IMG/VR virus record: IMGVR_UViG_2799112265_000002
Coordinates: 1-64,000 of that record
Direction: 5' to 3' (one strand)
Length of the DNA: 64,000 nt
Source: a virus
Lineage: Duplodnaviria; Caudoviricetes
Numbering within the stretch: the stretch's first letter is position 1; every line of letters starts with the position of its first letter. The notes beneath the pieces are model-generated. The model was not told the origin of the DNA, made no database searches, and saw only the letters and a list, made by a program, of their open reading frames with translations. This document shows, one piece after another, positions 1-64,000 of the stretch. A program made the translations under genes and the position numbers.

Positions 1-2082
1 TCATGACCTGGGCGAACGCCTGGCAGCTCGTCCACGAGAGTGCGGAACCTGGCTCGTCATCTGTCCCTGCGTGAACTCGACCAGACGGGGGTCGATGTTC
101 CCCGTCACCTTCATGGGCGGCAGAGGCGGCTTGCGCGCCGGAGCGGGCACCAGAAGCGGCTCGACGATGTCGGCCCAGGCCCCGTCCTTCCAGGCCCTCC
201 AGCGGGCCCTCAGCGCCTCCTTCGGCGGGAAGTACTCCGGCATCTCACCCCAGGGGCAGCCGGTCCTCGCCTTGTACAGCAGACCCTCCACCAGAGCCCG
301 CAGATCGTGGCTCTTCTTCGTGACGCGGAAGTTGATCCGCGGCCGGACCTCCGCCCACAGCTCGTCGGTCATCTCCACCGGCTGAACGCCCCGCTCGGCG
401 AACCACTGCTCGATATCCGAGTCCGGCCCGAAGCGGCCCTCCAGCGGAACCGGCCCCGTAAGCGTCACCTGGATCTCCAGCAGATCCATGATCTCGGCCT
501 TCTGCCGGTCGTTGATGTTCTCCAGGTTGAAGCTGGCAATCTCGACCAGGCGCTGGAAATCCTCCGCCCGCTGCGCGGCCTCCTCGGCCTCCTCCAGCAT
601 TTCCCGGGCGTCGTCGAGCATCGCCTGCTTGGTGTTGACGTCCTCGTTGATCTTTCCGATGGCGTCGTTGATCGCGGTCGCGTCGACACCGTTCTGTGCG
701 AGGGTGAGCAGCGTGTTGGTGATCAGGCTCCGGGATGCCTCGATCTGCTTTTCCAGGTCCTCGATCCGGGACATGTACATCTTCCGGTGATCGGGGACCG
801 TGGTCACCCAGTCCGCCGCGATCTCGCGCAGCTTGGACTTGTCGCCGAGGAAGTTCTTCAGGCTGTCCCAGACGACTTCTTCCAGGGCCACGGCGTCGAT
901 GACGGAGTCCCCGCACTTATTGCCCGAGCAGCGGTAGGTACGGCGGTCCTCGGCCTTTACCCAGACCCCGGTGTAGTGGGCGCCGCACTGGCCGATAACG
1001 CGGGTGGAGAGCGGGTGGTACTTGTACGGGCCAGAAAGGGTCCAGCCGCCGTTCTTGCGCAGGGCGTTGCGGATGGACATGAGCCGGTCGAGTTCGAAGA
1101 CCATCGGGGTGTCGATGATCATCATCGGGCCGTGCTTCGGGGTGCCATCCGGGTTCAGCTTGGTGACGTTCGTGCGGCGCTTGTTGATGACCGGGTCGGT
1201 GTTCCGGTAGACCACGAAGCCGTCGAGGGCGGTGTTGCGGAACTTGTGGCGGAGGTTGGATCCGGTCCACTCCACGCCCTTGCGGGTGAGCCGGCCCATG
1301 AGGTTGAGCAGGTGGGCGGCGCGGTCGACGGTGTATCCGCCTTCGACGATGAACTGGGCGGCCAGCTCCAGGGTGCGGCACTCCTCGGGGTCCAGGGCCA
1401 GCTTGGAGTCGCGCTTGCCCTGGTTCTCGATGTAGTAGCCGTAGGGCGGGGGACCGCCGGTCCAGCCTCCGGAGGCGGCCTTCATGTTGAGGCCGTTCTG
1501 GGTGCGCTCCAGGATGGTGCGCCATTCCATCTCGGAGAAGGAGGCGAGCTGCTGGAGGGCGGTGTTGCCGTGGGTGGTGGTGGTGTCGATCTCCTGGGTG
1601 ACGGAGATGATGTTGACCCCGGCGTCTTCGAGGGCCCAGACCCAGTGCCAGAAGGCGCGGCCGGTGCGGCCGATGCGGTCGAACTTGTGGACGGCGACGA
1701 CGTCGATCAGCTTGGCGTGGACGTCGCGCTCCAGGCGCATCATGGCAGGGCGGTCCTGCTTGGCGCCGGACTCGCCTGCGTCCTCGTAGATCTCGGCGAG
1801 TTCCCAGACGATGCCGGTGCCGTTGCGCTCTTCGATGACGTTCTTGGCGTCGATGTGGTCCTGGATGCCCTTGATCTGGACGTCGAGTCCGTAGCCGAGG
1901 GCCTGGTCCTTGGTGGACACGCGGATGTAGGCGCCGACCCGCTTAACGATGCGGGCGAGGGCCGTGGAGGACTGGAAGGTCCCGGGGGTTCCGGGACGAA
2001 GGCTGTTGACCTTCTGGGCGCGTGCGCGGGCACGCTCTGCCGCTATGCTGGGCACGTTCAGTCTCCTTCGCAGACTGATCAT
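1..2082 (-). CDS. Large serine recombinase (integrase) with C-terminal DUF4096/IS5-like HTH insertion
   Basis: Catalytic AYIRVST, DRIGR motif, recombinase domain (GGPPPYGY), Zn-ribbon cysteines and coiled coil; start may be GTG at about 2055. Confidence 0.93.
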   Translation of the reverse strand: MISLRRRLNVPSIAAERARARAQKVNSLRPGTPGTFQSSTALARIVKRVGAYIRVSTKDQALGYGLDVQIKGIQDHIDAKNVIEERNGTGIVWELAEIYEDAGESGAKQDRPAMMRLERDVHAKLIDVVAVHKFDRIGRTGRAFWHWVWALEDAGVNIISVTQEIDTTTTHGNTALQQLASFSEMEWRTILERTQNGLNMKAASGGWTGGPPPYGYYIENQGKRDSKLALDPEECRTLELAAQFIVEGGYTVDRAAHLLNLMGRLTRKGVEWTGSNLRHKFRNTALDGFVVYRNTDPVINKRRTNVTKLNPDGTPKHGPMMIIDTPMVFELDRLMSIRNALRKNGGWTLSGPYKYHPLSTRVIGQCGAHYTGVWVKAEDRRTYRCSGNKCGDSVIDAVALEEVVWDSLKNFLGDKSKLREIAADWVTTVPDHRKMYMSRIEDLEKQIEASRSLITNTLLTLAQNGVDATAINDAIGKINEDVNTKQAMLDDAREMLEEAEEAAQRAEDFQRLVEIASFNLENINDRQKAEIMDLLEIQVTLTGPVPLEGRFGPDSDIEQWFAERGVQPVEMTDELWAEVRPRINFRVTKKSHDLRALVEGLLYKARTGCPWGEMPEYFPPKEALRARWRAWKDGAWADIVEPLLVPAPARKPPLPPMKVTGNIDPRLVEFTQGQMTSQVPHSRGRAARRSPRS

Positions 2083-2181
2083 CGGCCCTGTGCGCGTTGC
2101 CTCGAAACTCCGCGCCCAGGGCCGTCTTGTTGATCAGTGAGTGTATAGCGAACGCGACCGAGTTGTACCGGGGTTGTGTGC

Positions 2182-2331
2182 TCAGGCCGCTTCCGCGTCT
2201 GCGTCCTGCGGGGTGAAGAGGATGGTGAGGAGCCGGTTCCAGCGGCTGTCTTCCATCCGGTTGTTGGTGAGGGTCACGGTGACCTGGGGCTCGTCGGAGC
2301 CCGAGGTATTAAGCGCTACGAGGTTCGTCAT
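2182..2331 (-). CDS. 49-aa protein upstream of the serine integrase (MTNLVALNTSGSDEPQVTVTLTNNRMEDSRWNRLLTILFTPQDADAEAA); possible directionality factor
   Basis: Manually translated ATG..TGA with GC-type codon usage, co-oriented with the integrase; function is inference. Confidence 0.6.
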   Translation of the reverse strand: MTNLVALNTSGSDEPQVTVTLTNNRMEDSRWNRLLTILFTPQDADAEAA

Positions 2332-2451
2332 AACGCGTACCGTACTACTCCTTACTCGTTACGTCTATAGAACGCGTTGTATAGCGGATTGCGCGAACCG
2401 CTTGCGGTCGGTAGGCTCAGGGCACCAACCGCACTGAACCAGGGGGTACGC

Positions 2452-3519
2452 GTGACCACCACACTGCGCAGCGCCATCGACGAGTACCTGGGGCATCGCC
2501 GGACCGCCAAGGCCGACAACACCATGCGCACGGACGCGAGCCTGCTCCCGCGCTTCGCCGACCACGTCGGCAACCCCGACTTCGACGCGCTGACCCCGGA
2601 GCAGGTCGCCGGCTTCTTCCAGGGACTGCTGAACATCCACGTCACCCGGATCAAGGGCCAGCAGATCGTCGCGGCTGTCGGGCCGGGCACGCACAACCAC
2701 TACCGCAAGCGGCTGAACGTCTTCTTCAGCTACGCCCACGCCCGCGGCCTGGCGCCCCGCAACGACTACCTCTCCCTGGTCGAGCCGCTGCCGGAACTCA
2801 AGCGGCAGCGGATGCAGCCCTCCCCGAGCGTGCTGCTTCAGCTCCTGGACCAGGCCGAGTGCGCCATGCACCGCGCCTACCTCGCCGCGGCCGTCAACAC
2901 CGCCTGCCGGGCCAGCGAGCTGGTGAACCTGCGCGTCGGGGACGTCGACTTCGCCCGCAGCGAGCTGTTCGTGACGGTCATCAAGACGCACGAGGAGGAC
3001 GAGATGCCGCTGACGGCCGACCTGGAGCGCGAGCTGCTGGCCTGGTTCGAGGAGTACGCGGCCCTGCTCGGCCGGCCGCTGCGAGACGACGACTACCTCT
3101 TCCCGGCCCGCAGCGGCAACCAGATCAAGACCCACTACCTGGACGAGAAGACCGGCAAGCGGGTGTACGAGCGCACCCCGATCGTCTACCACCCCGACCG
3201 GCCGGTGGAACGCACCGAGAAGATCGTCAAGGGCGCGCTGGCCAAGCTGGGCTTGCCGACCCGCTACGAAGGCACGCACACCGTGCGCCGGGCGGTCGCC
3301 CGCGCCTACTTCGACCAGCTCGCCCAGGACGCCGGCTACGACGCCGCGCTCCGTACGGTCTCGGCACTGCTGCACCACTCGTCGATGTCCACCACCGAGC
3401 GGTACCTGGGTCTGTCCACGGAGAGGAAGCGACGGGACGAGACGATGAAGGGCCGGCCGTTCCTGACGGCGATGGTCCCGCAGCAGAGCAACGTGATCCC
3501 GCTGCGGCGGGTGCGCTGA
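2452..3519 (+). CDS. Tyrosine recombinase (XerC/D-like)
   Basis: Catalytic set R (ACRASE), K (VIKT), HxxR (HTVRR), H (LLHHS), Y (TERYL). Confidence 0.92.
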   Translation: MTTTLRSAIDEYLGHRRTAKADNTMRTDASLLPRFADHVGNPDFDALTPEQVAGFFQGLLNIHVTRIKGQQIVAAVGPGTHNHYRKRLNVFFSYAHARGLAPRNDYLSLVEPLPELKRQRMQPSPSVLLQLLDQAECAMHRAYLAAAVNTACRASELVNLRVGDVDFARSELFVTVIKTHEEDEMPLTADLERELLAWFEEYAALLGRPLRDDDYLFPARSGNQIKTHYLDEKTGKRVYERTPIVYHPDRPVERTEKIVKGALAKLGLPTRYEGTHTVRRAVARAYFDQLAQDAGYDAALRTVSALLHHSSMSTTERYLGLSTERKRRDETMKGRPFLTAMVPQQSNVIPLRRVR

Positions 3520-3522
3520 CAC

Positions 3523-3565
3523 GACGAAGGCCCCACCGGTCTGCTACTCCGGTGAGGCCTTCGTC
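3523..3565. terminator. Stem-loop after the tyrosine recombinase
   Basis: GACGAAGGCCCCACCGG / CCGGTGAGGCCTTCGTC inverted repeat directly after the stop. Confidence 0.75.
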
Positions 3566-3568
3566 TGC

Positions 3569-3765
3569 TCGGACCCCATCAGGTTCCTAGGCCGCGAGAA
3601 GGTGCCAAGCAGTTGCTTCGTTGTTGCGATCCTCAGCCCTTTCGGGCTGGACTCGACCGAGAGACTTGCTAAACGATCATCCCACGAAGCGGCTGAGACG
3701 GATCCACAATGGTGCTCGGTCGAGCGGTTCCCACTATGCCATAACGGGCCGACATCGGGGATCAC
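3569..3765 (+). ncRNA. Candidate structured, pseudoknotted intergenic RNA
   Basis: 3610-3621 pairs with 3684-3695 (two G-U); hairpin 3634-3649; 3652-3661 is perfectly complementary to 3715-3724 and crosses the first stem. Confidence 0.4.
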
Positions 3766-3766
3766 T

Positions 3767-4027
3767 TCAGCCGACCCCGACGATGTACTTGAAGAACAGG
3801 CCGAGGCCGAGCAGGATCACCACGCCCCACGCGGCGTCCTTCAGGCCCCGGAGGCCGCCGAAGCCCTGGAAGGACTGGCCGCCCATGGACTGCTGCTGCA
3901 TGTAGAAGTCGTGCTGCTCGCGCATCAACTGGTGCTGCTGCGCGGACATCGTCGGGTCAACCCCAGACTGGGGGTTCATCGTCTCCCCGACCTGGTGGAC
4001 GATGTTCTCCATCCCGAATCTATCCAT
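3767..4027 (-). CDS. Small protein with C-terminal transmembrane helix
   Basis: MDRFGMEN... ending in hydrophobic AWGVVILLGLGLFFKYIVGVG; overlaps the upstream ORF. Confidence 0.65.
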   Translation of the reverse strand: MDRFGMENIVHQVGETMNPQSGVDPTMSAQQHQLMREQHDFYMQQQSMGGQSFQGFGGLRGLKDAAWGVVILLGLGLFFKYIVGVG

Positions 4028-4238
4028 TGCTCTCTCCGTCCACATACGGTTGTGCTTGCCTCCGCAGCGGAGAGGTGCGGTCCCAAACGTGCCAGCGCCC
4101 CCCACAGACCGGATCTTCGCCGTACGCTACATCTTCCGGAAAACCGGGCACAGAGGGGCGTACGGGCTTGGGTTCTTCTTTCAGGTCCCGCCCGCACTTC
4201 GGGCACTGCTCCGGGTCGCGCATCGGGTACATGCCCAT
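4020..4238 (-). CDS. Small Zn-finger-like hypothetical protein
   Basis: AGGAGG RBS, CPKC and C..WH motifs. Confidence 0.65.
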   Translation of the reverse strand: MGMYPMRDPEQCPKCGRDLKEEPKPVRPSVPGFPEDVAYGEDPVCGGRWHVWDRTSPLRRQAQPYVDGESNG

Positions 4239-4350
4239 GGGTCCTCCTGAGTCTCGTTGAATGTTCACTCTACCGCGCTGTCAAGCGGGTTGTCGATACC
4301 GCTTTACAGGGTGTACGCTCGGGAGTCCATATAGCGTTGCGGAGGGTGTC

Positions 4351-4608
4351 ATGGCCGAGTATGAGGCAGAGCGGATCGTGCACGCGCAGATCCCGTATGT
4401 GTTCGACAAGGAGATCCACGTCTCCACTGTCCAGAGCCCTCGCGACGGCCGGTTCGGGGACATTCGGGAGTTCATCCCGAGCAAGGACTTCTACGGCCGC
4501 GGCATCACCTTCCCGCTGACCATGCTGAACGACATCCGGGACGGTCTCGGCGACATGTGGGACGCCAACGGTGCCGGCGCCGATGGCACCCCGACGGAAG
4601 GGGCGTAG
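4351..4608 (+). CDS. PC4-like (ssDNA-binding) small protein
   Basis: GGAGG RBS; FGDIREF...GRGITFP resembles the PC4 DIRE...KGISL signature. Confidence 0.55.
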   Translation: MAEYEAERIVHAQIPYVFDKEIHVSTVQSPRDGRFGDIREFIPSKDFYGRGITFPLTMLNDIRDGLGDMWDANGAGADGTPTEGA

Positions 4609-4610
4609 CA

Positions 4611-4877
4611 ATGGAAGGCCTGGTAGAGGTCCGTTGCCGCGGCTGCTGGCGACTGATCGGCGTGGCCAAGCGGGACAACCCGATCTACTGCGACGAGCAG
4701 TGCGCCACCGACTTCCCCGCGGTGTCCACGGAGGCCCGCGACGCCCTGCTGGAGGCTGTGTACCACAAGGGCCAGTACACCTACGACAAGATGGCCGCCA
4801 TGTTCGGGTTCACCCGTACCCGGGCGCAGCAGATCATCTTCCGGCGTGACGTCCGTCGGGATATCCGCCACGGCTGA
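4611..4877 (+). CDS. Zn-finger plus HTH DNA-binding protein
   Basis: CRGC..CDEQC followed by a sigma-region-4-like HTH (TYDKMAAMFGFTRTRAQQI). Confidence 0.65.
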   Translation: MEGLVEVRCRGCWRLIGVAKRDNPIYCDEQCATDFPAVSTEARDALLEAVYHKGQYTYDKMAAMFGFTRTRAQQIIFRRDVRRDIRHG

Positions 4878-4961
4878 AACGCTTGTAAAGCGATAATTAC
4901 AAACCGGTAGACAAGAACGCCTAACCTCGAATCCGTAATAGGAAACGGATTGGGGTTAGGC

Positions 4962-6536
4962 GTGTCTGTTGTAACGGAGGATGTCGAGTACGACGACCCG
5001 ACCAGCGATGAGACCGATGCGGAACGAGAAGCACGGCTCGACACCGAGGTAGAACTCGACCAGACCAGTCAGCGGTTCGTGGACGAGCTGGTCGCCAAGC
5101 TGCTGGTCATCGTCGATGAAGTCTCCGGCCACCCCCTCCGGCCCTACCAGAGGCCTTTCGCAGCCCGCCTGATCGAGTCCCTGATCATCGACGACGGCGC
5201 CACCATCACCGCGCTGTTCAGCCGGCAGTCCGGCAAGTCCGAGACCGTGGCCAACGTCGTCGCCGCCTGCATGATCATGCTGCCGCGGCTGGCGAAGATC
5301 TTCCCCGTCCTGTTGGACAAGTTCAAGGAAGGGCTCTGGGTCGGAGCCTTTGCGCCCGTGGAAGAACAGGCAGACAACCTCTACGGACGTATCGTTGCAA
5401 GGCTCACAAGCGAGCACGCCTTGGAAATCATGGCGGACCCGGAGATCGACGAGACCGTCCAGGGCAAGGGCCGCTCCATCACCCTGAAGAAGTCCGGCTC
5501 CCTGGTTCGTAAGCAGACCTGTCACCCGCGGGCGACCATCGAAGGCCGCACCTACCACTTGATCTTGATCGACGAGTGCCAGGGTGCCGACGCCAAGATG
5601 GTCAACAAGTCGATCGGCCCGATGGGCGCCTCGACCAACGCGACCATGGTCTTCACCGGCACACCCACCTACGAGAAGGGTGTGTTCTACAACCAGATCC
5701 AGATCAACCGGCGGAAGGCCACTCGCCGCGGCGCCCGGCAGGACCACTTCGAGGCGGACTGGAAGGAAGTCTCCCGGTGGTCTGAGTACTACCGGAAGTT
5801 CGTCAAGAAGGAACTGCTGCGCATCGGCGAGGACTCCGACGAGTTCAAGTTGTCCTACAGGTTGATCTGGTTGCTCGACAAGGGCATGTTCACCACCCAG
5901 GAGCGCCTGGATGAACTTGGCGACGCCTCCATGCAGGTGGTTCCGGCCTACCATGCCAGCCCGGTCGTCATAGGCATCGACCCCGCCCGCAAGCAGGACT
6001 CCACCATCGTCACCGCGGTCTGGGTCCGCTGGGATCAGCCGGACGAGTACGGCTACTTCGAACACAGGATCCTGAACTGGTTGGACCTCGCGGGGATGGA
6101 CTGGGAGGCCCAGTACTTCCGGATCGTTGAGTTCGTCCGCAACTACAGCGTGATGGCCATCGCGGTCGACGAAGGCGGTGTCGGCGACGTCGTCATATCC
6201 CGCCTCAAGGTCTTGATGCCGGACATCGACATCGTCCCCATGTCCTCCCAGCGCCCCGAGCAGTCCAAGCGCTGGAAGCACCTCATGGAACTCATGGACC
6301 GCGGCATGCTCTCCTGGCCGGCCCACGCCTACACCCGGCGTCTGAAGTCTTACAAGCGCTTCCGTCAGCAGATGGAAGACCTGGAGAAGAAGTTCGAGGG
6401 ACCGTACGTCCTCGCCGAGGCCCCTCGCGCGGCCGACGCCCACGACGACTACGCCGACTCCCTGGCACTCGCCTGTGTGCTCACCAAGGAGTACACGATG
6501 CCCGAGATCGAGCAGTCCAACTCTCCATTTCACTAA
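4962..6536 (+). CDS. Terminase large subunit
   Basis: Walker A SRQSGKS, Walker B LILIDE, TGTP coupling motif, nuclease GIDPAR...HDDYADS; start may be 4950. Confidence 0.93.
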   Translation: MSVVTEDVEYDDPTSDETDAEREARLDTEVELDQTSQRFVDELVAKLLVIVDEVSGHPLRPYQRPFAARLIESLIIDDGATITALFSRQSGKSETVANVVAACMIMLPRLAKIFPVLLDKFKEGLWVGAFAPVEEQADNLYGRIVARLTSEHALEIMADPEIDETVQGKGRSITLKKSGSLVRKQTCHPRATIEGRTYHLILIDECQGADAKMVNKSIGPMGASTNATMVFTGTPTYEKGVFYNQIQINRRKATRRGARQDHFEADWKEVSRWSEYYRKFVKKELLRIGEDSDEFKLSYRLIWLLDKGMFTTQERLDELGDASMQVVPAYHASPVVIGIDPARKQDSTIVTAVWVRWDQPDEYGYFEHRILNWLDLAGMDWEAQYFRIVEFVRNYSVMAIAVDEGGVGDVVISRLKVLMPDIDIVPMSSQRPEQSKRWKHLMELMDRGMLSWPAHAYTRRLKSYKRFRQQMEDLEKKFEGPYVLAEAPRAADAHDDYADSLALACVLTKEYTMPEIEQSNSPFH

Positions 6537-6545
6537 GGAAGCGCC

Positions 6546-8753
6546 TTGAACGACGCATGGAACATCCCAGGCTTCACCGTCCAGAACGAGAACTGGGGCG
6601 ACGCACTTAATACCTCGGGCGATCCGGCGCCCACCCTCCCGGAGAGCGTCAAGACCGTCACTGTCACCGGCACCTTCCTCGACGACTGGGGCAAGCCGGC
6701 GGCCGGCCGGTTCGTCTTCGACCCGTCCATCGACAGCCTGGTGGACCCTGTGTCCGGCCTCACGATCCGGCTGCGCCGCAAGGAAGTCCATCTGGTCAAC
6801 GGCCAACTCTCCGAGCCGCTGATCGCCACCGACAACGACGCCCTGAGCCCGAAGAACTTCACGTACAAGGTCTCCGGTGTCGTGTCCGGGACGGTGCAGC
6901 GCCCCTTCAGCGTCGCGCTGCCGTCCGCCGTGCCGACGGTTTCGCTGGCCGCCCTGGCCGAGGTGCCGTCCTCCATGGGCACCATCAGCGTTCCAGCCAT
7001 ACCCGGACCCAAGGGGGACACGGGACTGAGCGGACCGGCCGGACCCAAGGGTGACACCGGACTGACCGGGCCCAAGGGTGACACCGGACCCCAGGGCACC
7101 CCCACCACCGTCAACGGCAAGACCGGGGCGAGCATCGACCTCACCGCCAGCGACGTGAACGCCGATGTGGCCGGGGCCGCCACAGCAGCAGTCAACGCCC
7201 ACCTCCAGGCGACCGACCCGCACGGTGACCGCAGCTACGCGGACAGCACCTTCCAGCCGCTCCTGAACGGACCACTGACGGGCGTCTACAACGTCCGCTC
7301 CTACGGAGCCAAGGGCGACGACACCACCGACGACTATGACGCCATCAACGCCGCACTCGCCGCGTGCCCCGAGGGAGGCACCCTGTTCTTCCCGCCCGGC
7401 CAGTACCGCGTGCGGGCACCGCTGATGTTCACCCGGAACCGGACCTACCGGGGATCACACGCCCCCAGGTGGCAGTACCGGGGCGGCTCCCCGTGTGTGA
7501 TCAAGCCGCATCCGTCGTTCACTGGGTCGAAAATCATCCACATCGCCGACAAGGAGATCACCGGGGCCTCCCTGGACAACGACGGCGGCCGGATCGAGAA
7601 CCTTGCGATCCTCGGACAGAACGCCGGGTCTGGGGTGGTCGGAGTCCTCTTCGAGGGACTGGTCCGGGACTGGAAAGTCCGCGATGTTGACGTCTCCAAC
7701 ACCTCCGGCAACGGATGGCAAACGTTGGGGTTTGCCTCCAGCGACAGCACCACGCACTATCCCCGTGGACTCGACCTGTACTCCGTCACCTCCTACGCCG
7801 CCCACAACAACGCCTTTTCGTTCGCGAGCCTCACCGACTCAACTGTCTTCGACGCCCTCGCGGTCTCTGCCACCTCGATCGGCTTCCTCATCGACAACCC
7901 GGGCGAGGTCAAGTACATCGGCTGCCGGTCCGTGTTCAACCAATCGGACGGGTTCAGGGTGACCGGGACGGTGTCCGTAGGCGGAGTGCAGTTCGTGGGA
8001 TGCAGCACCGACCGGAACCAGACCTACGGCGTACGCGTCACCGCGTCCGGCTCCCAGCCGATCACCTTCACGGACCTGCTGACTCGACGAGACGGGAAGA
8101 ACAGCAACCTGGGAGGGGGCGGCTACTCAGGGATTGCGGTCCTCGGCACGTCCGGCGCCACGGCATGCCCCGTGGTGATTACCGGGCTCTCCCAGGTTGT
8201 GGGCGTGGATGACGGCGCGGCCAGCACCGGCAACGACAGTCCCCAGTACGGCGTGCGCGTTGAGTACGCCAAGCACGTCCGGGTGTCGGGAGCAGCGTGG
8301 GGTGCCACCAACGCGGTGTTCGACAACGGGAACAACACCAGCCTCGACATCTCTGGCCTCTACCGCCAGAACGGCCTCGCCGCCGCGCGAGCGGTGGAGA
8401 CCACCGTGGTAGGTGCGCAGCCAACAGTGACCGCTGCGAGCGGCGCGGGAACCTCCCCTCCGTCGCCGACCCTCGCTTCGTCGTCCGACAACATCTCCGG
8501 CGTCGTGAACCTCGGTACGGGCACCTCACCGACTACCGGCAGCCAGGCCACCGTGACGTTCGCCAGGACCCGCGCCCGAGTCCCGGTCGTCGTCGCCGTG
8601 CCGGCGAACACCTCTACAAATGCCCGGCAGGTCGGCGTTGCCAACGTCACCGCGAGCGGATTCACGCTGACATTCGGTGTCGCCGGAACTGCGTCACAGC
8701 CGGCGGGTACCTACCAGGTGTCCTATCACGTGCTCGACCAGGCAAACGGATAA
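6546..8753 (+). CDS. Collagen-repeat plus pectate-lyase-like beta-helix protein (fibre/depolymerase)
   Basis: GPKGDT collagen repeats; YNVRSYGAKGDDTTDDYDAINAAL...LFFPPGQY beta-helix cap. Confidence 0.8.
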   Translation: MNDAWNIPGFTVQNENWGDALNTSGDPAPTLPESVKTVTVTGTFLDDWGKPAAGRFVFDPSIDSLVDPVSGLTIRLRRKEVHLVNGQLSEPLIATDNDALSPKNFTYKVSGVVSGTVQRPFSVALPSAVPTVSLAALAEVPSSMGTISVPAIPGPKGDTGLSGPAGPKGDTGLTGPKGDTGPQGTPTTVNGKTGASIDLTASDVNADVAGAATAAVNAHLQATDPHGDRSYADSTFQPLLNGPLTGVYNVRSYGAKGDDTTDDYDAINAALAACPEGGTLFFPPGQYRVRAPLMFTRNRTYRGSHAPRWQYRGGSPCVIKPHPSFTGSKIIHIADKEITGASLDNDGGRIENLAILGQNAGSGVVGVLFEGLVRDWKVRDVDVSNTSGNGWQTLGFASSDSTTHYPRGLDLYSVTSYAAHNNAFSFASLTDSTVFDALAVSATSIGFLIDNPGEVKYIGCRSVFNQSDGFRVTGTVSVGGVQFVGCSTDRNQTYGVRVTASGSQPITFTDLLTRRDGKNSNLGGGGYSGIAVLGTSGATACPVVITGLSQVVGVDDGAASTGNDSPQYGVRVEYAKHVRVSGAAWGATNAVFDNGNNTSLDISGLYRQNGLAAARAVETTVVGAQPTVTAASGAGTSPPSPTLASSSDNISGVVNLGTGTSPTTGSQATVTFARTRARVPVVVAVPANTSTNARQVGVANVTASGFTLTFGVAGTASQPAGTYQVSYHVLDQANG
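7004..7100 (+). repeat. Collagen G-X-Y coding repeats
   Basis: Three imperfect GGACCCAAGGG(G/T)GACAC units encoding GPKGDT. Confidence 0.85.
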
Positions 8754-8840
8754 TCACCTGCGCCGGATGACATTAACAAAGCGTTCCGTAATCCTCCTAC
8801 GCTTGAGGGTGTTCCCTCGATATCGGAAGAGGATTACGGA

Positions 8841-9242
8841 ATGGCAGGAAATCTCGCACCCGACCCGCAGTTTCAGGAGCGCGTCGGTACCGTCTATGAG
8901 CGGAAGTTCGGTGACAATGCCGCCCGGCGCGGTCCTCTGAGGTTCGAAGAGGGTGTCGCCACGGACACTGACGTCCCGAACGAATTCACCAAGGGCGTCA
9001 TGCAGGGGTACATCACCGCCCCGGGCCGCCCGAACCACAACGCGAATGTCTATGAGAAGTACCCGCAGGAGACCATGGCCGAGCGTGTTCACGTCGGCTC
9101 CGCCGCCTGGGTCGAGGCTCCGACCTACCTGGGCGAGTTCTCCCACGGTTCCTTCAGCGACTACGCGGCCGTCTCCTACGAGGAGGTCGTGCGCAACGGC
9201 AGCCGCTACGAGCGCCTTTCCCCGGCGGTAGTGGACGACTGA
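8841..9242 (+). CDS. Hypothetical (probable virion) protein
   Basis: RBS, codon usage, position before the portal. Confidence 0.7.
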   Translation: MAGNLAPDPQFQERVGTVYERKFGDNAARRGPLRFEEGVATDTDVPNEFTKGVMQGYITAPGRPNHNANVYEKYPQETMAERVHVGSAAWVEAPTYLGEFSHGSFSDYAAVSYEEVVRNGSRYERLSPAVVDD

Positions 9243-9245
9243 TTC

Positions 9246-9539
9246 ATGGTTGCGTTCCACGATCGCCGTAGGGCACCGAGGGCGTCCGTTGATGAGGTGC
9301 TTCCCAAGCTGCCCCTGACCAAGGGGGAGACCGTTGGGAAGCGCCTGATCAACGACCGTTATCTGGTGCGCGGCATTCCCGTAGAGGCCGAGGACGGCTC
9401 CAAGAGTCGCCAGTACGTCCTGCACGAGGTTCTGCCCAACGGCAACGTCGTGCAGCGCGGCGAGGAGCCATTCGAGAGCCGTCGGGCGGCGAAGAAGACC
9501 GCCCGTTCCCTTACGCCCACCCGCGTCATCGAGATCTAG
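9246..9539 (+). CDS. Hypothetical protein
   Basis: Tightly packed ORF in the head operon. Confidence 0.65.
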   Translation: MVAFHDRRRAPRASVDEVLPKLPLTKGETVGKRLINDRYLVRGIPVEAEDGSKSRQYVLHEVLPNGNVVQRGEEPFESRRAAKKTARSLTPTRVIEI

Positions 9540-9554
9540 TCGGAGTCCTTTTCC

Positions 9555-11276
9555 ATGAGCGGTGCAATCTCATTCGCGAGCCCCAGCATGCGGGCTTCGG
9601 GATCAGACCTTACGGTCTCGATCTCTCCCCTCGGCCTGGTCGAATTGGCCGACGAGGAGTTTGAGGTGCACGGGCCTCGCCTCAACCGGTACAGCCAGAA
9701 CTTCGCATACTACCTGGGTCATCACTGGGGATACCGGAGAGAAGCGGGCGAAGCCCAGATCACGTTCAACTACGTCAAGGCCTTCGCCGACTACATAAAC
9801 AACTTCACGTTCGGCCGCGGCGTCCACTTCAAGAGCGTCAAGCAGTACGAGCACATCATCCCGGGCCTTCTCAAGCGGGCCTGGGAGGTCGACAACCGCA
9901 AGGAACAGCTCCTGTGGGAGATGGGCCAGCAGGGCGGTGTGTCGGGCGACTGTTTCGTCAAGGTCGCCTACGAGCCTGGATTCGAAGATAGTACGGGACA
10001 ACCACACCCAGGCCGTGTACGCATCCTGCCCTTGAACAGTTCGTTCTGCTTTCCAGAGTGGCATCCACACGACCGCGAGCGTCTTATCCGCTTCAAACTG
10101 AAGTACCGTTTCTGGGCGACCGGAGAAGACGGCACGAGGTCTGTCTACACCTACGTGGAAGTCCTGACCGACGACACGATCGAGGAATACCTGAATGACG
10201 AGCTGATCGACTCCCGACCGAATCCCATGGGAGTCATCCCCGTCGTTCACATCGCAAACTCACAGGTCAGCGGCTCGCCGTGGGGCCTGTCGGATATCGC
10301 CGACATCATCAGCCTGAATCGTGAGTACAACGAGAAGGCGACCGACATCAGCGACATCATCAATTACCACGCTGCCCCCGTGACCATCATTACGGGCGCG
10401 AAAGCGAGCAACCTGGAGAAGGGCCCACGCAAGGTCTGGGGAGGTCTTCCGAAGGACGCCCAAGTGTTCAACTTGGAGAACGGCGTCGACTTGTCGGGAC
10501 CTTTGCAGTACCTGGAGATGATCAAGCGCAGCATGCACGAGATCACGGGTGTTCCAGAGACCGCTCTCGGCCAGATGCAGCCGGCGTCGAATACGTCGGG
10601 CGTTGCTTTGGCCATCATGTACCGGCCGATGATGTCCCGGTACGACCAGAAGAAGATGCAGTACTCCGCCGGCCTCCAGAAGATCAACGAACTCGTCCTC
10701 AAGACGCTGTTCACCTTCGAGCCCGAGACGCGCCTTTACGACCCTTCCACCGAGGGCATCATGAAGGGCGACCAGCCGCCTATAGTCGACGTCCTCGACC
10801 CCATGGCGTACTTCACCGAGTGCGAGTGGCCGGCACCTCTTCCGGTTGACACCCTCATCAAACTCAACGAGATCCAGGCGAAGATGTCCATGGGCCTTGA
10901 GTCCATGCGCGGAGCCCTCCACGACTTGGGCGAGGAGTTCCCGGACGAGAAGGTCCGCGAGATCTTCGAGGAGCAGATAGAGGACGCCAAGCAGCAGGGC
11001 GCACTCCGAATGCTAAAGGCGCAGATAGATTCCGCTATTCTCCAGTTGACGGGAATGCCGCCCGATGGAGCGGATGCGCCTGCACCCCAGACTGATGCAG
11101 ATGGAAACCCCGTCGGTCCTCAGCCTGGCGGCCCGAATCCAGTGACGCTGCCCGGGGGAATCAACCTCGGTGAAATAACGGCGCCTGAGATTCAGAAGAT
11201 GACTAACGAAATCGTGACACAGGCGTACGGCCCGCGGGCCGGACTTCGCCGCGATCCGGACAACAGTACCGACTAG
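9555..11276 (+). CDS. Portal protein
   Basis: SPP1 gp6-like features (IPVVHIAN...WGLSDI, SGVAL), size and position. Confidence 0.88.
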   Translation: MSGAISFASPSMRASGSDLTVSISPLGLVELADEEFEVHGPRLNRYSQNFAYYLGHHWGYRREAGEAQITFNYVKAFADYINNFTFGRGVHFKSVKQYEHIIPGLLKRAWEVDNRKEQLLWEMGQQGGVSGDCFVKVAYEPGFEDSTGQPHPGRVRILPLNSSFCFPEWHPHDRERLIRFKLKYRFWATGEDGTRSVYTYVEVLTDDTIEEYLNDELIDSRPNPMGVIPVVHIANSQVSGSPWGLSDIADIISLNREYNEKATDISDIINYHAAPVTIITGAKASNLEKGPRKVWGGLPKDAQVFNLENGVDLSGPLQYLEMIKRSMHEITGVPETALGQMQPASNTSGVALAIMYRPMMSRYDQKKMQYSAGLQKINELVLKTLFTFEPETRLYDPSTEGIMKGDQPPIVDVLDPMAYFTECEWPAPLPVDTLIKLNEIQAKMSMGLESMRGALHDLGEEFPDEKVREIFEEQIEDAKQQGALRMLKAQIDSAILQLTGMPPDGADAPAPQTDADGNPVGPQPGGPNPVTLPGGINLGEITAPEIQKMTNEIVTQAYGPRAGLRRDPDNSTD

Positions 11277-11289
11277 GAGTTCGTCGCTC

Positions 11290-12159
11290 ATGACGCTTAA
11301 TACCTCGGGCATCTCGGTGCCCGCCGACGCGATCATCGGTTACCGCAGGGACGGTCGTCCGATCCGCCCCATCGCAGGTGGTGCTCCGCAGCCCGGCGAG
11401 GGCGTCGAGACCGGTGAGCCGGTCGTCGTCGTCCCGGCCGCTGTCGTCGAGCCGCCTGCGCCGGCCCCGGCTGAGCCCCGCTTCACCGCGGACGACATCC
11501 AGAGGGCCCGCCAGGAGGAGAAGGACAAGTTGTACAAGCGCCTCCAGACCGTGGAGGAGCAGAACAAGAAGTTCCTGGACGAGATCGAGGCCCAGCGCAA
11601 GCAGCGCGAGGAGGCCCAGGCCGAGGAGGCACGCAAGCGCCAGGAGGCCCAGGCCGAGGCCAAGCGCAAGGCCGAAGAGGACATGTCCGCCAAGGAGCTG
11701 CTCCAGCAGAAGGAGCAGGAGTGGGCCTCCCGCTTCGAGCAGATCGAGCGGCAGCGTGAGGAAGAGCGCCTTCTGTTCGAGAAGGAGCAGGCCTTCAACA
11801 ACCTCCAGCAGTACATTCAGCGTCGCGTTGGTGAGGAAACCAACGAGCTCGCTCCCGAACTTCTCGACTTCGTCGGCGGAAATACGCCGGAGGAGGTCGA
11901 GGCGTCTATCGCTACAGTCAAGGCGAAGACCCAGGCTATTCTGGAATCGGTCCAGCAGGCCGCTATTCAGCAGCGCGCCTCCATGCGTGGTGTGAGCCCC
12001 ACCGGCTATTCCACCACCGGACCGATGGACTCTGATCCGGGCACCAAGTCGTACTCCCTTTCTGACCTCCGCGATATGCCGATGTCGGAGTACGCCAAGA
12101 TTCGGGGCCAGTTGGGCGTTGGCAATGCCGCCCAGAACCAGCGTGGACTGTACTCGTAA
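11290..12159 (+). CDS. Capsid scaffolding protein
   Basis: Charged coiled coil immediately upstream of the capsid gene. Confidence 0.75.
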   Translation: MTLNTSGISVPADAIIGYRRDGRPIRPIAGGAPQPGEGVETGEPVVVVPAAVVEPPAPAPAEPRFTADDIQRARQEEKDKLYKRLQTVEEQNKKFLDEIEAQRKQREEAQAEEARKRQEAQAEAKRKAEEDMSAKELLQQKEQEWASRFEQIERQREEERLLFEKEQAFNNLQQYIQRRVGEETNELAPELLDFVGGNTPEEVEASIATVKAKTQAILESVQQAAIQQRASMRGVSPTGYSTTGPMDSDPGTKSYSLSDLRDMPMSEYAKIRGQLGVGNAAQNQRGLYS

Positions 12160-12194
12160 TTCGGTCGAGTACCCGTAACTAAGGAAATCCAAGT

Positions 12195-13181
12195 ATGCCA
12201 AGCGCGATCACTGGTACCCCGAACCTGTCGGCGTCCCCGACGAACTACTCGGGCGCCAACAGCACCCTCGGTGCGGCCATTCAGACCATCTGGAGCAAGG
12301 AAATTTTGTTCCAGTCCATGCCGATTCTCCGCTTCGAGCAGTTCGCGGTGAAGAAGACCGAATTGGGCGTTCAGCCCGGCCTCACGATCAACTTCATGAG
12401 GTACAACAACCTCGGTTCGGCCAGCCAGTTGGTCGAAGGCGTCCGGATGCAGACCAACGCCCTGTCGGCCTCTCAGTTCTCGATTACGGTCGCCGAGCAC
12501 GGCTACGCGGTCGCCGTTTCCGAGTTGCTTTTGAACGCGTCTTTCGACGACGTCATGGCCTCGGCCTCCCGCCTTTTGGGCCGCAATATGGCTCTGTACC
12601 TGGACCAGTCCGCGAGGGACACCCTGCTCCAGGCGTCTTCGAAGATCTGGGGTTACAACAAGTACGCCCTGACCGGCGCCCGTACTCCGCTGTCGCCGTA
12701 CGACCACGGCACTTCCGCCACTTCCACGGACGGCCTGGACGGCACCTTCGACTTCACCACGGCCGTGGTTAAGGACGCCGTCGAGACTTTGGCGACGAAG
12801 AACGTTCCGCGGTTGGGCGAGACCTACGTCTGCTTCGTTCACCCGCACCAGTCGCGCAAGTTGCGTGATGATCCTGAGTTCATCGAGGTGACCAAGTACG
12901 CGGCCCCGGGGAATTTCCTTTTGGGTGAGATCGGCCGCCTCAATGACGTGGTCTTCATCGAGACCACTCAGGTCAAGCAGATCACGAATGCGGGCGGTAA
13001 GACCGTCTACCAGTCGATCTTCCTGGGCGACAATGCCTTCGGCCACGCGATCTCCCTTCCGGTGGAATTGCGTGACGGCGGTATCCTCGATTTCGGCCGC
13101 GAACACGCGCTTGCGTGGTACGCCATTTGGGGTCTTGGCCTCATCACTGACCAGGCAGTTCTCATCGCCGAGACCAACTGA
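12195..13181 (+). CDS. Major capsid protein (N4-gp56-like)
   Basis: FVHPHQ..LRDDPEF, GEIG..DVVFIET and DFGREH motifs; strong RBS. Confidence 0.9.
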   Translation: MPSAITGTPNLSASPTNYSGANSTLGAAIQTIWSKEILFQSMPILRFEQFAVKKTELGVQPGLTINFMRYNNLGSASQLVEGVRMQTNALSASQFSITVAEHGYAVAVSELLLNASFDDVMASASRLLGRNMALYLDQSARDTLLQASSKIWGYNKYALTGARTPLSPYDHGTSATSTDGLDGTFDFTTAVVKDAVETLATKNVPRLGETYVCFVHPHQSRKLRDDPEFIEVTKYAAPGNFLLGEIGRLNDVVFIETTQVKQITNAGGKTVYQSIFLGDNAFGHAISLPVELRDGGILDFGREHALAWYAIWGLGLITDQAVLIAETN

Positions 13182-13256
13182 GCCTCGATCTGCAACGTTC
13201 GCGTCAGCAAATCGCAACTGAGTTGGCCACGGCGCTGGGATAGCCCGTCACAGGTA

Positions 13257-13296
13257 AAGGGGAGCGGTTTTCTGGATTACCAGGACCGCTCCCCTT
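13257..13296 (+). terminator. Stem-loop after the capsid gene
   Basis: AAGGGGAGCGGT / ACCGCTCCCCTT inverted repeat. Confidence 0.75.
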
Positions 13297-13348
13297 CCTC
13301 GTTAGAGTAGTACCGCTTCACATACACGAGACGCACCCGGAGAAACAC

Positions 13349-13726
13349 ATGCCTGCACGTAATGTCGCCCGCCCTGGAGACCTGACCGGCCGCACCAAGG
13401 CCGCCCTTTCCAAGGAGCACGCCGAGGAACTGAAGGCGCGCGAGAACGAGATAGCACTCATCAATGCGGCTGTGGCCGAGGAGAAGGACAACACCGTCGT
13501 CGAGGTAAAGCCACGCGACCTGTCCGCCCCTCCGGAGCCGGCGCCGATCGAGGTCGCCGATGCCGTCGAGGTGGAGGTCCCGATGCGTGAGTTCCGCGTC
13601 AATACCTCGATCGAGCAGATGACGTTCGGCCACGGCAATCACTTCGATTTCGAAGAGGGCGTGCGCTACAAGGCGCCGAAGGCCCTCTACGACCACCTCG
13701 ACTCGCTCGGCTACATCTGGCACTGA
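13349..13726 (+). CDS. Hypothetical head-associated protein
   Basis: RBS and synteny. Confidence 0.7.
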   Translation: MPARNVARPGDLTGRTKAALSKEHAEELKARENEIALINAAVAEEKDNTVVEVKPRDLSAPPEPAPIEVADAVEVEVPMREFRVNTSIEQMTFGHGNHFDFEEGVRYKAPKALYDHLDSLGYIWH

Positions 13727-13748
13727 TCGGCTCTAGGAGAGCAACGAA

Positions 13749-14042
13749 ATGACTACTCCCGCCCCCTCCCCGTCCATGGGTGAGGCGTACGTGCTGGAGA
13801 ACGCCGAAGGCCACGGGGCCGGCCTGGGTCACCTGCCCACCGGCTCCGTGGTTGCCGTGGTCGACGTGCACCCCGCTGGAACCGCCGGCATCGGCCACGC
13901 AGGCGAGGACTCCGTCCTGCTCGCGCACGAATTCGACACCCACGTCATCACCGATGACGGTAGCCACGCGCCTGGCAAGGCCATCCGGCAGTTCACCCTG
14001 CACCTCTCGGACTTCCAGCGCATGTTCAAGAAGGTTGACTGA
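13749..14042 (+). CDS. Hypothetical protein
   Basis: AGGAG RBS; TGATG coupling to the next gene. Confidence 0.7.
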   Translation: MTTPAPSPSMGEAYVLENAEGHGAGLGHLPTGSVVAVVDVHPAGTAGIGHAGEDSVLLAHEFDTHVITDDGSHAPGKAIRQFTLHLSDFQRMFKKVD

Positions 14043-14461
14043 TGGCTGGTACGAACCCGATCTGGGCAGGTAACGCCCTCGACTTCCTCACCGGCCGGGC
14101 GGTGGCCATCACTGCGCCTCGCACGACCTACCTGGCGTTGCTCATCGCTGACCCGACCGGGGACGACGGTACCTACGACATCACCACGATGGCGGAGGTC
14201 TCCACCCCTGGCTACGCGCGGCAGCAGGTCACCTGGACGGCGCCGGCCGGCGCCCCTATGACCACGGCCAACAACAGCCTGCTGTTCTTCGGGCCTTTCA
14301 CCGCGGACATGACGGACTCGGCGACGTACGCCGCCCTGGTCACCTCCGCGTCCGGCACGACCGGTGCCGTCATCTACGCCTGGCCGATCGACAGCCCGCA
14401 GCAGGCGGCGACGAACGAGAGCCTTCAGATCGCTGCCGGCGCCCTGACCCTGAACGCCTGA
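14042..14461 (+). CDS. Virion structural protein (beta-rich, YARQ motif)
   Basis: YLAL..ADP...EVS.PGYARQ.VTW pattern seen in phage minor structural proteins. Confidence 0.7.
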   Translation: MAGTNPIWAGNALDFLTGRAVAITAPRTTYLALLIADPTGDDGTYDITTMAEVSTPGYARQQVTWTAPAGAPMTTANNSLLFFGPFTADMTDSATYAALVTSASGTTGAVIYAWPIDSPQQAATNESLQIAAGALTLNA

Positions 14462-14474
14462 TAGGAGTCGCGGA

Positions 14475-15287
14475 ATGGCCACCCTTGAGGATCTGCGTAC
14501 GCGCATGCGCTCGGAGCTGGGCGACCGGCTGACGCCGTTCCGTGACACCATCCGGGGCACAGGGGACGTCGCCGAGTACGAACTGAGTGCCAACAACGTC
14601 ACCGGCCTGGAGGTTGTCCAGGTCGTCGGCACAACCCAGACGGTGCTTAATACCGGCACCGACTATGTGCTGGACCCCCTGAACGGCATCCTCACCCTCA
14701 CCCAGCCGCTGCCGCTGGACGCGCTGCTGCTCGTTTCCGGGCAGTCCTACAGCCTGTTCGCCGACGACGAGCTGGACATGTACCTGGGGGATGCCTTCGC
14801 CCAGCACAACCGCGGCCGGACCATCGCTACCCGGTACCGGGACACCGACGGCTTCATCCGCTACAACGAGGAGCCCGTCGACTTCTCCACCCTCCCGCCG
14901 GAGGAAGACGTCCTCGTGGTCTACCTCGCGGTCGTCGAGGCGCTGTGGGCCCTGTCCACGGACGCGAGCACGGACATCAACGTGCAGACGGCCGATGGGA
15001 CTTCGGTGGACCGGCGCCAGCGCTTCGACCAGATCCAGTCGCAGATCAACGCGCTCACCGAGCGGTACAAGTTCCTGTGCAGCCAGATGAACGTCGGCCT
15101 GTACGCGATCGAGGTCACCAACCTGCGCCGCGTCTCCCGTACGACCGGCCGCCTGGTGCCCATCTTCCGCGAGCGCGAGTACGACGACTACTCCCTGCCC
15201 CAGCGGGTGCTGCCGCCGATCGGGCCGGGTCACCAGAACGATGACGAGTCCGGTGTGCCGTCGCAGACGTGGGGTGGTTGGTGGTGA
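14475..15287 (+). CDS. Head-tail adaptor (neck) protein
   Basis: Synteny; N-terminal LR..MRSELGD adaptor-like helix. Confidence 0.6.
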   Translation: MATLEDLRTRMRSELGDRLTPFRDTIRGTGDVAEYELSANNVTGLEVVQVVGTTQTVLNTGTDYVLDPLNGILTLTQPLPLDALLLVSGQSYSLFADDELDMYLGDAFAQHNRGRTIATRYRDTDGFIRYNEEPVDFSTLPPEEDVLVVYLAVVEALWALSTDASTDINVQTADGTSVDRRQRFDQIQSQINALTERYKFLCSQMNVGLYAIEVTNLRRVSRTTGRLVPIFREREYDDYSLPQRVLPPIGPGHQNDDESGVPSQTWGGWW

Positions 15288-15802
15288 GCCGGCTCGACTG
15301 GAAGCGGTCGGGACGCTTCAACGCCAACTACGAGACGACCGAGATCATGGCGTCCCTGCGGGGGCGCCAGCACGAGATCGGCGAGATGGTCCAGTACTAC
15401 CGCTACTCCCACACCGACCCGGCCGCGGAGGACCTGTACGACGAGGCGACCGGCCAGGGCAAGGTGTACGCCGGCCCGTACCGGATCCCGGCGCTGCACG
15501 TCATCCACTCTCAGGGCGCCTCGCAGGACACCCCGCAGGGCCTGTACTCGGTGGACAACCTCTCCATCACCGCATCCTTCGATTCCCTGCGCAAGATGGG
15601 ATTCACCGACCAGGACGTCAAGCACGGCAAGTACCTCACCGACCGGATCGTTTACGACGAGACGGTATTCCGGGTGACGTCGATTGCCGTACTCGGGCAG
15701 ATTCAGAACCGAGACATCATCGTCGGTATCGAGTGCGCGCAGGTCAATCCAGACGAGCTGGTCAACGATGCGCAGTTCGCGCACTGGGCGCAGCCGTCCT
15801 GA
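15284..15802 (+). CDS. Head closure/neck protein
   Basis: Synteny; GTGA overlap. Confidence 0.6.
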   Translation: MSRLDWKRSGRFNANYETTEIMASLRGRQHEIGEMVQYYRYSHTDPAAEDLYDEATGQGKVYAGPYRIPALHVIHSQGASQDTPQGLYSVDNLSITASFDSLRKMGFTDQDVKHGKYLTDRIVYDETVFRVTSIAVLGQIQNRDIIVGIECAQVNPDELVNDAQFAHWAQPS

Positions 15803-15878
15803 TTTATAAAGTTCCCCGGCTTTCTTGGGATCCTGAATGGCGGAAGACTTCCGCTATTCGAGATCCGCGAGGCCTGCT

Positions 15879-16514
15879 TTGCCGTGGCTCATCAACGAGG
15901 ACCGCGCCGTTAAGGCGAAACTTCAGGGCCTCACTGTCACCGATGCGAACGCACCGGACGGACGACCCGTCCCGGTGCGCTATCGCCTTCCCGAGGTGGA
16001 GCTGGCGCAGCAGACGTTCCCGCTGATCGTCATCGAGCACGCGGGCATCGAGAAGGCGGACGAGCGTGAGCACCGCGGCCAGATCTGGCTGCCGTACGCG
16101 CCGGAGGGAACGTCGGGCTGGTGGGAGGACGGCGCCACCACGTACGACGTCACTGCCTCCCCGTACCTGATGGAGTTCCCGATCCCCTTCGACCTGCGGT
16201 ACCGGATCTCTGTCTTTACGCGTCTTGCCGAGCACGACACTGCGCTGGCGTCTCGCATGATGCAGCGCGACCTGCTCCCGGCGCGTTTCGGTTTTCTTGA
16301 GATTCCCGAGGACGGCACCGTTCGGCGCCTGGACATTCTCGGTGGCCCCGAGCTGGCTGATACCCGCGATGAGAACGGAAAGCGTCTGTTCCGTCGCGAA
16401 TACCTGATCTCTGTCTCCAGCGAAATGCTTCCGTCCACTGCGGACGCCTACGTCAAGGCGAGCAGCGTGGCGCTGGACCTCGAATACTTCTCGGACCACG
16501 TAACCAGCCCATGA
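15879..16514 (+). CDS. Tail completion/terminator protein
   Basis: Immediately upstream of sheath; TTG start after GAGG (alternative start 15837). Confidence 0.6.
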   Translation: MPWLINEDRAVKAKLQGLTVTDANAPDGRPVPVRYRLPEVELAQQTFPLIVIEHAGIEKADEREHRGQIWLPYAPEGTSGWWEDGATTYDVTASPYLMEFPIPFDLRYRISVFTRLAEHDTALASRMMQRDLLPARFGFLEIPEDGTVRRLDILGGPELADTRDENGKRLFRREYLISVSSEMLPSTADAYVKASSVALDLEYFSDHVTSP

Positions 16515-16567
16515 CCCGGACCCAGAATTCGTAGCCCCAGGAATTAACCCTTACCCAGGAGAAACAG

Positions 16568-18106
16568 ATGACTGTCTACAAGCGGCCTGGCGTTTACCTG
16601 TCGGAGACGCTGACCCCGCTCGCGCAGACCGTGAGCACCCCGGGCGGGTCCGTCGCGGCCTTCGTCGGGACGAACAAGCAGGGCGGGTCGCTCCAGCCAA
16701 CGCTGGTCTCGTCCTGGTCGCAGTACGTTGCCACGTACGGCGGCTTCGGCGACACCTCGGACTTGCTGCCGTTTGCCCTCTACCAGTTCTTCAACAACGG
16801 CGGCAACGCGGCCTACATCGTGCGCGCTGCGGCCTCCGACGCCGTCGCTGCCTCCGTGACCCTGGAGGACACCGAGGTCACCCCCGAGCCCACCCTGAAG
16901 GTCACCGCCATCAGCCCCGGCACGTGGGGCAACAAGATCTACCTGGACGTGGCCGCCTCGTCTTCCGGCGGTGGCCGCTTCGACCTGTACGTGTACGTCG
17001 GCGGTGACACCGCGGCCTTCCTCAAGGAGCGCTTCACCGACGTCAGTTTGGACCCGGCCGACTCCCGCAACGCTGAGGCCCTGATCAACTCTCCGGTCAC
17101 CGGCTCGGCGGTCATCCAGATCCAGAGCCTGCTTAATACCCAGTGGGACGCGACCCACGCTCCGGCAATCCAGACCGGCACCCCGCTGGCCGGCGGCACC
17201 GACGGTGCGGCTGCGATCGACCTGGAGGCGGCTGCCAAGCGCCTGGAGATCGTCGAGGACAACCTGGTCCTGAACCTGCCGGGCGTCACGGACGCGACTG
17301 TCCTGAACCCGATCATCGCCTGGGCTGAGACCCAGGGCACCGTGTTCGTCGTCGTGGACGGCGAGAAGGCCACCTCGGCCGACAACGCCCACTCCTACGC
17401 GCTGTCCCTCCAGGGCATGTCCACGGGCGGCTCGGCGCTGACGGCATCGTCCTACGCGGCCGTCTACGGCCCGTGGCTGATCGTGAACGACCCGGCGACC
17501 GCAGCGGCCGGCTCGTCCCGCCTGCTGCCGCCTGGGGGTGCGGTGCTCGGCCAGTACAGCCGCATGGACACCTCCCGCGGTGTGCAGAAGCCCCCGGCCG
17601 GCATCGACACCGCGCTGAAGGGCGTGCTGGACGTCCAGTTCCGGTTCACCAACGACGACCAGGACGCACTGAACGTCGCAGGCATCAACGTCATCAAGTC
17701 GATGCCAGGCACCGGGTTCGTCATCTACGGCGCGCGCACCCTGTCGCAGAACATGCCGGACCGCTACGTCTCGGTCCGCCGGTCCCTGATGATGATCAAG
17801 AAGGGACTGCTCGACGCCACGCGCTTCGCGGTCTTCGAGCCCAACGACCAGATCCTGTGGGACCAGATCTCCTCGGTCATCTCGCAGTACCTGCTGACCC
17901 TGATGCAGACCGGTGTCCTCGCCGGGAACACCACGGACCAGGCCTTCTTCGTCGTCTGCGACTCGTCGAACAACACCCCGGCGTCCGTCGCCAATGGCGT
18001 GGTCAACGTCCAGGTCGGCGTCGCGCTCCAGACCCCGGCCGAGTTCATCGTGATCTCGATCGGCCAGTTCTCCGGCGGCTCGACCGCTACCGAGACCACT
18101 TCCTGA
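16568..18106 (+). CDS. Tail sheath protein
   Basis: RPGVY N-terminus, KPPAG, IYGARTL, RYVSVRR, FAVFEPN, PAEFIVI. Confidence 0.95.
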   Translation: MTVYKRPGVYLSETLTPLAQTVSTPGGSVAAFVGTNKQGGSLQPTLVSSWSQYVATYGGFGDTSDLLPFALYQFFNNGGNAAYIVRAAASDAVAASVTLEDTEVTPEPTLKVTAISPGTWGNKIYLDVAASSSGGGRFDLYVYVGGDTAAFLKERFTDVSLDPADSRNAEALINSPVTGSAVIQIQSLLNTQWDATHAPAIQTGTPLAGGTDGAAAIDLEAAAKRLEIVEDNLVLNLPGVTDATVLNPIIAWAETQGTVFVVVDGEKATSADNAHSYALSLQGMSTGGSALTASSYAAVYGPWLIVNDPATAAAGSSRLLPPGGAVLGQYSRMDTSRGVQKPPAGIDTALKGVLDVQFRFTNDDQDALNVAGINVIKSMPGTGFVIYGARTLSQNMPDRYVSVRRSLMMIKKGLLDATRFAVFEPNDQILWDQISSVISQYLLTLMQTGVLAGNTTDQAFFVVCDSSNNTPASVANGVVNVQVGVALQTPAEFIVISIGQFSGGSTATETTS

Positions 18107-18122
18107 GAGAGGTAACTGACTG

Positions 18123-18683
18123 ATGGCTCAGACCAAGCCGAGCGTGGGGCACATCGCTTCGGATCCCTTGCGAAATTTTAAATTTCAAGTACAGATCCAG
18201 CACCCGACGCTCAAGAACTTCGCACGCATGGGCTTCATGTCCGTTTCGGGCCTGAACGTCACGACCGAGGTGATTCCGTACCGTGAGGGCGGAATGAACA
18301 CTACGACGCAGAAGATGCCAGGGCAGAGCGATTTCGCCCCCATCACCCTTTCCAAGGGCCTCGCCGTTGGCGACACCCAGATGATGGACTGGATGAAGCA
18401 GTTGTTCACCGTCATGCAGGGACAAGGCTTCGGAAAGGCCGGAGACAATTTCCGCGTCAACGTGGACGTCTACGTACTCGACCACCCGGTGACTTCTGGC
18501 AACACTCCGGCCAAGGCGGGATTCCGCATCTACAACGCGTGGCCCACGGCGGTGGCGTTCTCGGACCTCGACGCGGGCGCCAATGCGATCGTCGTCCAGC
18601 AAATGACCTTGGCGCATGAGGGATTCGAGTTCAAGTTGGCGAGCGATGTAGGCTCGTCTGGCGTGAGTTTCAACTCGAAGTAA
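18123..18683 (+). CDS. Tail tube protein (T4 gp19-like)
   Basis: DPLRNFKF, YREGG, KMPG, ITLSKG, NAWP, LAHEG. Confidence 0.93.
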   Translation: MAQTKPSVGHIASDPLRNFKFQVQIQHPTLKNFARMGFMSVSGLNVTTEVIPYREGGMNTTTQKMPGQSDFAPITLSKGLAVGDTQMMDWMKQLFTVMQGQGFGKAGDNFRVNVDVYVLDHPVTSGNTPAKAGFRIYNAWPTAVAFSDLDAGANAIVVQQMTLAHEGFEFKLASDVGSSGVSFNSK

Positions 18684-18710
18684 TACCCCTACTAACTAGG
18701 AGCACAATCC

Positions 18711-19580
18711 GTGGCTACCGACCTTAATACCGAGGGGTACATCAACCCCCTCGACAACCCTGCGGCGGCCAACGCGCAGATCAATGCGCTGCTGAACGAG
18801 GCCAAGCAGGAAGAGGTCGCCAAGCCCAACATCAGTCTCCCGGCAGGCGGCAACTTCACCCTGCCGGGAGGCTACGTTCTGGGCGGCGATTACGCCTCGG
18901 CACGCTACGACGCCGAGGTGCGTGAACTGACCGGCGCCGACGAGGAGGCCCTGACCAAGGCCCGCTCCGGTGGCATCGGCAAGTTCGTCTCCACCCTGCT
19001 CCAGGCAGGCACCGTCTCCGTCGCAGGAATGAAGGCCACGCCGGCCCTCCTGTCCGAGCTGCTGCTCGGCGACCGGGACATGCTCCTGCTGGAGATCCGC
19101 CGCGCCACCTACGGTGACGAGGTCGAGTGGGAGCACTACTCCTGCCCGTGGTGCGGTGAGGAGTTCCACCTCACCATCACCCTCGACGAGATCCCGGTGC
19201 GCCGGCTGGACGACCCGTCCAAGCGCGTCTTCGAGGTGGAACTGCGCCGCGGCCGGAAGGCCTTCGTGCGCCTGCCCGTCGGCAGCGACCAGGAAGCCCT
19301 CCTCGCCGTCGCCGAACGCGCCACCGACTCCGAGCAGAACACCCTCCTGCTCTCGCGGTGCATCATCTCCGTCGTCGAGGCGGACGGCAGCGAACACGCC
19401 GTTTCCGGTAATCCCGACTTCGCCCGCTCTCTCGGCATCGCGGACCGCAAGACCATTCTCGAAGCGATTGAGAAGAACCAGCCGGGTCCGCAATACAATG
19501 ATGTCAAGTTCACGCACGATTCGTGCGGAAAGGAGGTCCCCCTCTTCATCTCAGCGGGGGACCTGTTTCAGGGCCTGTAA
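18711..19580 (+). CDS. Tail assembly chaperone / T4 gp26-like protein
   Basis: VRELTGADEE, GDRDMLLLEIRRATYG, CPWC; lies between tube and tape measure. Confidence 0.75.
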   Translation: MATDLNTEGYINPLDNPAAANAQINALLNEAKQEEVAKPNISLPAGGNFTLPGGYVLGGDYASARYDAEVRELTGADEEALTKARSGGIGKFVSTLLQAGTVSVAGMKATPALLSELLLGDRDMLLLEIRRATYGDEVEWEHYSCPWCGEEFHLTITLDEIPVRRLDDPSKRVFEVELRRGRKAFVRLPVGSDQEALLAVAERATDSEQNTLLLSRCIISVVEADGSEHAVSGNPDFARSLGIADRKTILEAIEKNQPGPQYNDVKFTHDSCGKEVPLFISAGDLFQGL

Positions 19581-19740
19581 TTACCACGACACGTACTTCG
19601 AATACGAGCAACTAGTCGAGCTATCCCCGGCTTGGAGCCTCAGCGAAATTCGCCGGTTGACCGTACGTGAGCGCCTGCACTGGGTGAAGTGGTTCAGGGC
19701 GCAGCGTAATAGGCGGATTGCTGAGGCGGATAATGGCTAA
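19567..19740 (+). CDS. Frameshift-accessed C-terminal extension of the tail chaperone
   Basis: +1 frame ORF (..WSLSEIRRLTVRERLHWV..) with no usable start codon; fills the gap to the tape measure. Confidence 0.6.
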   Translation, partial: FRACNYHDTYFEYEQLVELSPAWSLSEIRRLTVRERLHWVKWFRAQRNRRIAEADNG

Positions 19741-22700
19741 CGAAGGAACGGTGGCGGGGCAGGGACCGCTCCTGGGCTGGAACAAGGCCCAGGACGCGAT
19801 CTCTGAACTGGCGAAGAACGTAGACGCCCTGAACAAGGGGCTGAAGTCCGCCACCGACAAGTTGAAGAACTCCAGCTCGGGACAGTTCGTCTCGGGCTGG
19901 AGGAGCGGAGGCTCCGGGTCCACTCAGGGCGCCCGGGGCTTCGGCATGCTCGCCAACGACATCTGGAACAACACCAGCAACTACGCCCACGGCCGGCCCA
20001 ACGGCGGCGCGGACGCCCCTGCCACCGCCCCCGCTGCTCCCGGTACCCCGAGGGCCGGCAGCACTGGACGCTCCTGGGCCCGCACGGCCAACGGTGGCGG
20101 CTCCTCCTTCTCCGGACAGTCCAGCCAGGGCGGCGGGGCGTCCAACAACGGCGGCCAGCAGAACGCGGGCGGCTCCGGCGGGGGCATCAACACCCCGCGC
20201 CTGGGTGGGGGCTCCTCCAACAACGGCGGCCACGCCCCGTACTCCTTCAAGTCCGGCCTCCAGGGCCTGTACGCGTGGTCGACCGGCAAGCTCCACGACC
20301 AGGTCGTGATGCAGACCGCTGCCTACCAGGCATCCATGGGCACGAACGGCGGATGGTCGCCGCTCAAGAACCAGATGACGGTGAAGAACTACACCGCCTA
20401 CAGCACCGCGGACGCCGCACAGGCCTACACCAACCTCGCCTCGTACGGCTCCTCTCCCGGCTCCTCCAACTTCAACACCAACTGGAGCTGGGCCAAGAGC
20501 GCAGGCTTCCTCGACCCCTCGCAGTCCGAGACGCAGCGCACGGCCGGGATGGCTGCTGCCTGGACTCCTGGCGCCTACTACGGCGGCCAGATCATCGGCG
20601 TGCAGACCATCAAGGGCGGCAAGGGCCAGAACCCTCGACAGATCGCCCAGCAGGTGTTCAACCAGTACGGCGGCAAGGACGTCAAGAACCGGGCGCAGCT
20701 CCAGGCGACGTTCATCAATCAGAACTCTCGGGTCAACCAGATGCTGAGGCAGACCCTCGGCAACGATTTGGCCCACCAGGTGCAGATCGAACTCACCGGC
20801 ATGGCGTCCGCTCAACTCGGCGGGGCGTCCTTCAAGGAGTACGACCGGACCATGACGAAGGCCCTCGACGGCGACAACGCCGCCAGGGCCAAGTTGAAGG
20901 ACTGGAAGATCGGCGGTTCCAACGCGCAGGCTCTGCTGGACTACGCCGGAACGAAGCGCAACCAGGACGCCGCCATTAACGACTCCTTCACCTCCGGCTT
21001 GCAGACGTCGGTGAAGTATCTGGACAAGTTCAACACCGTCCTCCAGAAGATCCTCAAGTCCACGGGCGCCGACAGCGTCATCGGCTACACCGGTGGTGTC
21101 ACGTCCATGCTCGGTGGCGCGATCGGTGGCGGCCTGGGCACGCTGGGCATGATGCGCGGCCTGGGCCAGCTCGGCCGTCTCGGTGGCCTCTTCGGCCGCG
21201 GCGGAGGCCTCGGTGGCTTCGGCATGGGCGGTGCCGGCGGTGCTGGCGCTGCCGGTGAAGGCGGCATGATCTCGGCCACGGCGGGCGCGGACGGTGCCTT
21301 CGGTATCACCAGCCTCGGAGAAGGGGCAGCAGCAGCCGGCGGTCTGGGCCTGCTCGGATCTGCTGGAATTATCGGCCTCGGCGGTCTGGCCGGGTGGGGT
21401 ATCCACCACTTCGGCTCGAAGTTGGTCGACAAGTACGTCCACGGCAAGACGGCCAACAAGTGGAGCCACGTCGGCGTGGATGCCGGAGCCGGTGCTGCCG
21501 TGGGAGCCGCGGTCGGCTCGGTCGTCCCTGTCCTCGGCACGGCCATCGGTGCCGGCGTCGGTGGCGCGATCGGCGCGGGCATGGGCATCTACAGCAACTT
21601 CTTCGGCGGTGCCGGTTCAGGCGGCAGCGCGGCTGCGGCTCAGGGCACCGGTAAGTCTGGTGCAGTCGCCACGGGTACGTCCGGCGCAGGCAAGACCGCC
21701 GCGGCCGTCATCAGGGTCGCCATGAAGTACCTCGGTGTGAAGTACGTGTGGGGTGGCAGCACACCCAAGGGCTTCGACTGCTCCGGCCTGATGCAGTGGT
21801 CGTTCAAGCAGATCGGTGTCTCCCTGCCGCGTGTCGCCTCTCAGCAGCAGAAGGCCGGTAAGCCGGTCAAAATGGGCCAGGAGCGGGCGGGCGACCTCAT
21901 GTTCGTCGGTAACCCCGCGCACCACGTCGTGATGTGCATCGGTAACGGCAAGCTGATCGAGGCGCCCCACACAGGCTCCGTGGTCCGCATCCGCTCCTAC
22001 AAGCCGGGCGAGTTCACCAACGCCGTGAGGATCCTGGGCGCGGTCGGCAACATGGGCGACCTCACCAACTCCGACGACGCCTCCAACCAGGCGGGCGGTG
22101 ACACCAACCGGCTGTCCACGATGGGCTTCGGGGGTGACGTCGGCAACTACGGCTCGATCGAGGAGTCCGACGCCATCGCGGCCGGCATCTCCGCGCACGG
22201 TGCTGCCAGCGTCGGCTCCGGCGTGGGTGCAAACCAGTCCTCGGCCAAGGGCAACGGCGACAACGGCGCCGTGCCTGGCTCCATGCCGACCGGAAACCTG
22301 AAGTCGTGGATCAAGTCGGCACTCGGGATCCTTCACCAGGACACCTCGGCCAACGAGCGGTACGTGAACACGATGGCCATGCACGAGTCGTCCGGTAACC
22401 CGCACGCGGTCAACCTCACCGACTCCAACGCCAAGGCGGGGCACCCCTCCAAGGGCATCCTCCAGACCATCGACCCCACGTTCAACGCGTACTCGATCAA
22501 GGGCCACAAGGACATCTGGAACCCCGTCGACAACATCATCGCCGGGGTGCGCTACGCCGAGTCGCGGTACGGCTCGCTGGCCAACGTTCCCGGTATCAAG
22601 TCCATGGCGAACGGCGGCGCGTACAAGGGATACGCGGTCGGCTCGACGAACATCGACGTCGACCAGACGGCCCGCGTCCACAAGGGCGAGATGATCATCC

Positions 22701-22930
22701 CGGCCGCACAGGCCGAGGCCATGCGAAAGGCCCTGGCGAGCAACACCCCGCTGGCCGGCGGGCTTAATACCTCGGCCGCCAAGGCCGCTCAACTCAACTT
22801 CGCCTCCGGTTCCGTCGTGATCCAGGTTCAGGGCGTCATGGACCAGCAGTCCGCCCGGGACGCTGCTCAGCAGTTCATGAACGCGCTGGCCGAGGACAAC
22901 CGGATCAACCTCATCGCGGCAGGTAACTGA
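19733..22930 (+). CDS. Tape measure protein with NlpC/P60 and lytic transglycosylase domains
   Basis: YVWGG..GFDCSGL..HHV (NlpC/P60); HESSGNP..N.TDSNA..G.PSKG.LQ.I.PTF (SLT). Confidence 0.88.
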   Translation: MANEGTVAGQGPLLGWNKAQDAISELAKNVDALNKGLKSATDKLKNSSSGQFVSGWRSGGSGSTQGARGFGMLANDIWNNTSNYAHGRPNGGADAPATAPAAPGTPRAGSTGRSWARTANGGGSSFSGQSSQGGGASNNGGQQNAGGSGGGINTPRLGGGSSNNGGHAPYSFKSGLQGLYAWSTGKLHDQVVMQTAAYQASMGTNGGWSPLKNQMTVKNYTAYSTADAAQAYTNLASYGSSPGSSNFNTNWSWAKSAGFLDPSQSETQRTAGMAAAWTPGAYYGGQIIGVQTIKGGKGQNPRQIAQQVFNQYGGKDVKNRAQLQATFINQNSRVNQMLRQTLGNDLAHQVQIELTGMASAQLGGASFKEYDRTMTKALDGDNAARAKLKDWKIGGSNAQALLDYAGTKRNQDAAINDSFTSGLQTSVKYLDKFNTVLQKILKSTGADSVIGYTGGVTSMLGGAIGGGLGTLGMMRGLGQLGRLGGLFGRGGGLGGFGMGGAGGAGAAGEGGMISATAGADGAFGITSLGEGAAAAGGLGLLGSAGIIGLGGLAGWGIHHFGSKLVDKYVHGKTANKWSHVGVDAGAGAAVGAAVGSVVPVLGTAIGAGVGGAIGAGMGIYSNFFGGAGSGGSAAAAQGTGKSGAVATGTSGAGKTAAAVIRVAMKYLGVKYVWGGSTPKGFDCSGLMQWSFKQIGVSLPRVASQQQKAGKPVKMGQERAGDLMFVGNPAHHVVMCIGNGKLIEAPHTGSVVRIRSYKPGEFTNAVRILGAVGNMGDLTNSDDASNQAGGDTNRLSTMGFGGDVGNYGSIEESDAIAAGISAHGAASVGSGVGANQSSAKGNGDNGAVPGSMPTGNLKSWIKSALGILHQDTSANERYVNTMAMHESSGNPHAVNLTDSNAKAGHPSKGILQTIDPTFNAYSIKGHKDIWNPVDNIIAGVRYAESRYGSLANVPGIKSMANGGAYKGYAVGSTNIDVDQTARVHKGEMIIPAAQAEAMRKALASNTPLAGGLNTSAAKAAQLNFASGSVVIQVQGVMDQQSARDAAQQFMNALAEDNRINLIAAGN

Positions 22931-23748
22931 TGGCAAGCAAGATCGTAGACAACGGAGAGTTCGATCCCCGGATCACCAGCATCCCAACGTGGATGTACTC
23001 GCCCTACGCCACGGACAAGCACGGGAACGGCACCGGCACCAGCACCACGTACAACGCTTCCCTGTCCCGCGGATGGATCATCACTGACAAGGCGATCAAG
23101 GGGACGAAGTACAGGTGCAACTTCCTGTACAACCCGAGCGTCGTCACGCTGACGCACTCCATCAACACCAACGTCCTCGCGGACCAGAATTCCCTCGACC
23201 CCAACGACGTGTCGGCGAGCAAGGCGATCCTGCCGCTGTCGCAGACGGTCCAGTTCGACCTGCTCTTCGACCGCACCTACGAACTGTGGGACTCCTCGCA
23301 GGTTGCCCACTCGTACGACGTCGCCACGATGGGCGTCGCCTACGACGTGCTGGCCCTGTACAAAATCACCGGTATCGCCTCCAACATCAACGTCCCCGAC
23401 GGGGACTCAAGCACCAAGCTGTCGGACACCGACCTGTCCTACACCAAGGGCGCGTTCACCAACGGCGCGTCCGGCCCGATGCTGTGGGTGCCGGTCAACG
23501 TGGTCTTCGGCGACTACCTCGACTACTACGGCGTCATCCAGGAGTTGGACGTCCAGTACACCCACTGGTCCTCGTCGATGATCCCGGTCCGCTGCCAGGT
23601 CAGCATCACCATGCAGTTGCTCCCGCGGAACACCTCCAAGAGCGACGGCCGCACCCACTCCACCGGCAAGCTGCCGGGGCTGCCGGACTACAAGAACCCC
23701 AGCATCCTCAACCCTCAGAACAACAAGAGCGGAAAGGCCGGACGGTGA
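22930..23748 (+). CDS. Baseplate tube-initiator-like protein
   Basis: FLYNP, LLFDRT and YTHW..MIP.RC motifs; synteny. Confidence 0.65.
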   Translation: MASKIVDNGEFDPRITSIPTWMYSPYATDKHGNGTGTSTTYNASLSRGWIITDKAIKGTKYRCNFLYNPSVVTLTHSINTNVLADQNSLDPNDVSASKAILPLSQTVQFDLLFDRTYELWDSSQVAHSYDVATMGVAYDVLALYKITGIASNINVPDGDSSTKLSDTDLSYTKGAFTNGASGPMLWVPVNVVFGDYLDYYGVIQELDVQYTHWSSSMIPVRCQVSITMQLLPRNTSKSDGRTHSTGKLPGLPDYKNPSILNPQNNKSGKAGR

Positions 23749-24020
23749 CGATCTCCGCGAACTCGCGCTACAAGGACTCCAACCTCGCGCTGGTCGCGTC
23801 CGCGCGGGGCACCAACCTGACCGTCGTACCCAGCCGGCAGCAGGAGTGGGCGTTCCAGTTCACCTACCACCTGGTGACCTCGTCGGACCGCATCGACCTG
23901 CTCGCCGAGCACTACTACGGCGACCCGCTGCTGTGGTGGAGCATCGCCGACGCCAACCCGGAAATCCTCTCTTGGACCGTCCTGACCCCGGGCCAGATCA
24001 TCAGGATCCCCAATGTCTGA
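23745..24020 (+). CDS. LysM-like baseplate protein (tail protein X-like)
   Basis: DRIDLLAEHYYGDPLLWWSIADANP...PGQIIRIP. Confidence 0.85.
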   Translation: MTISANSRYKDSNLALVASARGTNLTVVPSRQQEWAFQFTYHLVTSSDRIDLLAEHYYGDPLLWWSIADANPEILSWTVLTPGQIIRIPNV

Positions 24021-25164
24021 GCAGCTACCTGTCACCCGGCTGCTCATGGGGACGGGCAACGTCACTGGCTACATCGCCCGCGTCGAGATACGCGAGGGCT
24101 TCGGTGTGCACTCGATGGCCCTCATAGATGTTTCCTCCGCACCGACTTCGAGGAAGCCCTACGCAGAGCTGACCCCAGTCACGCTCGACTACGGACGCGC
24201 ACCCGCCGACCTGGTGCGCTGGAACGGGTACGTGCACCACTCCAGCGAGATCGCCTCAGCCGACACCCAGCACGTGGTGGTCCGATACGTCTGCATCGGT
24301 ACCGCCTTGCCGATGAACACCCAGCGTACGAGGAGCTGGAAGAACGTCTCACCCACGTCGATCGTGCGGCAGGTGGGCCGGGAGAATGGCCTGCGCACCA
24401 TCATCTCCCCGTCTGCCCGGCGCCTGACCTACTGGGCGCAGGCGGGCCAGTCCGATTTCAAACTGGTCAACGACCTCGCGGCCGAGACTGGCTACCGTTT
24501 CTGGGTCGAGGGCACCACCCTGTATTTCCTGGACCCACGCATTCTCCTACTCGGACAGCAGTCCCAGGACATCCCGGTGTTCAGCAAGAACCAGCAGCCC
24601 GGCATACAGGACAGCCTCCAAAGCCTTTCCATTCTCACGGGCACGATGATCCCCCGCAGCAACGGGACGACCGGCACCTCCGCTATTTCTGGACTCGACG
24701 CCAAGACTGGCAAGGTCCTCAAAGCCTCGTCCGCGGCGGACGCCGGCACGGCCCCGTTCCTCAACCACATCACGACCTCGCGTGCCGTGGACAACTACGC
24801 CGATGCGCAGGCACTCATGGAGGCCCGCACCCTGGCCTCCCGCGGCTGGATCACCATGCAGGCCACCCTGTACGGGACTGCGAAGATCGCCCCGGGAACT
24901 CTGGTCGGTATCGGTGGAAATTCCGTTTCCGCTGACAACAAGGGCCGGTGGATGGTGACGAACACAAAGCACCTCATCAACCGCGACAAGAAGAACGCCG
25001 GCTGGATATTCACCACGACCGTGGATGCGGAAAGGGACCAACCCTACGCGGTAACATTCCGGAGCGATGCGAACAAACGATTCAAGTTCGACACCGTGCC
25101 CGCCGTACTGAGAAACGGGCAGTTCTGGGAATCATCTCTTCTGGAGGACATCAATGTCGGCTGA
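24013..25164 (+). CDS. Baseplate hub (gpD/gp27/VgrG-like)
   Basis: QAGQSDFKLVNDLA.ETGY.F motif; synteny. Confidence 0.8.
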   Translation: MSEQLPVTRLLMGTGNVTGYIARVEIREGFGVHSMALIDVSSAPTSRKPYAELTPVTLDYGRAPADLVRWNGYVHHSSEIASADTQHVVVRYVCIGTALPMNTQRTRSWKNVSPTSIVRQVGRENGLRTIISPSARRLTYWAQAGQSDFKLVNDLAAETGYRFWVEGTTLYFLDPRILLLGQQSQDIPVFSKNQQPGIQDSLQSLSILTGTMIPRSNGTTGTSAISGLDAKTGKVLKASSAADAGTAPFLNHITTSRAVDNYADAQALMEARTLASRGWITMQATLYGTAKIAPGTLVGIGGNSVSADNKGRWMVTNTKHLINRDKKNAGWIFTTTVDAERDQPYAVTFRSDANKRFKFDTVPAVLRNGQFWESSLLEDINVG

Positions 25165-28100
25165 TCCGGTACTCGGAATGTACCGGGGTAGCGTTGCCAA
25201 CAATCAGGACCCACTGAACGAGGCCCGCGTCACCCTGCTCATTCCCCAGGTCCTCGGAAATGCAGAGAGCGCCTGGGCCGTACCTGCATCCCCGACCAAC
25301 ACCATCCCACCGGTCGGGCAGACGCTGTGGGTGCAGTTCTCCGGCGGCGACATCACTAAGCCTGTCTACAGCCCGCTCGGCATCAAGGACGTCCAGGACC
25401 AGGTCGACCAGATCGGTACCGGGGGTGATTCCCTGGACGCACTGCCGCCCAAGGAGCCGACCGCGCTGACCCTGACCACGGTGCAGTACGTCACCGACGA
25501 GGGCGCCACCCAGGCCCGCGTGACGGCGAGCTGGACCCCGCCCACGGAGAACCAGGACGGCACCAGCCTCGTCGACCTCTCGCACTACCTGTTGCAGACG
25601 TCCTACGACAACAGCAACTGGTCCGGGGGCTGGGTCACCACCGAGGACCTGGTCCTCCTCGACGGGCTTAATACCGGCGTCACCTTCTACGTGAGGGTGG
25701 CGGCCATCGACACCAGCAACAACACCTCCCTGTGGGCCACCTCCAACATCACCACGGCGTCCGCGTCCACCCCGCCTCCGGTGCCCTCTGCCCCGGGGGT
25801 CGTCGGCGTGCTCGGGGGCCTGCGCGTCACCTGGGACGGCCTGGACTCCACCGGCACCGCCATGCCTGCGATCTTCTCCCACGTGCAGGTGCAGCGGGAC
25901 ACCACCTCGAACTTCTCCAACCCGGTCGTCGTCGGCACCCTGCCCGGCCCGGACTTCCTGTACGACCCCATCCAGAACTACGCCAGCGCCTACTACTACC
26001 GGCTGGTCGCCTACTCCAAGGTCGGCATCGCCTCGGCCCCGTCCGCCTCGAACAGCGACACGCCCAAGCAGGCCGTCGCCCAGGACATCCTCGACGCCTC
26101 CCTGACGTCCGCGAAGATCGCCGTCGGTGCCATTGACTCAACCAAGCTGGCCGCAGGCGCGGTCGACACACAGGCGGTGGCAGACGGAGCCATCGCTGCC
26201 GGCAAGCTGGCTGCCCAGGCCGTCGCCACCACCAACATCGCTGATGGCGCCGTCACCGGCACCCAGCTCGCGGACGCCACGATCGGCTCCGCGAAGATCA
26301 TCAACGGCGCTATCGGCACTGCCCAGATCGCTGACGCGGCGATCAACAACGCGAAGATCTCCGACCTGGACGCAGGCAAGATCAACGTCGGCACGCTCAA
26401 CGCCGCCCGGATCGCGGCCGGCTCGCTGGACGCTTCGAAGATCACCTCCGGGACGGTGACCTCCACCCAGATCCAGGCCGGGTCCATCACCGGAGACCGG
26501 CTGGCCGCGAACACCGTCACAGCCAACCAGATCGCCGCGAACACCATCACAGCCAACCAGATGGCGGCCGGGACGATCACCGCTCAGTCCGGCGTCATCG
26601 CATCCATCGACGCGTCCAAGATCACGGTCGGGAAGGTCAGCGCCTCCCAGATCGACGCAACCAACCTCGTGGTCTCCGGCGCGAACGTCTCCGGGCAGGT
26701 CTCCTCCGCAGCCACGGCCGGCTCCGCGACGACGGCAGGTTCGGCGTCCTCGGCGACCACGGTCACCGGCTCCATCGGCGCGGGCGTCAGCATCCCGGCC
26801 AACCAGTTGAACAACGGCACCATCCCGACCACCACGACGATCAACGGCGGCTCGATCACCACCGGCACTATCAGCGCATCCGTGATCGGGGCCCGGTCCA
26901 TCACGACGGACAAGATGGTCATCGGCGATACCTCGAACATCCTCCTGGACCCCCAGTTCACGCAGAACAGCACCTCCTGGAACTGGAACTCCAACATCGT
27001 CCGGACGGTCGCCAGCGACCCCAGCGTGCCCACGGGCGCCCCGGCCGCGTACGTCGCCAAGATCGCTAACCAGACCAACTCCAACACCGACCTCACGTGG
27101 AAGCACACGACCACCACGACGACCGGCATGCCGGTAACCCCTGGGGAGTCGTACTACGTGGAGGCGTGGGTCGCGGCCTCTCCCGACTGCAATGCCAACC
27201 TGCGGTTCTTCCTCACCGTCTGGGATGCCAACGGCGCCAATGTCACCTGGCCGAGCGTGGGCACCACCCTGCCGTCGGCAGCGCAGACCTGGACGAAGAT
27301 CTCCGGCCAGATCACCATCCCGGCCGGTAAGTACCTGGCGACCTTCGGTATCGGCTCCACCCTGACCTCTCCCACGACGGCCGCAGGTTCCTGGTTCGTC
27401 ACCAACGTCAAGATGCGTAAGGCCATCGACAACGCGCTGGTGGTCGCGGGCACCCTCACCGCCGACAAGATCTCCGCAGGCGCCCTGACCGTCGACAAAC
27501 TCAGTGCCGGCCTCCAGGCCACCGTCGGCCAGAAGTTCTACGACTTCGGACTGGACGCCAGCAAGTGGAGCAACGGCTCCACCGGCACCATGACCACGGT
27601 CAGCGTGCCCGACGCAGCGTCCGGCGGCTACGTCATGCGGTGCACCGGGTACGTCAGCGGCGCCTACCGGCCGGACATCCTCATACCCTTCGACCCGGGC
27701 GTCACCTACCGCGTCACCGCACGCATCCGGCAGACCGTCGCCAACTCCGTCCCGGGCACCAACCAGAACGTCTACGTCGGCGTCACCGGCATCGCAGCCG
27801 ACGGCGTGACCTTGGTCAACACCGCCGGATCAAACTCGCGCTCCAGCCAGGCGTACTGCGCCGCCAAATCCGTCTGGCAGACCACAGGCGGCGGGTGGAC
27901 GGTGTACACCGGCTACATCAAGGGCACGGCCTCGACCGGCGACCCAGGCCCCAACACCAGCCCGACCAGTCCGATGCGCCTGCACCAGAACGTCCGGTAC
28001 ATCAGCCCCTCCCTGTACGTGAACAACTCCGGTGGTGACGGCACGGCCGAGGTCGACATGTTCACCATCGAGGTCGTCGAGACCGGCCAGGTCAACTCGG

Positions 28101-29965
28101 CCAACATCAACCTGGGCAACGTCAACGCCTCGCACCTGTCCCTGGGCACCGTCACCGGCAACCTCGTCACCAACCCCGGCTTCGAGGACAACTCCCTCGT
28201 CGGCTGGACGACCTCCTCCAGCGGCAGCCCCAACACCGCCAAGATCGAGATCGGTGCGGGCACTTCGCCGGCACGCTCCGGCCAGGGCAAGGCGTCCTTG
28301 GGCGCGGTGAACACGGGCTGGGCGAAGATCCTCAGCGCCCCGTTCCCCGTGGTCGCCGGAGCCACCTACATGTTCCGCTACTGGTACTACGGCTCGGGCG
28401 GCCTCCAGGCCACCTTCGAGACCAGCCCGGACCAGGTCACCTGGACCGACCAGATGGCCGGAGCCAACAACAAGTCCACCAACAACACCACCGGGTACTC
28501 CGAGGACATCTTCGAGATGACCGCGCCGACGGGAGCGCTGTGGGGACGTGTGTCCTTCTCGAACAACTCCCCGGGCACCGCCACCGGGCTCGACACCACA
28601 AGCACCTGGTGGCTGTGCATCGACGACGTCCTGGTCATGCGCGAGGGCTACGGAGCGACCGACATCTCCGCAGCCGGCGTCCGCCTGTACGGCCCGGACG
28701 GCACCCTGAACACCGAACTGACCACGGCCAACGCCTACGCCACCTTCGCGGGCGGCAAGGCGTCTATCGACCCCAACGGTGTCGGCACGTTCAACTCCCT
28801 GTGGACCCCGCAGCGCCCGGCCGGAGCGTCCAGTGACGACCCGACTGGCCAGTTCTGGTACCAGGGGCAGGAACTGTCGAACCTGCTGTGGAACATGCCG
28901 TGGGGCATGGTCACCTATGAGCGGGGCTGGACGAACAAGCCGACCTCGTCGACCTACTACACCACGGACACCGGCCTGATCGAGCTGGCCTTCACGGCCG
29001 TCGAGGGCCGCATGTACCGCATCGTGGCCCGCTCCCAGTTCGACTTCAACGGCGGCACAGGCAACCAGGTCCTGGAGAACCGCATCGCTGTGGCGGCCAC
29101 GGCCACGTCCCTCAACGGGTGCACCGTATGGAGCCCGACCGGCGCCAGCCCCCAGACCACGGACCCGATCATGGCCCGCTGTTTCGGCATGTACTACGAC
29201 GGTGGCGGTACGGACGGCACCACCGTGGTGGAGGGCCTGATCGTCTGCTCCTCCGACGGTGGAGGCAACTACGGTGCCACCACCTGCCTGGCGCCGGGCG
29301 ACCACCGGATCCTGTGGATCGCTGCGAAGCACGCCGGCAACGCCACCGGCTGGGGCCTGCGGAACTACTCCCCGGCGCAGTCCTCGGACTTCTACGTCGA
29401 GGACATCGGGCCGGCCGTGCACGAGGGCGGCGTCTACAACACGGGTGGCGCCGCGGTGACGGCGACGAAGACGTACACCAAGACGTACAACGCGGTGTGG
29501 TCGCGCCGGTTCGGTAACGCGGGCTACACCGACGGCTCCATGTACCAGGGCTACTACTCCAGCACCTGGGGCCAGCAGAAGTCGATGGTGTACTTCGGCA
29601 CGCAGCCGTACACCGACATGGGCTCCACCGCGAAGGTCTCCAAGGTCGAGGTCTACCTGTACGCGAACCACTGGTACTACAACGCGGGCGGCACCGCGCA
29701 TATCGGTGTCTTCACCAACACGTCCGAGCCGACGGGTTTCGCGGGTGTGGGCGGCATAAACCAGACGGTTTCTTCCTGGCCGGTCGGCGCGGGAAAGTGG
29801 GTGACGCTGCCGTCCTCATGGAATTCCAGTTGGAACGCGGGCACCCCCTATCGTGGAATTACGCTCGGCGGAGACCTGTCCACAACCGACAAGACCTACT
29901 ACGGCATCTTCGATGGTGTCGGCGACACCCACCCGCCCCAGTTGAGAATCACGTACACCAAGTAG
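25154..29965 (+). CDS. Baseplate spike (gp5/gpV OB-fold) fused to FN3, repeat stalk and carbohydrate-binding-like domains
   Basis: N-terminal YRGSV.NN.DP...RV..IPQV...WA.P...P.VG..WVQF.GGD..P; FN3-like repeats; 10-residue I..KI repeats; NPGFE CBM-like domains. Confidence 0.8.
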   Translation: MSADPVLGMYRGSVANNQDPLNEARVTLLIPQVLGNAESAWAVPASPTNTIPPVGQTLWVQFSGGDITKPVYSPLGIKDVQDQVDQIGTGGDSLDALPPKEPTALTLTTVQYVTDEGATQARVTASWTPPTENQDGTSLVDLSHYLLQTSYDNSNWSGGWVTTEDLVLLDGLNTGVTFYVRVAAIDTSNNTSLWATSNITTASASTPPPVPSAPGVVGVLGGLRVTWDGLDSTGTAMPAIFSHVQVQRDTTSNFSNPVVVGTLPGPDFLYDPIQNYASAYYYRLVAYSKVGIASAPSASNSDTPKQAVAQDILDASLTSAKIAVGAIDSTKLAAGAVDTQAVADGAIAAGKLAAQAVATTNIADGAVTGTQLADATIGSAKIINGAIGTAQIADAAINNAKISDLDAGKINVGTLNAARIAAGSLDASKITSGTVTSTQIQAGSITGDRLAANTVTANQIAANTITANQMAAGTITAQSGVIASIDASKITVGKVSASQIDATNLVVSGANVSGQVSSAATAGSATTAGSASSATTVTGSIGAGVSIPANQLNNGTIPTTTTINGGSITTGTISASVIGARSITTDKMVIGDTSNILLDPQFTQNSTSWNWNSNIVRTVASDPSVPTGAPAAYVAKIANQTNSNTDLTWKHTTTTTTGMPVTPGESYYVEAWVAASPDCNANLRFFLTVWDANGANVTWPSVGTTLPSAAQTWTKISGQITIPAGKYLATFGIGSTLTSPTTAAGSWFVTNVKMRKAIDNALVVAGTLTADKISAGALTVDKLSAGLQATVGQKFYDFGLDASKWSNGSTGTMTTVSVPDAASGGYVMRCTGYVSGAYRPDILIPFDPGVTYRVTARIRQTVANSVPGTNQNVYVGVTGIAADGVTLVNTAGSNSRSSQAYCAAKSVWQTTGGGWTVYTGYIKGTASTGDPGPNTSPTSPMRLHQNVRYISPSLYVNNSGGDGTAEVDMFTIEVVETGQVNSANINLGNVNASHLSLGTVTGNLVTNPGFEDNSLVGWTTSSSGSPNTAKIEIGAGTSPARSGQGKASLGAVNTGWAKILSAPFPVVAGATYMFRYWYYGSGGLQATFETSPDQVTWTDQMAGANNKSTNNTTGYSEDIFEMTAPTGALWGRVSFSNNSPGTATGLDTTSTWWLCIDDVLVMREGYGATDISAAGVRLYGPDGTLNTELTTANAYATFAGGKASIDPNGVGTFNSLWTPQRPAGASSDDPTGQFWYQGQELSNLLWNMPWGMVTYERGWTNKPTSSTYYTTDTGLIELAFTAVEGRMYRIVARSQFDFNGGTGNQVLENRIAVAATATSLNGCTVWSPTGASPQTTDPIMARCFGMYYDGGGTDGTTVVEGLIVCSSDGGGNYGATTCLAPGDHRILWIAAKHAGNATGWGLRNYSPAQSSDFYVEDIGPAVHEGGVYNTGGAAVTATKTYTKTYNAVWSRRFGNAGYTDGSMYQGYYSSTWGQQKSMVYFGTQPYTDMGSTAKVSKVEVYLYANHWYYNAGGTAHIGVFTNTSEPTGFAGVGGINQTVSSWPVGAGKWVTLPSSWNSSWNAGTPYRGITLGGDLSTTDKTYYGIFDGVGDTHPPQLRITYTK

Positions 29966-29980
29966 CGAGGACGTAACTTA

Positions 29981-30280
29981 ATGGCTGACATCACCGTCTC
30001 CATTCCCGACGACGTGTGGCCCCGTGTTGCTGCCGCGTTCCACGGCACCTGGCCGGACACGCAGATGTCGGACGAGGACATCGTCACGATGTCGCTGAAG
30101 GTGTACGTACGCGACACCTGGGTCAGTGCCGAGCAGGCCGCCAACCAGAACGCTGCCGTCGGCCGCTACAACCAGGCCGCCCAGGACTACAACACGGCGC
30201 GGCAGGCAGTCGACGCCGACATCGCTGCCGAGAACGAGCAGGTCCTCGCCGATTCCCAGGCGGCGTTCCCCGGCATCTGA
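29981..30280 (+). CDS. Hypothetical protein (possible fibre chaperone)
   Basis: RBS and position. Confidence 0.65.
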   Translation: MADITVSIPDDVWPRVAAAFHGTWPDTQMSDEDIVTMSLKVYVRDTWVSAEQAANQNAAVGRYNQAAQDYNTARQAVDADIAAENEQVLADSQAAFPGI

Positions 30281-30330
30281 CGCAGAACAGTAAGTGCAAT
30301 CTCGGTAGGCATTCCTGGGACAATGCAAGC

Positions 30331-30750
30331 ATGCCTACCGAGATTGCATTTCCTTTTCGCCTCGCGTCCGACGGGACCATAGCCGTCGAGACGAATCCGG
30401 ACAGGCAGATCGCCCAGCATGTGAATGCGCTCGTCGGCACTCAGCCGGGGGAGCGGGTCATGCTCCCGGATTACGGGGTTCCCGTGGCTGATCTCCTGTT
30501 CGAGCCCAATGCGCGATTCGTCGCGCAGGAAATCACCCGTGCCGTGGAAACGGCTTTCGCAGCGTACGAGCCTGGCGTACTCCTCCAGCAGGTCACCCCG
30601 ATCCAGGACAGCACCCAGCAGTCCCTCGCACGCGTCGAGGTCGACTACATCCGCCGCGAGGACGGCACGAGCCCGTCCAGCCTCGCGAACCAGACCAACA
30701 CCGCCGTGGTCCACGTCGGCGGCACCGTGAGCGAGGTCATCAGTGGCTGA
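30331..30750 (+). CDS. Baseplate wedge gp25-like
   Basis: T.PGERVMLPDYG..LLFEP...YEP signature. Confidence 0.9.
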   Translation: MPTEIAFPFRLASDGTIAVETNPDRQIAQHVNALVGTQPGERVMLPDYGVPVADLLFEPNARFVAQEITRAVETAFAAYEPGVLLQQVTPIQDSTQQSLARVEVDYIRREDGTSPSSLANQTNTAVVHVGGTVSEVISG

Positions 30751-32215
30751 CACACCTGCCGTGGACTACACGTCCCGCGACTACGAAGGCTTCAAGACGT
30801 CCCTGCTCGACTTCGCCGGCCGCGCCTTCCCCCAGTGGGTGCCCTCCTCCGAGGGTGACTTCGGCGTGCTCCTGATCGAGCTGTTCTCCTACCTCGGCGA
30901 CAACCTCTCCTACTACGGCGACCGGCTCCAGCAGGAAGCGTTCCTGCCGACCGCGACGCAGCGCCTGAGCCTGCTCCAGATTGCCGACCTGCTCGGCTAC
31001 CAGCCGTCCAACGGTGTCCCCGCGACCGGCACCGTCACCTTCCAGACGTCCAACCCGGGCCCTGCCGTCCTCGTGCCTGCGGGCACCCAGGTCGTCACGG
31101 ACTACATCGACACCATCGACTCGCCGATCACGTACGAGACCGACACCGATGTCACCGTGCCCAAGAACGGTGGCACCGCGGTCGTGTCCGTCACCCAGGG
31201 TGTGACCCGCACCCAGGTCAACGTCGGTACCTCGAACGGTCTGCCCGTGCAGGAGTTCCGCCTGCCGGACGTGCCGGTCATCGGCGGGACGGTGAAGGTG
31301 TACGTGGACAACGTCGACAGCCTCACCGAGTGGACCTACATCGACTACCTGGTGGATGCAGAGCCGGCCGACCGAGTGTTCACCACCTACCTCGACGACG
31401 CCGGCTCGACCTGGATTCGCTTCGGAGACAACCTCAACGGAGCAATCCCGACCGTCAACTTGACCGTCTACGCCACTTACCGCGTGGGCGGCGGATCGGT
31501 CGGCAACGTGAACGCGGGCGTCGTCAACGCCATCGCGTCCTCCACCCTGCCTGGTGTCACCATCGCCACCAACTCCGATGGCACCCCGATCACCTCAGCC
31601 ATGAGCGGCGGGGCCGACCCGGAGACCAACGACCAGATCAGGGCCAACGCACCGCGGATCTTCCGTACCCAGGACCGGTGTGTCACCCTCGCTGACTTCT
31701 CCGACCTCGCCCTGACCCTGCCCGGCATCGTCCGCGCGAACGCCGTGGCGTCGACCTACACGAGCATCAGCGTGTTCGTCATCGGCTCCGACGGAGGCAC
31801 CCCGAGCGCGACCACCCTCCAGAGCGTGCAGGACACCCTCCAGGCCAAGGCACTGGCGGGCACCACGGTCACCGTGTCCGGCCCGACCACGGTCGGCGTG
31901 AACGTCGGCAACGTCTCCAACCCGATCGTCGTCGAGTGCTGGCCGCGGTACTCCCGGGCGAGCGTCCTTTACGACGTGCAGCAGGCGCTGAAGACGATGC
32001 TCAGTTTCGCCAACGTCGACTTCGGCATGCGGCTGACCCTCTCGGACTTCTACAAGACCATCCTGGCCGTGGACGGTGTCCGCTACGTCGACATCCCCAT
32101 GGTCGCCCGCGCGGATGCGGCCCAGACCGGTACCGCCGACATCGTCATGCGGGCCTGGGAGATCCCCAAGGTCGGCAACATCTCGTCCATCACGATGACC
32201 GGAGGTATCGGCTAA
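30743..32215 (+). CDS. Baseplate J/gp6-like wedge protein
   Basis: DYTSRDY, GGADPET..IR.NAP, R.VT..DF. Confidence 0.9.
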   Translation: MADTPAVDYTSRDYEGFKTSLLDFAGRAFPQWVPSSEGDFGVLLIELFSYLGDNLSYYGDRLQQEAFLPTATQRLSLLQIADLLGYQPSNGVPATGTVTFQTSNPGPAVLVPAGTQVVTDYIDTIDSPITYETDTDVTVPKNGGTAVVSVTQGVTRTQVNVGTSNGLPVQEFRLPDVPVIGGTVKVYVDNVDSLTEWTYIDYLVDAEPADRVFTTYLDDAGSTWIRFGDNLNGAIPTVNLTVYATYRVGGGSVGNVNAGVVNAIASSTLPGVTIATNSDGTPITSAMSGGADPETNDQIRANAPRIFRTQDRCVTLADFSDLALTLPGIVRANAVASTYTSISVFVIGSDGGTPSATTLQSVQDTLQAKALAGTTVTVSGPTTVGVNVGNVSNPIVVECWPRYSRASVLYDVQQALKTMLSFANVDFGMRLTLSDFYKTILAVDGVRYVDIPMVARADAAQTGTADIVMRAWEIPKVGNISSITMTGGIG

Positions 32216-32865
32216 TGGCCGCCGTCTACCCGAAGCAGTACAAGTCCTTCCCCGTCCACAAGAACAACACCGAGGACATCGACGCCAGCCACGTGAACAA
32301 CCTCCAGGACGAGGTGCTGGCCATTCAGCAGACCCTGGGACTCCTCCCGCACCAGGACCAGGGCCTCAAGGGCAAGATGAAGCAGTACACCTGGAACTCC
32401 GTCGCCGACCGGCTCGACGCCATCCAACGGGGCCAGGGCACCCCTGCCGTCTTCCTCCAGAAGTCAGCCGACTCCGTCCCCCGCCCGGCCACCGGCACCA
32501 AGAGCAAGACCCTCTCCTTCCCGCGGCCGTCGTACGACCCCGAGGGCTTGTGGAACGGCTCCACCATCACCGCCAACCGCACCGGCTGGTGGATCATCAC
32601 CGCCCGCGCCAAGTGGCTGAACTGGACCCCGTACACCAAGTCCCCGTACACCGACCGCGAGATCGACATCTGGGTGGGCGGCCAGCAGGTCGCTACGAAC
32701 GACAACCTTCCCAGCCCCGACGGCAACACCCACCAGATGGTCACCTACCAGAACTGGGTCACCGCGGGCCAGAAGATCGAGATGCACCTGTACCACGACG
32801 TGGTCGGCAAGACCCTCGCCGTGGGCGACCTGCACCTGGCGGCGTGCATGATCCGGGAGCACTAA
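32215..32865 (+). CDS. Baseplate/fibre-associated protein
   Basis: ASHVNNLQDEV.AIQ.TLG fibre-attachment-like motif; TAATG coupling. Confidence 0.65.
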   Translation: MAAVYPKQYKSFPVHKNNTEDIDASHVNNLQDEVLAIQQTLGLLPHQDQGLKGKMKQYTWNSVADRLDAIQRGQGTPAVFLQKSADSVPRPATGTKSKTLSFPRPSYDPEGLWNGSTITANRTGWWIITARAKWLNWTPYTKSPYTDREIDIWVGGQQVATNDNLPSPDGNTHQMVTYQNWVTAGQKIEMHLYHDVVGKTLAVGDLHLAACMIREH

Positions 32866-34848
32866 GTGGGAACCTACGGACAGTCCATATACGGGCTGTC
32901 GCAGTACGGGACGGACATCCATCCCGACTTCGACGTCAGCCCGTTCACAGCCACGCCCGTGGACTACAGCACCGTCTCGCTGGACTGGAAGGCCCCAGCC
33001 GGTTCCTGGGACTCCCTGCGCCTGATCCGCAACCGCTACGGGTGGGCCGTCAACGAGAACGACGGCGAGGTCCTGCTCGATCAGTCGCACCAGGCAACCT
33101 CGTTCGTCGACACCAGCGTGGTCGGCGGGCACTGGCTGTACTACACGATCTTCATCTCCGCCTCCGGCCAGTGGTCCCGCGCGGGCACCGTCTCCTGCCT
33201 GATGCCGAAGAACAACGGCTACACCGACCTGCTGTACAGCTTGATCCCCGAGCACTACAAGGTCGACGTCAAGCAGGGCAACAACCTCACCGACGACTCC
33301 AACACGCTAAACCCCTACCTCAAGCCGTTCCTGAGCATCTTCGGGTTCGGCTTCGACATCGTGCAGTCGTACTACGACAGCAACCGCTACACCAACGACG
33401 CGATGCGGACCCGCTTCGACAACATCGCCCAGTTGGCCACGCAGTTCGGCATCCAGTACGAAGCCTCGGCGCCGGCCTACCTCTTCAGGCAGCGAGTGCG
33501 GGACGCAGCCACCCTCGGCCGGCAGAAGGGGACCCTGGAGCAGATCCGCTCGGTCATCTCCGAAACCACTGGATACGACGCAGACCTCCGGGCCGGCGTC
33601 AACCTCATGCTCTCCGACGACCAAGCCGACTTCGACCACCCCACCTTCCCGCAGTGGGACTCCGGCGTGAACTACGCCTCGGGGGAGAAGGTGGAGTTCG
33701 GCGCCTACCTGTACCAGGCTGGCAGTAACGGCGCCTACGGCCAGTCCCAGGCACCCACCGGCACCAACACCTCCAACGCCTACTGGACGGTCGTCTCCTA
33801 CGGCACCGACAGCACCCTCGTGGACGCCAACGGGCACGTGGCCGGGTGGGAGGAGATCTCCTTCACCGCGGGCGTCACCCCAGGCACCAACGGTGTCCTC
33901 GTCGGCATCGGTGTGCAGAACCCGACCAACCCCGACGACAAGGCGGGCAACGCCTTGTGGGTCCGCAACACGAACAGCGGCGGCTCGGTCGCCACGATAG
34001 GTGTGCGCTCCGTCGGCCGGGTCTCGGGGCAGTCCTCCATGGATCCGCAGCAGCCAGTCCTTTCCGGCATCCCCGTCCCGTACACCTGGAAGGCCTGGGA
34101 CCCGGACATCGACTACCAGCCTGGCGACATGGTCCTCTACCACGGCCGCGTCTACCAGGCCCTGACCGCCTCGGTTAACGTCTCCCCGCCGGCCACCCCG
34201 ACCGCGAACACCCAGTGGACCCCGCTCGGCTACGACGACCGCGTGCAGATGTGCCTGTCCGGATACGCGCAGGCGTACTCCGGCGAGCAGGTGAATGTGT
34301 ACCCGTTCGTCGAGTACTACGACTCCCACGGCTCCCTGATCACCGCGCTCTACTCGGACTCCGTCCCCGCCTACCAGGTCCTCGACTCCTTCTCCCAGGG
34401 CTGGAACGACTGGACCACCCGCACCACCGACCTGGGCTCCGCGACCTGGACCGAGACCCTGGGCCAGTGGACCTCCGGCGGCTACTCGGGAGGATCGGCC
34501 TACCCGGTGGGCACCACGGCGTCCATTGCCACCATCGCCGGCCACGCGGACGGCACGGTGTCGGCAACGTTCCTGACCAACCCCGGCAACACCCTCAAGC
34601 AGGGCGTCGTCTTCCGCCTCCAGGACGCCAGCAACTACTGGCGGGCCGGGCGGACGGGCCTGTACCTCGTCCAGTCCGGCTCTGTGGCCAACACCTACAC
34701 CTACTCGACCTCCTTCTCGGACGGTGACCGGATCACGGCCGCCTTCTCCGGCAGCAACATCACGATCTATCGGAACGGAACCCAGGTGCTCACCATCACC
34801 AACTCGGCGCTCAGCACCGCCACGCGTGTCGGAATGGCGGTGACGTGA
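32866..34848 (+). CDS. Baseplate wedge (gpI-like) with CBM5/12-like modules
   Basis: KGT..I motif; two W...Y..G..V.Y.G..YQA chitin-binding-like repeats. Confidence 0.7.
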   Translation: MGTYGQSIYGLSQYGTDIHPDFDVSPFTATPVDYSTVSLDWKAPAGSWDSLRLIRNRYGWAVNENDGEVLLDQSHQATSFVDTSVVGGHWLYYTIFISASGQWSRAGTVSCLMPKNNGYTDLLYSLIPEHYKVDVKQGNNLTDDSNTLNPYLKPFLSIFGFGFDIVQSYYDSNRYTNDAMRTRFDNIAQLATQFGIQYEASAPAYLFRQRVRDAATLGRQKGTLEQIRSVISETTGYDADLRAGVNLMLSDDQADFDHPTFPQWDSGVNYASGEKVEFGAYLYQAGSNGAYGQSQAPTGTNTSNAYWTVVSYGTDSTLVDANGHVAGWEEISFTAGVTPGTNGVLVGIGVQNPTNPDDKAGNALWVRNTNSGGSVATIGVRSVGRVSGQSSMDPQQPVLSGIPVPYTWKAWDPDIDYQPGDMVLYHGRVYQALTASVNVSPPATPTANTQWTPLGYDDRVQMCLSGYAQAYSGEQVNVYPFVEYYDSHGSLITALYSDSVPAYQVLDSFSQGWNDWTTRTTDLGSATWTETLGQWTSGGYSGGSAYPVGTTASIATIAGHADGTVSATFLTNPGNTLKQGVVFRLQDASNYWRAGRTGLYLVQSGSVANTYTYSTSFSDGDRITAAFSGSNITIYRNGTQVLTITNSALSTATRVGMAVT

Positions 34849-36074
34849 TGACCACGTACGACATCACCTTCAGCGCCGACGACGACTGGACTCCGGGGAT
34901 CCCCGTCTCCGGCGCCATCGTCGTGCGCAGCTACCGGGTGTCCTCACCCGAGCTGGACGGCACGCTGGCGATCGGCGGATCCATCGGTATCAAGATCCCC
35001 CGGCCGCAGCCGCTGGCACCCGAGGCCGGGCAGTTCACCGTCGGCGGTCACCTCGCGGTCGCAATCAAGGTGCCGGCCGCGGCGTTCAAGGACTTCTCCC
35101 ACTACCCGTACCAGGGTGTGGACCCGGCCATGGCGTGGTTCGGTATCAACTCCGGTTCGCTGAAGTCGGCCGTCGCGGGCTCCTACAGCCGCCCCTACGC
35201 CGCGTTCACCGGCCCGGTGGACTATCCCGTCTCCGGCAGCGGCTACGCCTGGAAGCGGGCCGCGTACGCCTCCGTGGGGTTCAAGTTCGCGTCCATGTCG
35301 GCGAACAAACACCAGATCCTCGACGCGGTGCAGTTCGAGCCGCTGCCGCTGGGATCTACCGGCCCGAGCAACTACCAGAACGCCCGTGAGATCCAGGTCA
35401 TCATCAAGCCGACCCGGTTGAATTACGCGACCAACCCCAACATGGAATCCGGCATCAGCGGCTACGGCTCGACCGGCCAGGCCACGCTCGCAGCGGACGC
35501 CTACCACTGGCAAGGCACCCAGTCCCTGAAGGTCACCGTGCCGTCCACGGCGACCGCGGACAGCGGTATCTCCGTCCAGGCGACCGGCCTGATCCCGGGA
35601 CGTACCTACACCATGAGCGCCAAGGTGGCCATCGCTCAGGGCTGCGGAGACATCGCCCCGTGGTCCGGCACCGGCTCGACGCAGTTGGGCGCAGCGAAGT
35701 GGACGCAGGCCGCCAGCCGCGTGGATCCCAAGAACAAGCGCTGGCGGACCCTGTATGTCACCTTCACCGCCTCCTCCTCGTCGCTGAATGTGGGCATGAA
35801 CGTCCTCAAGAGCACCATGGCCGCGGGCCTGTCGAGCATCTTCTGGGTCGACGGGGTTTTGATCGAGGAAGGCGCCTCCGTCCGTGACTACTTCGACGGC
35901 TCCATGGGCGAGGACTACCTGTGGGAGCAGGGCGGATCCCCGAACCTCGCGCGCTCGTACTACTACGAGAACTACATCGAGCGCAGTTACCTGATCCAAA
36001 CGCTGCTCGAAGAGAATGTTCCTTTGGGAATCACGGCGAATGCCCCTCAGTACGCCGTTCTGCCGACCCAGTAA
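34845..36074 (+). CDS. Tail/baseplate protein with CBM-like domain
   Basis: NYATNPNME...YFDGS motif. Confidence 0.65.
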   Translation: MMTTYDITFSADDDWTPGIPVSGAIVVRSYRVSSPELDGTLAIGGSIGIKIPRPQPLAPEAGQFTVGGHLAVAIKVPAAAFKDFSHYPYQGVDPAMAWFGINSGSLKSAVAGSYSRPYAAFTGPVDYPVSGSGYAWKRAAYASVGFKFASMSANKHQILDAVQFEPLPLGSTGPSNYQNAREIQVIIKPTRLNYATNPNMESGISGYGSTGQATLAADAYHWQGTQSLKVTVPSTATADSGISVQATGLIPGRTYTMSAKVAIAQGCGDIAPWSGTGSTQLGAAKWTQAASRVDPKNKRWRTLYVTFTASSSSLNVGMNVLKSTMAAGLSSIFWVDGVLIEEGASVRDYFDGSMGEDYLWEQGGSPNLARSYYYENYIERSYLIQTLLEENVPLGITANAPQYAVLPTQ

Positions 36075-36095
36075 CCACGACCGTTAAGGATCCCC

Positions 36096-36707
36096 ATGTT
36101 CACCAACTACGCCGACGCAGCCGCGCTCGTCGTCGGCCTGGTGCTGCCCGCCATCGTCGCAGTGGTCACCAAGCCGTCCACCAATTCCACCGTCAAGGGT
36201 GCCGCGCACGCCGTCCTGGCCGTCGCTACCGGCACCGCGGCCGTCTACAAGGAGCACCCCTCCGGCTTCGTGTGGGCGCCCGCTGTGGTCGCCGCGTTCC
36301 TGGCCTGGCTGTCCGGTACGGCCTTCTACCACTCCCTGCTGAAGAAGTACGCGTGGTTCGGCGCGCTCCAGAACCTGTTCGTGGCCGAGGCCAAGATCGT
36401 CCTTAATACCGAGAGCCACCAGGTGGAGCAGTACTTCCAGGTGGCGCAGGTGGCCGAGCAGTCCGAGGACGAGCAGGGCATCACCAACGACTTCCCCTTG
36501 AGCACCGACGTCGTCTCCTCCGGCGTGCAGGAGGTCGTCGAGGCGGCCGAGAAGATCCCGGTCGTCGGCACGGTCGTCCAGTCCCTGGAGCCTGTCGTCG
36601 TTCCGGCCGTCGTCTCCGTTGCGCAGACCGCGGTGGACCCGGCCGGCACCAACAACATCCCCGTCGTGCAGCCGCAGACCAGCGGCCTGGGCCCGAGGGC
36701 GATCTGA
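36096..36707 (+). CDS. Holin-like membrane protein
   Basis: Three N-terminal hydrophobic segments and an acidic tail, at the end of the tail operon. Confidence 0.6.
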   Translation: MFTNYADAAALVVGLVLPAIVAVVTKPSTNSTVKGAAHAVLAVATGTAAVYKEHPSGFVWAPAVVAAFLAWLSGTAFYHSLLKKYAWFGALQNLFVAEAKIVLNTESHQVEQYFQVAQVAEQSEDEQGITNDFPLSTDVVSSGVQEVVEAAEKIPVVGTVVQSLEPVVVPAVVSVAQTAVDPAGTNNIPVVQPQTSGLGPRAI

Positions 36708-36709
36708 TC

Positions 36710-36997
36710 ATGGACTGGTTCCGGCTGCTGCTGATCGCGCTCGCCACCTTCACCGCGTGGGAGTGGCTGCGCGAGCTGCTGCCCTTCGCGATCCCGGCCG
36801 CCCTCCAGCCGCTCGTCGTGGTCGGCCTGGCCTACGAGGCCCAGCGGGTGCCCGGCCCATGGCTGGCGGCCACAGCAGCGGCCGGAGTGGTCGCGCTGCT
36901 GCACGTCCAGGTCCGCGGGGGAGGGGTGGATACGACCCCGATCCGCTTCCCTCGCCGGCACCCCTCTACCGGCCGCAGGGTCCCTGACCTGCCCTAA
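36710..36997 (+). CDS. Small membrane protein
   Basis: Hydrophobic segments. Confidence 0.6.
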   Translation: MDWFRLLLIALATFTAWEWLRELLPFAIPAALQPLVVVGLAYEAQRVPGPWLAATAAAGVVALLHVQVRGGGVDTTPIRFPRRHPSTGRRVPDLP

Positions 36998-37013
36998 CGT
37001 GTAAACCACTTTG

Positions 37014-37041
37014 AAGACCCCGCTTTACAAGCGGGGTTTTC
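37014..37041. terminator. Stem-loop ending the structural operon (overlaps an operator-like motif)
   Basis: GAAGACCCCGCT-TTACA-AGCGGGGTTTTC. Confidence 0.75.
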
Positions 37042-37121
37042 TTGCATTTAGAAGACGTAACCGCTAACGTCTTCTTCGTCGCCGATCACGGCGGCCACCA
37101 CACCAACACCGGGAGCAGAAC

Positions 37122-38333
37122 TTGAGTAAGCAGCCCATCACCCTGGCCTTCGCTGGCGCCGCTGACGTCGACCCCGAGAACATCAAGGACCTGCTCAACG
37201 ACTGGCTCGGCTTCGGCGACGAGGACGAGGCAGGCTTCTTCAAGCCCAGCGACCGCGAGATCCACCTCATCTTCCCGATCACCCGGGACCACCTGTCGGA
37301 CGGCCTGGAGACGGTCCTCGCCTGGACCGAGAAGGCCGACCTGCCCTACATCGCCGTCGCTGACAACAAGCGCAGTCGCGCCACCGAGTCCTTCCTGACG
37401 GACGCCGAGGAGGTCGTCCACCACTCCAACGTCACCGCTGGAGTCGTCGACCTGCTGAAGGAGGCCGACAGTGCGGGCGACGAGGTGCACCTGATCCTGC
37501 TGTGGGGTGACGAGGGCAGCGTCGAGGCCGAACTCCTCCTGGACGCGGCCGAGCAGGCGGGCATCAAGGCCAAGGACCTGACCGCCGGCCTCGACGACAT
37601 CTCCTTCGGTGAGCAGCCGCAGGCCGAGCCGGAGCCCGAGCCGGAGCCCGAGCCGGAGCAGCCCAAGCGTGGCCGGCGCCGCGGCCGTCGCTCCGAGCCC
37701 GAGGAGGTCCAGCCGGAGGAGGAGCCGCTGACGGAGGACGAGCCGGCGGAGCCCGAGGAGGAGCCCAAGCCGCGCCGTCGCGGTCGCAAGGCCGACCCGG
37801 AGCCGGAGCCCGAGGTGAACCCGGTCGAGGAGGACATCCAGGAGCAGCAGGAGACCCTGGAGCAGCAGGTCAACCAGGCTGCCCAGAAGGTCCAGCGCGA
37901 GGCGCAGCCGGTCGCCGACAAGGACCTCGACCTCCTGCTGATCGGCGCCGCTTTGGAGGGTGCCTACAACGCCTTCCGGCTGGAGGACGAGCGCAACGCA
38001 GTCATCAACCAGGCCGCGGTCCGCTACCGGCCGCTGACGGAACTGCTCCAGAAGGCGCTTAATACCGTGGCCGACGCGGCCCACAACCAGGAGGCCGCCA
38101 AGCAGGAGCGTGCGGCCGTCCAGGAGGACAAGCAGGAGGACGAGGAGTCGGAGCAGCCGGCGCGTCGGCGCCGTGGCCGTCCGCGCGACGAGTCCAAGAC
38201 CTTCGCCTTCCTGGTCGACGAGGACGGCAACTACACCCGACGCGGTCGCGGTCGCATACCGGCCGGACAGAAGGTCGTCCACCTGACCCGGGCAGAGATC
38301 GAGGAGAAGGGCCTCGAACTCGACGGGGAGTAA
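37122..38333 (+). CDS. Acidic protein with AT-hook/Lsr2-like basic motifs
   Basis: EP repeats, RRRGRR, RRRGRK, RRRRGRPR and C-terminal RGRGRIP. Confidence 0.7.
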   Translation: MSKQPITLAFAGAADVDPENIKDLLNDWLGFGDEDEAGFFKPSDREIHLIFPITRDHLSDGLETVLAWTEKADLPYIAVADNKRSRATESFLTDAEEVVHHSNVTAGVVDLLKEADSAGDEVHLILLWGDEGSVEAELLLDAAEQAGIKAKDLTAGLDDISFGEQPQAEPEPEPEPEPEQPKRGRRRGRRSEPEEVQPEEEPLTEDEPAEPEEEPKPRRRGRKADPEPEPEVNPVEEDIQEQQETLEQQVNQAAQKVQREAQPVADKDLDLLLIGAALEGAYNAFRLEDERNAVINQAAVRYRPLTELLQKALNTVADAAHNQEAAKQERAAVQEDKQEDEESEQPARRRRGRPRDESKTFAFLVDEDGNYTRRGRGRIPAGQKVVHLTRAEIEEKGLELDGE

Positions 38334-38344
38334 GTGAGCAACGC

Positions 38345-38399
38345 AAAAGCCCCCGGCGCTGAAGAGGTTCGAGACCTCAATTCACTGCCGGGGGCTTTT
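38345..38399. terminator. Bidirectional intrinsic terminator
   Basis: AAAAGCCCCGGC ... GCCGGGGCTTTT. Confidence 0.75.
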
Positions 38400-38495
38400 G
38401 CCCACCACACCCCGAGGCCCACCACAAACCCCGAGATGGGAAGAACCTAACATGCCCAGCCGACTTAATATCAACGGCGGATTCGGAGCCGCCGA

Positions 38496-39500
38496 GTGAG
38501 CATCCTGATCATGTCCGAGGTGTTCACGCACTCGAACACCCGCCTCGCCACGCGGCTCGTTCTGCTCGCGCTGGCGGACGCGGCCAACGACACCCACCGG
38601 ATGTGCTGGGAGTCCGCCGACACCATCGCGGGCAAGGCCCGTGTGTCCAAGCGGCAGGCGTACGTGTCCCTGGCCGCGCTGGAGAAGGACGGCATCGTCG
38701 AGCACGTACCGGAGGACCAGATCCCACTGGAAGCGCTGCGGTACAAGTCCGTGGTCCGGCGCATCAAGCCGGTATCGGAATGGCCCGAGAGTGCAGATTC
38801 TGCACCCCCTGAAAGTGCAGATTCTGCACCCCCTGTGTCGAAGTTTTCACCCAACCCCAATAACCAACTAGAAGTTAGAGATATAGAAGAAACTTCGTTT
38901 CTTCCACCGCGCCGTTCGGCACGGTCTGATCCCGGCGAAGCCGAGGAGATACCTGCCAGGCCGGGCGGCAAGGGATGGGACGCGGTCCGCGCTCCGCGCC
39001 AGGGCGGCCGGAAGAAGACCAAGAAGCAGGCGGCCATCGAGGCGGCTCAGGCGGAACTGGAACTCGACCCGGCGTACGTCGTGGCCCAGGCCCTCGGCGA
39101 AGAAGATGCAGGAAGCGTCCAGGACGGCCGTCTCCCGGCCTCGGACGACGACCTGGCCCCTCCGGTCCGGCGACCTCGTGAGAAGCGCTCCCTGCGGCCT
39201 TCTGAGGTTCTGGCCTCGTTCTTCGAGAAGCGGGCCTTGGAGGTGGGTCACCCGGTTCCCGGCGCGGTCAACCTCGGAGCCCTCGCCGGGAACTTCGGCC
39301 GGTGGATGAAGGAGGGTGTCCGGTACGAGGAGATCACCAAGATGATCATCACCTATTGGTCCGTCTCCTGGAACCGGTCGGAGAACGTGCCGGCCTGGAA
39401 GGACTTCCTCGCCGCCCGCGGTCTGCTGACCGAGCGGCTGGGCAAGGCCGAGAACGCGATGGAGAAGCACCGGCACGACGAGGACTACTGGTCCATGTGA
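38496..39500 (+). CDS. Replication initiator (N-terminal HTH)
   Basis: RLVLLALAD.A....CW.S..TIA HTH typical of actinophage initiators; internal iterons; followed by a DnaC-like gene. Confidence 0.8.
   Translation: MSILIMSEVFTHSNTRLATRLVLLALADAANDTHRMCWESADTIAGKARVSKRQAYVSLAALEKDGIVEHVPEDQIPLEALRYKSVVRRIKPVSEWPESADSAPPESADSAPPVSKFSPNPNNQLEVRDIEETSFLPPRRSARSDPGEAEEIPARPGGKGWDAVRAPRQGGRKKTKKQAAIEAAQAELELDPAYVVAQALGEEDAGSVQDGRLPASDDDLAPPVRRPREKRSLRPSEVLASFFEKRALEVGHPVPGAVNLGALAGNFGRWMKEGVRYEEITKMIITYWSVSWNRSENVPAWKDFLAARGLLTERLGKAENAMEKHRHDEDYWSM
38790..38905. repeat. Putative replication origin: two 22-bp iterons plus AT-rich tract
   Basis: AGTGCAGATTCTGCACCCCCTG at 38790 and 38814, followed by an A/T-rich segment to about 38905. 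Confidence 0.7.
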
Positions 39501-39506
39501 CCGACC

Positions 39507-39541
39507 CGAAGGGGCGGGCTGCTACGGCGGTCCGCCCCTTC
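39507..39541 (+). terminator. Stem-loop after the initiator
   Basis: GAAGGGGCGGGCTGC / GCGGTCCGCCCCTTC. Confidence 0.65.
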
Positions 39542-39633
39542 CCTGTTTGTAAAACGTTCAGCAAACACGTAATCGGTAAGGCGTAACTGTGGTAGCCTCC
39601 TGAGCGTTGAACCACCACCACAAGGAGGCCACC

Positions 39634-40290
39634 TTGGCGACAGACCCCCGGGTCCACGCCCTGCGGATGTCCGAGTACGGGATCCCGAAGCGGCTCCGCG
39701 GCCTGCGGCTTAATACCAGCGACGCACCCTGGAAGAGCGAGTGCCAGGAGTGGGTCGACAACCTGCGCGATCATTACGTCACCGACAAGCGGCCCCTGGA
39801 CCAGTACCCCGAGGACTGGAGCCAGATCGGCAAGGGCCTGCTGTTCCTGGGCCCTCCCGGCACCGGCAAGACCTCCCTGGCCACCGCCACGCTCCTGGAG
39901 TGCTACTTCGAGCAGCGCGTCCCGGTGTACTTCCTGGCCTACGCCGACTACGTCTCCATGTCGATCGAGCAGATGAGCCTGTCCGACCGCAAGGAGCCCG
40001 AGGCCATCGCCCGGTGGTGGCAGATCGAGGACGCCCTGAACTCCGCCCGCACGGCGCCCGTGCTGCTGCTCGACGACGTCGGCAAGGAGCACCGCACCAA
40101 GTCCGGCTACGCAGAGAACGAGCTGGACGTGCTGCTGCGCCTGCGGCACCGCGAGGGGCGCCCCACGCTCATCACCTCCAACGTCCCGCCGAAGGACTGG
40201 GGCGTGATCTACCACGAGTCCATGGGCTCCTTCATCCAGGAGTCCTTCCACATGATCAAGATGGTTGGGAGCGACCGCCGTGCAGCGTGA
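39634..40290 (+). CDS. DnaC/IstB-like AAA+ helicase loader
   Basis: GPPGTGKT, LLLDDVGKE, TLITSN; AAGGAGG RBS before TTG. Confidence 0.88.
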   Translation: MATDPRVHALRMSEYGIPKRLRGLRLNTSDAPWKSECQEWVDNLRDHYVTDKRPLDQYPEDWSQIGKGLLFLGPPGTGKTSLATATLLECYFEQRVPVYFLAYADYVSMSIEQMSLSDRKEPEAIARWWQIEDALNSARTAPVLLLDDVGKEHRTKSGYAENELDVLLRLRHREGRPTLITSNVPPKDWGVIYHESMGSFIQESFHMIKMVGSDRRAA

Positions 40291-40347
40291 ACTGTTGACT
40301 TCCCACAACGGGCTTAATACCCGGCTCCGCGAGGCGGAGCGCACCTG

Positions 40348-40803
40348 ATGGAACGGGGCGACATCTCCAACGAGGTCGTCCCCCGCCTGGTCATCGCGTT
40401 CGAGGGCATGCTCGGCGTCCTGCCGGAGAAGCCGGAGCGCGTGCACGAGCTGGTCGCCCGCAGGTTCGGGCGCCGGCAGCGCATGGCCAAGCGGACTGTG
40501 GACGCGTACGAGATCAACGACGCGCTGGCCCGGGTCATCTGGGACACCGTCTGGCGGTTCCGCTACTCGGTCGACGTCGTCACCTACCTCGGAGACGACG
40601 CTGTCGGGCCCCTGGAGGCCCGTCTGGACGCCGAAGGGCTTCCCATCGGCCGGGTGTGGGCCACGACCCCTGAGCGGCTGGCACGACGCCTGCCCTACAT
40701 GCCGGACGTCGCCGCGATCTTCGACAACGAACACCACCTGATCTACGGCAGCAAGGGCCGTTCCCTGCCCGCTGCCCCCACCACCCTCATAGGAGCGTTG
40801 TAG
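40348..40803 (+). CDS. Hypothetical protein (possibly degenerate HAD-like fold)
   Basis: LVIAFEGML resembles a DxDG strand lacking the aspartates; coupled to dnaB-like gene. Confidence 0.6.
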   Translation: MERGDISNEVVPRLVIAFEGMLGVLPEKPERVHELVARRFGRRQRMAKRTVDAYEINDALARVIWDTVWRFRYSVDVVTYLGDDAVGPLEARLDAEGLPIGRVWATTPERLARRLPYMPDVAAIFDNEHHLIYGSKGRSLPAAPTTLIGAL

Positions 40804-42068
40804 TGGCGGACTTCGAGCGCCTGCTCGTGTCCCGCGTCATCCAGGACAAGGACCTGGCCGACGTCGCGGACGCGGGCATCACCGCGGACTTCTTCGGCGA
40901 CCCCGACAACAAGGCCGTCTTCAAGGCCATCCTGCGACACAAGGCCACCTACGGCGAGGTCCCCAGCCTCGCCACCATCAAGACCGACTTCCCGACGTAC
41001 AAGTTCGTCAAGGTCGAGGACAGCATGCAGGTGCTGACCGACCGACTGCGCGAGCAGCACACCCTGGACCTGCTGGAGCAGGGCCTGGCCGACTCGGTCG
41101 ACGCACACGAAGAGGGCAACGCCAAGGCGGCCATGGAGGCGCTGGCACACACGCTGGCGTCCATCGCCTCGGCGGTGCCCAACTCCCGGGACACCGACCT
41201 GACGGAGACCGGGCAGGCACGGCTGGCCCGCTACCTCACGCTCAAGGACCTGCCCGACGGCCTGCGAGGTATCCCGACCGGCTTCCAGACCATCGACCGC
41301 GCCACCCAGGGCCTCCAGAAGGAGCAGTTGATCACCTTCGTCGGCCCTCCCAAGGCCGGTAAGTCCACGCTGCTCCTTCTGGCCGCCATGGCCGCGCACC
41401 TGTACGGCGTGAAGGTCCTGTTCATCGGCTTCGAAATGAGTAATGAGGAGCAGGAGGAACGTTTCGACGCCATCCGCGCGGGGATTTCCCACGCCCGGCT
41501 GAGGAACGGAACGCTCAAGAAGGCCGAGTGGGACAGGCTTGAAAGGGCCCTGCGGGAATTGGAGGCGATGCCCTCGTTCTTCCTGTCGTCGGACTCCATG
41601 AATGCGACGACGCTGACTGGTGTCGAGGCGAAGATTGACTCGCTGCGGCCCGAGGTCGTCATTATCGACGGCATCTACATGATGCAGGACGAACTCGGAG
41701 AGGCTCAGGGATCTCCGCAGGCGCTCACGAATCTCACCCGTGGGTTCAAGCGCATGGCGAAGAACCGGCAGTTGCCCATTCTCATCTCCACGCAGGTCCT
41801 CGAATGGAAGATGAACAAGAAGAAGGGGATCACCTCCGACTCTATCGGTTATTCGTCTTCCTTCGCCCAGGACTCCGACGTGATTCTCGGTGTCGAGTCC
41901 ACGGAGGACGCGAACATCAACAAGATCAAGGTGGTCCTGGCCCGTAACTGCCCGCCGCTGGAGACCTACTGCCAGTGGGACTGGGAGACCGGCAAGTTCG
42001 AGGAACTGAACGAGGACCCGTTCGCCATGGACGAGGTGAACACCGATGGATACGTCGGCGCCTTCTGA
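40803..42068 (+). CDS. DnaB-like replicative helicase
   Basis: GIPTGF..ID, GPPKAGKS, FEMS, IIDGIY, QDSD. Confidence 0.9.
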   Translation: MADFERLLVSRVIQDKDLADVADAGITADFFGDPDNKAVFKAILRHKATYGEVPSLATIKTDFPTYKFVKVEDSMQVLTDRLREQHTLDLLEQGLADSVDAHEEGNAKAAMEALAHTLASIASAVPNSRDTDLTETGQARLARYLTLKDLPDGLRGIPTGFQTIDRATQGLQKEQLITFVGPPKAGKSTLLLLAAMAAHLYGVKVLFIGFEMSNEEQEERFDAIRAGISHARLRNGTLKKAEWDRLERALRELEAMPSFFLSSDSMNATTLTGVEAKIDSLRPEVVIIDGIYMMQDELGEAQGSPQALTNLTRGFKRMAKNRQLPILISTQVLEWKMNKKKGITSDSIGYSSSFAQDSDVILGVESTEDANINKIKVVLARNCPPLETYCQWDWETGKFEELNEDPFAMDEVNTDGYVGAF

Positions 42069-42345
42069 GCCCCGCCTGGTGGTCCTCGCCGGGAACTTCC
42101 GGGAGTTCCTGTTCTGGTGCCGGGAGAACAAACGAAACCCCCGTGACCGGAACCTTATCTACGCCAGCGAAATGCACCGCCTGCAAGGCCTCGGCCCTAT
42201 CAGGTGGATCTCATACGGCACCGCCTATATGCGCCGCGACTACTGGGAAATGCGCCAGTACCTGAACTACCTGGAGAGGAGATACCAGTGCCCCGAGCAA
42301 AAGCCGGATGGGACGCAATCGGAAACCCCATCCCTGGAAACGTGA
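42046..42345 (+). CDS. Hypothetical protein
   Basis: Fills the gap between helicase and primase. Confidence 0.5.
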   Translation: MDTSAPSEPRLVVLAGNFREFLFWCRENKRNPRDRNLIYASEMHRLQGLGPIRWISYGTAYMRRDYWEMRQYLNYLERRYQCPEQKPDGTQSETPSLET

Positions 42346-43250
42346 CCGCGTGCCTGGACACCCTGGAACTCGACTACAAGGTCCAGGGCGACGAAATACA
42401 CATGCCGTGCCCCATGCATGAGGCGCGCACCGGAAAGAAAGACGCACACCCATCCTTTTCCATAAACTTCGACGAAGGGTATTTCAACTGCTTCTCCTGC
42501 GGATACCGCGGGGCCTTCTGGGTCCTCGTCCGCGACGTCCTGGACCTGGACGCGAGCGAGGCCAAGAACTGGGTCAGGAAGCGGGGCGGAGCGGAGCGCG
42601 TCCGGAAGTACCTGGAGAAGAAGAAGCAGCGCGCTGAGCAGGTCGACACGACCAAGCAGATCAACGAGGCGTCGCTGGCCCTGTACACCACGCCGCCGCT
42701 GAGCGCCTGCGCCGAGCGGTTCTTCCTGCCGGAGGACGCCGAGACGTGCGGGGTGCTGTGGGATCCGGCCCGGGACATGTGGATCATCCCGGTCCGCGAC
42801 CCCGACACCGGGATGCTGTGGGGCTGGCAGGAGAAGAACGAGCGGTACTTCCGCAACCGGCCGCCGGGCATGGCGAAGTCCAAGACGCTCTTCGGCTTGC
42901 ACACCTACGACGACGACGTGGCCGTGCTGGTCGAGTCGCCGCTGGACGTGGTCCGGCTGTGGACGTGCGGGATCCGCGGGGGCTTGGCTTCCTACGGCGC
43001 CGGAGTCTCCGACGCGCAGATGTCCCTGATCCGCGACCACTTCGACACCGTCATCGTCGCCCTCGACAACGACGACGCCGGAGCGAAGGCCTGCCAGCGC
43101 CTGAAGGACGAGTGGACCGGCCGCGGCCTGACCCTCAAGTTCCTCGACTACTCCGTGGCCCCGCACGCCAAGGACCCCGGAGACATGAACGCCGACCAGA
43201 TCAAGGCCGCCGTCCGCGGCGCCTACTCATCCATCCTCGCCCGTTTCTAG
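42288..43250 (+). CDS. DNA primase (Zn finger plus TOPRIM)
   Basis: CPMH..CFSC, LVESPLD, ALDNDDAG, KDPGD. Confidence 0.9.
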   Translation: MPRAKAGWDAIGNPIPGNVTACLDTLELDYKVQGDEIHMPCPMHEARTGKKDAHPSFSINFDEGYFNCFSCGYRGAFWVLVRDVLDLDASEAKNWVRKRGGAERVRKYLEKKKQRAEQVDTTKQINEASLALYTTPPLSACAERFFLPEDAETCGVLWDPARDMWIIPVRDPDTGMLWGWQEKNERYFRNRPPGMAKSKTLFGLHTYDDDVAVLVESPLDVVRLWTCGIRGGLASYGAGVSDAQMSLIRDHFDTVIVALDNDDAGAKACQRLKDEWTGRGLTLKFLDYSVAPHAKDPGDMNADQIKAAVRGAYSSILARF

Positions 43251-43297
43251 GAGCACACCGTGACGCTTAATACCTGCCCCCGCGAGGGGGACCCCCG

Positions 43298-43594
43298 ATG
43301 AAGGCACCCGAGGGCTACGAGCACCTGGGCCAGGAGTTCTGGGACCGCGTCGAGCCGGACCCGGACACCGACTGCCTGATCTACCAGTCCACCGCCACGC
43401 GGCCTTACTACCAGGGCAAGTCCCTGCTGACCTTCCTCACTGGAGGGGATGGCAGTCAGAAGCACAGGGCCTGCCGGCGTCGCATGTGTGCCAACCCTGA
43501 CCACATCCAGTCAGGGCACTTCAACCCCGGCACCCCGTTCGCCAAGAGGCCGCGGACCCGGGGACAGTTCAACCGGCAGTACAGCCAGTGCTAG
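43298..43594 (+). CDS. HNH-like protein (possibly degenerate)
   Basis: FWDRV..DC.I and C....CANPDHI. Confidence 0.55.
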   Translation: MKAPEGYEHLGQEFWDRVEPDPDTDCLIYQSTATRPYYQGKSLLTFLTGGDGSQKHRACRRRMCANPDHIQSGHFNPGTPFAKRPRTRGQFNRQYSQC

Positions 43595-45231
43595 CCGTCG
43601 ACTTGCACGCGTACCAGGAGGAGGCGGTAGACCGCGCCGTCGAGCGCGGCTCCCTCCTGATCGCCTACGAGATGGGCCTGGGCAAGACCGTCATCGCCCT
43701 GGCCGCCATCGAGGAGCTGCTGGAGAAGGGGGAGGTGGAGACCGCGGTCATCGTGGTGCCGGCGAACCTCAAGTACCAGTGGGCCAAGTCCATCGCCCGC
43801 CTCACCGACGTGCCGACCCGTACGGTCACGGTGCGCGAGGACGGGCTGAAGCAGGAGATCACCGTCCCCACGGAGGAGTACTGCGTCCTGATCGACGGCG
43901 ACGCGAAGAAGCGCGCCGGGCTGTACGCCAAGGTCAAGACGCTCCGGCCGGAGTACGTGATCCTCGGCTACGAGAACGTCGTCAACGACTGGAACTACGT
44001 GAGGAGGATCAAGCCGGAGTGCATCGTCCTCGACGAGTGCACGGCCATCAAGACCTTCCGGGCCCAGCGCACGCGGAAGATCAAGAGGCTCACCGCGCCG
44101 TACCGCTTCGGCATGACCGGCACCCCGGTGGAGAACGGGAAGCCCGAGGAGCTGTTCTCGATCATGCAGTGGGTCGACGACCAGGTCCTCGGCCGCTTCG
44201 ACCTGTTCGACAAGTCGTTCATCGTGAGGAACCGCTTCGGTGGTGTCCAGCAGTACAAGAACTTGCCGGTCCTGCACGCCAAGCTGGCCGAGGTGATGGT
44301 CAGGAAGACGCGCCTGGACGACGATGTGCGGCCGTACCTGCCCGAGGTACAGGAGTCCATCATCCCGGTCGTGCTGGACCCCAAGACGAAGAAGGCCTAC
44401 AAGGCCATCTCCGCGGACCTGCTCGCCGAGCTGCGGGCGCTCGGGCCCAACACAGGCAACTTCGACTTGTTCGCCCACTACCACGGAGGAGACACCCCGA
44501 ACGAGAACAGTCAGCAGGGCAAGATCATGTCTCGCATGCAGGCCCTGGACATGCTGCTGAACCACCCGGACCTGATCGTCATGTCCGGGCAGCAGTATGA
44601 GGAGAGCCAGGAGGCACGCTCACGCGGCGCCGAGAAGAAGACCTGGCCCGGCTCGAAGTACGCCTACGAGGTGTGGCAGTCCGGCCTGCTCGACGAGGTC
44701 ACCACGTCCCCGAAACTGGACGCCGTGGCGGCAGCGATCGAGGACATCCTGGCGGTGCCCGGCAACAAGGTGATCGTCTTCAGCGTCAACCCTGACATGC
44801 TCGACCTGATCGGGGACAGGCTGCCGGCGGGATCCTTCGTCACCTACACCGGCCGGATGTCCTCCGCGGCCAAGGCCTACGCCGCCCAGCGATTCGAGGC
44901 TGACCCGGACTGCCGGGTGTTCCTGTCCAGTCACGCGGGCGCCTTCGGCACCGACCTGTACATGGCCAACTACCTGATCAACTACGACCTCGCCTGGAGC
45001 GCGGGTAAGCAGGACCAGATCAACGCCCGGCACAACCGGGCCAGCAGTCAGTTCCGGGACATCTACATCCTGAACGCCATCACCCAGGGGACCACCGAGC
45101 CGCGCAAGCTGTCGATGCTGGCGCACAAGCGGCGGGTCGGCTCGGCCATCACGGACGGGCGCGGGGCGGATGAGAAGGGGCGCATCGAGAACGACGTGCA
45201 GACGCTGACTCAGTGCCTGGACGCGGCGTAA
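43588..45231 (+). CDS. SNF2-family helicase
   Basis: YQ, MGLGKT, LDEC, MTGTPVEN, Q..AR..R. Confidence 0.9.
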   Translation: MLAVDLHAYQEEAVDRAVERGSLLIAYEMGLGKTVIALAAIEELLEKGEVETAVIVVPANLKYQWAKSIARLTDVPTRTVTVREDGLKQEITVPTEEYCVLIDGDAKKRAGLYAKVKTLRPEYVILGYENVVNDWNYVRRIKPECIVLDECTAIKTFRAQRTRKIKRLTAPYRFGMTGTPVENGKPEELFSIMQWVDDQVLGRFDLFDKSFIVRNRFGGVQQYKNLPVLHAKLAEVMVRKTRLDDDVRPYLPEVQESIIPVVLDPKTKKAYKAISADLLAELRALGPNTGNFDLFAHYHGGDTPNENSQQGKIMSRMQALDMLLNHPDLIVMSGQQYEESQEARSRGAEKKTWPGSKYAYEVWQSGLLDEVTTSPKLDAVAAAIEDILAVPGNKVIVFSVNPDMLDLIGDRLPAGSFVTYTGRMSSAAKAYAAQRFEADPDCRVFLSSHAGAFGTDLYMANYLINYDLAWSAGKQDQINARHNRASSQFRDIYILNAITQGTTEPRKLSMLAHKRRVGSAITDGRGADEKGRIENDVQTLTQCLDAA

Positions 45232-45296
45232 CTTCCAGGATCCCATGCAGGACGTCGAGTGGTTGTAAAGGGTTTCCCGCGTGTCACTATCAAAGC

Positions 45297-45431
45297 ATGC
45301 GAGAAGACCCACTCGACGTCCTGCTCCGTGAGGGGCTGGAGGACGTCATGCACCCCCCGGAGGAGCAGGAGGACTGGGACCTGACCCCCGTCCGCCTGGC
45401 TCGTCGCGGTGCCGTCGCCGACCGCTGGTGA
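45297..45431 (+). CDS. Small acidic hypothetical protein (44 aa)
   Basis: MREDPLDVLLREG...; no RBS, possibly leaderless. Confidence 0.5.
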   Translation: MREDPLDVLLREGLEDVMHPPEEQEDWDLTPVRLARRGAVADRW

Positions 45432-45459
45432 ACGATGTAAAGCGGTTTCCGTAGATCCG

Positions 45460-45489
45460 TTGACAAGGGCATATGCCTCTCCGTAGAGT
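45460..45489 (+). promoter_or_regulatory. Housekeeping-sigma-type promoter
   Basis: TTGACA-18 bp-TAGAGT upstream of the 45548 ORF. Confidence 0.7.
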
Positions 45490-45547
45490 CGACCTCACCA
45501 AGCAGGAACCGAACAGAGGATCGAATCGCTACGCAGGGGAGACGCAA

Positions 45548-45895
45548 GTGACCACCATCGCTGAAGCACTCGGCATCGACTGGACCGCCCGCCTCTCGGA
45601 CGAGTCCCCCGAGTACCGCCTGACCCACCACGCGCAGAAGCAGGCGCAGGCCAAGGGCTGGACGTCCCAGCAGGTCCTGGACGCCGCCAACCGCCCGCAC
45701 CACACGTACCCCTCCGGCCGCGTACCTGGCCAGTACCGCCACGTGAAGGGCGACATCGTCGCCATCGTGGACCCCGTACAGCACCGCGTCGTCACCGTCT
45801 ACCAGGACGTCGAGGAGACCGACCTCCGTCCGGACCAGACCGACCGGGACGCGCAGACCTACGCCAAGCGCCACGCCTCCCTCGGCTGCAAGTAA
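45548..45895 (+). CDS. DUF4258/RelE-like small protein
   Basis: LTHHAQKQ...IVAIVDP...VVTVY; AGGGGAG RBS. Confidence 0.6.
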   Translation: MTTIAEALGIDWTARLSDESPEYRLTHHAQKQAQAKGWTSQQVLDAANRPHHTYPSGRVPGQYRHVKGDIVAIVDPVQHRVVTVYQDVEETDLRPDQTDRDAQTYAKRHASLGCK

Positions 45896-45995
45896 CACCT
45901 TCGAAACGCGTAATCGATATGGACTTCTGCAAAGACGTAATGGTAGAGTCGTATCTGCTCAACCGACCTACTACGTAGAAAGAGAGCCCCGCTCT

Positions 45996-46472
45996 ATGGC
46001 TACAGTCCCGAGACGAGCAACCCGACGCACCGAGCGCCCCATCTCCCTCGACCAGGCCGCGCCCTGGGAGAAGACCCGGCAGTTCCTGGCCCTGAAGTTC
46101 CAGGAGGCCGACATCGTCAGCCGCAAGAACAAGTTGCGCGACGAGGTCTCCGCCCACGTGGACGCCAACGGCGAGACCGACGAGAAGGGCAGCAAGTTCT
46201 GGCGCCTGCCGACGCCCATCGAGGTCAACGGCCAGACCTTCACCGAGGTCAAGCGCGAACGCCGCGTCTCCCAGTCCCTCGACGAGGAGAAGACCGACGA
46301 ACTGGTCACCGCCAAGGGTGTCCGGAACCGCGTCTTCAAGACGGTCGAGATGGAGGTCCTGGACCAGGACGAGTTGTACGTCCTCAACCAGGAGGGCGTC
46401 ATCTCCGACGACGAACTGGACGGCCTCTGGGTCGAGAACGTGTCCTTCGCTTTCAAGCCCATCCGCGGCTGA
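45996..46472 (+). CDS. Hypothetical phage protein
   Basis: Codon usage; first gene of an operon. Confidence 0.7.
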   Translation: MATVPRRATRRTERPISLDQAAPWEKTRQFLALKFQEADIVSRKNKLRDEVSAHVDANGETDEKGSKFWRLPTPIEVNGQTFTEVKRERRVSQSLDEEKTDELVTAKGVRNRVFKTVEMEVLDQDELYVLNQEGVISDDELDGLWVENVSFAFKPIRG

Positions 46473-46487
46473 CAGGAGTCCCACCAC

Positions 46488-46958
46488 ATGAGCACCATCG
46501 CCAACAGCATCGACCAGGCCTTCGCCGAGATCGGCGAGCAGTTCTACCCCGGCTCGACGCGCCCCTTGGTACGTCACCGGAACCGGCTTAATACCGAGGC
46601 CGCCCCGTCGGCGGCCGACCCCAGTGCCTGGGACGCCAAGCCGCGCAAGTACGTGGTCGGTGGCGTGGAGACCGAGTTCTTCACCGTCGGCCAGTTGGCC
46701 CAGGCCCTCGGCCGGCAGCCGGTCACGATCCGGAAGTGGGAGCGCGAGGGAGTCATCCCGAAGAGCACCTTCCAGTCCCCGGGCCGTGACGGAGACGTCC
46801 GCGGCCGGCGCCGCCTCTACACCCGCGCGCAGGTTGAGGGCATCGTCCGCATCGCGCACGAGGAGGGCGTCCTGGTCTCCCACCAGAAGCCCATCAAGGA
46901 CACCCAGTTCACCCCCCGGGTGATCGCCCTGTTCGAGCGTCTGGCGGCCGAGCAGTGA
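46488..46958 (+). CDS. MerR-like HTH DNA-binding protein
   Basis: FTVGQLAQALGRQPVTIRKWEREGVIP...RRLYT. Confidence 0.85.
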   Translation: MSTIANSIDQAFAEIGEQFYPGSTRPLVRHRNRLNTEAAPSAADPSAWDAKPRKYVVGGVETEFFTVGQLAQALGRQPVTIRKWEREGVIPKSTFQSPGRDGDVRGRRRLYTRAQVEGIVRIAHEEGVLVSHQKPIKDTQFTPRVIALFERLAAEQ

Positions 46959-47188
46959 GGGTCGTCAAGAGCGCCAAGCATCACGTGTCCATGGGGAACT
47001 TCGAGTGGGTGGAGTTCGGCTACGAGGTCGACATCGACTCCGACGACTTCCCCAAGGCGCGGTCCCTTGAGGACCTGGACAAGATCGCCACCGACCAGAT
47101 CGACAAGGCCCTCGCGGCCGACATCGAAGAGGCCCGGCTGAACACCGCCGAGAAGAACTCCTACATCCACTTGTTCCGACAGGAGTAA
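46955..47188 (+). CDS. Hypothetical protein
   Basis: GTGA overlap. Confidence 0.65.
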   Translation: MRVVKSAKHHVSMGNFEWVEFGYEVDIDSDDFPKARSLEDLDKIATDQIDKALAADIEEARLNTAEKNSYIHLFRQE

Positions 47189-47190
47189 CC

Positions 47191-47664
47191 GTGCAGCCTG
47201 CTGAGTTCCCCTTCGTGGAAGGCGTCCACTACGAGGTAGCCGAGAACGGCTGCTGGGAGTGGCGGCTGACCCGAACCCCTCGGGGATACGGGCAGGCATG
47301 GGACGCACGGGTCAAGAAGACCCGCTACGCGCACCGGATCGCGTGGGAGTACGCCAACGGCAGGTCCCTGGAGCCGAGTGAGGTGGTTCGCCACGACTGC
47401 GACAACCCTCCCTGCATCCGCCCCAAGGACCTGCTGGTGGGCACCCAGGCCGACAACCTCCGGGACATGCGCGAGCGAAACCGGCAGGCCCGTGGGGACA
47501 ACCACGGCCGGGCCAAGCTGACCGACGAGGAGGTCGCTGCCATACGCGCCGAGTACACCGGCGCTCGCGGTGAGAAGACTCGCCTGGCCAAGAAGTACAA
47601 CGTCCACAAGACACGGATCGGCCAGATCCTCTCTGGCGACCGACCTACTAATCAGGAGAACTGA
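47191..47664 (+). CDS. HNH endonuclease
   Basis: CWEW, AHR, VRHDCDNPPC..P.DL..GT.ADN..DM; C-terminal HTH. Confidence 0.88.
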   Translation: MQPAEFPFVEGVHYEVAENGCWEWRLTRTPRGYGQAWDARVKKTRYAHRIAWEYANGRSLEPSEVVRHDCDNPPCIRPKDLLVGTQADNLRDMRERNRQARGDNHGRAKLTDEEVAAIRAEYTGARGEKTRLAKKYNVHKTRIGQILSGDRPTNQEN

Positions 47665-47666
47665 GT

Positions 47667-48479
47667 ATGCCCCGCACTCTGACCCGCCGCCGTACCGCCC
47701 GCGACACCGAGGCCTACTCGCCGGCCGACGAGCCGGAGGAGGAGCACGGCTACGCCGACGAGGAGGATGAGGCCCCCACCCGCGGCTCCCGTCGCGGCGC
47801 CCGCCAGTCGCTTAATACCGAGGAGGCCGGCACCTCCTCCCGCCGTTCGCGGCGTCCCTCCCGCGACGAGGACGACGAGGACGACGAGCCCGCGCCGAAG
47901 GTCGGCGGAAAGGGCTGGGGCTCCTACGAGAAGACCAAGCAGGCCTCCTCCGGCTTCCCCGACAACTTCAAGGCGACCGGCGAGTCCGTCATCGTCCACT
48001 TCCTGGACGACGAACCGTTCCTGGTCTTCCTCCAGCACTGGATCGAGCGCAAGGGCAAGAAGTCCTTCACGTGCCTCGAAAGCAAGTGCCCGCTGTGCGA
48101 CGACGCCGGGGACAAGCCGTCCCAGCAGGTGTGCTTCAACGTCGTCGACTTCACCGACCCCGAGGACCCGCAGATCAAGGTCTGGCAGGTCGGCCCGATG
48201 GTCGCCGACATCCTGAAGAACTACGCCAAGGACAAGAAGACGTCGCCGATCAACCGCGACGACCTGTACTTCTCGGTCCGCAAGGAGACCAAGAACAACA
48301 AGACCACCTACTACATCACGCCCGTCAAGGAGCGTGACCTCCTCGACGACTGGGACATCGAGCCCCTGGAGGACGAGGACCTGGAGGAATTCGACTCCAA
48401 GGCCTACGACGAGGGCATCCTCCAGGTCACCCGGCGCAGCGAACTCAAGGACATCGTCCGGGAAATCCTGAACGACTAG
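47667..48479 (+). CDS. Probable ssDNA-binding protein (gp32-like)
   Basis: QHW...C...CPLC core, upstream of the polymerase. Confidence 0.65.
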   Translation: MPRTLTRRRTARDTEAYSPADEPEEEHGYADEEDEAPTRGSRRGARQSLNTEEAGTSSRRSRRPSRDEDDEDDEPAPKVGGKGWGSYEKTKQASSGFPDNFKATGESVIVHFLDDEPFLVFLQHWIERKGKKSFTCLESKCPLCDDAGDKPSQQVCFNVVDFTDPEDPQIKVWQVGPMVADILKNYAKDKKTSPINRDDLYFSVRKETKNNKTTYYITPVKERDLLDDWDIEPLEDEDLEEFDSKAYDEGILQVTRRSELKDIVREILND

Positions 48480-48559
48480 GCCCCCGCGGGGAGGCTCTGG
48501 CGCCAGCTCGGCGCTGGGCCTCCCCCTCAGCTTCCCACCCACCACCACCGGAGCCCGCT

Positions 48560-50536
48560 GTGCAGATCCGCAACTCCGTCATCCTCACCCCCGACCGACT
48601 TAATACCTTGGTCGAGCGCTTCATGGAGCGCCCGGCCTTCGCATTCGACATCGAGACGTTCGGCGCCAACCGAAACGTTCCGACGCAGAACGTCGCCAAC
48701 TGGATAAGCCTGGCCACCGACGGCGAGGCCTACGCCATCCCGTTCGGCCACCCCAACGGCGACGTCCTGATCAGCAAGGCCACGCGCAAGAAGAACCGGC
48801 TTACCGGCAAGTTCGACGCCATCCCGGCCGTCTACGACGCCCCACCGGAGCAGATGCTGCCCTCCGAGGTGTTCAGCATCCTCAAGCCCCTGTTCTTCGC
48901 CGAGGACAAGATCAAGATCGCGCACAACGCGACCTTCGACCTGATCTCCACGGCCAAGTACTGGGGTGAGATCTGCCCGCCGGAGTACAGCGACACCATC
49001 GTGCTCCAGTGGCTCCTCGACGAAAACATGAAGCAGAAGAGCCTCGACGCCCTGGTCAAGCGCTACTACAAGGTCGACTACAAGGACAACGTCGGTAAGT
49101 GCGTCGAGGCCCACCCCTTCTCCAAGGTCGCGCACTACGCGTACATGGACGCGAAGTACACGTGGCTGCTCTGGAAGCGATTCCAGAAGCAGATCCGGGA
49201 GCAGAACCTGACCCACGTGCGGCGCCTGGAGGAGGACGTCCTGGGTGTCCTGCTGGACATGGGCATCACCGGGGCGCCGGTCGACGAGGCAGCGATGCGC
49301 GAGCTGGTCCAGGACATGCAGGCCCGGCTCGTCGAGATCGAGGGCAGCATCTACCGGGCCGCGGGCAAGCAGTTCAACTTGAACGCCCCGGCGCAGAAGG
49401 CCGAGGTGCTGTACGCCCCGAAGAAGGACGGCGGCCAGGGCCTCAAGCCCCTGAAGCCGACCGACGGCGGGAAGAAGAAGCGGGACGCCGGCCAGGAGCT
49501 GGAGTGGAAGGACTTCAGCACCGACTCCGACTCCCTGGAGAAGCACCCGAACAACCCCGTCGTCAAGGCGATGCTGGAGTACGCGGAAGTCAGCAAGCTG
49601 CTGTCGTACCCGGTGGCCTACCTCGGAGACCCCGAGGACAAGGACAAGCCCTGCCGGATCTTCGACGGCCGGATCCATGCCGACTTCGTCCAGTACGGGA
49701 CGGTGACTGGACGATTCTCCTGCCGGGAACCCAACCTCCAGAACATCCCCCGGCCGGACACGGAACTGGGTAAGAAGATCCGCGGTCTGTTCATCGCGCC
49801 GCCCGGCTACAAGCTGGTCGTCGCGGACTACGGCCAGATCGAACTCGTCGTCCTCGCGCACTTCATCGGCCGCGGTGACCTCTACAAGGGGTTCCACCAG
49901 GGAGTCGACCCGCACTCGGCGACGGCCGCCGCGCTGATGGGTGTGGACCCGCAGGAGTTCATGCGGCGGGTCAAGGAGGGCGACCGAACCTGCATCGACT
50001 TCCGCCAGGTGGCCAAGGGCATCAACTTCGCCGTCGTGTACGGCGCGGGCCCGGACAAGGTGGCCTCGATGGCTGGCATCTCCGTCAAGGACGCGAAGAA
50101 GTTCATGGAGATGCACCAGAAGATGTTCCCGGAGATCTACCGCTTCAAGGAAGAGGTCATACGCGTCTGCCGGTCGCGCCGTCCTCCGCACATCCGGACG
50201 CTGCTGGGCCGCAAGCGGCGCCTGCCGCTCATCCTCAGCCAGAACAACGGCCTGCGGATGGGCGCCGAGCGTCAGGCAGTGAACAGCCTCATCCAGGGCA
50301 GCGCGGCCGACCTGATCAAACTCGCGATGATCCGGCTGAACAACTCCCTGCCGGACGACATGCGCCTGATCCTCTCCGTGCACGACGAACTCGTGACACT
50401 CGCGCCGGAGGACAAGGCCGAGGAATGCGCTGCGCTGGTCCGGGAGGCCATGCTCGGCGAAGGAATCCAGAAACTGCTCAAGGTACCGCTCTCGTCGGAC
50501 GTGAAAATCGTGGACCGCTGGTCGGAGGCAAAGTAA
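48560..50536 (+). CDS. DNA polymerase family A with 3'-5' exonuclease
   Basis: FDIET, HNATFD, YAYMD, TGRFS..PNLQNIP, DYGQIE, K.INF..VYG, VHDE. Confidence 0.95.
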   Translation: MQIRNSVILTPDRLNTLVERFMERPAFAFDIETFGANRNVPTQNVANWISLATDGEAYAIPFGHPNGDVLISKATRKKNRLTGKFDAIPAVYDAPPEQMLPSEVFSILKPLFFAEDKIKIAHNATFDLISTAKYWGEICPPEYSDTIVLQWLLDENMKQKSLDALVKRYYKVDYKDNVGKCVEAHPFSKVAHYAYMDAKYTWLLWKRFQKQIREQNLTHVRRLEEDVLGVLLDMGITGAPVDEAAMRELVQDMQARLVEIEGSIYRAAGKQFNLNAPAQKAEVLYAPKKDGGQGLKPLKPTDGGKKKRDAGQELEWKDFSTDSDSLEKHPNNPVVKAMLEYAEVSKLLSYPVAYLGDPEDKDKPCRIFDGRIHADFVQYGTVTGRFSCREPNLQNIPRPDTELGKKIRGLFIAPPGYKLVVADYGQIELVVLAHFIGRGDLYKGFHQGVDPHSATAAALMGVDPQEFMRRVKEGDRTCIDFRQVAKGINFAVVYGAGPDKVASMAGISVKDAKKFMEMHQKMFPEIYRFKEEVIRVCRSRRPPHIRTLLGRKRRLPLILSQNNGLRMGAERQAVNSLIQGSAADLIKLAMIRLNNSLPDDMRLILSVHDELVTLAPEDKAEECAALVREAMLGEGIQKLLKVPLSSDVKIVDRWSEAK

Positions 50537-51006
50537 TGGGACTGTTCAGCAGGAAGAACAAGGACGAAGACAACCCGCTCGACGCGCTTAATACCGACGA
50601 CGACCTCCAGGTCGACATCTACACCCCGCAGATGCTGACCAAGCGCCTGGCCTGGGACATCGTCCCGTGCAGCGAGGTCGAGCGGCTGATCCCCCTCATG
50701 GGGCTCACCCCTGACAGCCCCGACGTCTCCGACATGGAGCACAAGGCCAGCCACGACAGGATCGACGCGCTCGCACCCCTGAAGGAAATGCTAGCGCTGT
50801 TCATCCCGATAGTTTCTGGCATTACCGCCTCGGCTATGCTGGTTAACTCCGGAAATTCCGTGGACGAGGAAACCGCAGCAGTTCTTCAGCGGCATCATTC
50901 CGTAGTCGTCCGCGCCGGAATTGTGGCGATCCTCGCCAATCTCCTCGACATGGGAATCATCAGTTACGCGGATGGAGTGCAGTTCGGTGACGAACTTCTG
51001 GGCTAA
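50536..51006 (+). CDS. Hypothetical protein
   Basis: TAATG coupling. Confidence 0.7.
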   Translation: MGLFSRKNKDEDNPLDALNTDDDLQVDIYTPQMLTKRLAWDIVPCSEVERLIPLMGLTPDSPDVSDMEHKASHDRIDALAPLKEMLALFIPIVSGITASAMLVNSGNSVDEETAAVLQRHHSVVVRAGIVAILANLLDMGIISYADGVQFGDELLG

Positions 51007-51445
51007 CAAACTGGGGGCGGCCACTCGACCGGCCGCCCCGGCCCCGGCCCCTGCGCCGGTACAGCAGCAGCCGCAGGGCGGAGCCTGGTGGAAGCCGCAG
51101 CCGACAGCGGCCTACCCCACCCCGCCCCAGCCCCAGCCCCAGCAGACAGTGCCACTTAATACCGAGGGCCAGGCACCGGCCCGCGCAATGGTGGCCAAGC
51201 AGGACACTCACTGCCCTGACTGCGGAGGCTCGAACTACTTCAAGCCGGTGGGCATGCACAACGCCATGTCGCAGTGCTACGAGTGCGGCTACAACCCGCG
51301 CTTCCAGCAGTCGACCGCCGGCCTGCCGTCTGGCAGCGGAGGAGACGGACCCGCCACGCCCGCCAAGCAGGTCGCCTCGGGCGGTCTGGGCGGCCGGAGC
51401 AACTACAACCCCGGCGCCATCATCCGGCCCGACGGCTCGGTCTAA
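50987..51445 (+). CDS. Pro/Gln-rich Zn-ribbon protein
   Basis: CPDC..CYEC. Confidence 0.65.
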   Translation: MTNFWANKLGAATRPAAPAPAPAPVQQQPQGGAWWKPQPTAAYPTPPQPQPQQTVPLNTEGQAPARAMVAKQDTHCPDCGGSNYFKPVGMHNAMSQCYECGYNPRFQQSTAGLPSGSGGDGPATPAKQVASGGLGGRSNYNPGAIIRPDGSV

Positions 51446-51488
51446 GCGCCCTCCTCCCTGATCATCACGACTGAACGGAATTACCCCG

Positions 51489-53438
51489 GTGACCACCCTG
51501 CTCACTACTGCCGGTGACCTTGCAGACCCTTACCGTAGTTTCATCGCCAAATCGCGCTACTCCAGGTGGCTCGACGACGAGAACCGGCGCGAGACCTGGA
51601 CCGAGACCGTCGCGCGCTACGTGACATTCATGCTGGCCCAGTTGAAGGACAAGCACGACTACACCCCCGACCCCCAGGTGGTCGACGAGATCCACGCGGC
51701 CATCCTCAACCACGAGGTCATGCCGTCCATGCGCGCCGTCATGACGGCCGGCCCCGCCCTGGACCGCTCGAACATCGCCGGGTTCAACTGCTCGTACCTG
51801 CCGCTGAAGGACGCCCGCGCTCTCGACGAGTTGCTGTACATCCTCATGAACGGCACGGGCGTGGGCTACAGCGTCGAGCGCAAGTACACCGACCAGTTGC
51901 CCCCGGTGCCGGACGCCCTGCGCCAGACCAAGGACAAAATCGTGGTGCACGACAGCAAGGAGGGGTGGGGAATCGGCTTCCGGCTGCTGCTAGAGGATCT
52001 GTGGCAGGGCAAGGTGCCGACGTGGGACCTGTCCAAGGTGCGTCCGGCCGGGGCCCGGCTTAATACCTTCGGAGGTCGAGCCTCCGGTCCTGAGCCGCTG
52101 AACGAACTGTTCGAGTTCGTGGTGCAGAAGTTCCACCAGGCCGCCGGTCGTAAGTTCAGGCCGATCGAGGTCCACGACATCGCCTGCAAGATCGCATCCG
52201 TGGTGGTCGTGGGTGGCGTGCGCCGGTCCGCGATGATCAGCCTGAGCGACCTGGACGACAAGGAGATGGCCGAGGCCAAGTCGGGGGAATGGTGGGTCGA
52301 GCACCCCTACCGCGCCCTCGCCAACAACAGCGCGGTCTACACCGACGGCATGCGGCACGAGGACTTCCGCACCGAGTGGGACTCCCTCGTTGCCTCCGGC
52401 AGCGGTGAGCGCGGCATCTTCCACCGCGGGGCGGCGCAGAGGCAGGCCGCACGGTTCGGCAAGCGGGAGTCCGACACCGACTACGGGACCAACCCGTGCT
52501 CGGAGATCATCCTCCGGCCGTTCTCTTTCTGTAACTTGTCCGAGGTCGTCGTCCGGGCCGAGGACACCCCCGAGACCCTGACCCGGAAGGTGCGTCTGGC
52601 GGCTGTCCTCGGCACGTGGCAGTCGACCCTGACCGACTACCCGTACCTGCGCGACGAGTGGCGCAAGAACGCGGAGGAGGAGCGCCTGCTGGGCGTCTCC
52701 CTCACCGGGGTCTACGGCAACCCCTACACCAACGGAAGCAAGGGTATGGGGCTGACGTCGCTCGCCCTGACCGTCCTGCGCTCGGAGGTCGTCGAGGCCA
52801 ACGCTGCCGAGGCCCGGCGCATCGGTATCGCGGCCTCGGTAGCGACCACCTGCGTCAAGCCGTCCGGCACGGTATCCCAGTTGGTGGACTGCGAGTCCGG
52901 CCTGCACCAGAAGCACGCGAAGTTCTACTTCCGGCGGGTGCGGGTGGACAAGAAGGACCCGATCGCGTTCGTACTCATCGACGCCGGCCTGCCGTACGAG
53001 GAGGACGCCTACAACAGCGCCGCGTGGGTGTTCACCTTCGCTCAGCGGGCTGCCGAGGGGGCCCTCGTCCGTGAGGACGTGTCGGCCATCGAGCACCTGG
53101 AACTGTGGTTGGCCTATCAGCGCGCGTGGTGCGAGCACAAACCGTCGGTGACCATCTCCGTGCGCGAGCACGAGTGGGAGCAGGTCGGCGAGTGGGTGTG
53201 GGAGCACCTGGACGAGATCTCCGGCGTCTCCTTCCTGCCGTACTCGGATCACACGTATGTGCAGGCGCCGTACGAGGAGTGCACCGAGGCCGAGTACGAG
53301 GCGCTGGCCGCGAAGAACCACCGCGTGGAGTGGTCGGACCTGGCGTTCTACGAGACGTTCGACCAGACGAAGGGCTCCCAGGAACTGGCCTGCTCCGCGG
53401 CCGGCGGCTGTGAGGTCGTCGACCTCGTGACCACCTGA
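51489..53438 (+). CDS. nrdJ: Class II (B12-dependent) ribonucleotide reductase
   Basis: FNC, VRRSA, TNPCSEI, FCNLSE, VKPSGT, C-terminal Cys pair; no beta-subunit gene nearby. Confidence 0.9.
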   Translation: MTTLLTTAGDLADPYRSFIAKSRYSRWLDDENRRETWTETVARYVTFMLAQLKDKHDYTPDPQVVDEIHAAILNHEVMPSMRAVMTAGPALDRSNIAGFNCSYLPLKDARALDELLYILMNGTGVGYSVERKYTDQLPPVPDALRQTKDKIVVHDSKEGWGIGFRLLLEDLWQGKVPTWDLSKVRPAGARLNTFGGRASGPEPLNELFEFVVQKFHQAAGRKFRPIEVHDIACKIASVVVVGGVRRSAMISLSDLDDKEMAEAKSGEWWVEHPYRALANNSAVYTDGMRHEDFRTEWDSLVASGSGERGIFHRGAAQRQAARFGKRESDTDYGTNPCSEIILRPFSFCNLSEVVVRAEDTPETLTRKVRLAAVLGTWQSTLTDYPYLRDEWRKNAEEERLLGVSLTGVYGNPYTNGSKGMGLTSLALTVLRSEVVEANAAEARRIGIAASVATTCVKPSGTVSQLVDCESGLHQKHAKFYFRRVRVDKKDPIAFVLIDAGLPYEEDAYNSAAWVFTFAQRAAEGALVREDVSAIEHLELWLAYQRAWCEHKPSVTISVREHEWEQVGEWVWEHLDEISGVSFLPYSDHTYVQAPYEECTEAEYEALAAKNHRVEWSDLAFYETFDQTKGSQELACSAAGGCEVVDLVTT

Positions 53439-53480
53439 AACTCGTTAAAAGATCTTGCTCTGACTAGTTGATACATCGCT

Positions 53481-53530
53481 GGACCGGTAGTGCGATTCCG
53501 ATTACGGTATTGCACTACCGGTTCTTTATT
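53481..53530 (+). terminator. Stem-loop with T-rich tail upstream of recA
   Basis: ACCGGTAGTGC / GCACTACCGGT followed by TCTTTATT. Confidence 0.6.
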
Positions 53531-53566
53531 ACGTCTTCTCGACTACGGGATTGGAACCCACACCAC

Positions 53567-54850
53567 ATGCCGCTTAATACCTGCGCGGGTGGCCCCGACA
53601 AGGAAGCCCTCGCACTCGTCGCAAAGATCAACAAGGCGCACCCGGGCGCCGTCTGCTTCGCCTCGGAGATGCGCATCCCCAAGCGGTTCACCTCCGGCTC
53701 ACTGTCCCTGGACATCGCCCTCGGTGGCGGCTGGCCGGGCAACCAGTGGGTCGAGGTCATCGGCCGCGAGTCCCACGGCAAGACCGCCATCGTCTACAAG
53801 ACCCTCGCCGCCAACCAGAAGAAGGACCCCACCTTCACCTGCCTGTGGATCGCCGCGGAGCACTACGACGTCGACCAGGCCTCCGCCCTCGGCGTCGACA
53901 ACGAGCGCGTCCTGGTGGTCCCCACCCAGGCCATGGAGTTCGCCTACCAGACCATGCTCGACTTCGCCGAGTCCCGCTCCGTCGACATGATCGTCCTCGA
54001 CTCCTACCCCGCGTTGATCGCGGACGAGGAGCAGGAGAAGGACATGGACGAGGCCGTCATGGCGCTCGGAGCGAGACTGACGGGCAAGTTTTTTCGCAAG
54101 AGCGGGGCGGCCACCAAGCGGTCCATGACGGACGCCGACGACCGCCCGCTGTTGGGGATCGTCATCAATCAGTACCGGGACGCCATCGGCAAGTTCTCAC
54201 CCCACGGCACACCGACAACCACCCCGGGCGGCAACGCCAAGAACTACGCGTTCTACACCCGCGTCGAGGTCCGGCGCGACGAGTGGATCCAGGAGTCCCG
54301 GCCGGGCAAGGGCAAGGTGAACGTCGGCCAGGTCATCAAGGTCAAGACCATCAAGAACAAGTCCGCCGCCCCGCAGCAGACCGCGACGATCGACTTCTAC
54401 TTCCGCAGCGCCCCCTTCATGAACTTCGCCCGCGGTGACTACGACACCGTCAAGGAGATCATGATCATGGGGATCCTCTTCGACGTCATCCAGCGCAAGG
54501 GCGCGTACTTCCAGATCGACAACGGCGAGTACGACGACAAGGGCAAGCCGGTCCTGCGCTGGCAGGGCAAGGACGCCATGCTCGACCACATCCGCCAGGA
54601 CCTGGACCTCCAAGAGGCCCTGTACGAGAAGATCCTCGTCGCCTCCAAGAAGGTCGACGAGCGGTCCATTTCCGAGGAGGACCTGGAGGCCGCCGAGTCG
54701 GCCGGCACCAAGAAGGTCCGGCGCCGTCCCTCTGGAGTCATCGACGACGGTCGGTACGAGCCCGGCACCGACCCGGAGAAGGACGCGAAGATCATGGCCC
54801 AGATGAACGCCCAGATGATGGCCGACGGGCTTAATACCGAGGCCGCCTGA
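53567..54850 (+). CDS. recA: RecA-like recombinase
   Basis: SGSLSLDIALGGG, GRESHGKT, VLDS, INQ.R, TTPGG, KNK. Confidence 0.92.
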   Translation: MPLNTCAGGPDKEALALVAKINKAHPGAVCFASEMRIPKRFTSGSLSLDIALGGGWPGNQWVEVIGRESHGKTAIVYKTLAANQKKDPTFTCLWIAAEHYDVDQASALGVDNERVLVVPTQAMEFAYQTMLDFAESRSVDMIVLDSYPALIADEEQEKDMDEAVMALGARLTGKFFRKSGAATKRSMTDADDRPLLGIVINQYRDAIGKFSPHGTPTTTPGGNAKNYAFYTRVEVRRDEWIQESRPGKGKVNVGQVIKVKTIKNKSAAPQQTATIDFYFRSAPFMNFARGDYDTVKEIMIMGILFDVIQRKGAYFQIDNGEYDDKGKPVLRWQGKDAMLDHIRQDLDLQEALYEKILVASKKVDERSISEEDLEAAESAGTKKVRRRPSGVIDDGRYEPGTDPEKDAKIMAQMNAQMMADGLNTEAA

Positions 54851-55104
54851 TGGTGGCCGTGCTCTCCCTCCTCCTGGCTTTCGCGGCCGTCTACATCGTG
54901 GTCCTCGGCGTCCGCTACTCCCGGCGCCAGGGCCGCGCCCACCTCAAGTTCCTCATCCTCGCCAACCTCCTGGAGAAGACCTATGGCGGACATGCTGAAG
55001 AAGTCCCAGAAGCAGGAGCGGCGAGGAGCGGAACTGCTGGGCGGGACGGTGAACGCCGGGAGCGGAAACGGCTGGGTCAGAAAGAACGACGTACGCACCC
55101 CTGA
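54850..55104 (+). CDS. Small membrane protein
   Basis: N-terminal TM helix; TGATG coupling; overlaps the next ORF. Confidence 0.45.
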   Translation: MVAVLSLLLAFAAVYIVVLGVRYSRRQGRAHLKFLILANLLEKTYGGHAEEVPEAGAARSGTAGRDGERRERKRLGQKERRTHP

Positions 55105-55327
55105 GTACAGCGTCGAGTACAAGGTCACCGGCAAGAAGCAGTACTCCCTGAAGGACGCAGAACTTCAGACCGCGGAGAAACAGGCCCTCCTCGACGGCAG
55201 GGAAATGCTCTTCGGGATCCAGATGGAAAGCGGAAGGAACTGGATCGTGATGAGCGAGGAAACATTCCTCACGCTTAATACCCAGGCGTTCCCGGACGCC
55301 GACCCCGACGAGGTGCTGTCGTGGTAA
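54983..55327 (+). CDS. PD-(D/E)xK nuclease / resolvase-like protein
   Basis: QE...GSG...KND...VEYK.T. Confidence 0.7.
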   Translation: MADMLKKSQKQERRGAELLGGTVNAGSGNGWVRKNDVRTPEYSVEYKVTGKKQYSLKDAELQTAEKQALLDGREMLFGIQMESGRNWIVMSEETFLTLNTQAFPDADPDEVLSW

Positions 55328-55758
55328 TGCACCTGCGGATGAACGCCCCCGAATGGGACGGCGGAGGCAACCCGGACAAGGAAGCCTCCTGCCGGAAGTT
55401 CCGGCCGACGAGAGAGCACGACGACTTCTTCGGCGACGGGACCGGAGAGGAATCCGAGGCCAAGCACATCTGCAACGGCACCTATACCGACCGGGTGTGC
55501 CCCCTCAGAGAACAGTGCCTGTCCTTCGCGCTGATCAACAACGAGCACTACGGAGTCTGGGGCGGCCTGACCGTCCTGGAGCGGGCCTACATCAGGAGGT
55601 TCGTCCCCAAGAACGAATGGAGTTACGACCGTGCCCCGAGCCGGGAGGACATCGAAGCCGTCTGGCCAGACCGGCTCCCGCCGGAAGACGACGAAGCCGA
55701 CGGGGAAGATGGCGGCGCTGGCGGAGACGAAGAAGAACTCCTCGGTGCTACTGGGTGA
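55321..55758 (+). CDS. WhiB-family transcription factor
   Basis: Four cysteines and GVWGG. Confidence 0.9.
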   Translation: MVMHLRMNAPEWDGGGNPDKEASCRKFRPTREHDDFFGDGTGEESEAKHICNGTYTDRVCPLREQCLSFALINNEHYGVWGGLTVLERAYIRRFVPKNEWSYDRAPSREDIEAVWPDRLPPEDDEADGEDGGAGGDEEELLGATG

Positions 55759-56887
55759 CATCCACAAGCACCTGCTCGACCAACACGGCAAGCCCACGGA
55801 CCGCCGGCAGGACATCATCCACCCCTCGGAGATGGCCAAGGCCGACTGGTGCCCCCGCCAGACCTACTACAGGCTGGCGGGGGTTTCCCCCGAGAAGGAC
55901 CGCTCGTTCTCCGCGCAACTGGAGGGCGTTTTTGAAGAGGGCCACATGATCCACGCGAAGTGGCAGAAGTGGCTCCAGCAGATGGGCCGCCTGTGGGGGA
56001 AGTGGAAGTGCCCCGTCTGCGACTACTGGGAGATGGGTACGGCCGGACGCATAGCCTGCCCGTCCTGCCGGAACCGCTCCGACCTCGCTGGCTACCCGGT
56101 GTACCTGGAGTACGCCGAGGTGCCACTGGCCGCCGAGCACGAGTTCCTGATCGCCGGGCACGAGGACGGCGCCGTGGAGGACCTGAACGCCCTCGTGGAG
56201 ATCAAGTCCATCGGCATCGGCACCGTCCGCTTCGACAACCCCGAGCTGCTGCGCGAGTACACGGTGAAGACCGAGGACGGCAAGACCGTCACCGACCTGG
56301 ACGGCCTGTGGAAGGCGCTGCGGCGCCCGTTCGGCAGCCACATCCGGCAGACGCAGATCTACCTGCGGCTGTGCAAGGAGATGGGCCTGCCCTACGACAA
56401 GGTGATCTTCCTCTACGAGTACAAGGCGACGCAGGCCCAGAAGGAGTTCGTCGTCAAGTACAACCCGGAGATCGCCGAGCCCCTGTTCGAGACCGCGCTC
56501 GACATCAAGTACGCCCTGAAGAAGGGCAAGCCACCACCGCGGCCGGAGTTCGCCGGCCAGGACAAGAAGGTCTGCAAGGACTGTCCGTTCATGTCGACCT
56601 GTTGGGAGACCACCACCAATGACCAGAGCGGTATCACGGAGGGGCTGGGAAGCCGTCCAGAGCCCGAGCACGAAGGCGATACGCCGGATGGAGCGGGAGG
56701 ACCTGTACCTGCCTCCGAAGCCCGAGGGCGACATGCCAGAACTGCCCCCGGATCCCACCGAACTCGACGACAGCGAACTGATGCAGTTGTTCGCCCGGAC
56801 GACAGCGTGGGTGGAGTACACGGGCAGCCGGCTGGCAGCGGCGGAGGTGGACGAAAAGTCGTGCGCCGACACACTCGAAAGCCATAA
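55709..56887 (+). CDS. Cas4/RecB-like exonuclease
   Basis: HPSE...CPR, GH.IH, G..DG, EIKS, Q.QIY, CKDCPF..C; start may be 55631. Confidence 0.85.
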   Translation: MAALAETKKNSSVLLGDIHKHLLDQHGKPTDRRQDIIHPSEMAKADWCPRQTYYRLAGVSPEKDRSFSAQLEGVFEEGHMIHAKWQKWLQQMGRLWGKWKCPVCDYWEMGTAGRIACPSCRNRSDLAGYPVYLEYAEVPLAAEHEFLIAGHEDGAVEDLNALVEIKSIGIGTVRFDNPELLREYTVKTEDGKTVTDLDGLWKALRRPFGSHIRQTQIYLRLCKEMGLPYDKVIFLYEYKATQAQKEFVVKYNPEIAEPLFETALDIKYALKKGKPPPRPEFAGQDKKVCKDCPFMSTCWETTTNDQSGITEGLGSRPEPEHEGDTPDGAGGPVPASEARGRHARTAPGSHRTRRQRTDAVVRPDDSVGGVHGQPAGSGGGGRKVVRRHTRKP

Positions 56888-57128
56888 GGCCCTATCCGCC
56901 GTCCGCAATGCGTCCGCCAAGACAGTGACGCAGGCCAAGGCCATGGCGCACGAGGACCCGGAGTACATCGCGGCCCAGGAGGCCAAGACGGCCGCCTACG
57001 CCTACCGCAAGATGGTCCAGGCCCTGCACCAGTCCGCCGAGGGCCGCAACACACTCCTGAGCCGCGAGCTGACCCGCCGGGTCGGCCGTGGTGACCGCGA
57101 GGCGCGCGCCGGCAGGATGAGCGCATGA
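56619..57128 (+). CDS. Helical protein, possibly UvsY-like recombination mediator
   Basis: Coiled coil ending LSRELTRR, located in the recombination cluster. Confidence 0.6.
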   Translation: MTRAVSRRGWEAVQSPSTKAIRRMEREDLYLPPKPEGDMPELPPDPTELDDSELMQLFARTTAWVEYTGSRLAAAEVDEKSCADTLESHKALSAVRNASAKTVTQAKAMAHEDPEYIAAQEAKTAAYAYRKMVQALHQSAEGRNTLLSRELTRRVGRGDREARAGRMSA

Positions 57129-57550
57129 GGACCGTACGCCGGTCCGTGACGCGCATGGAGCAGCCCCGGCCGCCGTGGGAGTGGCGCAACCACTTCCGGG
57201 CCGGGGCGCCCCGGACGTGCCTCACCTCGCACCGGGATCCGGTCTACGTACGCCGCGGTGAGCACGTCTACAAGGTCGGTCAGTTCGACTGGCTGCTGCG
57301 CCTGTACCAGCACGTCGGCGTCTCCGAGCAGTCGGTGCGCTGGGAGGGCTATGTCCTGTATGACCTGGATTGCGAAATGCCCGTAATCAGGTTGTCAAGC
57401 GATTGGTTGGAATACGTTGACAACCGTCGAGAGATCGTGTTTCGTATCAGCAAGAAGGACGCCCTGGCAGCCGGCGGGGAGATCGAAACCCCCGACGGAG
57501 TCCGCTTCGCCGTCCCACTCAGCGCCTACTCATCCCACGAAGGGCAGTAA
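57125..57550 (+). CDS. Hypothetical protein
   Basis: ATGA overlap. Confidence 0.55.
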   Translation: MRTVRRSVTRMEQPRPPWEWRNHFRAGAPRTCLTSHRDPVYVRRGEHVYKVGQFDWLLRLYQHVGVSEQSVRWEGYVLYDLDCEMPVIRLSSDWLEYVDNRREIVFRISKKDALAAGGEIETPDGVRFAVPLSAYSSHEGQ

Positions 57551-57558
57551 CCCACCAC

Positions 57559-58293
57559 ATGTCGCTTAATACCTCGGTCGCTCCGGCGGCCGTCACCTTC
57601 CGCAGCACGATCACCGCGACGCTCGACACCGAGACCGTTGCCGGGTCGGACGCCAAGATCTGTAAGGCCGCCCGGGTCTCCACGGTCGGCGCCGCCGCGG
57701 CGGAGACCGGTGAAGCCCGCGGCCTGATCAACTACCTCATGAAGAACAGGCACGGCTCCCCGTTCGAGCACGCGCAACTGTCCTTCCTCGTCGAGGCCCC
57801 GATCTTCGTCGCCCGCGAGTTCATGCGTCACAGGGTCGGCTGGAGTTATAACGAAACCAGCGGCAGGTACCGGGAGTTGGAGCCCGTCTTCTACATGCCG
57901 CCGGCCTCCCGCCCTCTGGTCCAGGTCGGCAAGGCGGGGGAGTACTCCTTCGAGCACGGCACCCACGAGCAGTACGACGCCGTCGAGCACTCCTTCGGCG
58001 TCATCTACCGCGCCGCCTACAGCCACTACCAGCAGATGCTGGGCCGGGGAGTGGCCCGCGAGGTCGCCCGCAGCGTCCTGCCGGTCGGCACGTTCACCTC
58101 CTTCTACGCCACCTGCAACCCGCGGTCGCTGATGCACTTCCTCAGCCTGCGTACCACCTCCGCGTGGGCCACCTTCCCCTCTTTCCCCCAGGAGGAGATC
58201 GAGCGGGTCGCCGACGACATGGAGAAGGCATTCTCCCTGCACTTCCCACTCACGTGGGAGGCCTACCTCGACAACGGAAGGGTCTGCCCGTGA
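57559..58293 (+). CDS. thyX: Flavin-dependent thymidylate synthase
   Basis: HGSPFEH, RHRVGWSYNETSGRY, AREVAR.VLP. Confidence 0.95.
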   Translation: MSLNTSVAPAAVTFRSTITATLDTETVAGSDAKICKAARVSTVGAAAAETGEARGLINYLMKNRHGSPFEHAQLSFLVEAPIFVAREFMRHRVGWSYNETSGRYRELEPVFYMPPASRPLVQVGKAGEYSFEHGTHEQYDAVEHSFGVIYRAAYSHYQQMLGRGVAREVARSVLPVGTFTSFYATCNPRSLMHFLSLRTTSAWATFPSFPQEEIERVADDMEKAFSLHFPLTWEAYLDNGRVCP

Positions 58294-58451
58294 GCCGCCG
58301 AAACGACGACCGTCCCACCGTCATCGCCCTCCTGGCCCTCGCCGCCGTCCTCCTCTCCCTGAGCACCTGGGCATGGACCTCCGCCCCCTGCGGGATGTGG
58401 AAGTGGGAGAAGGCCGGCGACGTGCCCGCCCGGTGCGTGATGCACCGATGA
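58290..58451 (+). CDS. Small membrane protein
   Basis: TM helix; coupled at both ends. Confidence 0.55.
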   Translation: MSRRNDDRPTVIALLALAAVLLSLSTWAWTSAPCGMWKWEKAGDVPARCVMHR

Positions 58452-58837
58452 ACACCCCCCTCCTCGTCACCGTGATTGCCGCGTGGGTCGGCGTTCTGCT
58501 CTTCATGGCCTGGACCCTGATCAACGTCGCCGCCGAGCGCGACAGGCTGAAGGACGAACTGATCATGGAGCGCGTCCGGCGCCGGAAGATCGAAGAAGAG
58601 TCCCTGGCCCTGGTCGAGAAGGTCACCCCGCTGATCGAGAAGACCGACTGGATGACCGGCCGCTGGCACGGCCAGTTCAACACCCTCGTCCGCATGGAGA
58701 ACCGCCGGAACGAGAGCGTGGACGCCGCCCGCCGGGCCCTGTGGAGCATCCCCCTCGTCGCCGAGCACATCAGGACCAGCCTCACCTTCGGCGACCACCT
58801 GAACGTCACCGAGTACCGCAACGGAGAGAGCAAGTGA
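58448..58837 (+). CDS. Membrane-anchored coiled-coil protein
   Basis: N-terminal TM helix. Confidence 0.6.
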   Translation: MNTPLLVTVIAAWVGVLLFMAWTLINVAAERDRLKDELIMERVRRRKIEEESLALVEKVTPLIEKTDWMTGRWHGQFNTLVRMENRRNESVDAARRALWSIPLVAEHIRTSLTFGDHLNVTEYRNGESK

Positions 58838-59433
58838 ACGCCACCACCGCCCCCGTCGACCCCGACACCGAGATCGTCGAGTCCTGGCTGCCGCGGTACA
58901 TCGGCCTCCACGGCTTCGCCGGCACCGGCAAGGACGCCGTCGCCAAGATCCTCGCCAACTACGGGTACGAGCGGGTCGCCTTCGCCGACGTCCTGCGCGA
59001 GGCCCTGTACGTCCTCAACCCGATCGTGTCGTACGGCTACACGGGACAGCAGTGGCTGAGCGAGGTCGTCGACCACCTCGGATGGGACCTGGCCAAGCGC
59101 GAGTACCCGGAGATCCGCCGGATGCTCCAGGTCCTCGGCACCGAGGTCGGCCGCGAGATGATCGACCAGAACGTCTGGGTCAACTCGGTGTTCAAGAAGT
59201 TGGAGGAGGGCAAGAAGTACGTCTTCACCGACGTCCGCTTCGTCAACGAGCACCAGGCGATCGACTCCCGCCTCGGCCTGCTGGTCAAGATCGACCGCCC
59301 CGGCTACGGCCCCGTCAACGCCCACAAGAGCGACAAGGGCCTGCCCGACGAGTGGTTCGACGTCCGGATCGTCAACGACGGCAGCCTTGAGGACCTTAAT
59401 ACCAAGGTGCGCGAGATGCTGAGGCTCGCATGA
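58834..59433 (+). CDS. Deoxynucleoside monophosphate kinase
   Basis: G.AGTGKD, FAD.LR, R..LQ.LGTE.GR, TDVRF.NE. Confidence 0.9.
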   Translation: MNATTAPVDPDTEIVESWLPRYIGLHGFAGTGKDAVAKILANYGYERVAFADVLREALYVLNPIVSYGYTGQQWLSEVVDHLGWDLAKREYPEIRRMLQVLGTEVGREMIDQNVWVNSVFKKLEEGKKYVFTDVRFVNEHQAIDSRLGLLVKIDRPGYGPVNAHKSDKGLPDEWFDVRIVNDGSLEDLNTKVREMLRLA

Positions 59434-59768
59434 CGAACCGGTCGAAGCAAAAGGGCACCAGTTTCGAGTCTTCCGTCCTCCCGGCCATCAAGGAGAAGCA
59501 GCCGCTGGCCGAGCGCCGGGCCCTGGAGGGAAAGCAGGACAAGGGAGACTTCTACATCCCCGGCGAGGACCGCTTCGTGATCGAGGCGAAGAACCACAAG
59601 GAGATGGACCTCTCCGGCTGGCTGAGGGAAGCCACCACCGAGGCCGCCAACGCGAATGTCCCCCACGGAGTCGTATTCCACAAGAAGAGGGGTACCACGG
59701 ACCCGAGAGAGCAGTACGCGACCATGAAGGTCGGTACGTTCCTCGACCTGGTTTACCCGGAAGAGTAA
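59430..59768 (+). CDS. Holliday junction resolvase (Hjc-like)
   Basis: SKQKGTSFE, DKGD, IEAKN. Confidence 0.8.
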   Translation: MTNRSKQKGTSFESSVLPAIKEKQPLAERRALEGKQDKGDFYIPGEDRFVIEAKNHKEMDLSGWLREATTEAANANVPHGVVFHKKRGTTDPREQYATMKVGTFLDLVYPEE

Positions 59769-59775
59769 CTAGGTG

Positions 59776-59820
59776 ACGCAGCAGGCCCCAGGTGAGGACG
59801 ACACCCTGGGGCCTGTTGTC
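59776..59820. terminator. Stem-loop ending the replication operon
   Basis: GCAGGCCCCAGG / CCTGGGGCCTGT. Confidence 0.7.
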
Positions 59821-59889
59821 ATTAACACAAGATTCCTGTGCCTCCGTATTCTCGAATTGTGATCAGAATCGGACACACAGGAGTCATCA

Positions 59890-60189
59890 ATGGGAGTTCA
59901 GTACGACGACGAGGGGGCCGGTAACGAGGCCATCCTGCGCGTCAAGAGTTCTTCGAGCGCGGCCAGCCTGGCCAGCGCCATCTCTCACGCCGTTTATGAC
60001 GGCAAGCGGGTGACCCTACGAGCCATCGGGGCCGGAGCGGTAAATCAAGCCATGAAGGCCATCGCCATCGCGAACTCGTTCGTGGCGCCCCGCGGAATCG
60101 TGCTCGACTGCCGGCCCGGATTTACCACCGTCACCACGCAGGATGCCGGAGATATCTCCGCGCTGCTGCTGCGGATCTTCGTCCACTGA
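59890..60189 (+). CDS. spoVS: SpoVS-family (Alba-like) protein
   Basis: LRV.S.S....LA.AI...AIGAGAVNQAMKAIAIA..F....G......PGF. Confidence 0.9.
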   Translation: MGVQYDDEGAGNEAILRVKSSSSAASLASAISHAVYDGKRVTLRAIGAGAVNQAMKAIAIANSFVAPRGIVLDCRPGFTTVTTQDAGDISALLLRIFVH

Positions 60190-60245
60190 CGTTCTAATCC
60201 GCTGCCTTTTCGTCTCTACACTGGGTTTGATCCAGTGGAGGCGTA

Positions 60246-60527
60246 ATGAATGGTGTGGCGGAAGAAGGACGCAACGGCTCCTTCTCGACCGGAGCTATGG
60301 AAACTAAGTTCCCGTCGATAAACCTCCAGCCCGTGGCGCGATTCCAGCCGACATCGGTATTCGACGAGACGCAGGTTCGCGGCTCAGCGAACGGCCTGGG
60401 TTCCGAGGACTACGACCGTAAGCGCATCGGCGGGGGATTCGCCCCGTCCACTAACGGCGCCTCGAAAGGGACCTACGACAAGCGGCTGTGGATCGACAAG
60501 AACCCGTACCGAACCATCGGCGGCTGA
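60246..60527 (+). CDS. Hypothetical protein
   Basis: GGAGG RBS. Confidence 0.65.
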   Translation: MNGVAEEGRNGSFSTGAMETKFPSINLQPVARFQPTSVFDETQVRGSANGLGSEDYDRKRIGGGFAPSTNGASKGTYDKRLWIDKNPYRTIGG

Positions 60528-60541
60528 TTAAGGAGCCAGCA

Positions 60542-60883
60542 GTGGCGAAGAAGAAGAACAGCGGCATCACGACGACGGACAACCCGTCGCTGCGGCCGAC
60601 CATGGGCACCGACGCCTCCCGGCTGGCCAACGTCGCCAAGCCGATCAAGGGCCGCAGCGTGCCGAAGAAGGGCAACGCCAAGGGCGGCTTCCTGGAGGCC
60701 GCGACCGCCAAGCACCGCCCCGGCATCCTGGAGCGCAACGGCGCCTCCCTGCGGCCTACCGCGATCCTCTACCAGGCCAACGCCGCCGAGGCCGGCGCGG
60801 TCCAGCGCAACGTCGTGACCGTTCCGTCCGCCATCGGCAACCGGGACTTCTACGCGAGGCGCCAGTACGGCCAGGGCATGTGA
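60542..60883 (+). CDS. Basic hypothetical protein
   Basis: AAGGAG RBS, Lys-rich. Confidence 0.65.
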   Translation: MAKKKNSGITTTDNPSLRPTMGTDASRLANVAKPIKGRSVPKKGNAKGGFLEAATAKHRPGILERNGASLRPTAILYQANAAEAGAVQRNVVTVPSAIGNRDFYARRQYGQGM

Positions 60884-60896
60884 GCAGGTAGCGACC

Positions 60897-61454
60897 ATGT
60901 CCAGCAACTGGCAGTACTTGCCACCGATGGGCATCGGGCAGCCGGGCGCTCCAGTGCGCGCGAATGGTGGAGCAGGAACAGATGGGCTCACCTTCCGCGA
61001 TGGTCTGGACGCCCGGCGCGCTGCTATGGGCGCTCGCACGCCCTCCGCGGAGTACCCCGACGGCTACCTCGGCACGATCAACGACAGACGACGCGACCGC
61101 GTCATGGAGGGCGTCCAGAAGCGCCTGACCGACCGCAGCTACCAGCGCGGTGTCCACAAGGGCGACGTGATCGACCGCTCCGACTACTTCTGGCCGGACG
61201 CCGGGGGAGTCAACCCCCAGGCAGGTCTCGTCTACGAGGCCCGCGGCCTGCGCTGGACCCAGTCCGGCACCCCCGAGGAGCGCCTGGCCCACATGGGCAA
61301 GAACGCAGCCCTCAGCCCCGCGGAGATGGGCGCCCTTCAGCAGAAGTACGGCATCTCCGAGGTCATGGCCGACATCGACCCGGTGCGCAGCGAGCGGCTG
61401 AAGAAGCTGCTGCCGTCCGCCTCCCCGTACAACTCGCCCGACCAGTGGAGGTGA
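60897..61454 (+). CDS. Hypothetical protein
   Basis: Codon usage and RBS. Confidence 0.7.
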   Translation: MSSNWQYLPPMGIGQPGAPVRANGGAGTDGLTFRDGLDARRAAMGARTPSAEYPDGYLGTINDRRRDRVMEGVQKRLTDRSYQRGVHKGDVIDRSDYFWPDAGGVNPQAGLVYEARGLRWTQSGTPEERLAHMGKNAALSPAEMGALQQKYGISEVMADIDPVRSERLKKLLPSASPYNSPDQWR

Positions 61455-61569
61455 GCGTGCGCTCGAAGGAGTTCCGCGGCCAGATCGCCGCGATCAAGAA
61501 GGCCACGCCCAAGACCCCCGACCAGTCCATCCGTGACGCGCAGAAGACACAGGGAGCAGGTTCGTCGTA

Positions 61570-63159
61570 ATGCTCACGAAGAAGGAAATCGCCGCCCAGA
61601 ACCGGGACTTCAAGGCGACACAGAGGGGCGCAGCCGCGCAGATCAAGGCGGTCACCCCGCGCGCCAACAAGAAGACGCCCGGTCCGGGAGCGTACTTCGG
61701 AAGTGGCACCCCCGTCGCTCCCAAGGACACCCCGAAGGCCTCGGAAGTCGCTCCACCGGAGGGCTCCGGCATACCCGCGGTCACCCCCAGGCAGGAGAAG
61801 AAGGCCGCGGGGGTCAAGAAGCAGTTCAACAGCATCCGCGACACCTCGACCACGACGAAGAACCTGGCCAAGCGGCAAGCCCACGAGGCGGCCCACCCTG
61901 AGCGCTGGCAGTCCATCCAGGACCACCCGGGCGCCGGGTCGAACCCCCGCCAGTCCTACGGGCTGATGGGGAACACCGACAAGGCGCCGAACCTGCACGG
62001 CCAGCAGGAGCTGGAGGCCGTCAAGCGCGAGGGCAACACCTTCGTCTCTGACACCTCCGCCGATGTCTGGCACGGCCAGCACACCATGAACCCGACCCGG
62101 GACATGATGCCGGTGAACAAGCGGTGGGAGGACCACACTCCGGCGGAGCAGGCTCGTGTGCTGCGCTCGGCTGCGAAGTTCGGCGTCACCCCCGACTCCG
62201 CGCACCGTGCGCTGGCGGCCCAGGTGGACCGCGCCTACGCCCACGAGGGCGGGCACCACGACTCCTTCTACAGCCCGGCCGAGGACCACACCCGCGACGG
62301 CTCCCTGAGCCCGCGTGCGCGCCTGAAGGTGTCCGCGCAGGAGAATGGCGTCCCCTTCGGCGTCCAGGCCGCTGCGAACGCCATCACGTCCCCGCAGAAC
62401 GTCTTCGTGCGCCCGGACAAGAACACCGGCAAGGCCGTCTACCCGAACGACGAGGCCGCCTCCCACGCGATCCAGTGGGCGAAGTCGGGCAGGACCGGCG
62501 AGCAGTACGAGCGGCACCCGGACTACTACGTCCCGGCCGCCGACAAGGTGAAGAAGATCGTCACCTCGAAGTCCGGGCAGAAGAAGATGGAACTGGTGAA
62601 GCGGGACGACGACCCCCGCGCGTACCCGGTCAACGGCTACCCGGCCAACGCGAAGACGGCGATCGACGTCACCCACCAGGTCCTCAACGGCAAGCAGTTG
62701 TCGGACGCGTGGAAGCCGACTGCCGGCGAGAAGGTCTCGGCGTATCACAACTCGTGGGTCGACCCTCACGGCTCCAGCCAGTTCTGGGTGTCCGACACCC
62801 ACTCCGGCGGTGGCGCTTTCGCCCCGCACCTGGAGGACAAGAAGGGCTCCGGCAGCCAGCAGGCCTACATGGGCATCAAGGGCATCCACGCCTTCCACGA
62901 CCACATCGCGCGGAATGTGATGCAGGAGCGGGGCCTGAATTCGCTCACCAACATGCAGTCCGCCCAGTGGAGCGAGGAGAAGCGGCGCCGCGGCGACAAC
63001 CACGACGCATCGCTTAATACCTACGGCAAGAGCGGGCTTAATACCGAGGTCCACCCGGACCAAGGTCACCTGGAGGAGGGCGGTAGCAGCCTGTCCGCCC
63101 GCGGCATTGTTCCGAGCAGCAATGCGGTGGCCGCCGCTGTACGAGGACGGCGAAAGTAA
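61570..63159 (+). CDS. Basic hypothetical protein with possible HhH-glycosylase-like C-terminal domain
   Basis: A.TSPQ, KV.AY, DTH and MQ.AQW pattern; weak assignment. Confidence 0.55.
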   Translation: MLTKKEIAAQNRDFKATQRGAAAQIKAVTPRANKKTPGPGAYFGSGTPVAPKDTPKASEVAPPEGSGIPAVTPRQEKKAAGVKKQFNSIRDTSTTTKNLAKRQAHEAAHPERWQSIQDHPGAGSNPRQSYGLMGNTDKAPNLHGQQELEAVKREGNTFVSDTSADVWHGQHTMNPTRDMMPVNKRWEDHTPAEQARVLRSAAKFGVTPDSAHRALAAQVDRAYAHEGGHHDSFYSPAEDHTRDGSLSPRARLKVSAQENGVPFGVQAAANAITSPQNVFVRPDKNTGKAVYPNDEAASHAIQWAKSGRTGEQYERHPDYYVPAADKVKKIVTSKSGQKKMELVKRDDDPRAYPVNGYPANAKTAIDVTHQVLNGKQLSDAWKPTAGEKVSAYHNSWVDPHGSSQFWVSDTHSGGGAFAPHLEDKKGSGSQQAYMGIKGIHAFHDHIARNVMQERGLNSLTNMQSAQWSEEKRRRGDNHDASLNTYGKSGLNTEVHPDQGHLEEGGSSLSARGIVPSSNAVAAAVRGRRK

Positions 63160-63162
63160 CCC

Positions 63163-63462
63163 ATGCAGAACGCAGATTCTGTCTACGACCGGTCGCATCC
63201 GTGGGATTCTCTTCCAGAGCGGATTCTCACGGACGCGCTCGGCGTCGCTGACATTCCGGGCGATGTGCTCGCACTCCAGAGCGCACCGCCCCCGGTCGTC
63301 CGGCCTCTGTTTCCTCCGAGGTTCGGATACAGGGATACGGCCCTGGGTATTCAGGACGTGCTCCAGGTAGACAAGACCTACCCGTCCCCTTCGGCGAACT
63401 TCTATACCGGAACCGAGGGCGGATATTCTGGAAGTCCACGGTCAACTATTGGGGGTTTCTGA
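63163..63462 (+). CDS. Hypothetical protein
   Basis: Packed ORF. Confidence 0.6.
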   Translation: MQNADSVYDRSHPWDSLPERILTDALGVADIPGDVLALQSAPPPVVRPLFPPRFGYRDTALGIQDVLQVDKTYPSPSANFYTGTEGGYSGSPRSTIGGF

Positions 63463-63632
63463 TGGCCGGCAAGAAGGCGCACCGGGCAGATGACAAGCGA
63501 AACTCCGGCATGTCGCACAACGTGCCTCGTACGGCACGCGCGGGTTCCGTCGGCGCCGCGAAGCCAGCAGTGATGCACTTTTTCCACGACCGGCGCAGCG
63601 GATTCAACGGAAACGGAAAGCGAGCGAGGTAA
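63462..63632 (+). CDS. Small basic hypothetical protein (56 aa)
   Basis: Manually translated MAGKKAHRADDK...; TGATG and TAATG coupling. Confidence 0.5.
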   Translation: MAGKKAHRADDKRNSGMSHNVPRTARAGSVGAAKPAVMHFFHDRRSGFNGNGKRAR

Positions 63633-63880
63633 TGGCATACGCCCCCACGCGTTCGATGAACGCAGAACTCAACGAAGGCGCCACGGACGGCAAGTACAAG
63701 AAGATCGTCGTCGACCGCGGCGGCCTCGGTGTGGCTGACTCGGCCACCGTGCGCCATCGCGTCGACCTCTACGACGTCTGGTACGGGCGTCACGAGGACG
63801 AGGTCAAGATCCGCCCCGACGGCCAGGCCGTGCACACCCCCAACTACGTCCAGACACCACCGAGCCAGGCAGGATTCTGA
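63632..63880 (+). CDS. Hypothetical protein
   Basis: GAGG RBS. Confidence 0.6.
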   Translation: MAYAPTRSMNAELNEGATDGKYKKIVVDRGGLGVADSATVRHRVDLYDVWYGRHEDEVKIRPDGQAVHTPNYVQTPPSQAGF

Positions 63881-63885
63881 GTCTG

Positions 63886-64000
63886 ATGTCCCTCCACGGA
63901 GTCGACCTCTCCAACAACAACGACGCGGCGCACGTCGCGTCCGCCATCGCGAGCAAGACCAACGCCTTCATCATCGCCAAGGCATCCGAGGGTGAGCACA
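63886..64000 (+). CDS. GH25 muramidase endolysin (N-terminus only, truncated by the window)
   Basis: MSLHGVDLSNNN...FIIAKASEG matches the GH25 G.D.S / F...KA.EG motifs. Confidence 0.75.
   Translation, partial: MSLHGVDLSNNNDAAHVASAIASKTNAFIIAKASEGEH

Follow-up and report, generated by a model that had tools for sequence, protein, structure and literature searches.

A strand-oriented nine-nucleotide box with an adjoining stem-loop recurs in the reading frames of a temperate Streptomyces phage and points to a genome-wide control code

The window analysed here, a stretch of 64,000 nucleotides, belongs to a 105,651-bp record classed as a provirus (G000), a temperate Streptomyces phage. It carries structural and tail genes as well as replication and nucleotide-metabolism genes, and 26 exact copies of CTTAATACC (the box) lie within its reading frames. 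The copies in the larger genes and their surroundings are as follows.

2182-2331, −: ORF of 49 codons, flanked by the serine recombinase gene (1-2055, −) and by the tyrosine integrase gene (2452-3519, +)
2305-2313, −: box in the sole reversed gene, 6 codons past the ATG of ORF 2182-2331(−)
6606-6614, +: box 20 codons into ORF 6546-8753, a pectate-lyase-like/collagen tail protein
11296-11304, +: box, codons 3-5 of ORF 11290-12159, the gene preceding the major capsid gene
14646-14654, +: box, codon 48 of ORF 14505-15287
17132-17140, +: box, codon 189 of the tail sheath gene 16568-18106
18723-18731, +: box, codons 5-7 of the baseplate gene 18711-19580
22763-22771, +: box, codon 1005 of the tape-measure-like gene 19751-22930
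25667-25675, +: box, codon 172 of the 1603-codon baseplate spike gene 25154-29965
36402-36410, +: box, codon 103 of ORF 36096-36707
38058-38066, +: box, codon 313 of ORF 37122-38333
39709-39717, +: box, codon 26 of the DnaC/IstB-like ATPase gene 39634-40290
46587-46595, +: box, codon 34 of the MerR-like gene 46488-46958
47811-47819, +: box, codon 49 of ORF 47667-48479, with a 7-bp stem from +0
48599-48607, +: box, codon 14 of the family A DNA polymerase gene 48560-50536
50587-50595, +: box, codon 18 of ORF 50536-51006
52059-52067, +: box, codon 191 of the ribonucleotide reductase gene 51489-53438, with an 8-bp stem from +1
53573-53581, +: box, codons 3-5 of recA (53567-54850)
54830-54838, +: box, 3 codons ahead of the recA stop
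55274-55282, +: box, codon 98 of ORF 54983-55327, resolvase-like by PHROG
57565-57573, +: box, codons 3-5 of thyX (57559-58293), with a 7-bp stem from +1
59395-59403, +: box, codon 188 of the dNMP kinase gene 58834-59433, the next ATG lying 35 nt on
63013-63021, +: first box of a twin, codon 482 of ORF 61570-63159
63037-63045, +: second box of the twin, codon 490 of ORF 61570-63159

All 26 coordinates and strands reported in the earlier note were exact on re-scan, and the gene assignments agree with its view that structural and replication genes are marked alike. Dinucleotide shuffles of the window held a mean of 0.02 copies, and none of 100 reached 26; one-mismatch variants numbered 5, with 1.8 expected. 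The whole record contains 38 exact copies, 37 forward, with the plus-strand genes, and one reversed within a reversed ORF, so that their orientation matches that of transcription throughout, as had been claimed. The flank counts of the earlier note were likewise reproduced: G precedes the box at 20/26 sites in the window and 26/37 in the genome (0.37 at in-frame controls, p 5e-5), and GG follows at +3/+4 at 15/26 and 15/37, respectively (0.14 in controls, p 7e-5). The GC content of the window, earlier eyeballed at about 68%, computes to 65.2%. The word is not host-wide. Searching the 10.7-Mb Streptomyces genome of a lysogen returned 62 matches, of which 36 (35 plus, 1 minus) lay in one 104-kb prophage stretch and 26 (14 plus, 12 minus) in the remaining ~10.6 Mb, a frequency roughly 140-fold lower in the chromosome. 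No such word was found in the more distant kin examined. The RNA runs found were all root metatranscriptomes, with a 0.06 share of the sequence words.

Every one of the 38 copies is read CTT-AAT-ACC; 33 lie in called genes, all 33 as Leu-Asn-Thr (LNT), and the other five within open frame-0 ORFs. One alternative frame of the box holds TAA and the other TTA-ATA. Conversely, 33 of the 35 LNT tripeptides in G000 called genes are spelled CTTAATACC, while ordinary LNT at 28706 and 47138 is indeed CTG-AAC-ACC (CTGAACAC), as noted earlier. Enrichment persisted under synonymous-codon shuffling, where 300 shuffles held 0.56 copies on average and never more than 4, compared with the actual 33, and the reverse complement occupied none of the six Gly-Ile-Lys contexts able to hold it. 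Together with the orthologue comparison, the shuffles and spelling counts support the proposal that selection acts on the nucleotides and not on the peptide. In that comparison, new copies arose by synonymous change from CTG-AAC-ACC in one set of phages (A-type) and from CTG-CAC-ACC in another (C-type); positive selection on the box nucleotides is still ongoing. At the 48599 site, LNT aligns with LRE of BRock and GiJojo, indicating substitution rather than insertion.

The box always lies inside a translated ORF frame, even where no larger gene is available, and eight independent "intergenic" box families have in-frame starts. The short frames of the window are the following.

38452-38499, +: mini-ORF of 15 codons carrying CTTAATATC, a decayed box, at 38464-38472 and ending in a stop that overlaps the GTG of ORF 38496-39500 (HTH_36)
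40280-40348, +: short frame-0 ORF with the box at 40313-40321, ending in a TGA that overlaps the ATG of ORF 40348-40803
43260-43301, +: 13-codon mini-ORF consisting of an SD, GTG, one codon and the box (43266-43274), and ending in a stop that overlaps the ATG of ORF 43298-43594
51155-51163, +: box in an open frame-0 ORF just 5′ of the called ORF 51188-51445

These mini-ORFs look purpose-built. The equivalent of the 38452 mini-ORF in G001 and G002 holds CTTCATACT, and the junction of the 43260 mini-ORF is occupied in G001 by a non-homologous 19-codon mini-ORF with CTTCATACC. In G001 and G002 the recA box at 53573 belongs instead to a uORF of its own, 10 codons long, with a stop that overlaps a TTG start of recA. 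The ORF of the lone reversed copy, 2182-2331(−), found no match in family searches; its ATG is conserved and indels among seven aligned relatives are all multiples of three, which bears out the earlier statement that this copy belongs to a minus-strand gene. We read the fixed register and the mini-ORFs as the least costly way to fit boxes into a coupled genome that is tightly translated.

Sister phages carry the one-letter variant CTTCATACC in place of CTTAATACC, the family-specific variation that the earlier note had suggested looking for. Seven records are all-A and five all-C, the sole exceptions being a single copy of C type in G004 and a single copy of A type in G011; each genome has a single box specificity, and the switch between A- and C-type phages is a concerted one. 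C-type phages also carry an extra tRNA-His gene. At the plus-strand positions of G000, a C-type genome has CTTCATAC(C/T) in 22/37 cases and the A form in none. Each of the eight records covering the 2305 region (G000-G005, G010 and G011) has one reversed copy of its own type, which in C-type relatives aligns on the plus strand as GGTATGAAG. The tripeptides follow: LNT occurs 35 times in G000 genes and 4-6 times in C-type genomes, and Leu-His-Thr (LHT) 36 times in G001 and 3 times in G000. The 18723 position is CTTCATACC in C-type phages, that at 11296 is CTTCATACC or CTTCATACT, and C-type orthologues are also present for the boxes at 22763 (in G001), 25667 and 63037. The 17132 box is kept in aligned A-type loci, with remnants only or nothing in C-type phages, where 38058 has the one-off remnants CTTCATACG and CTTCATATC and 63013 the ordinary LNT spelling CTGAACACC. 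The copy at 14646 is specific to G000, its aligned place in relatives being CT-CACC or CTGAGCACC.

The earlier note had treated the bare 9-mer as the element; fold and stem counts change this to the 9-mer plus an adjoining stem-loop. In G000, the 40 nt after the box fold at −14.1 kcal/mol versus −10.5 in in-frame controls (z −5.8; −6.9 in G001 and −5.5 in G002), and the 40 nt before it show no extra stability over controls in these three genomes. Unbroken stems of 5 bp or more, starting 0-3 nt after the box, were found at 22/37 sites in G000, 19/37 in G001, 15/32 in G002 and 25/40 in G011, compared with 5-6% of controls and 3-4 sites per genome at the mirror position upstream. Examples are the 6-bp stems at 11296 (from +2) and 18723 (from +0), the long stem at 25667 (from +0), the 7-bp stem at 40313 (from +2), the 5-bp stem at 63037 (from +2) and a 6-bp GC stem 2 nt downstream of the 2305 box on the minus strand; the 7-bp stems at 46587 and 54830 (both from +2) are each kept across eight distinct orthologous sequences. 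Stem sequences are GC-rich and variable from site to site, yet kept at orthologous sites. Among 219 consensus stem pairs, 121 were invariant, 34 had one-side and 17 both-side changes, and 65 were broken in at least one sequence. G-U pairs account for 27 of 374 pairs in G000 stems and nearly all others are Watson-Crick; the stems fold equally well on the opposite strand, so folding cannot separate RNA, single-stranded DNA and a DNA inverted repeat. No Rfam family matched the box plus hairpin.

One copy beyond the window, at 87.6 kb, ends a leader of 6-8 codons and pairs with an anti-box located downstream. AAUACC pairs with GGGUAUU in A-type phages and CAUACC with GGUAUG in C-type phages, the type-specific pair being A-U in five of ten sequences and C-G in the other five. 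All cells of the box/anti-box helix are paired (100%), versus at most 43% in slid controls, and a second helix at this leader contains two compensatory pairs. Downstream lies an operon-like run of an HTH gene, RNA-repair genes and a tRNA cluster.

The array points to a previously undescribed genome-wide control code. The reading we favour, tentatively and at somewhat less than an even chance, is an RNA-level address on lytic transcripts, composed of box and hairpin and read by a putative type-specific phage factor. The box would be the single-stranded part of a composite cis-element (box, 0-3 nt, short GC-rich stem-loop of free sequence), written about 38 times on the sense strand of nearly all lytic operons in a small clade of temperate Streptomyces myoviruses. 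A phage-encoded factor, most likely a protein, would recognise it on lytic mRNA or nascent RNA and thereby set expression of the entire lytic programme together. RNA as the level of action, the existence of the reader and the direction of its effect are what we infer; the likeliest use would be to hold down lytic expression in the lysogen, and likewise in superinfecting phages whose type matches; A and C would then represent two immunity specificities. The 87.6-kb copy would then be the system's own switch, its box sequestered by the covarying anti-box.

Double-stranded DNA stoperators, acting as roadblocks, are a rival to this address on RNA, and the symmetric folding of the stems is neutral between them; the stem-loop, the translated frames and the anti-box fit a single-stranded transcript element better. 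Nicking or priming of single-stranded DNA is a rival as well. Against an RNA reader stand the single codon register and the translated ORFs, a feature that an RNA-binding reader would not require and that is explained only by cost; moreover, a factor bound in the middle of a gene would be knocked off by the translating ribosomes. A ribosome gate keyed to a tRNA is another rival. Processing of the mRNA at these sites is a further one. Since the division into A and C types coincides with two phylogenetic clades, the association of genes with type is confounded, and 38 clade-specific genes are left as candidate readers. Of the readers named earlier, the MerR-type HTH at 46488 was confirmed as a domain, the ORFs at 4611 and 37122 had no family match, and SpoVS had no match among the ORFs called and scanned; none of the four was linked to the motif by our tests.

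A passage in PMC6550527 describes the stoperators of Cluster A phages as 20-30 transcription-oriented sites whose consensus differs between heteroimmune phages. The analogy drawn in the earlier note is borne out for copy number, for orientation and for variants that are family-specific (A versus C types), and less so for the double-stranded roadblock. The box has an adjoining stem-loop, always lies in a translated frame and at one copy faces a covarying anti-box. If our reading is correct, the system would work like stoperator immunity, but at the level of the transcript.

The array of CTTAATACC is real and stronger than first reported: it is a composite, register-locked, sense-strand signal with two concerted alleles. 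All 26 copies of this 9-mer (hereafter the box) that the earlier note had placed in the window were found exactly at those positions, with 25 in + orientation and a single − copy, at 2305. When the window, whose GC content measures 65.2% rather than the ~68% previously estimated by eye, was shuffled with dinucleotides preserved, the mean fell to 0.02 copies, and 26 was reached in 0 of 100 shuffles. The word is sharp, with only five one-mismatch variants in the window against 1.8 expected, and weak flanks (G at −1 and GG at +3/+4) extend the site to ~14 bp. Across the whole of G000, the 105,651-bp virus record of class provirus whose first 64 kb form the window, the box occurs 37 times in forward and once in reverse orientation, at a mean spacing of ~2.8 kb.

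Family scans of G000 identified a myovirus-type structural module (terminase, SPP1-type portal, capsid, sheath, tube and baseplate), a replication module (DnaC-like protein, DnaB, DnaG-type primase, family A polymerase, RNR, RecA and ThyX) and two recombinases at the left end. By capsid, the nearest named phages are the Streptomyces phages BRock, LuckySocke, Alone3, GiJojo and pSt2308 (74–75% identity), and a prophage of a sequenced Streptomyces isolate carries a capsid 94% identical to that of G000. We therefore regard G000 as a temperate Streptomyces phage. The two recombinases flank a small reversed ORF that holds the reversed box. An HNH endonuclease gene, which has a counterpart in 0/5 relatives compared, looks like a homing-endonuclease insertion between conserved genes.

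Recombinase and endonuclease genes in the window
1–2055 (−): large serine recombinase with a C-terminal DUF4096 (IS4/5 transposase-like) segment
2452–3519 (+): tyrosine integrase
47191–47664 (+): HNH endonuclease

Using gene calls from a GC3-based caller, we found 33 of the 38 copies in G000 inside called genes, and all 33 are read CTT-AAT-ACC (Leu-Asn-Thr, LNT). The remaining five (40313, 43266, 51155, 72326 and 87634) lie in open frame-0 ORFs, and no copy (0/38) falls outside such an ORF, although 12% of the region from 4.6 to 105.6 kb is uncalled. In five other analysed genomes, every copy realised in called genes has the register CTT-NAT-ACC. Orientation follows the coding strand throughout: the 37 + copies lie in + strand ORFs, and the single − copy lies six codons into a 49-codon minus-strand ORF whose indels among seven relatives are all multiples of three. 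The avoidance of the reverse complement in + genes, proposed in the earlier note, was likewise observed, with 0/6 Gly-Ile-Lys contexts containing it.

Synonymous-codon shuffles (n = 300) produced a mean of 0.56 copies and a maximum of 4, compared with 33 observed, so that the enrichment survives the codon-preserving control that had been suggested. Specifically, 33 of the 35 LNT tripeptides in G000 called genes are spelled with CTTAATACC. The codons involved are rare (per 1000, CTT 4.8, AAT 3.2 and CAT 1.9). Together with the change from LNT to Leu-His-Thr (LHT) at fixed bases described below, these shuffles uphold the earlier proposal that selection acts on the nucleotides. The array is thus a clear case in which strong selection has imposed a nucleic-acid signal on protein-coding DNA. 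In alignments with orthologues from BRock and GiJojo, LNT stands opposite ordinary residues (e.g., LRE, LVA or IND) in 13/14 copies with alignment coverage; only the sheath copy deviates, both of its alignments having a one-residue gap next to the box. The word therefore arises by substitution rather than by insertion of nine bases, and an origin as an insertion or its footprint was rejected, as these orthologues have residues, not gaps, opposite LNT. A small mobile repeat (REP- or MITE-like) was discarded on the same 13/14 ungapped copies and because flanks and stems are unique to each site. Copies are enriched at gene boundaries, 15/37 lying within 60 nt of a called start compared with 16% of random positions (p 4e-4).

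Twelve copies of relatives seemed out of frame or intergenic, but on inspection each lies at the very edge (start or end) of a gene or, within a short ORF, in frame 0. In eight independent intergenic families, a start in the same frame is found 2–11 codons upstream of the box, usually with a Shine-Dalgarno sequence, and the stop overlaps the next start (ATGA, TGATG, GTGA or TTGA) or directly follows the box. At one junction, the mini-ORFs of the two allele types described below have no common sequence except the box. The recA box occupies codons 3–5 of the gene in G000 and a separate 10-codon uORF in the relatives G001 and G002.

Mini-ORFs in the window
43260–43301 (+): mini-ORF with box
40280–40348 (+): mini-ORF with box
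38452–38499: mini-ORF with decayed box CTTAATATC

Around the copy at 72,326, the stretch ~72,200–72,600 of G000, beyond the window, contains an uncalled 132-codon ORF with unusually low GC3, a membrane-like N-terminus and many GGAAT(T)C, GGATTC and GGAATC-like words, a pattern kept in five genomes. This region may double as a DNA-level repeat region.

The box is followed by a stem-loop. The 40 nt after it fold more stably than those after random in-frame positions of the same genes (−14.1 versus −10.5 kcal/mol in G000, z −5.8; z −6.9 in G001 and −5.5 in G002), and in the same test on these three genomes the 40 nt upstream showed no extra stability. When we required an uninterrupted stem of ≥5 bp with ≥4 G-C pairs starting 0–3 nt after the box, 47–62% of sites qualified, compared with 5–6% of controls, and the commonest stem start was 2 nt after the box.

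Stems at box sites by genome
G000: 22/37 sites; controls 6.2%; mirror position upstream 4
G001: 19/37 sites; controls 6.1%; mirror position upstream 4
G002: 15/32 sites; controls 5.0%; mirror position upstream 4
G011: 25/40 sites; mirror position upstream 3

The biases at −1 and +3/+4 had been noted from the sequence, with codon bias offered as a partial source; they are real, and the GG preference is the foot of this stem. Stem sequences and loops differ from site to site, and the loops of scored stems span 3–9 nt with no conserved sequence. Orthologous sites mostly keep their stems: comparing 219 consensus pairs from 27 site families, we found 121 without any change, 34 with a change on one side and 17 with changes on both; at least one sequence breaks the pairing in 65. 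Because the stems are nearly all Watson-Crick, folding does not distinguish the strand, nor RNA from DNA, and G-U content was uninformative as a strand indicator. The element matched no Rfam family. Intrinsic terminators were rejected, as no T-run follows the stems and a scan of 83–103 kb gave five sites against 9.6 expected from shuffles.

Family-specific variants in relatives, another suggested check, took the form of a second allele. Some of the closest metagenomic relatives (capsid identity 92–95%) carry CTTAATACC and are termed A-type; others carry none of it and have at orthologous positions CTTCATACC (CTT-CAT-ACC, LHT; C-type) and sometimes CTTCATACT, which keeps a codon presumably using the same tRNA-Thr. 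Forward and reverse counts of CTTMATACY were 37:1, 32:1 and 10:1 in the C-type genomes G001, G002 and G003 and 27:1 and 20:1 in the A-type genomes G004 and G005, so that each of the five has exactly one opposite-orientation copy; relatives hold 11–38 copies per record. After six further records the totals stood at 7 A-type and 5 C-type, and no G or T allele was seen across them. At 22 of the 37 + strand positions of G000, the C form occurs in at least one C-type genome, and at none does the A form occur in a C-type genome; a few of the 37 positions have one-off remnants in C-type genomes. Lineage-specific copies replace an ordinary spelling of the same or a near peptide found in other genomes, CTG-AAC-ACC becoming CTT-AAT-ACC in A-type phages and CTG-CAC-ACC becoming CTT-CAT-ACC in C-type phages. 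Consistently, LNT is ~6–9 times commoner in A-type than in C-type proteomes, and the reverse holds for LHT. The exchange of Asn for His while the bases are otherwise fixed points to ongoing selection on the nucleic acid, with one allele per genome. Only two odd copies were found, a C-type copy in the A-type G004 (position 57,754 in the analysis orientation, in a patch common to C-type phages) and an A-type copy in the C-type G011 (C18:136147); these copies suggest recent recombination between the two types.

The element is confined to one clade of temperate Streptomyces phages. In a 10.7-Mb Streptomyces lysogen genome, 36 of the 62 CTTMATACC matches lie in one 104-kb stretch of contig 18 (35 +, 1 −), and the other 26 (14 +, 12 −) are scattered over the remaining ~10.6 Mb. 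This ~140-fold difference in density answers the proposed comparison with the host chromosome, and the A form occurs nowhere outside the prophage stretch. A host-orienting word (Chi, KOPS or uptake sequence) was rejected, since the word is not over-represented in the lysogen's chromosome. BRock, LuckySocke, GiJojo and pSt2308 have 0–1 copies, and k-mer scans found no comparable word in them. Among 80 IMG/VR and 26 GTDB loci, the word was found only in the closest, whose MCP identity is at least 92%; the word and any analogue of it are missing from other Streptomyces prophages and from a Terracoccus prophage whose capsid is 84% identical, and the kin G012 and G013 have no copies. Apparent matches in the loci L068, L055 and L082 were repeated peptide motifs of tail proteins. 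Among sequencing runs, one contains the entire stretch, and may be its source assembly, whereas two RNA runs contain a 0.06 share of its words.

One copy differs from the others in its surroundings. At 87,634 of G000, beyond the window, the box belongs to a leader of 6–8 codons in 5/6 genomes inspected, and in the sixth, G001, the same box ends a longer ORF. The leader start and its Shine-Dalgarno sequence come from non-homologous upstream sequences, and in 10/10 aligned genomes the box, followed by a stop codon, forms the exact end of the reading frame. Four to seven bases further on lies an anti-box, GGGTATT in A-type or GGTATG in C-type phages, complementary to AATACC or CATACC, respectively. 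The type-specific pair is A-U in five genomes and C-G in five, and all cells of the box/anti-box helix are paired. A second helix is strong, with two compensatory pairs, and slid controls were never more than 43% paired; a third, small helix, seen by eye and unscored, covers the Shine-Dalgarno-like GAGAGG before the gene 87720–88427 (HTH_17/DUF2637). The leader pattern, scanned over the genome collection, gave no match. The complete anti-box is present just once in each genome, where it is the antisense of the reversed gene; the one at the leader is 6–7 nt long. A guide RNA reading is not favoured.

A possible second anti-box, GGTATT, lies at 53,506–53,511 (+) of the window, 62 nt ahead of the box in recA. 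In a comparable position, the C-type G002 and G011 have GGTATG and G001 has GGTATA. This candidate is inconsistent across genomes, as in G004 none of the four GGTATT sites is near recA.

Downstream of the leader are genes for RlaP, an Rnl1-type RNA ligase, PNKP and an Lsr2-like protein, followed by a tRNA cluster. The RNA ligase and PNKP genes have one box copy each, and PNKP identity is 90–92% within A-type and 64–73% to C-type.

Genes and RNA elements of G000 in the region downstream of the leader, outside the window
89,487–93,448: RNA repair set (RlaP-type nucleotidyltransferase, T4 Rnl1-type RNA ligase, PNKP)
94,926–95,297: Lsr2-like nucleoid protein gene
95,912–96,051 (L130:12912–13051): c-di-AMP (ydaO-type) riboswitch aptamer, 59.6 bits against a gathering score of 38, within the tRNA cluster
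96142–96678: LysM and NlpC/P60 cell-wall hydrolase gene, just downstream of the riboswitch

The 11 records spanning the cluster all have genes for tRNA-Pro(TGG), tRNA-Phe(GAA), tRNA-Leu(CAA) and tRNA-Asn(GTT). An additional tRNA-His(GTG) of 86 nt is present in 4/5 C-type and 0/6 A-type records; the C-type G003 is without it. In G001, G002, G010 and G011 this gene adjoins tRNA-Asn (e.g., L110:1737–1822 (−)), and its variable arm is long and type-II-like, which is unusual for tRNA-His. The middle codon of the box thus matches a phage tRNA in both types, tRNA-Asn in A-type and tRNA-His in C-type phages. This match can be a cause, if decoding of the box matters, or a consequence, as compensation for ~37 added rare CAU codons.

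Assigning a reader gene by gene-to-type association is confounded, because the A and C types are two clades and most genes split alike. Thirty-eight genes are conserved in complete motif-bearing genomes and absent from motif-less kin. Among them is a 97-aa protein (102903–103196, outside the window) with 73–77% identity within A-type and 38–57% to C-type. Its model (pLDDT 74) has the order α-β-β-α-β-α, and in a wide structure search HicA toxins ranked first, third and fifth of the best five matches with weak scores (Z 4.9, 4.7 and 4.1), the alignments spanning 55–59 of 58–66 residues with a Foldseek E of 0.6. The protein had no Pfam match, and ESM Atlas gave no lead; His44 is invariant in 12 close homologues. 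The HicA fold is double-stranded-RNA-binding-like (α-β-β-β-α) with a catalytic His. As a lead only, a modelled HicA-like fold next to a single-stranded site would suit the box plus hairpin. Among the candidate readers named in the earlier note, the MerR-type HTH at 46488 was confirmed as a domain, and none found support beyond this. A minus-strand pair at 100,445–101,444 of G000 encodes an XRE-HTH/DUF5753 protein ('Sco1979 family') and a DUF397 protein, an arrangement typical of Streptomyces regulators. Identity of the XRE regulator (100635–101444) is 63% to A-type and 65–80% to C-type, and thus does not follow type. Family scans gave no match to an L5 gp71-like repressor, and neither Pfam nor PHROGs revealed a HUH, Rep, relaxase or Y1 family; a crude H-u-H pattern scan gave one match, in a protein that is not clade-specific, and was uninformative.

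A 512-aa protein at 70,527–72,065 of G000 (L129:7527–9062), outside the window, matches PHROG 887 'queuine tRNA-ribosyltransferase' (1e-78), with no Pfam, NCBIfam or PDB sequence match. Its model shows a confident N-terminal α/β barrel, which Foldseek matched best to archaeosine and bacterial tRNA-guanine transglycosylases (E ~1e-4), interspersed with other TIM barrels. The protein has four invariant Cys and may exchange bases in DNA (DpdA-like) or in tRNA. Although the fold is real, a link between this TGT/DpdA-like protein and the word was rejected, since it is conserved in motif-less kin too.

We favour an RNA-level address array, read by a predicted phage factor, that would control the lytic programme; we hold this reading plausible but tentative. 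A single-stranded element tied to transcription, most simply mRNA or nascent RNA, is suggested by the adjacent stem, by the anti-box and by the sense-strand rule, to which even the reversed gene conforms. Similarly, the in-frame word, the stem-loop, the mini-ORFs and the covarying anti-box argue for the transcript or the translating ribosome rather than duplex DNA. Because each genome has one exact allele, switched in concert, one trans-acting reader with one specificity is expected, and the switching would be best explained by immunity diversification, as documented for stoperators. Under an RNA address, the fixed register and the mini-ORFs would be effects of cost: of the alternative frames of the A allele, one contains TAA and the other TTA-ATA (per 1000 codons, TTA 0.03 and ATA 1.2), and a tightly coupled genome could presumably not afford untranslated gaps. 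Possible, yet doubtful, is a register-locked RNA address code in which box and hairpin stand on nearly every lytic operon and are read only during translation, by the ribosome with a phage tRNA (Asn or His) or by a factor docking on paused ribosomes.

The main rival, which we judge unlikely, is a translational gate: ribosomes would pause in frame at the three codons plus hairpin and pass according to the supply or state of a phage-encoded tRNA, tRNA-Asn in A-type or tRNA-His in C-type phages. The stem at the ribosome entry channel would place CUU in the P site and the rare NAU in the A site, and the 87.6-kb leader would be an attenuator that senses decoding and controls the RNA-repair and tRNA genes. 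Such a gate would account for the register kept in 33/33 called-gene copies of G000 and in five other genomes, for the 12 apparent exceptions that resolve to frame-0 ORFs, and for the eight intergenic families with Shine-Dalgarno sequence, in-frame start and coupled stops. It also fits the rarity of CTT and AAT/CAT, the hairpin start mostly 2 nt past the box, the tolerance of CTTCATACT, the leader ORF ending at the box in 10/10 genomes, and the tRNA-Asn (11/11 records) and extra tRNA-His (4/5 C-type versus 0/6 A-type) genes. Moreover, UUA with local structure has already been proposed for translational control in Streptomyces phages (PMC10732093). A slow-codon pause, however, needs neither an exact 9-mer nor G at −1; strict type exclusivity is unexpected, as C-type phages keep tRNA-Asn; and G003 is C-type without a tRNA-His gene. 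The extra tRNA is equally well read as compensation for the ~37 added CAU codons, and the gate would be leaky, as host tRNAs should read all three codons. Off-frame stops are no closer than at control positions (+1 frame median 44–49 codons versus 31–33), so there is no sign of a frameshift-abort design.

An mRNA processing or stabilising site with a positive role is a rather improbable alternative. Here a phage-specific endoribonuclease, with the 97-aa protein (102903–103196) as candidate, would cut in or just after the box, and the stem would become a 5′-terminal hairpin protecting the downstream fragment, much as in the RNase III processing sites of T7. A 5′-end stabiliser needs short spacing, and the 0–3 nt between box and stem would meet this need. 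Also in its favour are the 15/37 copies within 60 nt of a called start (versus 16% at random), the phage-encoded RNA-end-healing and -sealing enzymes (RNA ligase, PNKP and RlaP), and the HicA toxins among the best matches of a protein divergent between types. Yet cuts inside ORFs, often 2–6 codons past the start or mid-gene, would destroy the message, and the HicA-like match is weak (Z <5, Foldseek 0.6, no Pfam). We consider classical stoperators improbable, that is, an asymmetric double-stranded DNA repressor site imposing an orientation-dependent block on elongating RNA polymerase, with A and C as heteroimmune specificities and the 87.6-kb box and anti-box as an inverted-repeat operator. A roadblock would be met before the hairpin is transcribed, leaving no role for the enriched stem; no copy lies outside an open frame-0 ORF, the mini-ORFs stay unexplained, and identity of the minus-strand XRE-type gene 100635–101444, a possible repressor, does not track type. 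Copy number, spread, orientation and concerted variants nevertheless match the published description, the weak flanks make a site of ~14 bp, and the covarying inverted half-sites at 87.6 kb could just as well form a palindromic operator. Highly improbable in our view is a single-stranded DNA signal, with strand-specific nicks (T5-, phiKMV- or tf-type, or HUH) or lagging-strand priming beside a hairpin. One strand, an exact word, an adjacent hairpin equally stable as DNA, a mean spacing of ~2.8 kb and the encoded DnaG-type primase and DnaB-type helicase would suit it, and we take the box to resemble the CTTGATA nick core of phiX174 and pC194-type origins. Against this, the reversed copy in a reversed gene is conserved and switches type, which agrees with transcription but not with the polarity of replication or packaging; the orientation shows no flip over the length of a genome whose assembly has terminal repeats; the register and mini-ORFs are unexplained; and no HUH, Rep or relaxase family was found. 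The chance that the array is not functional, reflecting codon bias, a repeated peptide or a small mobile insertion, is negligible: no point in its support was found, and it is refuted by the codon shuffles (0.56 versus 33), the switch from LNT to LHT with nucleotides fixed, the ungapped alignments (13/14) and the unrepeated flanks.

If the register-locked code were true, the lytic programme would be licensed or vetoed after transcription; the A/C switch would define two mutually blind control systems, with immunity at mRNA decoding; and the 87.6-kb leader with its anti-box would be a sensor coupling decoding to the phage tRNA and RNA-repair genes. More generally, an RNA-level address array would give temperate phages a new way to control or mark all lytic genes and to diversify immunity. 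The system is open to experiment, as lysogens exist among sequenced Streptomyces isolates, the two natural alleles serve as specificity controls and synonymous recoding separates what is required of nucleotides, structure and frame.

Our literature search found no description of the element, and the literal words matched only primers, not phages, among the matches listed. Among known systems, lambda nut (boxA, spacer, boxB hairpin) works in antitermination with N, which binds a conserved loop; each genome has two such sites, both placed in untranslated leaders. HK022 Nun is a prophage protein that blocks superinfecting phage through the same nascent-RNA sites. Like nut, our element has a presumably single-stranded box followed by a hairpin, and its specificity differs between related phages; unlike nut, it occurs at ~38 sites, all translated, with loops of 3–9 nt without conserved sequence.

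Control by rare codons offers a second comparison. UUA-triggered bypassing, in which an in-frame rare codon and local RNA structure would control essential genes, has been proposed for the phiHau3 terminase gene; such sites are few, in 3 of 100 terminase genes, and break the frame (PMC10732093). Similar to bldA/UUA control are the rare in-frame CTT and AAT/CAT, the hairpin and the phage tRNA genes; one codon is used there, whereas here an exact three-codon word recurs ~38 times in an intact frame. Neighbouring bases are not free, as they are for single-codon control, since the 9-mer is exact and its flanks are biased. Programmed frameshifting or bypassing was not supported, as +1 stops are no closer than controls in G000, G001 and G002; −1 stops are no closer than controls in the two C-type genomes of this set, and in G000 the box itself supplies a −1 TAA. 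Cluster K start-associated sequences lie just upstream of start codons and include the ribosome-binding site, and phiC31 repressor sites are conserved inverted repeats forming palindromic operators. Both resemble the box as short words repeated in an actinophage genome near gene boundaries, but neither is an in-frame coding word with a variable hairpin.

To our knowledge, the only described system with genome-wide oriented arrays of recognition sites is repressor-stoperator immunity in Cluster A-type actinophages, whose stoperators are ~13-bp double-stranded DNA repressor sites located mostly between genes. R4-like Streptomyces phages reportedly have a repressor-stoperator system too. Stoperators are asymmetric, transcription-oriented sites that number 20–30 or more throughout the genome, and a concerted difference in their consensus is the basis of heteroimmunity (PMC6550527). 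The analogy with the stoperators of L5 and Bxb1, drawn in the earlier note, holds in its logic, as there are 38 sites (37:1) in one orientation with two concerted types. It does not extend to the anatomy: here the core is an exact 9-mer, invariably translated and in a single register, with a variable stem-loop after it, and one copy is paired with an anti-box. By this analogy, the array resembles stoperators in its concerted-switch logic, built on a different anatomy.

Follow-up and report, generated by a model that had tools for sequence, protein, structure and literature searches.

Conserved mini-ORFs that end on the next start codon carry a frame-locked repeat in a Caudoviricetes genome, possibly as a ribosome-linked mRNA element

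Three mini-ORFs in a 64,000-nt stretch of a Caudoviricetes genome (positions 1 to 64,000 of IMG/VR record IMGVR_UViG_2799112265_000002; hereafter the window) are genuine, conserved leader ORFs, each of which carries one copy of a short motif that is repeated throughout the genome and read CTT/AAT/AYC in all three. The motif (consensus SSG-CTT-MAT-AYC, sense strand) is followed, 0–3 nt on, by a GC-rich hairpin whose sequence varies, and has two genome-wide alleles, with A or C at position 4 (A-type and C-type). The best reading of these sequences, held tentatively and with a probability of about 0.45, is that the mini-ORFs are translated leader cistrons carrying an element that would act at the level of the mRNA and in connection with the ribosome.

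An earlier note on this DNA had placed the three mini-ORFs at the coordinates given in Table 1, with their stop codons on the next start codons and the motif in a Leu-Asn frame, and the sequence agrees on each count. The stop of mini-ORF 1 overlaps, by sequence reading, the initiator GTG at 38496 (GTGA), a start supported by an ATG at the corresponding position in a relative whose initiator is different; the A of the mini-ORF 2 stop is common to the next ATG at 40348 (TGATG), and the stop of mini-ORF 3 overlaps the ATG at 43298 (ATGA). Each start codon is preceded by a Shine-Dalgarno-like purine run; AGGAG lies at 43249–43253, 6 nt 5′ of the start of mini-ORF 3. Mini-ORF 2 begins within the IstB/DnaC-like loader gene, its GTG lying 11 nt short of the gene end. 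The genome is that of a Streptomyces prophage, and all three mini-ORFs precede replication genes.

Table 1. Features of the three leader regions and neighbouring motif copies (window coordinates)
Feature	Position	Strand	Remarks
Mini-ORF 1	38452..38499	+	15 codons, MPSRLNINGGFGAAE; initiator leader; ATG start; stop TGA 38497-38499
Motif copy in mini-ORF 1	38464..38472	+	Variant CTTAATATC, read Leu-Asn-Ile
Hairpin, mini-ORF 1	38475..38494	+	6-bp stem directly after motif; loop with GGAG before initiator start
Replication initiator gene (HTH_36, O-like)	38496..39500	+	Pfam, PHROGs
Motif copy inside IstB/DnaC-like loader gene	39709..39717	+	Frame 1; LNT or LHT at that residue in relatives
Mini-ORF 2	40280..40348	+	22 codons; stop TGA 40346-40348
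Motif copy in mini-ORF 2	40313..40321	+	CTTAATACC, read Leu-Asn-Thr
Hairpin, mini-ORF 2	40324..40340	+	7-bp stem, 3-nt loop; 3′ arm with GGAG before ATG 40348
151-aa gene, no family assigned	40348..40803	+	HAD/NT5C-like nucleotidase as a lead only
Mini-ORF 3	43260..43301	+	13 codons, MTLNTCPREGDPR; GTG at 43260; stop TGA 43299-43301
Motif copy in mini-ORF 3	43266..43274	+	CTTAATACC
Hairpin, mini-ORF 3	43277..43290	+	5 G-C pairs, 4-nt loop; 7 nt before ATG 43298; centroid fold
98-aa gene, 3′ of primase gene	43298..43594	+	ORF call
Leader module fused in frame to RecA-like gene	53567..53581	+	ATG, one codon, motif
Motif copy 6 codons before RecA-like stop	54830..54838	+	Then hairpin with TGATG stop/start overlap in loop; z = -1.85

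In related phage contigs, the frame-1 ORF (frame CTT/MAT/AYC) and the stop/start overlap are kept at 74/74 motif-bearing homologous sites (initiator, 21; 151-aa gene, 33; 98-aa gene, 20); loci that keep the motif but lose the frame, for which the earlier note had suggested looking, number 0/74. The contigs are not near-clonal copies, as identity upstream of the 98-aa gene is 75–91%. Indels in the homologous mini-ORFs measure 3, 6 and 24 nt, all in frame. The initiator leader has an ATG start and a GTGA (or ATGA) overlap in 21/21 motif-bearing loci, with length variants of 0 and -6 nt, and its peptide 3′ of the motif is not conserved among relatives. Versions of mini-ORF 2 measure 45, 69, 75 and 75 nt, every one a multiple of 3, whilst mini-ORF 3 has, in the 16 relatives listed, an ATG start and one extra codon with frame and ATGA unchanged.

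Across eight genomes, coupled mini-ORFs covering at least half of a gap of 25–200 nt were found in 13/21 motif-bearing gaps versus 15/330 motif-less gaps (Fisher p = 3.4e-11, with homologous gaps across genomes not independent); 21 mini-ORFs of fewer than 30 codons were counted in these genomes, 17 with a 1- or 4-nt stop/start overlap. Because of this excess, the conservation with overlap and the in-frame indels, the mini-ORFs are considered non-chance, and the idea, already disfavoured, that the three are chance open frames has a next to negligible probability, although stops are rare in DNA of 65% GC and some motif-less gaps also hold a coupled mini-ORF. That the mini-ORFs precede replication genes, as the earlier note had it, is true of the three sites but not as a limit, since relatives also have them ahead of a RecA-like gene and genes of other modules; the RecA-like leader is a separate 10-codon mini-ORF in four C-type genomes and fused in G000. 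ORF maintenance can do without the motif, as L037 and L038 keep a mini-ORF of the 40280 type without it and L033-type genomes have no spacer at that locus.

The motif itself (up to 1 mismatch) occurs 31 times in the window versus 1.78 expected; none of 100 shuffles gave more than 5. Over its full 105,651 bp, the record contains 37 forward copies and 1 reverse copy, with 0/0 for a reversed control pattern, and the single opposite-strand copy per genome, also in frame 1, lies inside a gene on the minus strand. The motif is specific to the phage: of 62 copies in a Streptomyces genome with a related prophage, 37 are located in ~118 kb of prophage and the other 25 in the remaining ~10.6 Mb, on both strands.

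All 228 genic copies in eight genomes are in frame 1; beyond the called genes there are 32 more, each within a frame-1 ORF that has a start codon upstream, so that 0/260 are untranslated or out of frame. In the A-type genome of the window this frame is forced anyway, since the motif would contain TAA when read in frame 3 and TTA plus ATA when read in frame 2. Nonetheless, avoidance of TAA and TTA is not the whole of the bias, because C-type genomes, whose CTTCATACC is stop-free in every frame, still have 114/114 genic copies in frame 1. The 23 C-type-specific site clusters counted are likewise all in frame 1, although baseline peptide contexts stand at 13:4:2 for frames 1:2:3; about 25/71 site clusters are common to both types, and the frame of C-type copies may be partly inherited by descent. 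The rare codons that other frames require (TCA, ATA) are used 32–47 times per genome. TAA makes up 30/137 stops in G000 (22%), yet no motif copy supplies the TAA of a gene end. It is this lock, including that of the C-type genomes, together with the use of TCA and ATA elsewhere, that favours a link to translation; ribosome-linked action on the mRNA would explain the absence of out-of-frame or untranslated copies.

Selection acts on the nucleotides, as 33/35 Leu-Asn-Thr tripeptides in G000 are spelled CTTAATACC and Leu-His-Thr numbers 28–37 in C-type genomes (21–30 spelled as the motif) versus 3–4 in A-type genomes. The codon 5′ of the motif is G-rich. Copies are enriched near gene boundaries (36 versus 12.2 expected at up to 10 codons from starts; 43 versus 23.4 at up to 20 codons from stops), although more than half lie >20 codons from either gene end, and the logic of leaders and coupling thus leaves most copies unexplained.

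The 36 nt 3′ of the motif fold at -13.0 kcal/mol versus -8.8 kcal/mol in background coding windows (p = 5e-9), with no comparable folding effect for the sequence 5′ of it. Strong hairpins were found at 109/252 unique sites versus 660/12,000 background windows, and are stronger with the motif than at motif-less homologous positions (-8.9 versus -6.4, p = 2.5e-7). Folded alone against shuffles, the leader regions have no excess stability (z = -0.05, -0.86 and +0.32 for mini-ORFs 1, 2 and 3). The stem of the mini-ORF 2 hairpin is conserved in relatives, and in C-type relatives the place of the mini-ORF 3 hairpin is taken by a different one. Compensatory stem changes were observed; stem mismatches give no clear sense-RNA signature (G.T 12 versus A.C 8), and antisense folds equal sense folds in stability.

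We propose that ribosomes translating a leader would read the motif as Leu-Asn-Thr or Leu-Asn-Ile and open the hairpin beside it, in or next to which lies the ribosome-binding site of the next gene, before terminating at the leader stop and re-initiating at the overlapping start, so that leader and next gene would be translationally coupled. Action on the mRNA, linked to the ribosome, is the most likely mode for the element as a whole, and it could serve in pausing, regulation or processing, with its A/C specificity at position 4 presumably set by a phage factor. The earlier note had suggested that ribosomes may need to cross the motif, which gains from a frame lock extending beyond the three sites and from the 74/74 conservation, and loses from the forced A-type frame, the two stump-like ORFs described below and the motif-less L037 and L038. 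Because of these same three observations, the alternative offered there, that the mini-ORFs are kept for coupling, also accounts for their persistence; the DNA-site reading to which it belongs ranks below an mRNA-level one.

CTTCATACC is the version found in half of the relatives; at the initiator leader the motif of C-type relatives is CTTCATACT, and L009, L031 and L044 have CTTCATACC at the position of the mini-ORF 3 motif. Three genes (primase, the 151-aa gene and SNF2) follow motif type without exception, each tree showing a single change. The XRE-like repressor candidate of G000 shares 78% identity with two C-type copies, versus 69% with an A-type copy, has a near-identical HTH, and does not covary with type. 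A palindrome of the motif 3′ half (AATACC-N7-GGTATT), at 87634 of the whole record, does covary with type; the HTH_17 protein adjoining it has 0 type-diagnostic columns. No trans-acting factor for the motif was found among the candidates compared, such as these two proteins.

The main rival, which we judge unlikely, holds that the motif is a DNA-level site, wedged between genes, across which the mini-ORFs only maintain translational coupling. Such a site could be the stoperator-like target of a prophage-silencing repressor or regulator, or a strand-specific replication or priming signal, and the frame bias would reflect the peptides and codons that genes tolerate. Many copies of a short asymmetric site, oriented with transcription and enriched near gene boundaries, are consistent with this, as are the temperate character of the phage (integrases by Pfam; a relative resident as prophage in a Streptomyces genome) and the two alleles, which recall the cognate site/repressor pairs of Cluster A phages as described in the part of the source available (PMC6550527). 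The palindrome would suit a dimeric operator, and the three segregating genes, the stem mismatches and the motif-less mini-ORFs of L037 and L038 also fit. However, a protein binding duplex DNA has no need of a neighbouring hairpin whose sequence varies, neither the XRE-like nor the HTH_17 candidate follows motif type, and the frame lock persists in C-type genomes even though no stop imposes it there. Furthermore, no copy is untranslated or out of frame, though roughly a tenth of G000 (an estimate from the gene list) lies outside called genes, and no motif TAA serves as a gene stop despite the share of TAA among stops.

Two of the three mini-ORFs are probably stumps, in frame, of small accessory genes still whole in relatives: mini-ORF 2 amounts to a start codon joined to the final 11 codons of a 74–82-aa gene of L009, L010, L018 and L028, whose C-terminus they match; the first residues of mini-ORF 3 have R-L-x-T-C in common with the N-terminus of a 65–67-aa zinc-ribbon-like gene (L028, L033), and in G004 the mini-ORF consists of the two ends of the 65-aa L028 gene, its N-terminus joined to its C-terminus. 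The mini-ORFs might then be mere leftovers, uninformative on motif action, the motif having sat in N- or C-terminal tails and in-frame deletions having survived by keeping the stop/start overlap; the fused RecA leader of G000 and the motif-less stump of L037 and L038 agree with this. We consider it improbable as a full account, as it explains neither frame 1 of the motif in every gene, nor the ~14-fold higher frequency of coupled mini-ORFs in motif-bearing gaps, nor the initiator leader, for which none of 25 loci examined has a long-gene counterpart; the direction, moreover, could be gene deletion or insertion into a leader. Programmed recoding, for example a +1 frameshift on CUU stimulated by the 3′ hairpin and diverting some ribosomes, is less probable by far. 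The in-frame motif has as its first codon CUU, which is slippery in prfB and Ty1, the hairpin begins 10–13 nt from the first base of CUU (spacer 0–3 nt), which is the geometry of a frameshift stimulator, and the codon directly 5′ is G-rich. Yet the A-site codons AAU and CAU are not known to be hungry codons, and alternative frames 3′ of the motif have neither conserved open stretches nor rapid termination (median +1-frame distance to a stop of 45–53 codons at sites versus 28–34 in background). The -1 frame is closed in the A type only, and 30–40 sites per genome in essential genes would waste product.

Among known systems, the SAS/ESAS repeats of Cluster K mycobacteriophages are, in the part of the source available, short asymmetric sequences in 11–19 copies per genome, nearly all oriented alike, and in several genomes just one copy lies on the opposite strand (PMC3203893). 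They are tied to translation starts, some have inverted repeats, their consensus varies by subcluster and the host genome has none; they were proposed to act in translation initiation, with function not established (PMC3203893). The motif described here is similarly short, asymmetric, start-linked and of one orientation with a lone reverse copy and two consensus types. SAS lie 3–7 bp upstream of start codons, include the Shine-Dalgarno core and occur only in the non-structural genome half, according to the same partial source (PMC3203893), whereas copies of the present motif are internal to ORFs, either following the start codon or deep in genes, structural genes included, are locked to one frame, and have their hairpin 3′ rather than 5′, with a sequence that is not conserved. 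Stoperators of Cluster A mycobacteriophages, which are duplex DNA sites for the immunity repressor, and similar Streptomyces phage systems resemble it in their tens of short asymmetric copies, mostly in one orientation relative to transcription, in a consensus that differs between related phages and in the temperate lifestyle; a frame lock and adjacent hairpin are not described for stoperators in the available part of the source (PMC6550527). Also unlike stoperators, the motif has no untranslated copies, and the candidate repressor does not covary with its type.

Coupling through leader peptides or upstream ORFs is known from ermC/ermCL, secM-secA and the gene pairs of phage operons that overlap by ATGA. 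The mini-ORFs are like these in being short ORFs with a ribosome-binding site and a stop overlapping or abutting the next start, in a hairpin that involves the downstream ribosome-binding site, and in a peptide that is not conserved after the key codons. Known leaders are individual regulatory devices, whereas the element here is repeated 30–40 times per genome, mostly in long genes. The CUU +1 shift sites of prfB and Ty1 and bacterial SECIS elements combine in-frame codons with 3′ structure, and share with the motif fixed in-frame codons and a hairpin a few nt 3′, within coding sequence; unlike them, the motif has no stop codon, classical slippery heptamer or conserved alternative-frame product, and its copy number per genome is far higher.

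Pfam and PHROG searches returned no match for either the 151-aa or the 98-aa gene. Atlas feature matches of the 151-aa gene to NT5C-bearing clusters score 0.90–0.91, and an HNH-like C..NPDH motif was spotted, by eye only, in the 98-aa gene.

Each of the three mini-ORFs terminates on the start codon of the gene that follows it, and the coordinates and overlaps claimed for them in the earlier note were all borne out by direct reading of the sequence (see the table below). The motif is in-frame as CTT-AAT-AYC in all three, and an SD-like purine run lies 6–8 nt upstream of every start, the weakest being that of the ORF preceding the initiator gene; across the eight genomes compared, SD-like strings were detected at most mini-ORF starts. 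Predicted hairpins in the three leaders include or abut the GGAG of the next gene, with fold stabilities relative to shuffled sequences of z = −0.05, −0.86 and +0.32. Judged by sequence, the mini-ORFs are ordinary in form and belong to the known class of coupled leader ORFs; it is their cargo which is unusual and worth experiments. For annotation, leaders of this kind (approximately 8–28 codons in the genomes examined, 13–22 in the window) represent real features missed by gene callers.

Mini-ORFs preceding replication genes in the window, with their start signals and junctions
Mini-ORF	Coordinates	Strand	Start codon	SD-like sequence (distance 5′ of start)	Next gene	Overlap with next start
1	38452–38499	+	ATG	GGGAAG (8 nt)	initiator (GTG)	GTGA
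2	40280–40348	+	GTG	GGGAG (8 nt)	151-aa gene (ATG)	TGATG
3	43260–43301	+	GTG	AGGAG (6 nt)	98-aa gene (ATG)	ATGA

The window, the first 64 kb of a 105,651-bp record classed as a provirus, has 65% G+C and almost every gene on the plus strand. Its Pfam matches (terminase, portal, sheath, tube, baseplate proteins, two integrases and a replication block) identify a contractile-tailed phage. The replication block runs in the order HTH_36/O-like initiator, IstB/DnaC-like loader, 151-aa gene, DnaB, DnaG-type primase, 98-aa gene and SNF2 helicase, and genes for an Rnl1-like RNA ligase, PNKP, RlaP, an Lsr2-like protein and four tRNAs lie in the remainder of the record. A relative was found as a prophage within a Streptomyces sp. 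genome. The closest isolated phages are BRock-like Streptomyces myoviruses, at 42–43% identity in a DnaB protein comparison; nucleotide searches of the phage collection returned no matches, near or distant. All 24 public sequencing runs listed are in the form of assembled contigs, the two RNA runs containing only 0.07 of the sampled words.

For comparison, eight genomes were assembled: the present record (G000) and three 72–76-kb contigs carrying CTTAATAYC (A type), together with four 98–110-kb genomes carrying CTTCATAYC (C type). The sequence CTTAATACC is strongly over-represented, with 31 matches in the window at no more than one mismatch against 1.78 expected, and in the whole record 37 motif copies lie forward and one reverse. 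The majority and minority orientations number 24–39 to 0–1 in five C-type genomes and 28–33 to 0–1 in four large A-type contigs; the one opposite-strand copy per genome, likewise in frame 1 (CTT-MAT-AYC), belongs to a small gene on the minus strand next to the serine integrase. Among the genomes compared, the two versions are never mixed within one genome, the lone exception being the Streptomyces prophage, which has a single A-type copy among 36 of the C type. The 71 site clusters include about 25 common to both types at homologous positions, where the encoded Asn becomes His in line with the version. In the Streptomyces genome carrying the prophage, 37 copies fall within the ~118 kb of the prophage, against 25 on both strands in the other ~10.6 Mb, which is the background level.

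The copies occur in sheath, baseplate-protein, NlpC/SLT tail, hub/spike and replication genes, and are enriched at gene boundaries: 36 lie within 10 codons of starts (12.2 expected), the peak, 17 of 228, falling precisely two codons past the start, and 43 within 20 codons of stops (23.4 expected), over half being situated deeper inside genes. No copy was found in a 15–18-kb block of small genes in six of the eight genomes (G000, G001, G003, G004, G006 and G008); this block, at 72335–87633 of the whole record and at the homologous place in the five others, has wide gaps between its genes and may form a separate expression class. At 63013–63045 of the window, two copies 24 nt apart (start to start) lie in one gene and one frame; C-type genomes have CTGAACACC first and the motif second at this place, and the Streptomyces prophage has its A-type copy adjoining a C-type copy.

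The earlier note had claimed that the motif stays in one translatable frame, and this proved correct for 228 of 228 copies in called genes of the eight genomes (114 of 114 for the C type) and for all 32 copies outside called genes, each of which lies within a frame-1 ORF with an upstream start; 21 of these 32 ORFs are mini-ORFs of fewer than 30 codons, among which 17 have a stop that overlaps a start by 1 or 4 nt. For the A version the lock is largely trivial; frame 3 gives TAA, and frame 2 requires ATA and TTA, the latter used once in G000. TAA accounts for 30 of the 137 stops in G000, yet no A-type copy supplies TAA to a gene end. For the C version the lock is not trivial. Here none of the three frames contains a stop codon, the TCA and ATA codons are used 32–47 times per genome, and in genomes not selected for the motif the peptide contexts which would permit it by synonymous change stand at 13:4:2 in frames 1:2:3; the 23 C-specific site clusters are in frame 1 in every case. 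Selection acts on the nucleotides rather than the peptide: 33 of the 35 Leu-Asn-Thr tripeptides in G000 have the motif spelling, and wherever this tripeptide occurs in the other type, its spelling is CTGAACACC or CTGCACACC.

The motif is followed by a GC-rich hairpin. The 36 nt on the 3′ side of the motif have a fold energy of −13.0 kcal/mol, compared with −8.8 kcal/mol for random in-frame coding windows (p = 5e-9), and the upstream sequence has no extra fold stability. A strong hairpin is present after 109 of 252 unique sites and in 660 of 12,000 background windows, and hairpins at motif-bearing positions are more stable than those at homologous motif-less ones (−8.9 versus −6.4, p = 2.5e-7, from 96 non-independent comparisons). 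The spacer between motif and hairpin is 0–3 nt at about 85% of sites, compensatory changes are present in the stems, and the flanks prefer SSG on the 5′ side and NNGG on the 3′ side. The G preferred generally at position −1 could pair with the C at motif position 8; at one copy in the window (40313–40328), the flanks CGGG and CCCG are able to close a 4-bp stem, displaying CUUAAUA as a 7-nt loop.

Conservation of the leaders was followed in 43 loci obtained by a DnaB search of viral contigs, 41 of them close relatives (best-segment DnaB identity 86–96%). At all 74 motif-bearing homologous sites (21 before the initiator, 33 before the 151-aa gene and 20 before the 98-aa gene), a frame-1 ORF is kept whose stop overlaps a start, and in no case was the motif retained with the reading frame lost, the outcome that the earlier note had named as refuting its proposal; a further 24 loci lack the motif within 160 nt and four have partial matches only. 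Before the 98-aa gene, the mini-ORF of 16 listed relatives starts with ATG and is one codon longer, frame and ATGA overlap being unchanged, and three more have CTTCATACC at the motif position in a mini-ORF. Upstream of the 151-aa gene, the versions measure 45, 69, 75 and 75 nt, always starting with a GTG that overlaps the loader stop and ending in TGATG. The initiator leader is retained even in relatives with a different initiator gene downstream. Among plus-strand intergenic gaps of 25–200 nt in the eight genomes, half or more of the gap is taken up by a coupled mini-ORF in 13 of 21 cases with the motif and 15 of 330 without it (Fisher p = 3.4e-11, a value which overstates the case because homologous gaps are not independent).

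The relatives are informative as to where such ORFs come from. Four related loci (L009, L010, L018 and L028) have a gene of 74–82 aa between the loader and the 151-aa gene, the last 11 codons of which comprise motif, hairpin and TGATG; both the start and the end of this gene are matched by the 22-codon ORF of the window (40280–40348). Upstream of the 98-aa gene, loci L028 and L033 have a 65–67-aa zinc-ribbon-like gene with the motif near its N-terminus; its N- and C-termini are matched by a mini-ORF of the C-type genome G004, and its first residues are common to the 43260 ORF of the window. The RecA-like gene of G000 starts with ATG, one codon and the motif; in four C-type genomes this segment stands alone as an ORF of 10 codons, which terminates on the RecA start. 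Loci L037 and L038 retain the 40280-type ORF without the motif, and L033-type genomes lack the spacer at this site entirely. The small-gene matches, the RecA fusion and the motif-less ORFs thus show the tiny ORFs behaving like in-frame gene stumps or detachable gene heads, and the mini-ORFs are probably stumps. These pieces would be retained such that termination still falls on the next start; on the sequences compared, gene deletion and gene insertion would both fit.

The earlier note had proposed that the motif needs to be crossed by ribosomes or, alternatively, that the mini-ORFs only preserve coupling; its ribosome-level interpretation is supported in part. Our preferred reading, to which we assign a probability of roughly 0.45, is that the leaders are translated and coupled and that the element would act on the mRNA in a ribosome-linked manner. 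The hairpin begins 10–13 nt after the first base of CUU, and because of this spacing, a ribosome meeting the hairpin would, from ribosome geometry, hold CUU in the P site, the A site being occupied by AAU or CAU. The result could be pausing, a regulated transfer to the following start, or ribosome-dependent cleavage. Three observations count against action at the RNA level: in a search for the sense-RNA signature expected from G.U pairs, single stem mismatches were G.T in 12 cases and A.C in 8; antisense folds are as stable as sense folds; and the three leader regions folded alone are no more stable than shuffles. The main rival, which we regard as less likely, is a DNA site, stoperator-like or replication-linked, with the ORFs kept for coupling alone. 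Orientation, copy number and the two alleles would all fit such a site, the motif being, like a stoperator, asymmetric and present in many copies in one orientation relative to transcription; the boundary enrichment and the palindrome at position 87634 of the record would fit too. In contrast, a DNA site accords poorly with the absolute frame lock, the lack of any untranslated copy and the hairpin, and the one clear repressor candidate, an XRE-like protein (100635–101444 of the record), does not covary with motif type as a stoperator-binding protein would, its identity being independent of type and its HTH near-identical. Even if the element were a DNA site, selection for translational coupling would retain in-frame stumps of deleted genes, which matters for annotation.

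Two recoding mechanisms were rejected. For a programmed +1 or −1 frameshift site, next-stop distances in both frames resemble background and the alternative frames are patternless; for translational bypass at the 43260 leader (take-off, with landing on ACC), the landing frame, examined by eye, fails to join the next gene.

Short oriented repeats are known in actinophage genomes; as far as the available portions of the two reports describe them, the SAS/ESAS repeats that Cluster K mycobacteriophages carry (PMC3203893) and the Cluster A stoperators (PMC6550527) come closest to the present system. These are likewise short, asymmetric, phage-specific repeats in one orientation, with a consensus that varies between relatives. 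Unlike them, the present motif is intragenic and frame-locked, occurs in structural and non-structural genes, and is followed by a non-conserved hairpin. SAS lie 3–7 bp upstream of the start codon and include the SD core, whereas the present motif sits downstream of starts, mostly further inside genes; SAS are also confined to the non-structural half of the genome (PMC3203893), whilst this motif is found in structural genes as well. A non-exhaustive search of literature on stoperators, Streptomyces phages, start-associated sequences and repeats with hairpins gave no description of this motif, and among the actinophage repeats found, in so far as the accessible text describes them, none is frame-locked, intragenic and recodes proteins to Leu-Asn-Thr or Leu-His-Thr. 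In two distant contigs, L049 and L050, GCTTGCGGA was considered as a possible analogue and dropped, since with only 6 copies in 67.8 kb it is not genome-wide.

No trans factor was identified among the candidates compared between types. HTH_17, MerR-like and XRE-like proteins gave no type-specific signature. An 86-nt tRNA whose extra arm is long and whose anticodon is GUG (His) (95196–95281 of G001, in reversed orientation, and the homologous place in G004) was rejected as the C-type factor, being present in two of four C-type genomes and absent from G003 and G005; it is also absent from every A-type genome examined. The 151-aa gene, whose Atlas neighbours are HAD/NT5C-like nucleotidases (a lead only), segregates with type, yet primase and SNF2 do too. 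On the gene trees, motif type changes once each for primase, the 151-aa gene and SNF2, twice for the initiator, three times each for the loader and the 98-aa gene, and four times for DnaB; the perfect segregation of the first three may merely reflect two clades.

Extending the mRNA-level, ribosome-linked reading to the whole phage family is more tentative. The CUU-MAU-AYC codon triplet and adjacent hairpin could form a cis-element functional only if decoded by ribosomes in one frame, present in 30–40 copies in nearly all gene modules of a Streptomyces myovirus family, including tiny leader cistrons made to carry it, with whole genomes switching in concert between Asn (AAU) and His (CAU); this would amount to a phage-wide regulatory or mRNA-processing code, read by translation, with its own specificity factor. 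If ribosomes truly read the element, large Streptomyces phages would have a new layer of gene control, and one open to direct testing, since ready-made reporters are provided by the natural alleles, A or C at position 4, and by the leader mini-ORFs.

Several other features of the record deserve mention. At 87634–87660 (L071:3634–3660), a motif copy has TAG immediately 3′, and the 3′ half of the copy pairs with GGTATT farther downstream; the corresponding sequence in C-type genomes is CATACC...GGTATG, so the pairing covaries with type. A second, strong hairpin lies 3′ of this site (region z = −3.55), upstream of an HTH_17/DUF2637 gene; the upstream gene varies between genomes, and homology restarts at the motif. 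An RNA-repair set (RlaP-like nucleotidyltransferase, Rnl1-like RNA ligase and PNKP) adjoins a tRNA cluster of Pro(TGG), Phe(GAA), Leu(CAA) and Asn(GTT) at 89487–93448 and 95732–96959 of the whole record, which suggests a counter-measure against a tRNA-cleaving host defence. A serine recombinase ORF on the minus strand (window 1–2055) runs off the left end of the record and matches DUF4096 (IS4/5 transposase-like) at its C-terminus, which may reflect a fusion or the junction between prophage and host. Inside the initiator gene (window 38790–38835 and 38840–38905), a 22-bp unit occurs twice in tandem, each with an internal inverted repeat, followed by an AT-rich stretch; by analogy with lambda O, where the origin lies within the initiator gene, these look like iterons and an origin. 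Between a 403-aa gene and the initiator leader (window 38349–38399), a 29-nt loop containing a T-arm-like GGTTCGAGACC is closed by a stem of 9 G+C pairs and followed by TTTT; the structure is terminator-like, or may be a tRNA-fragment-like remnant.
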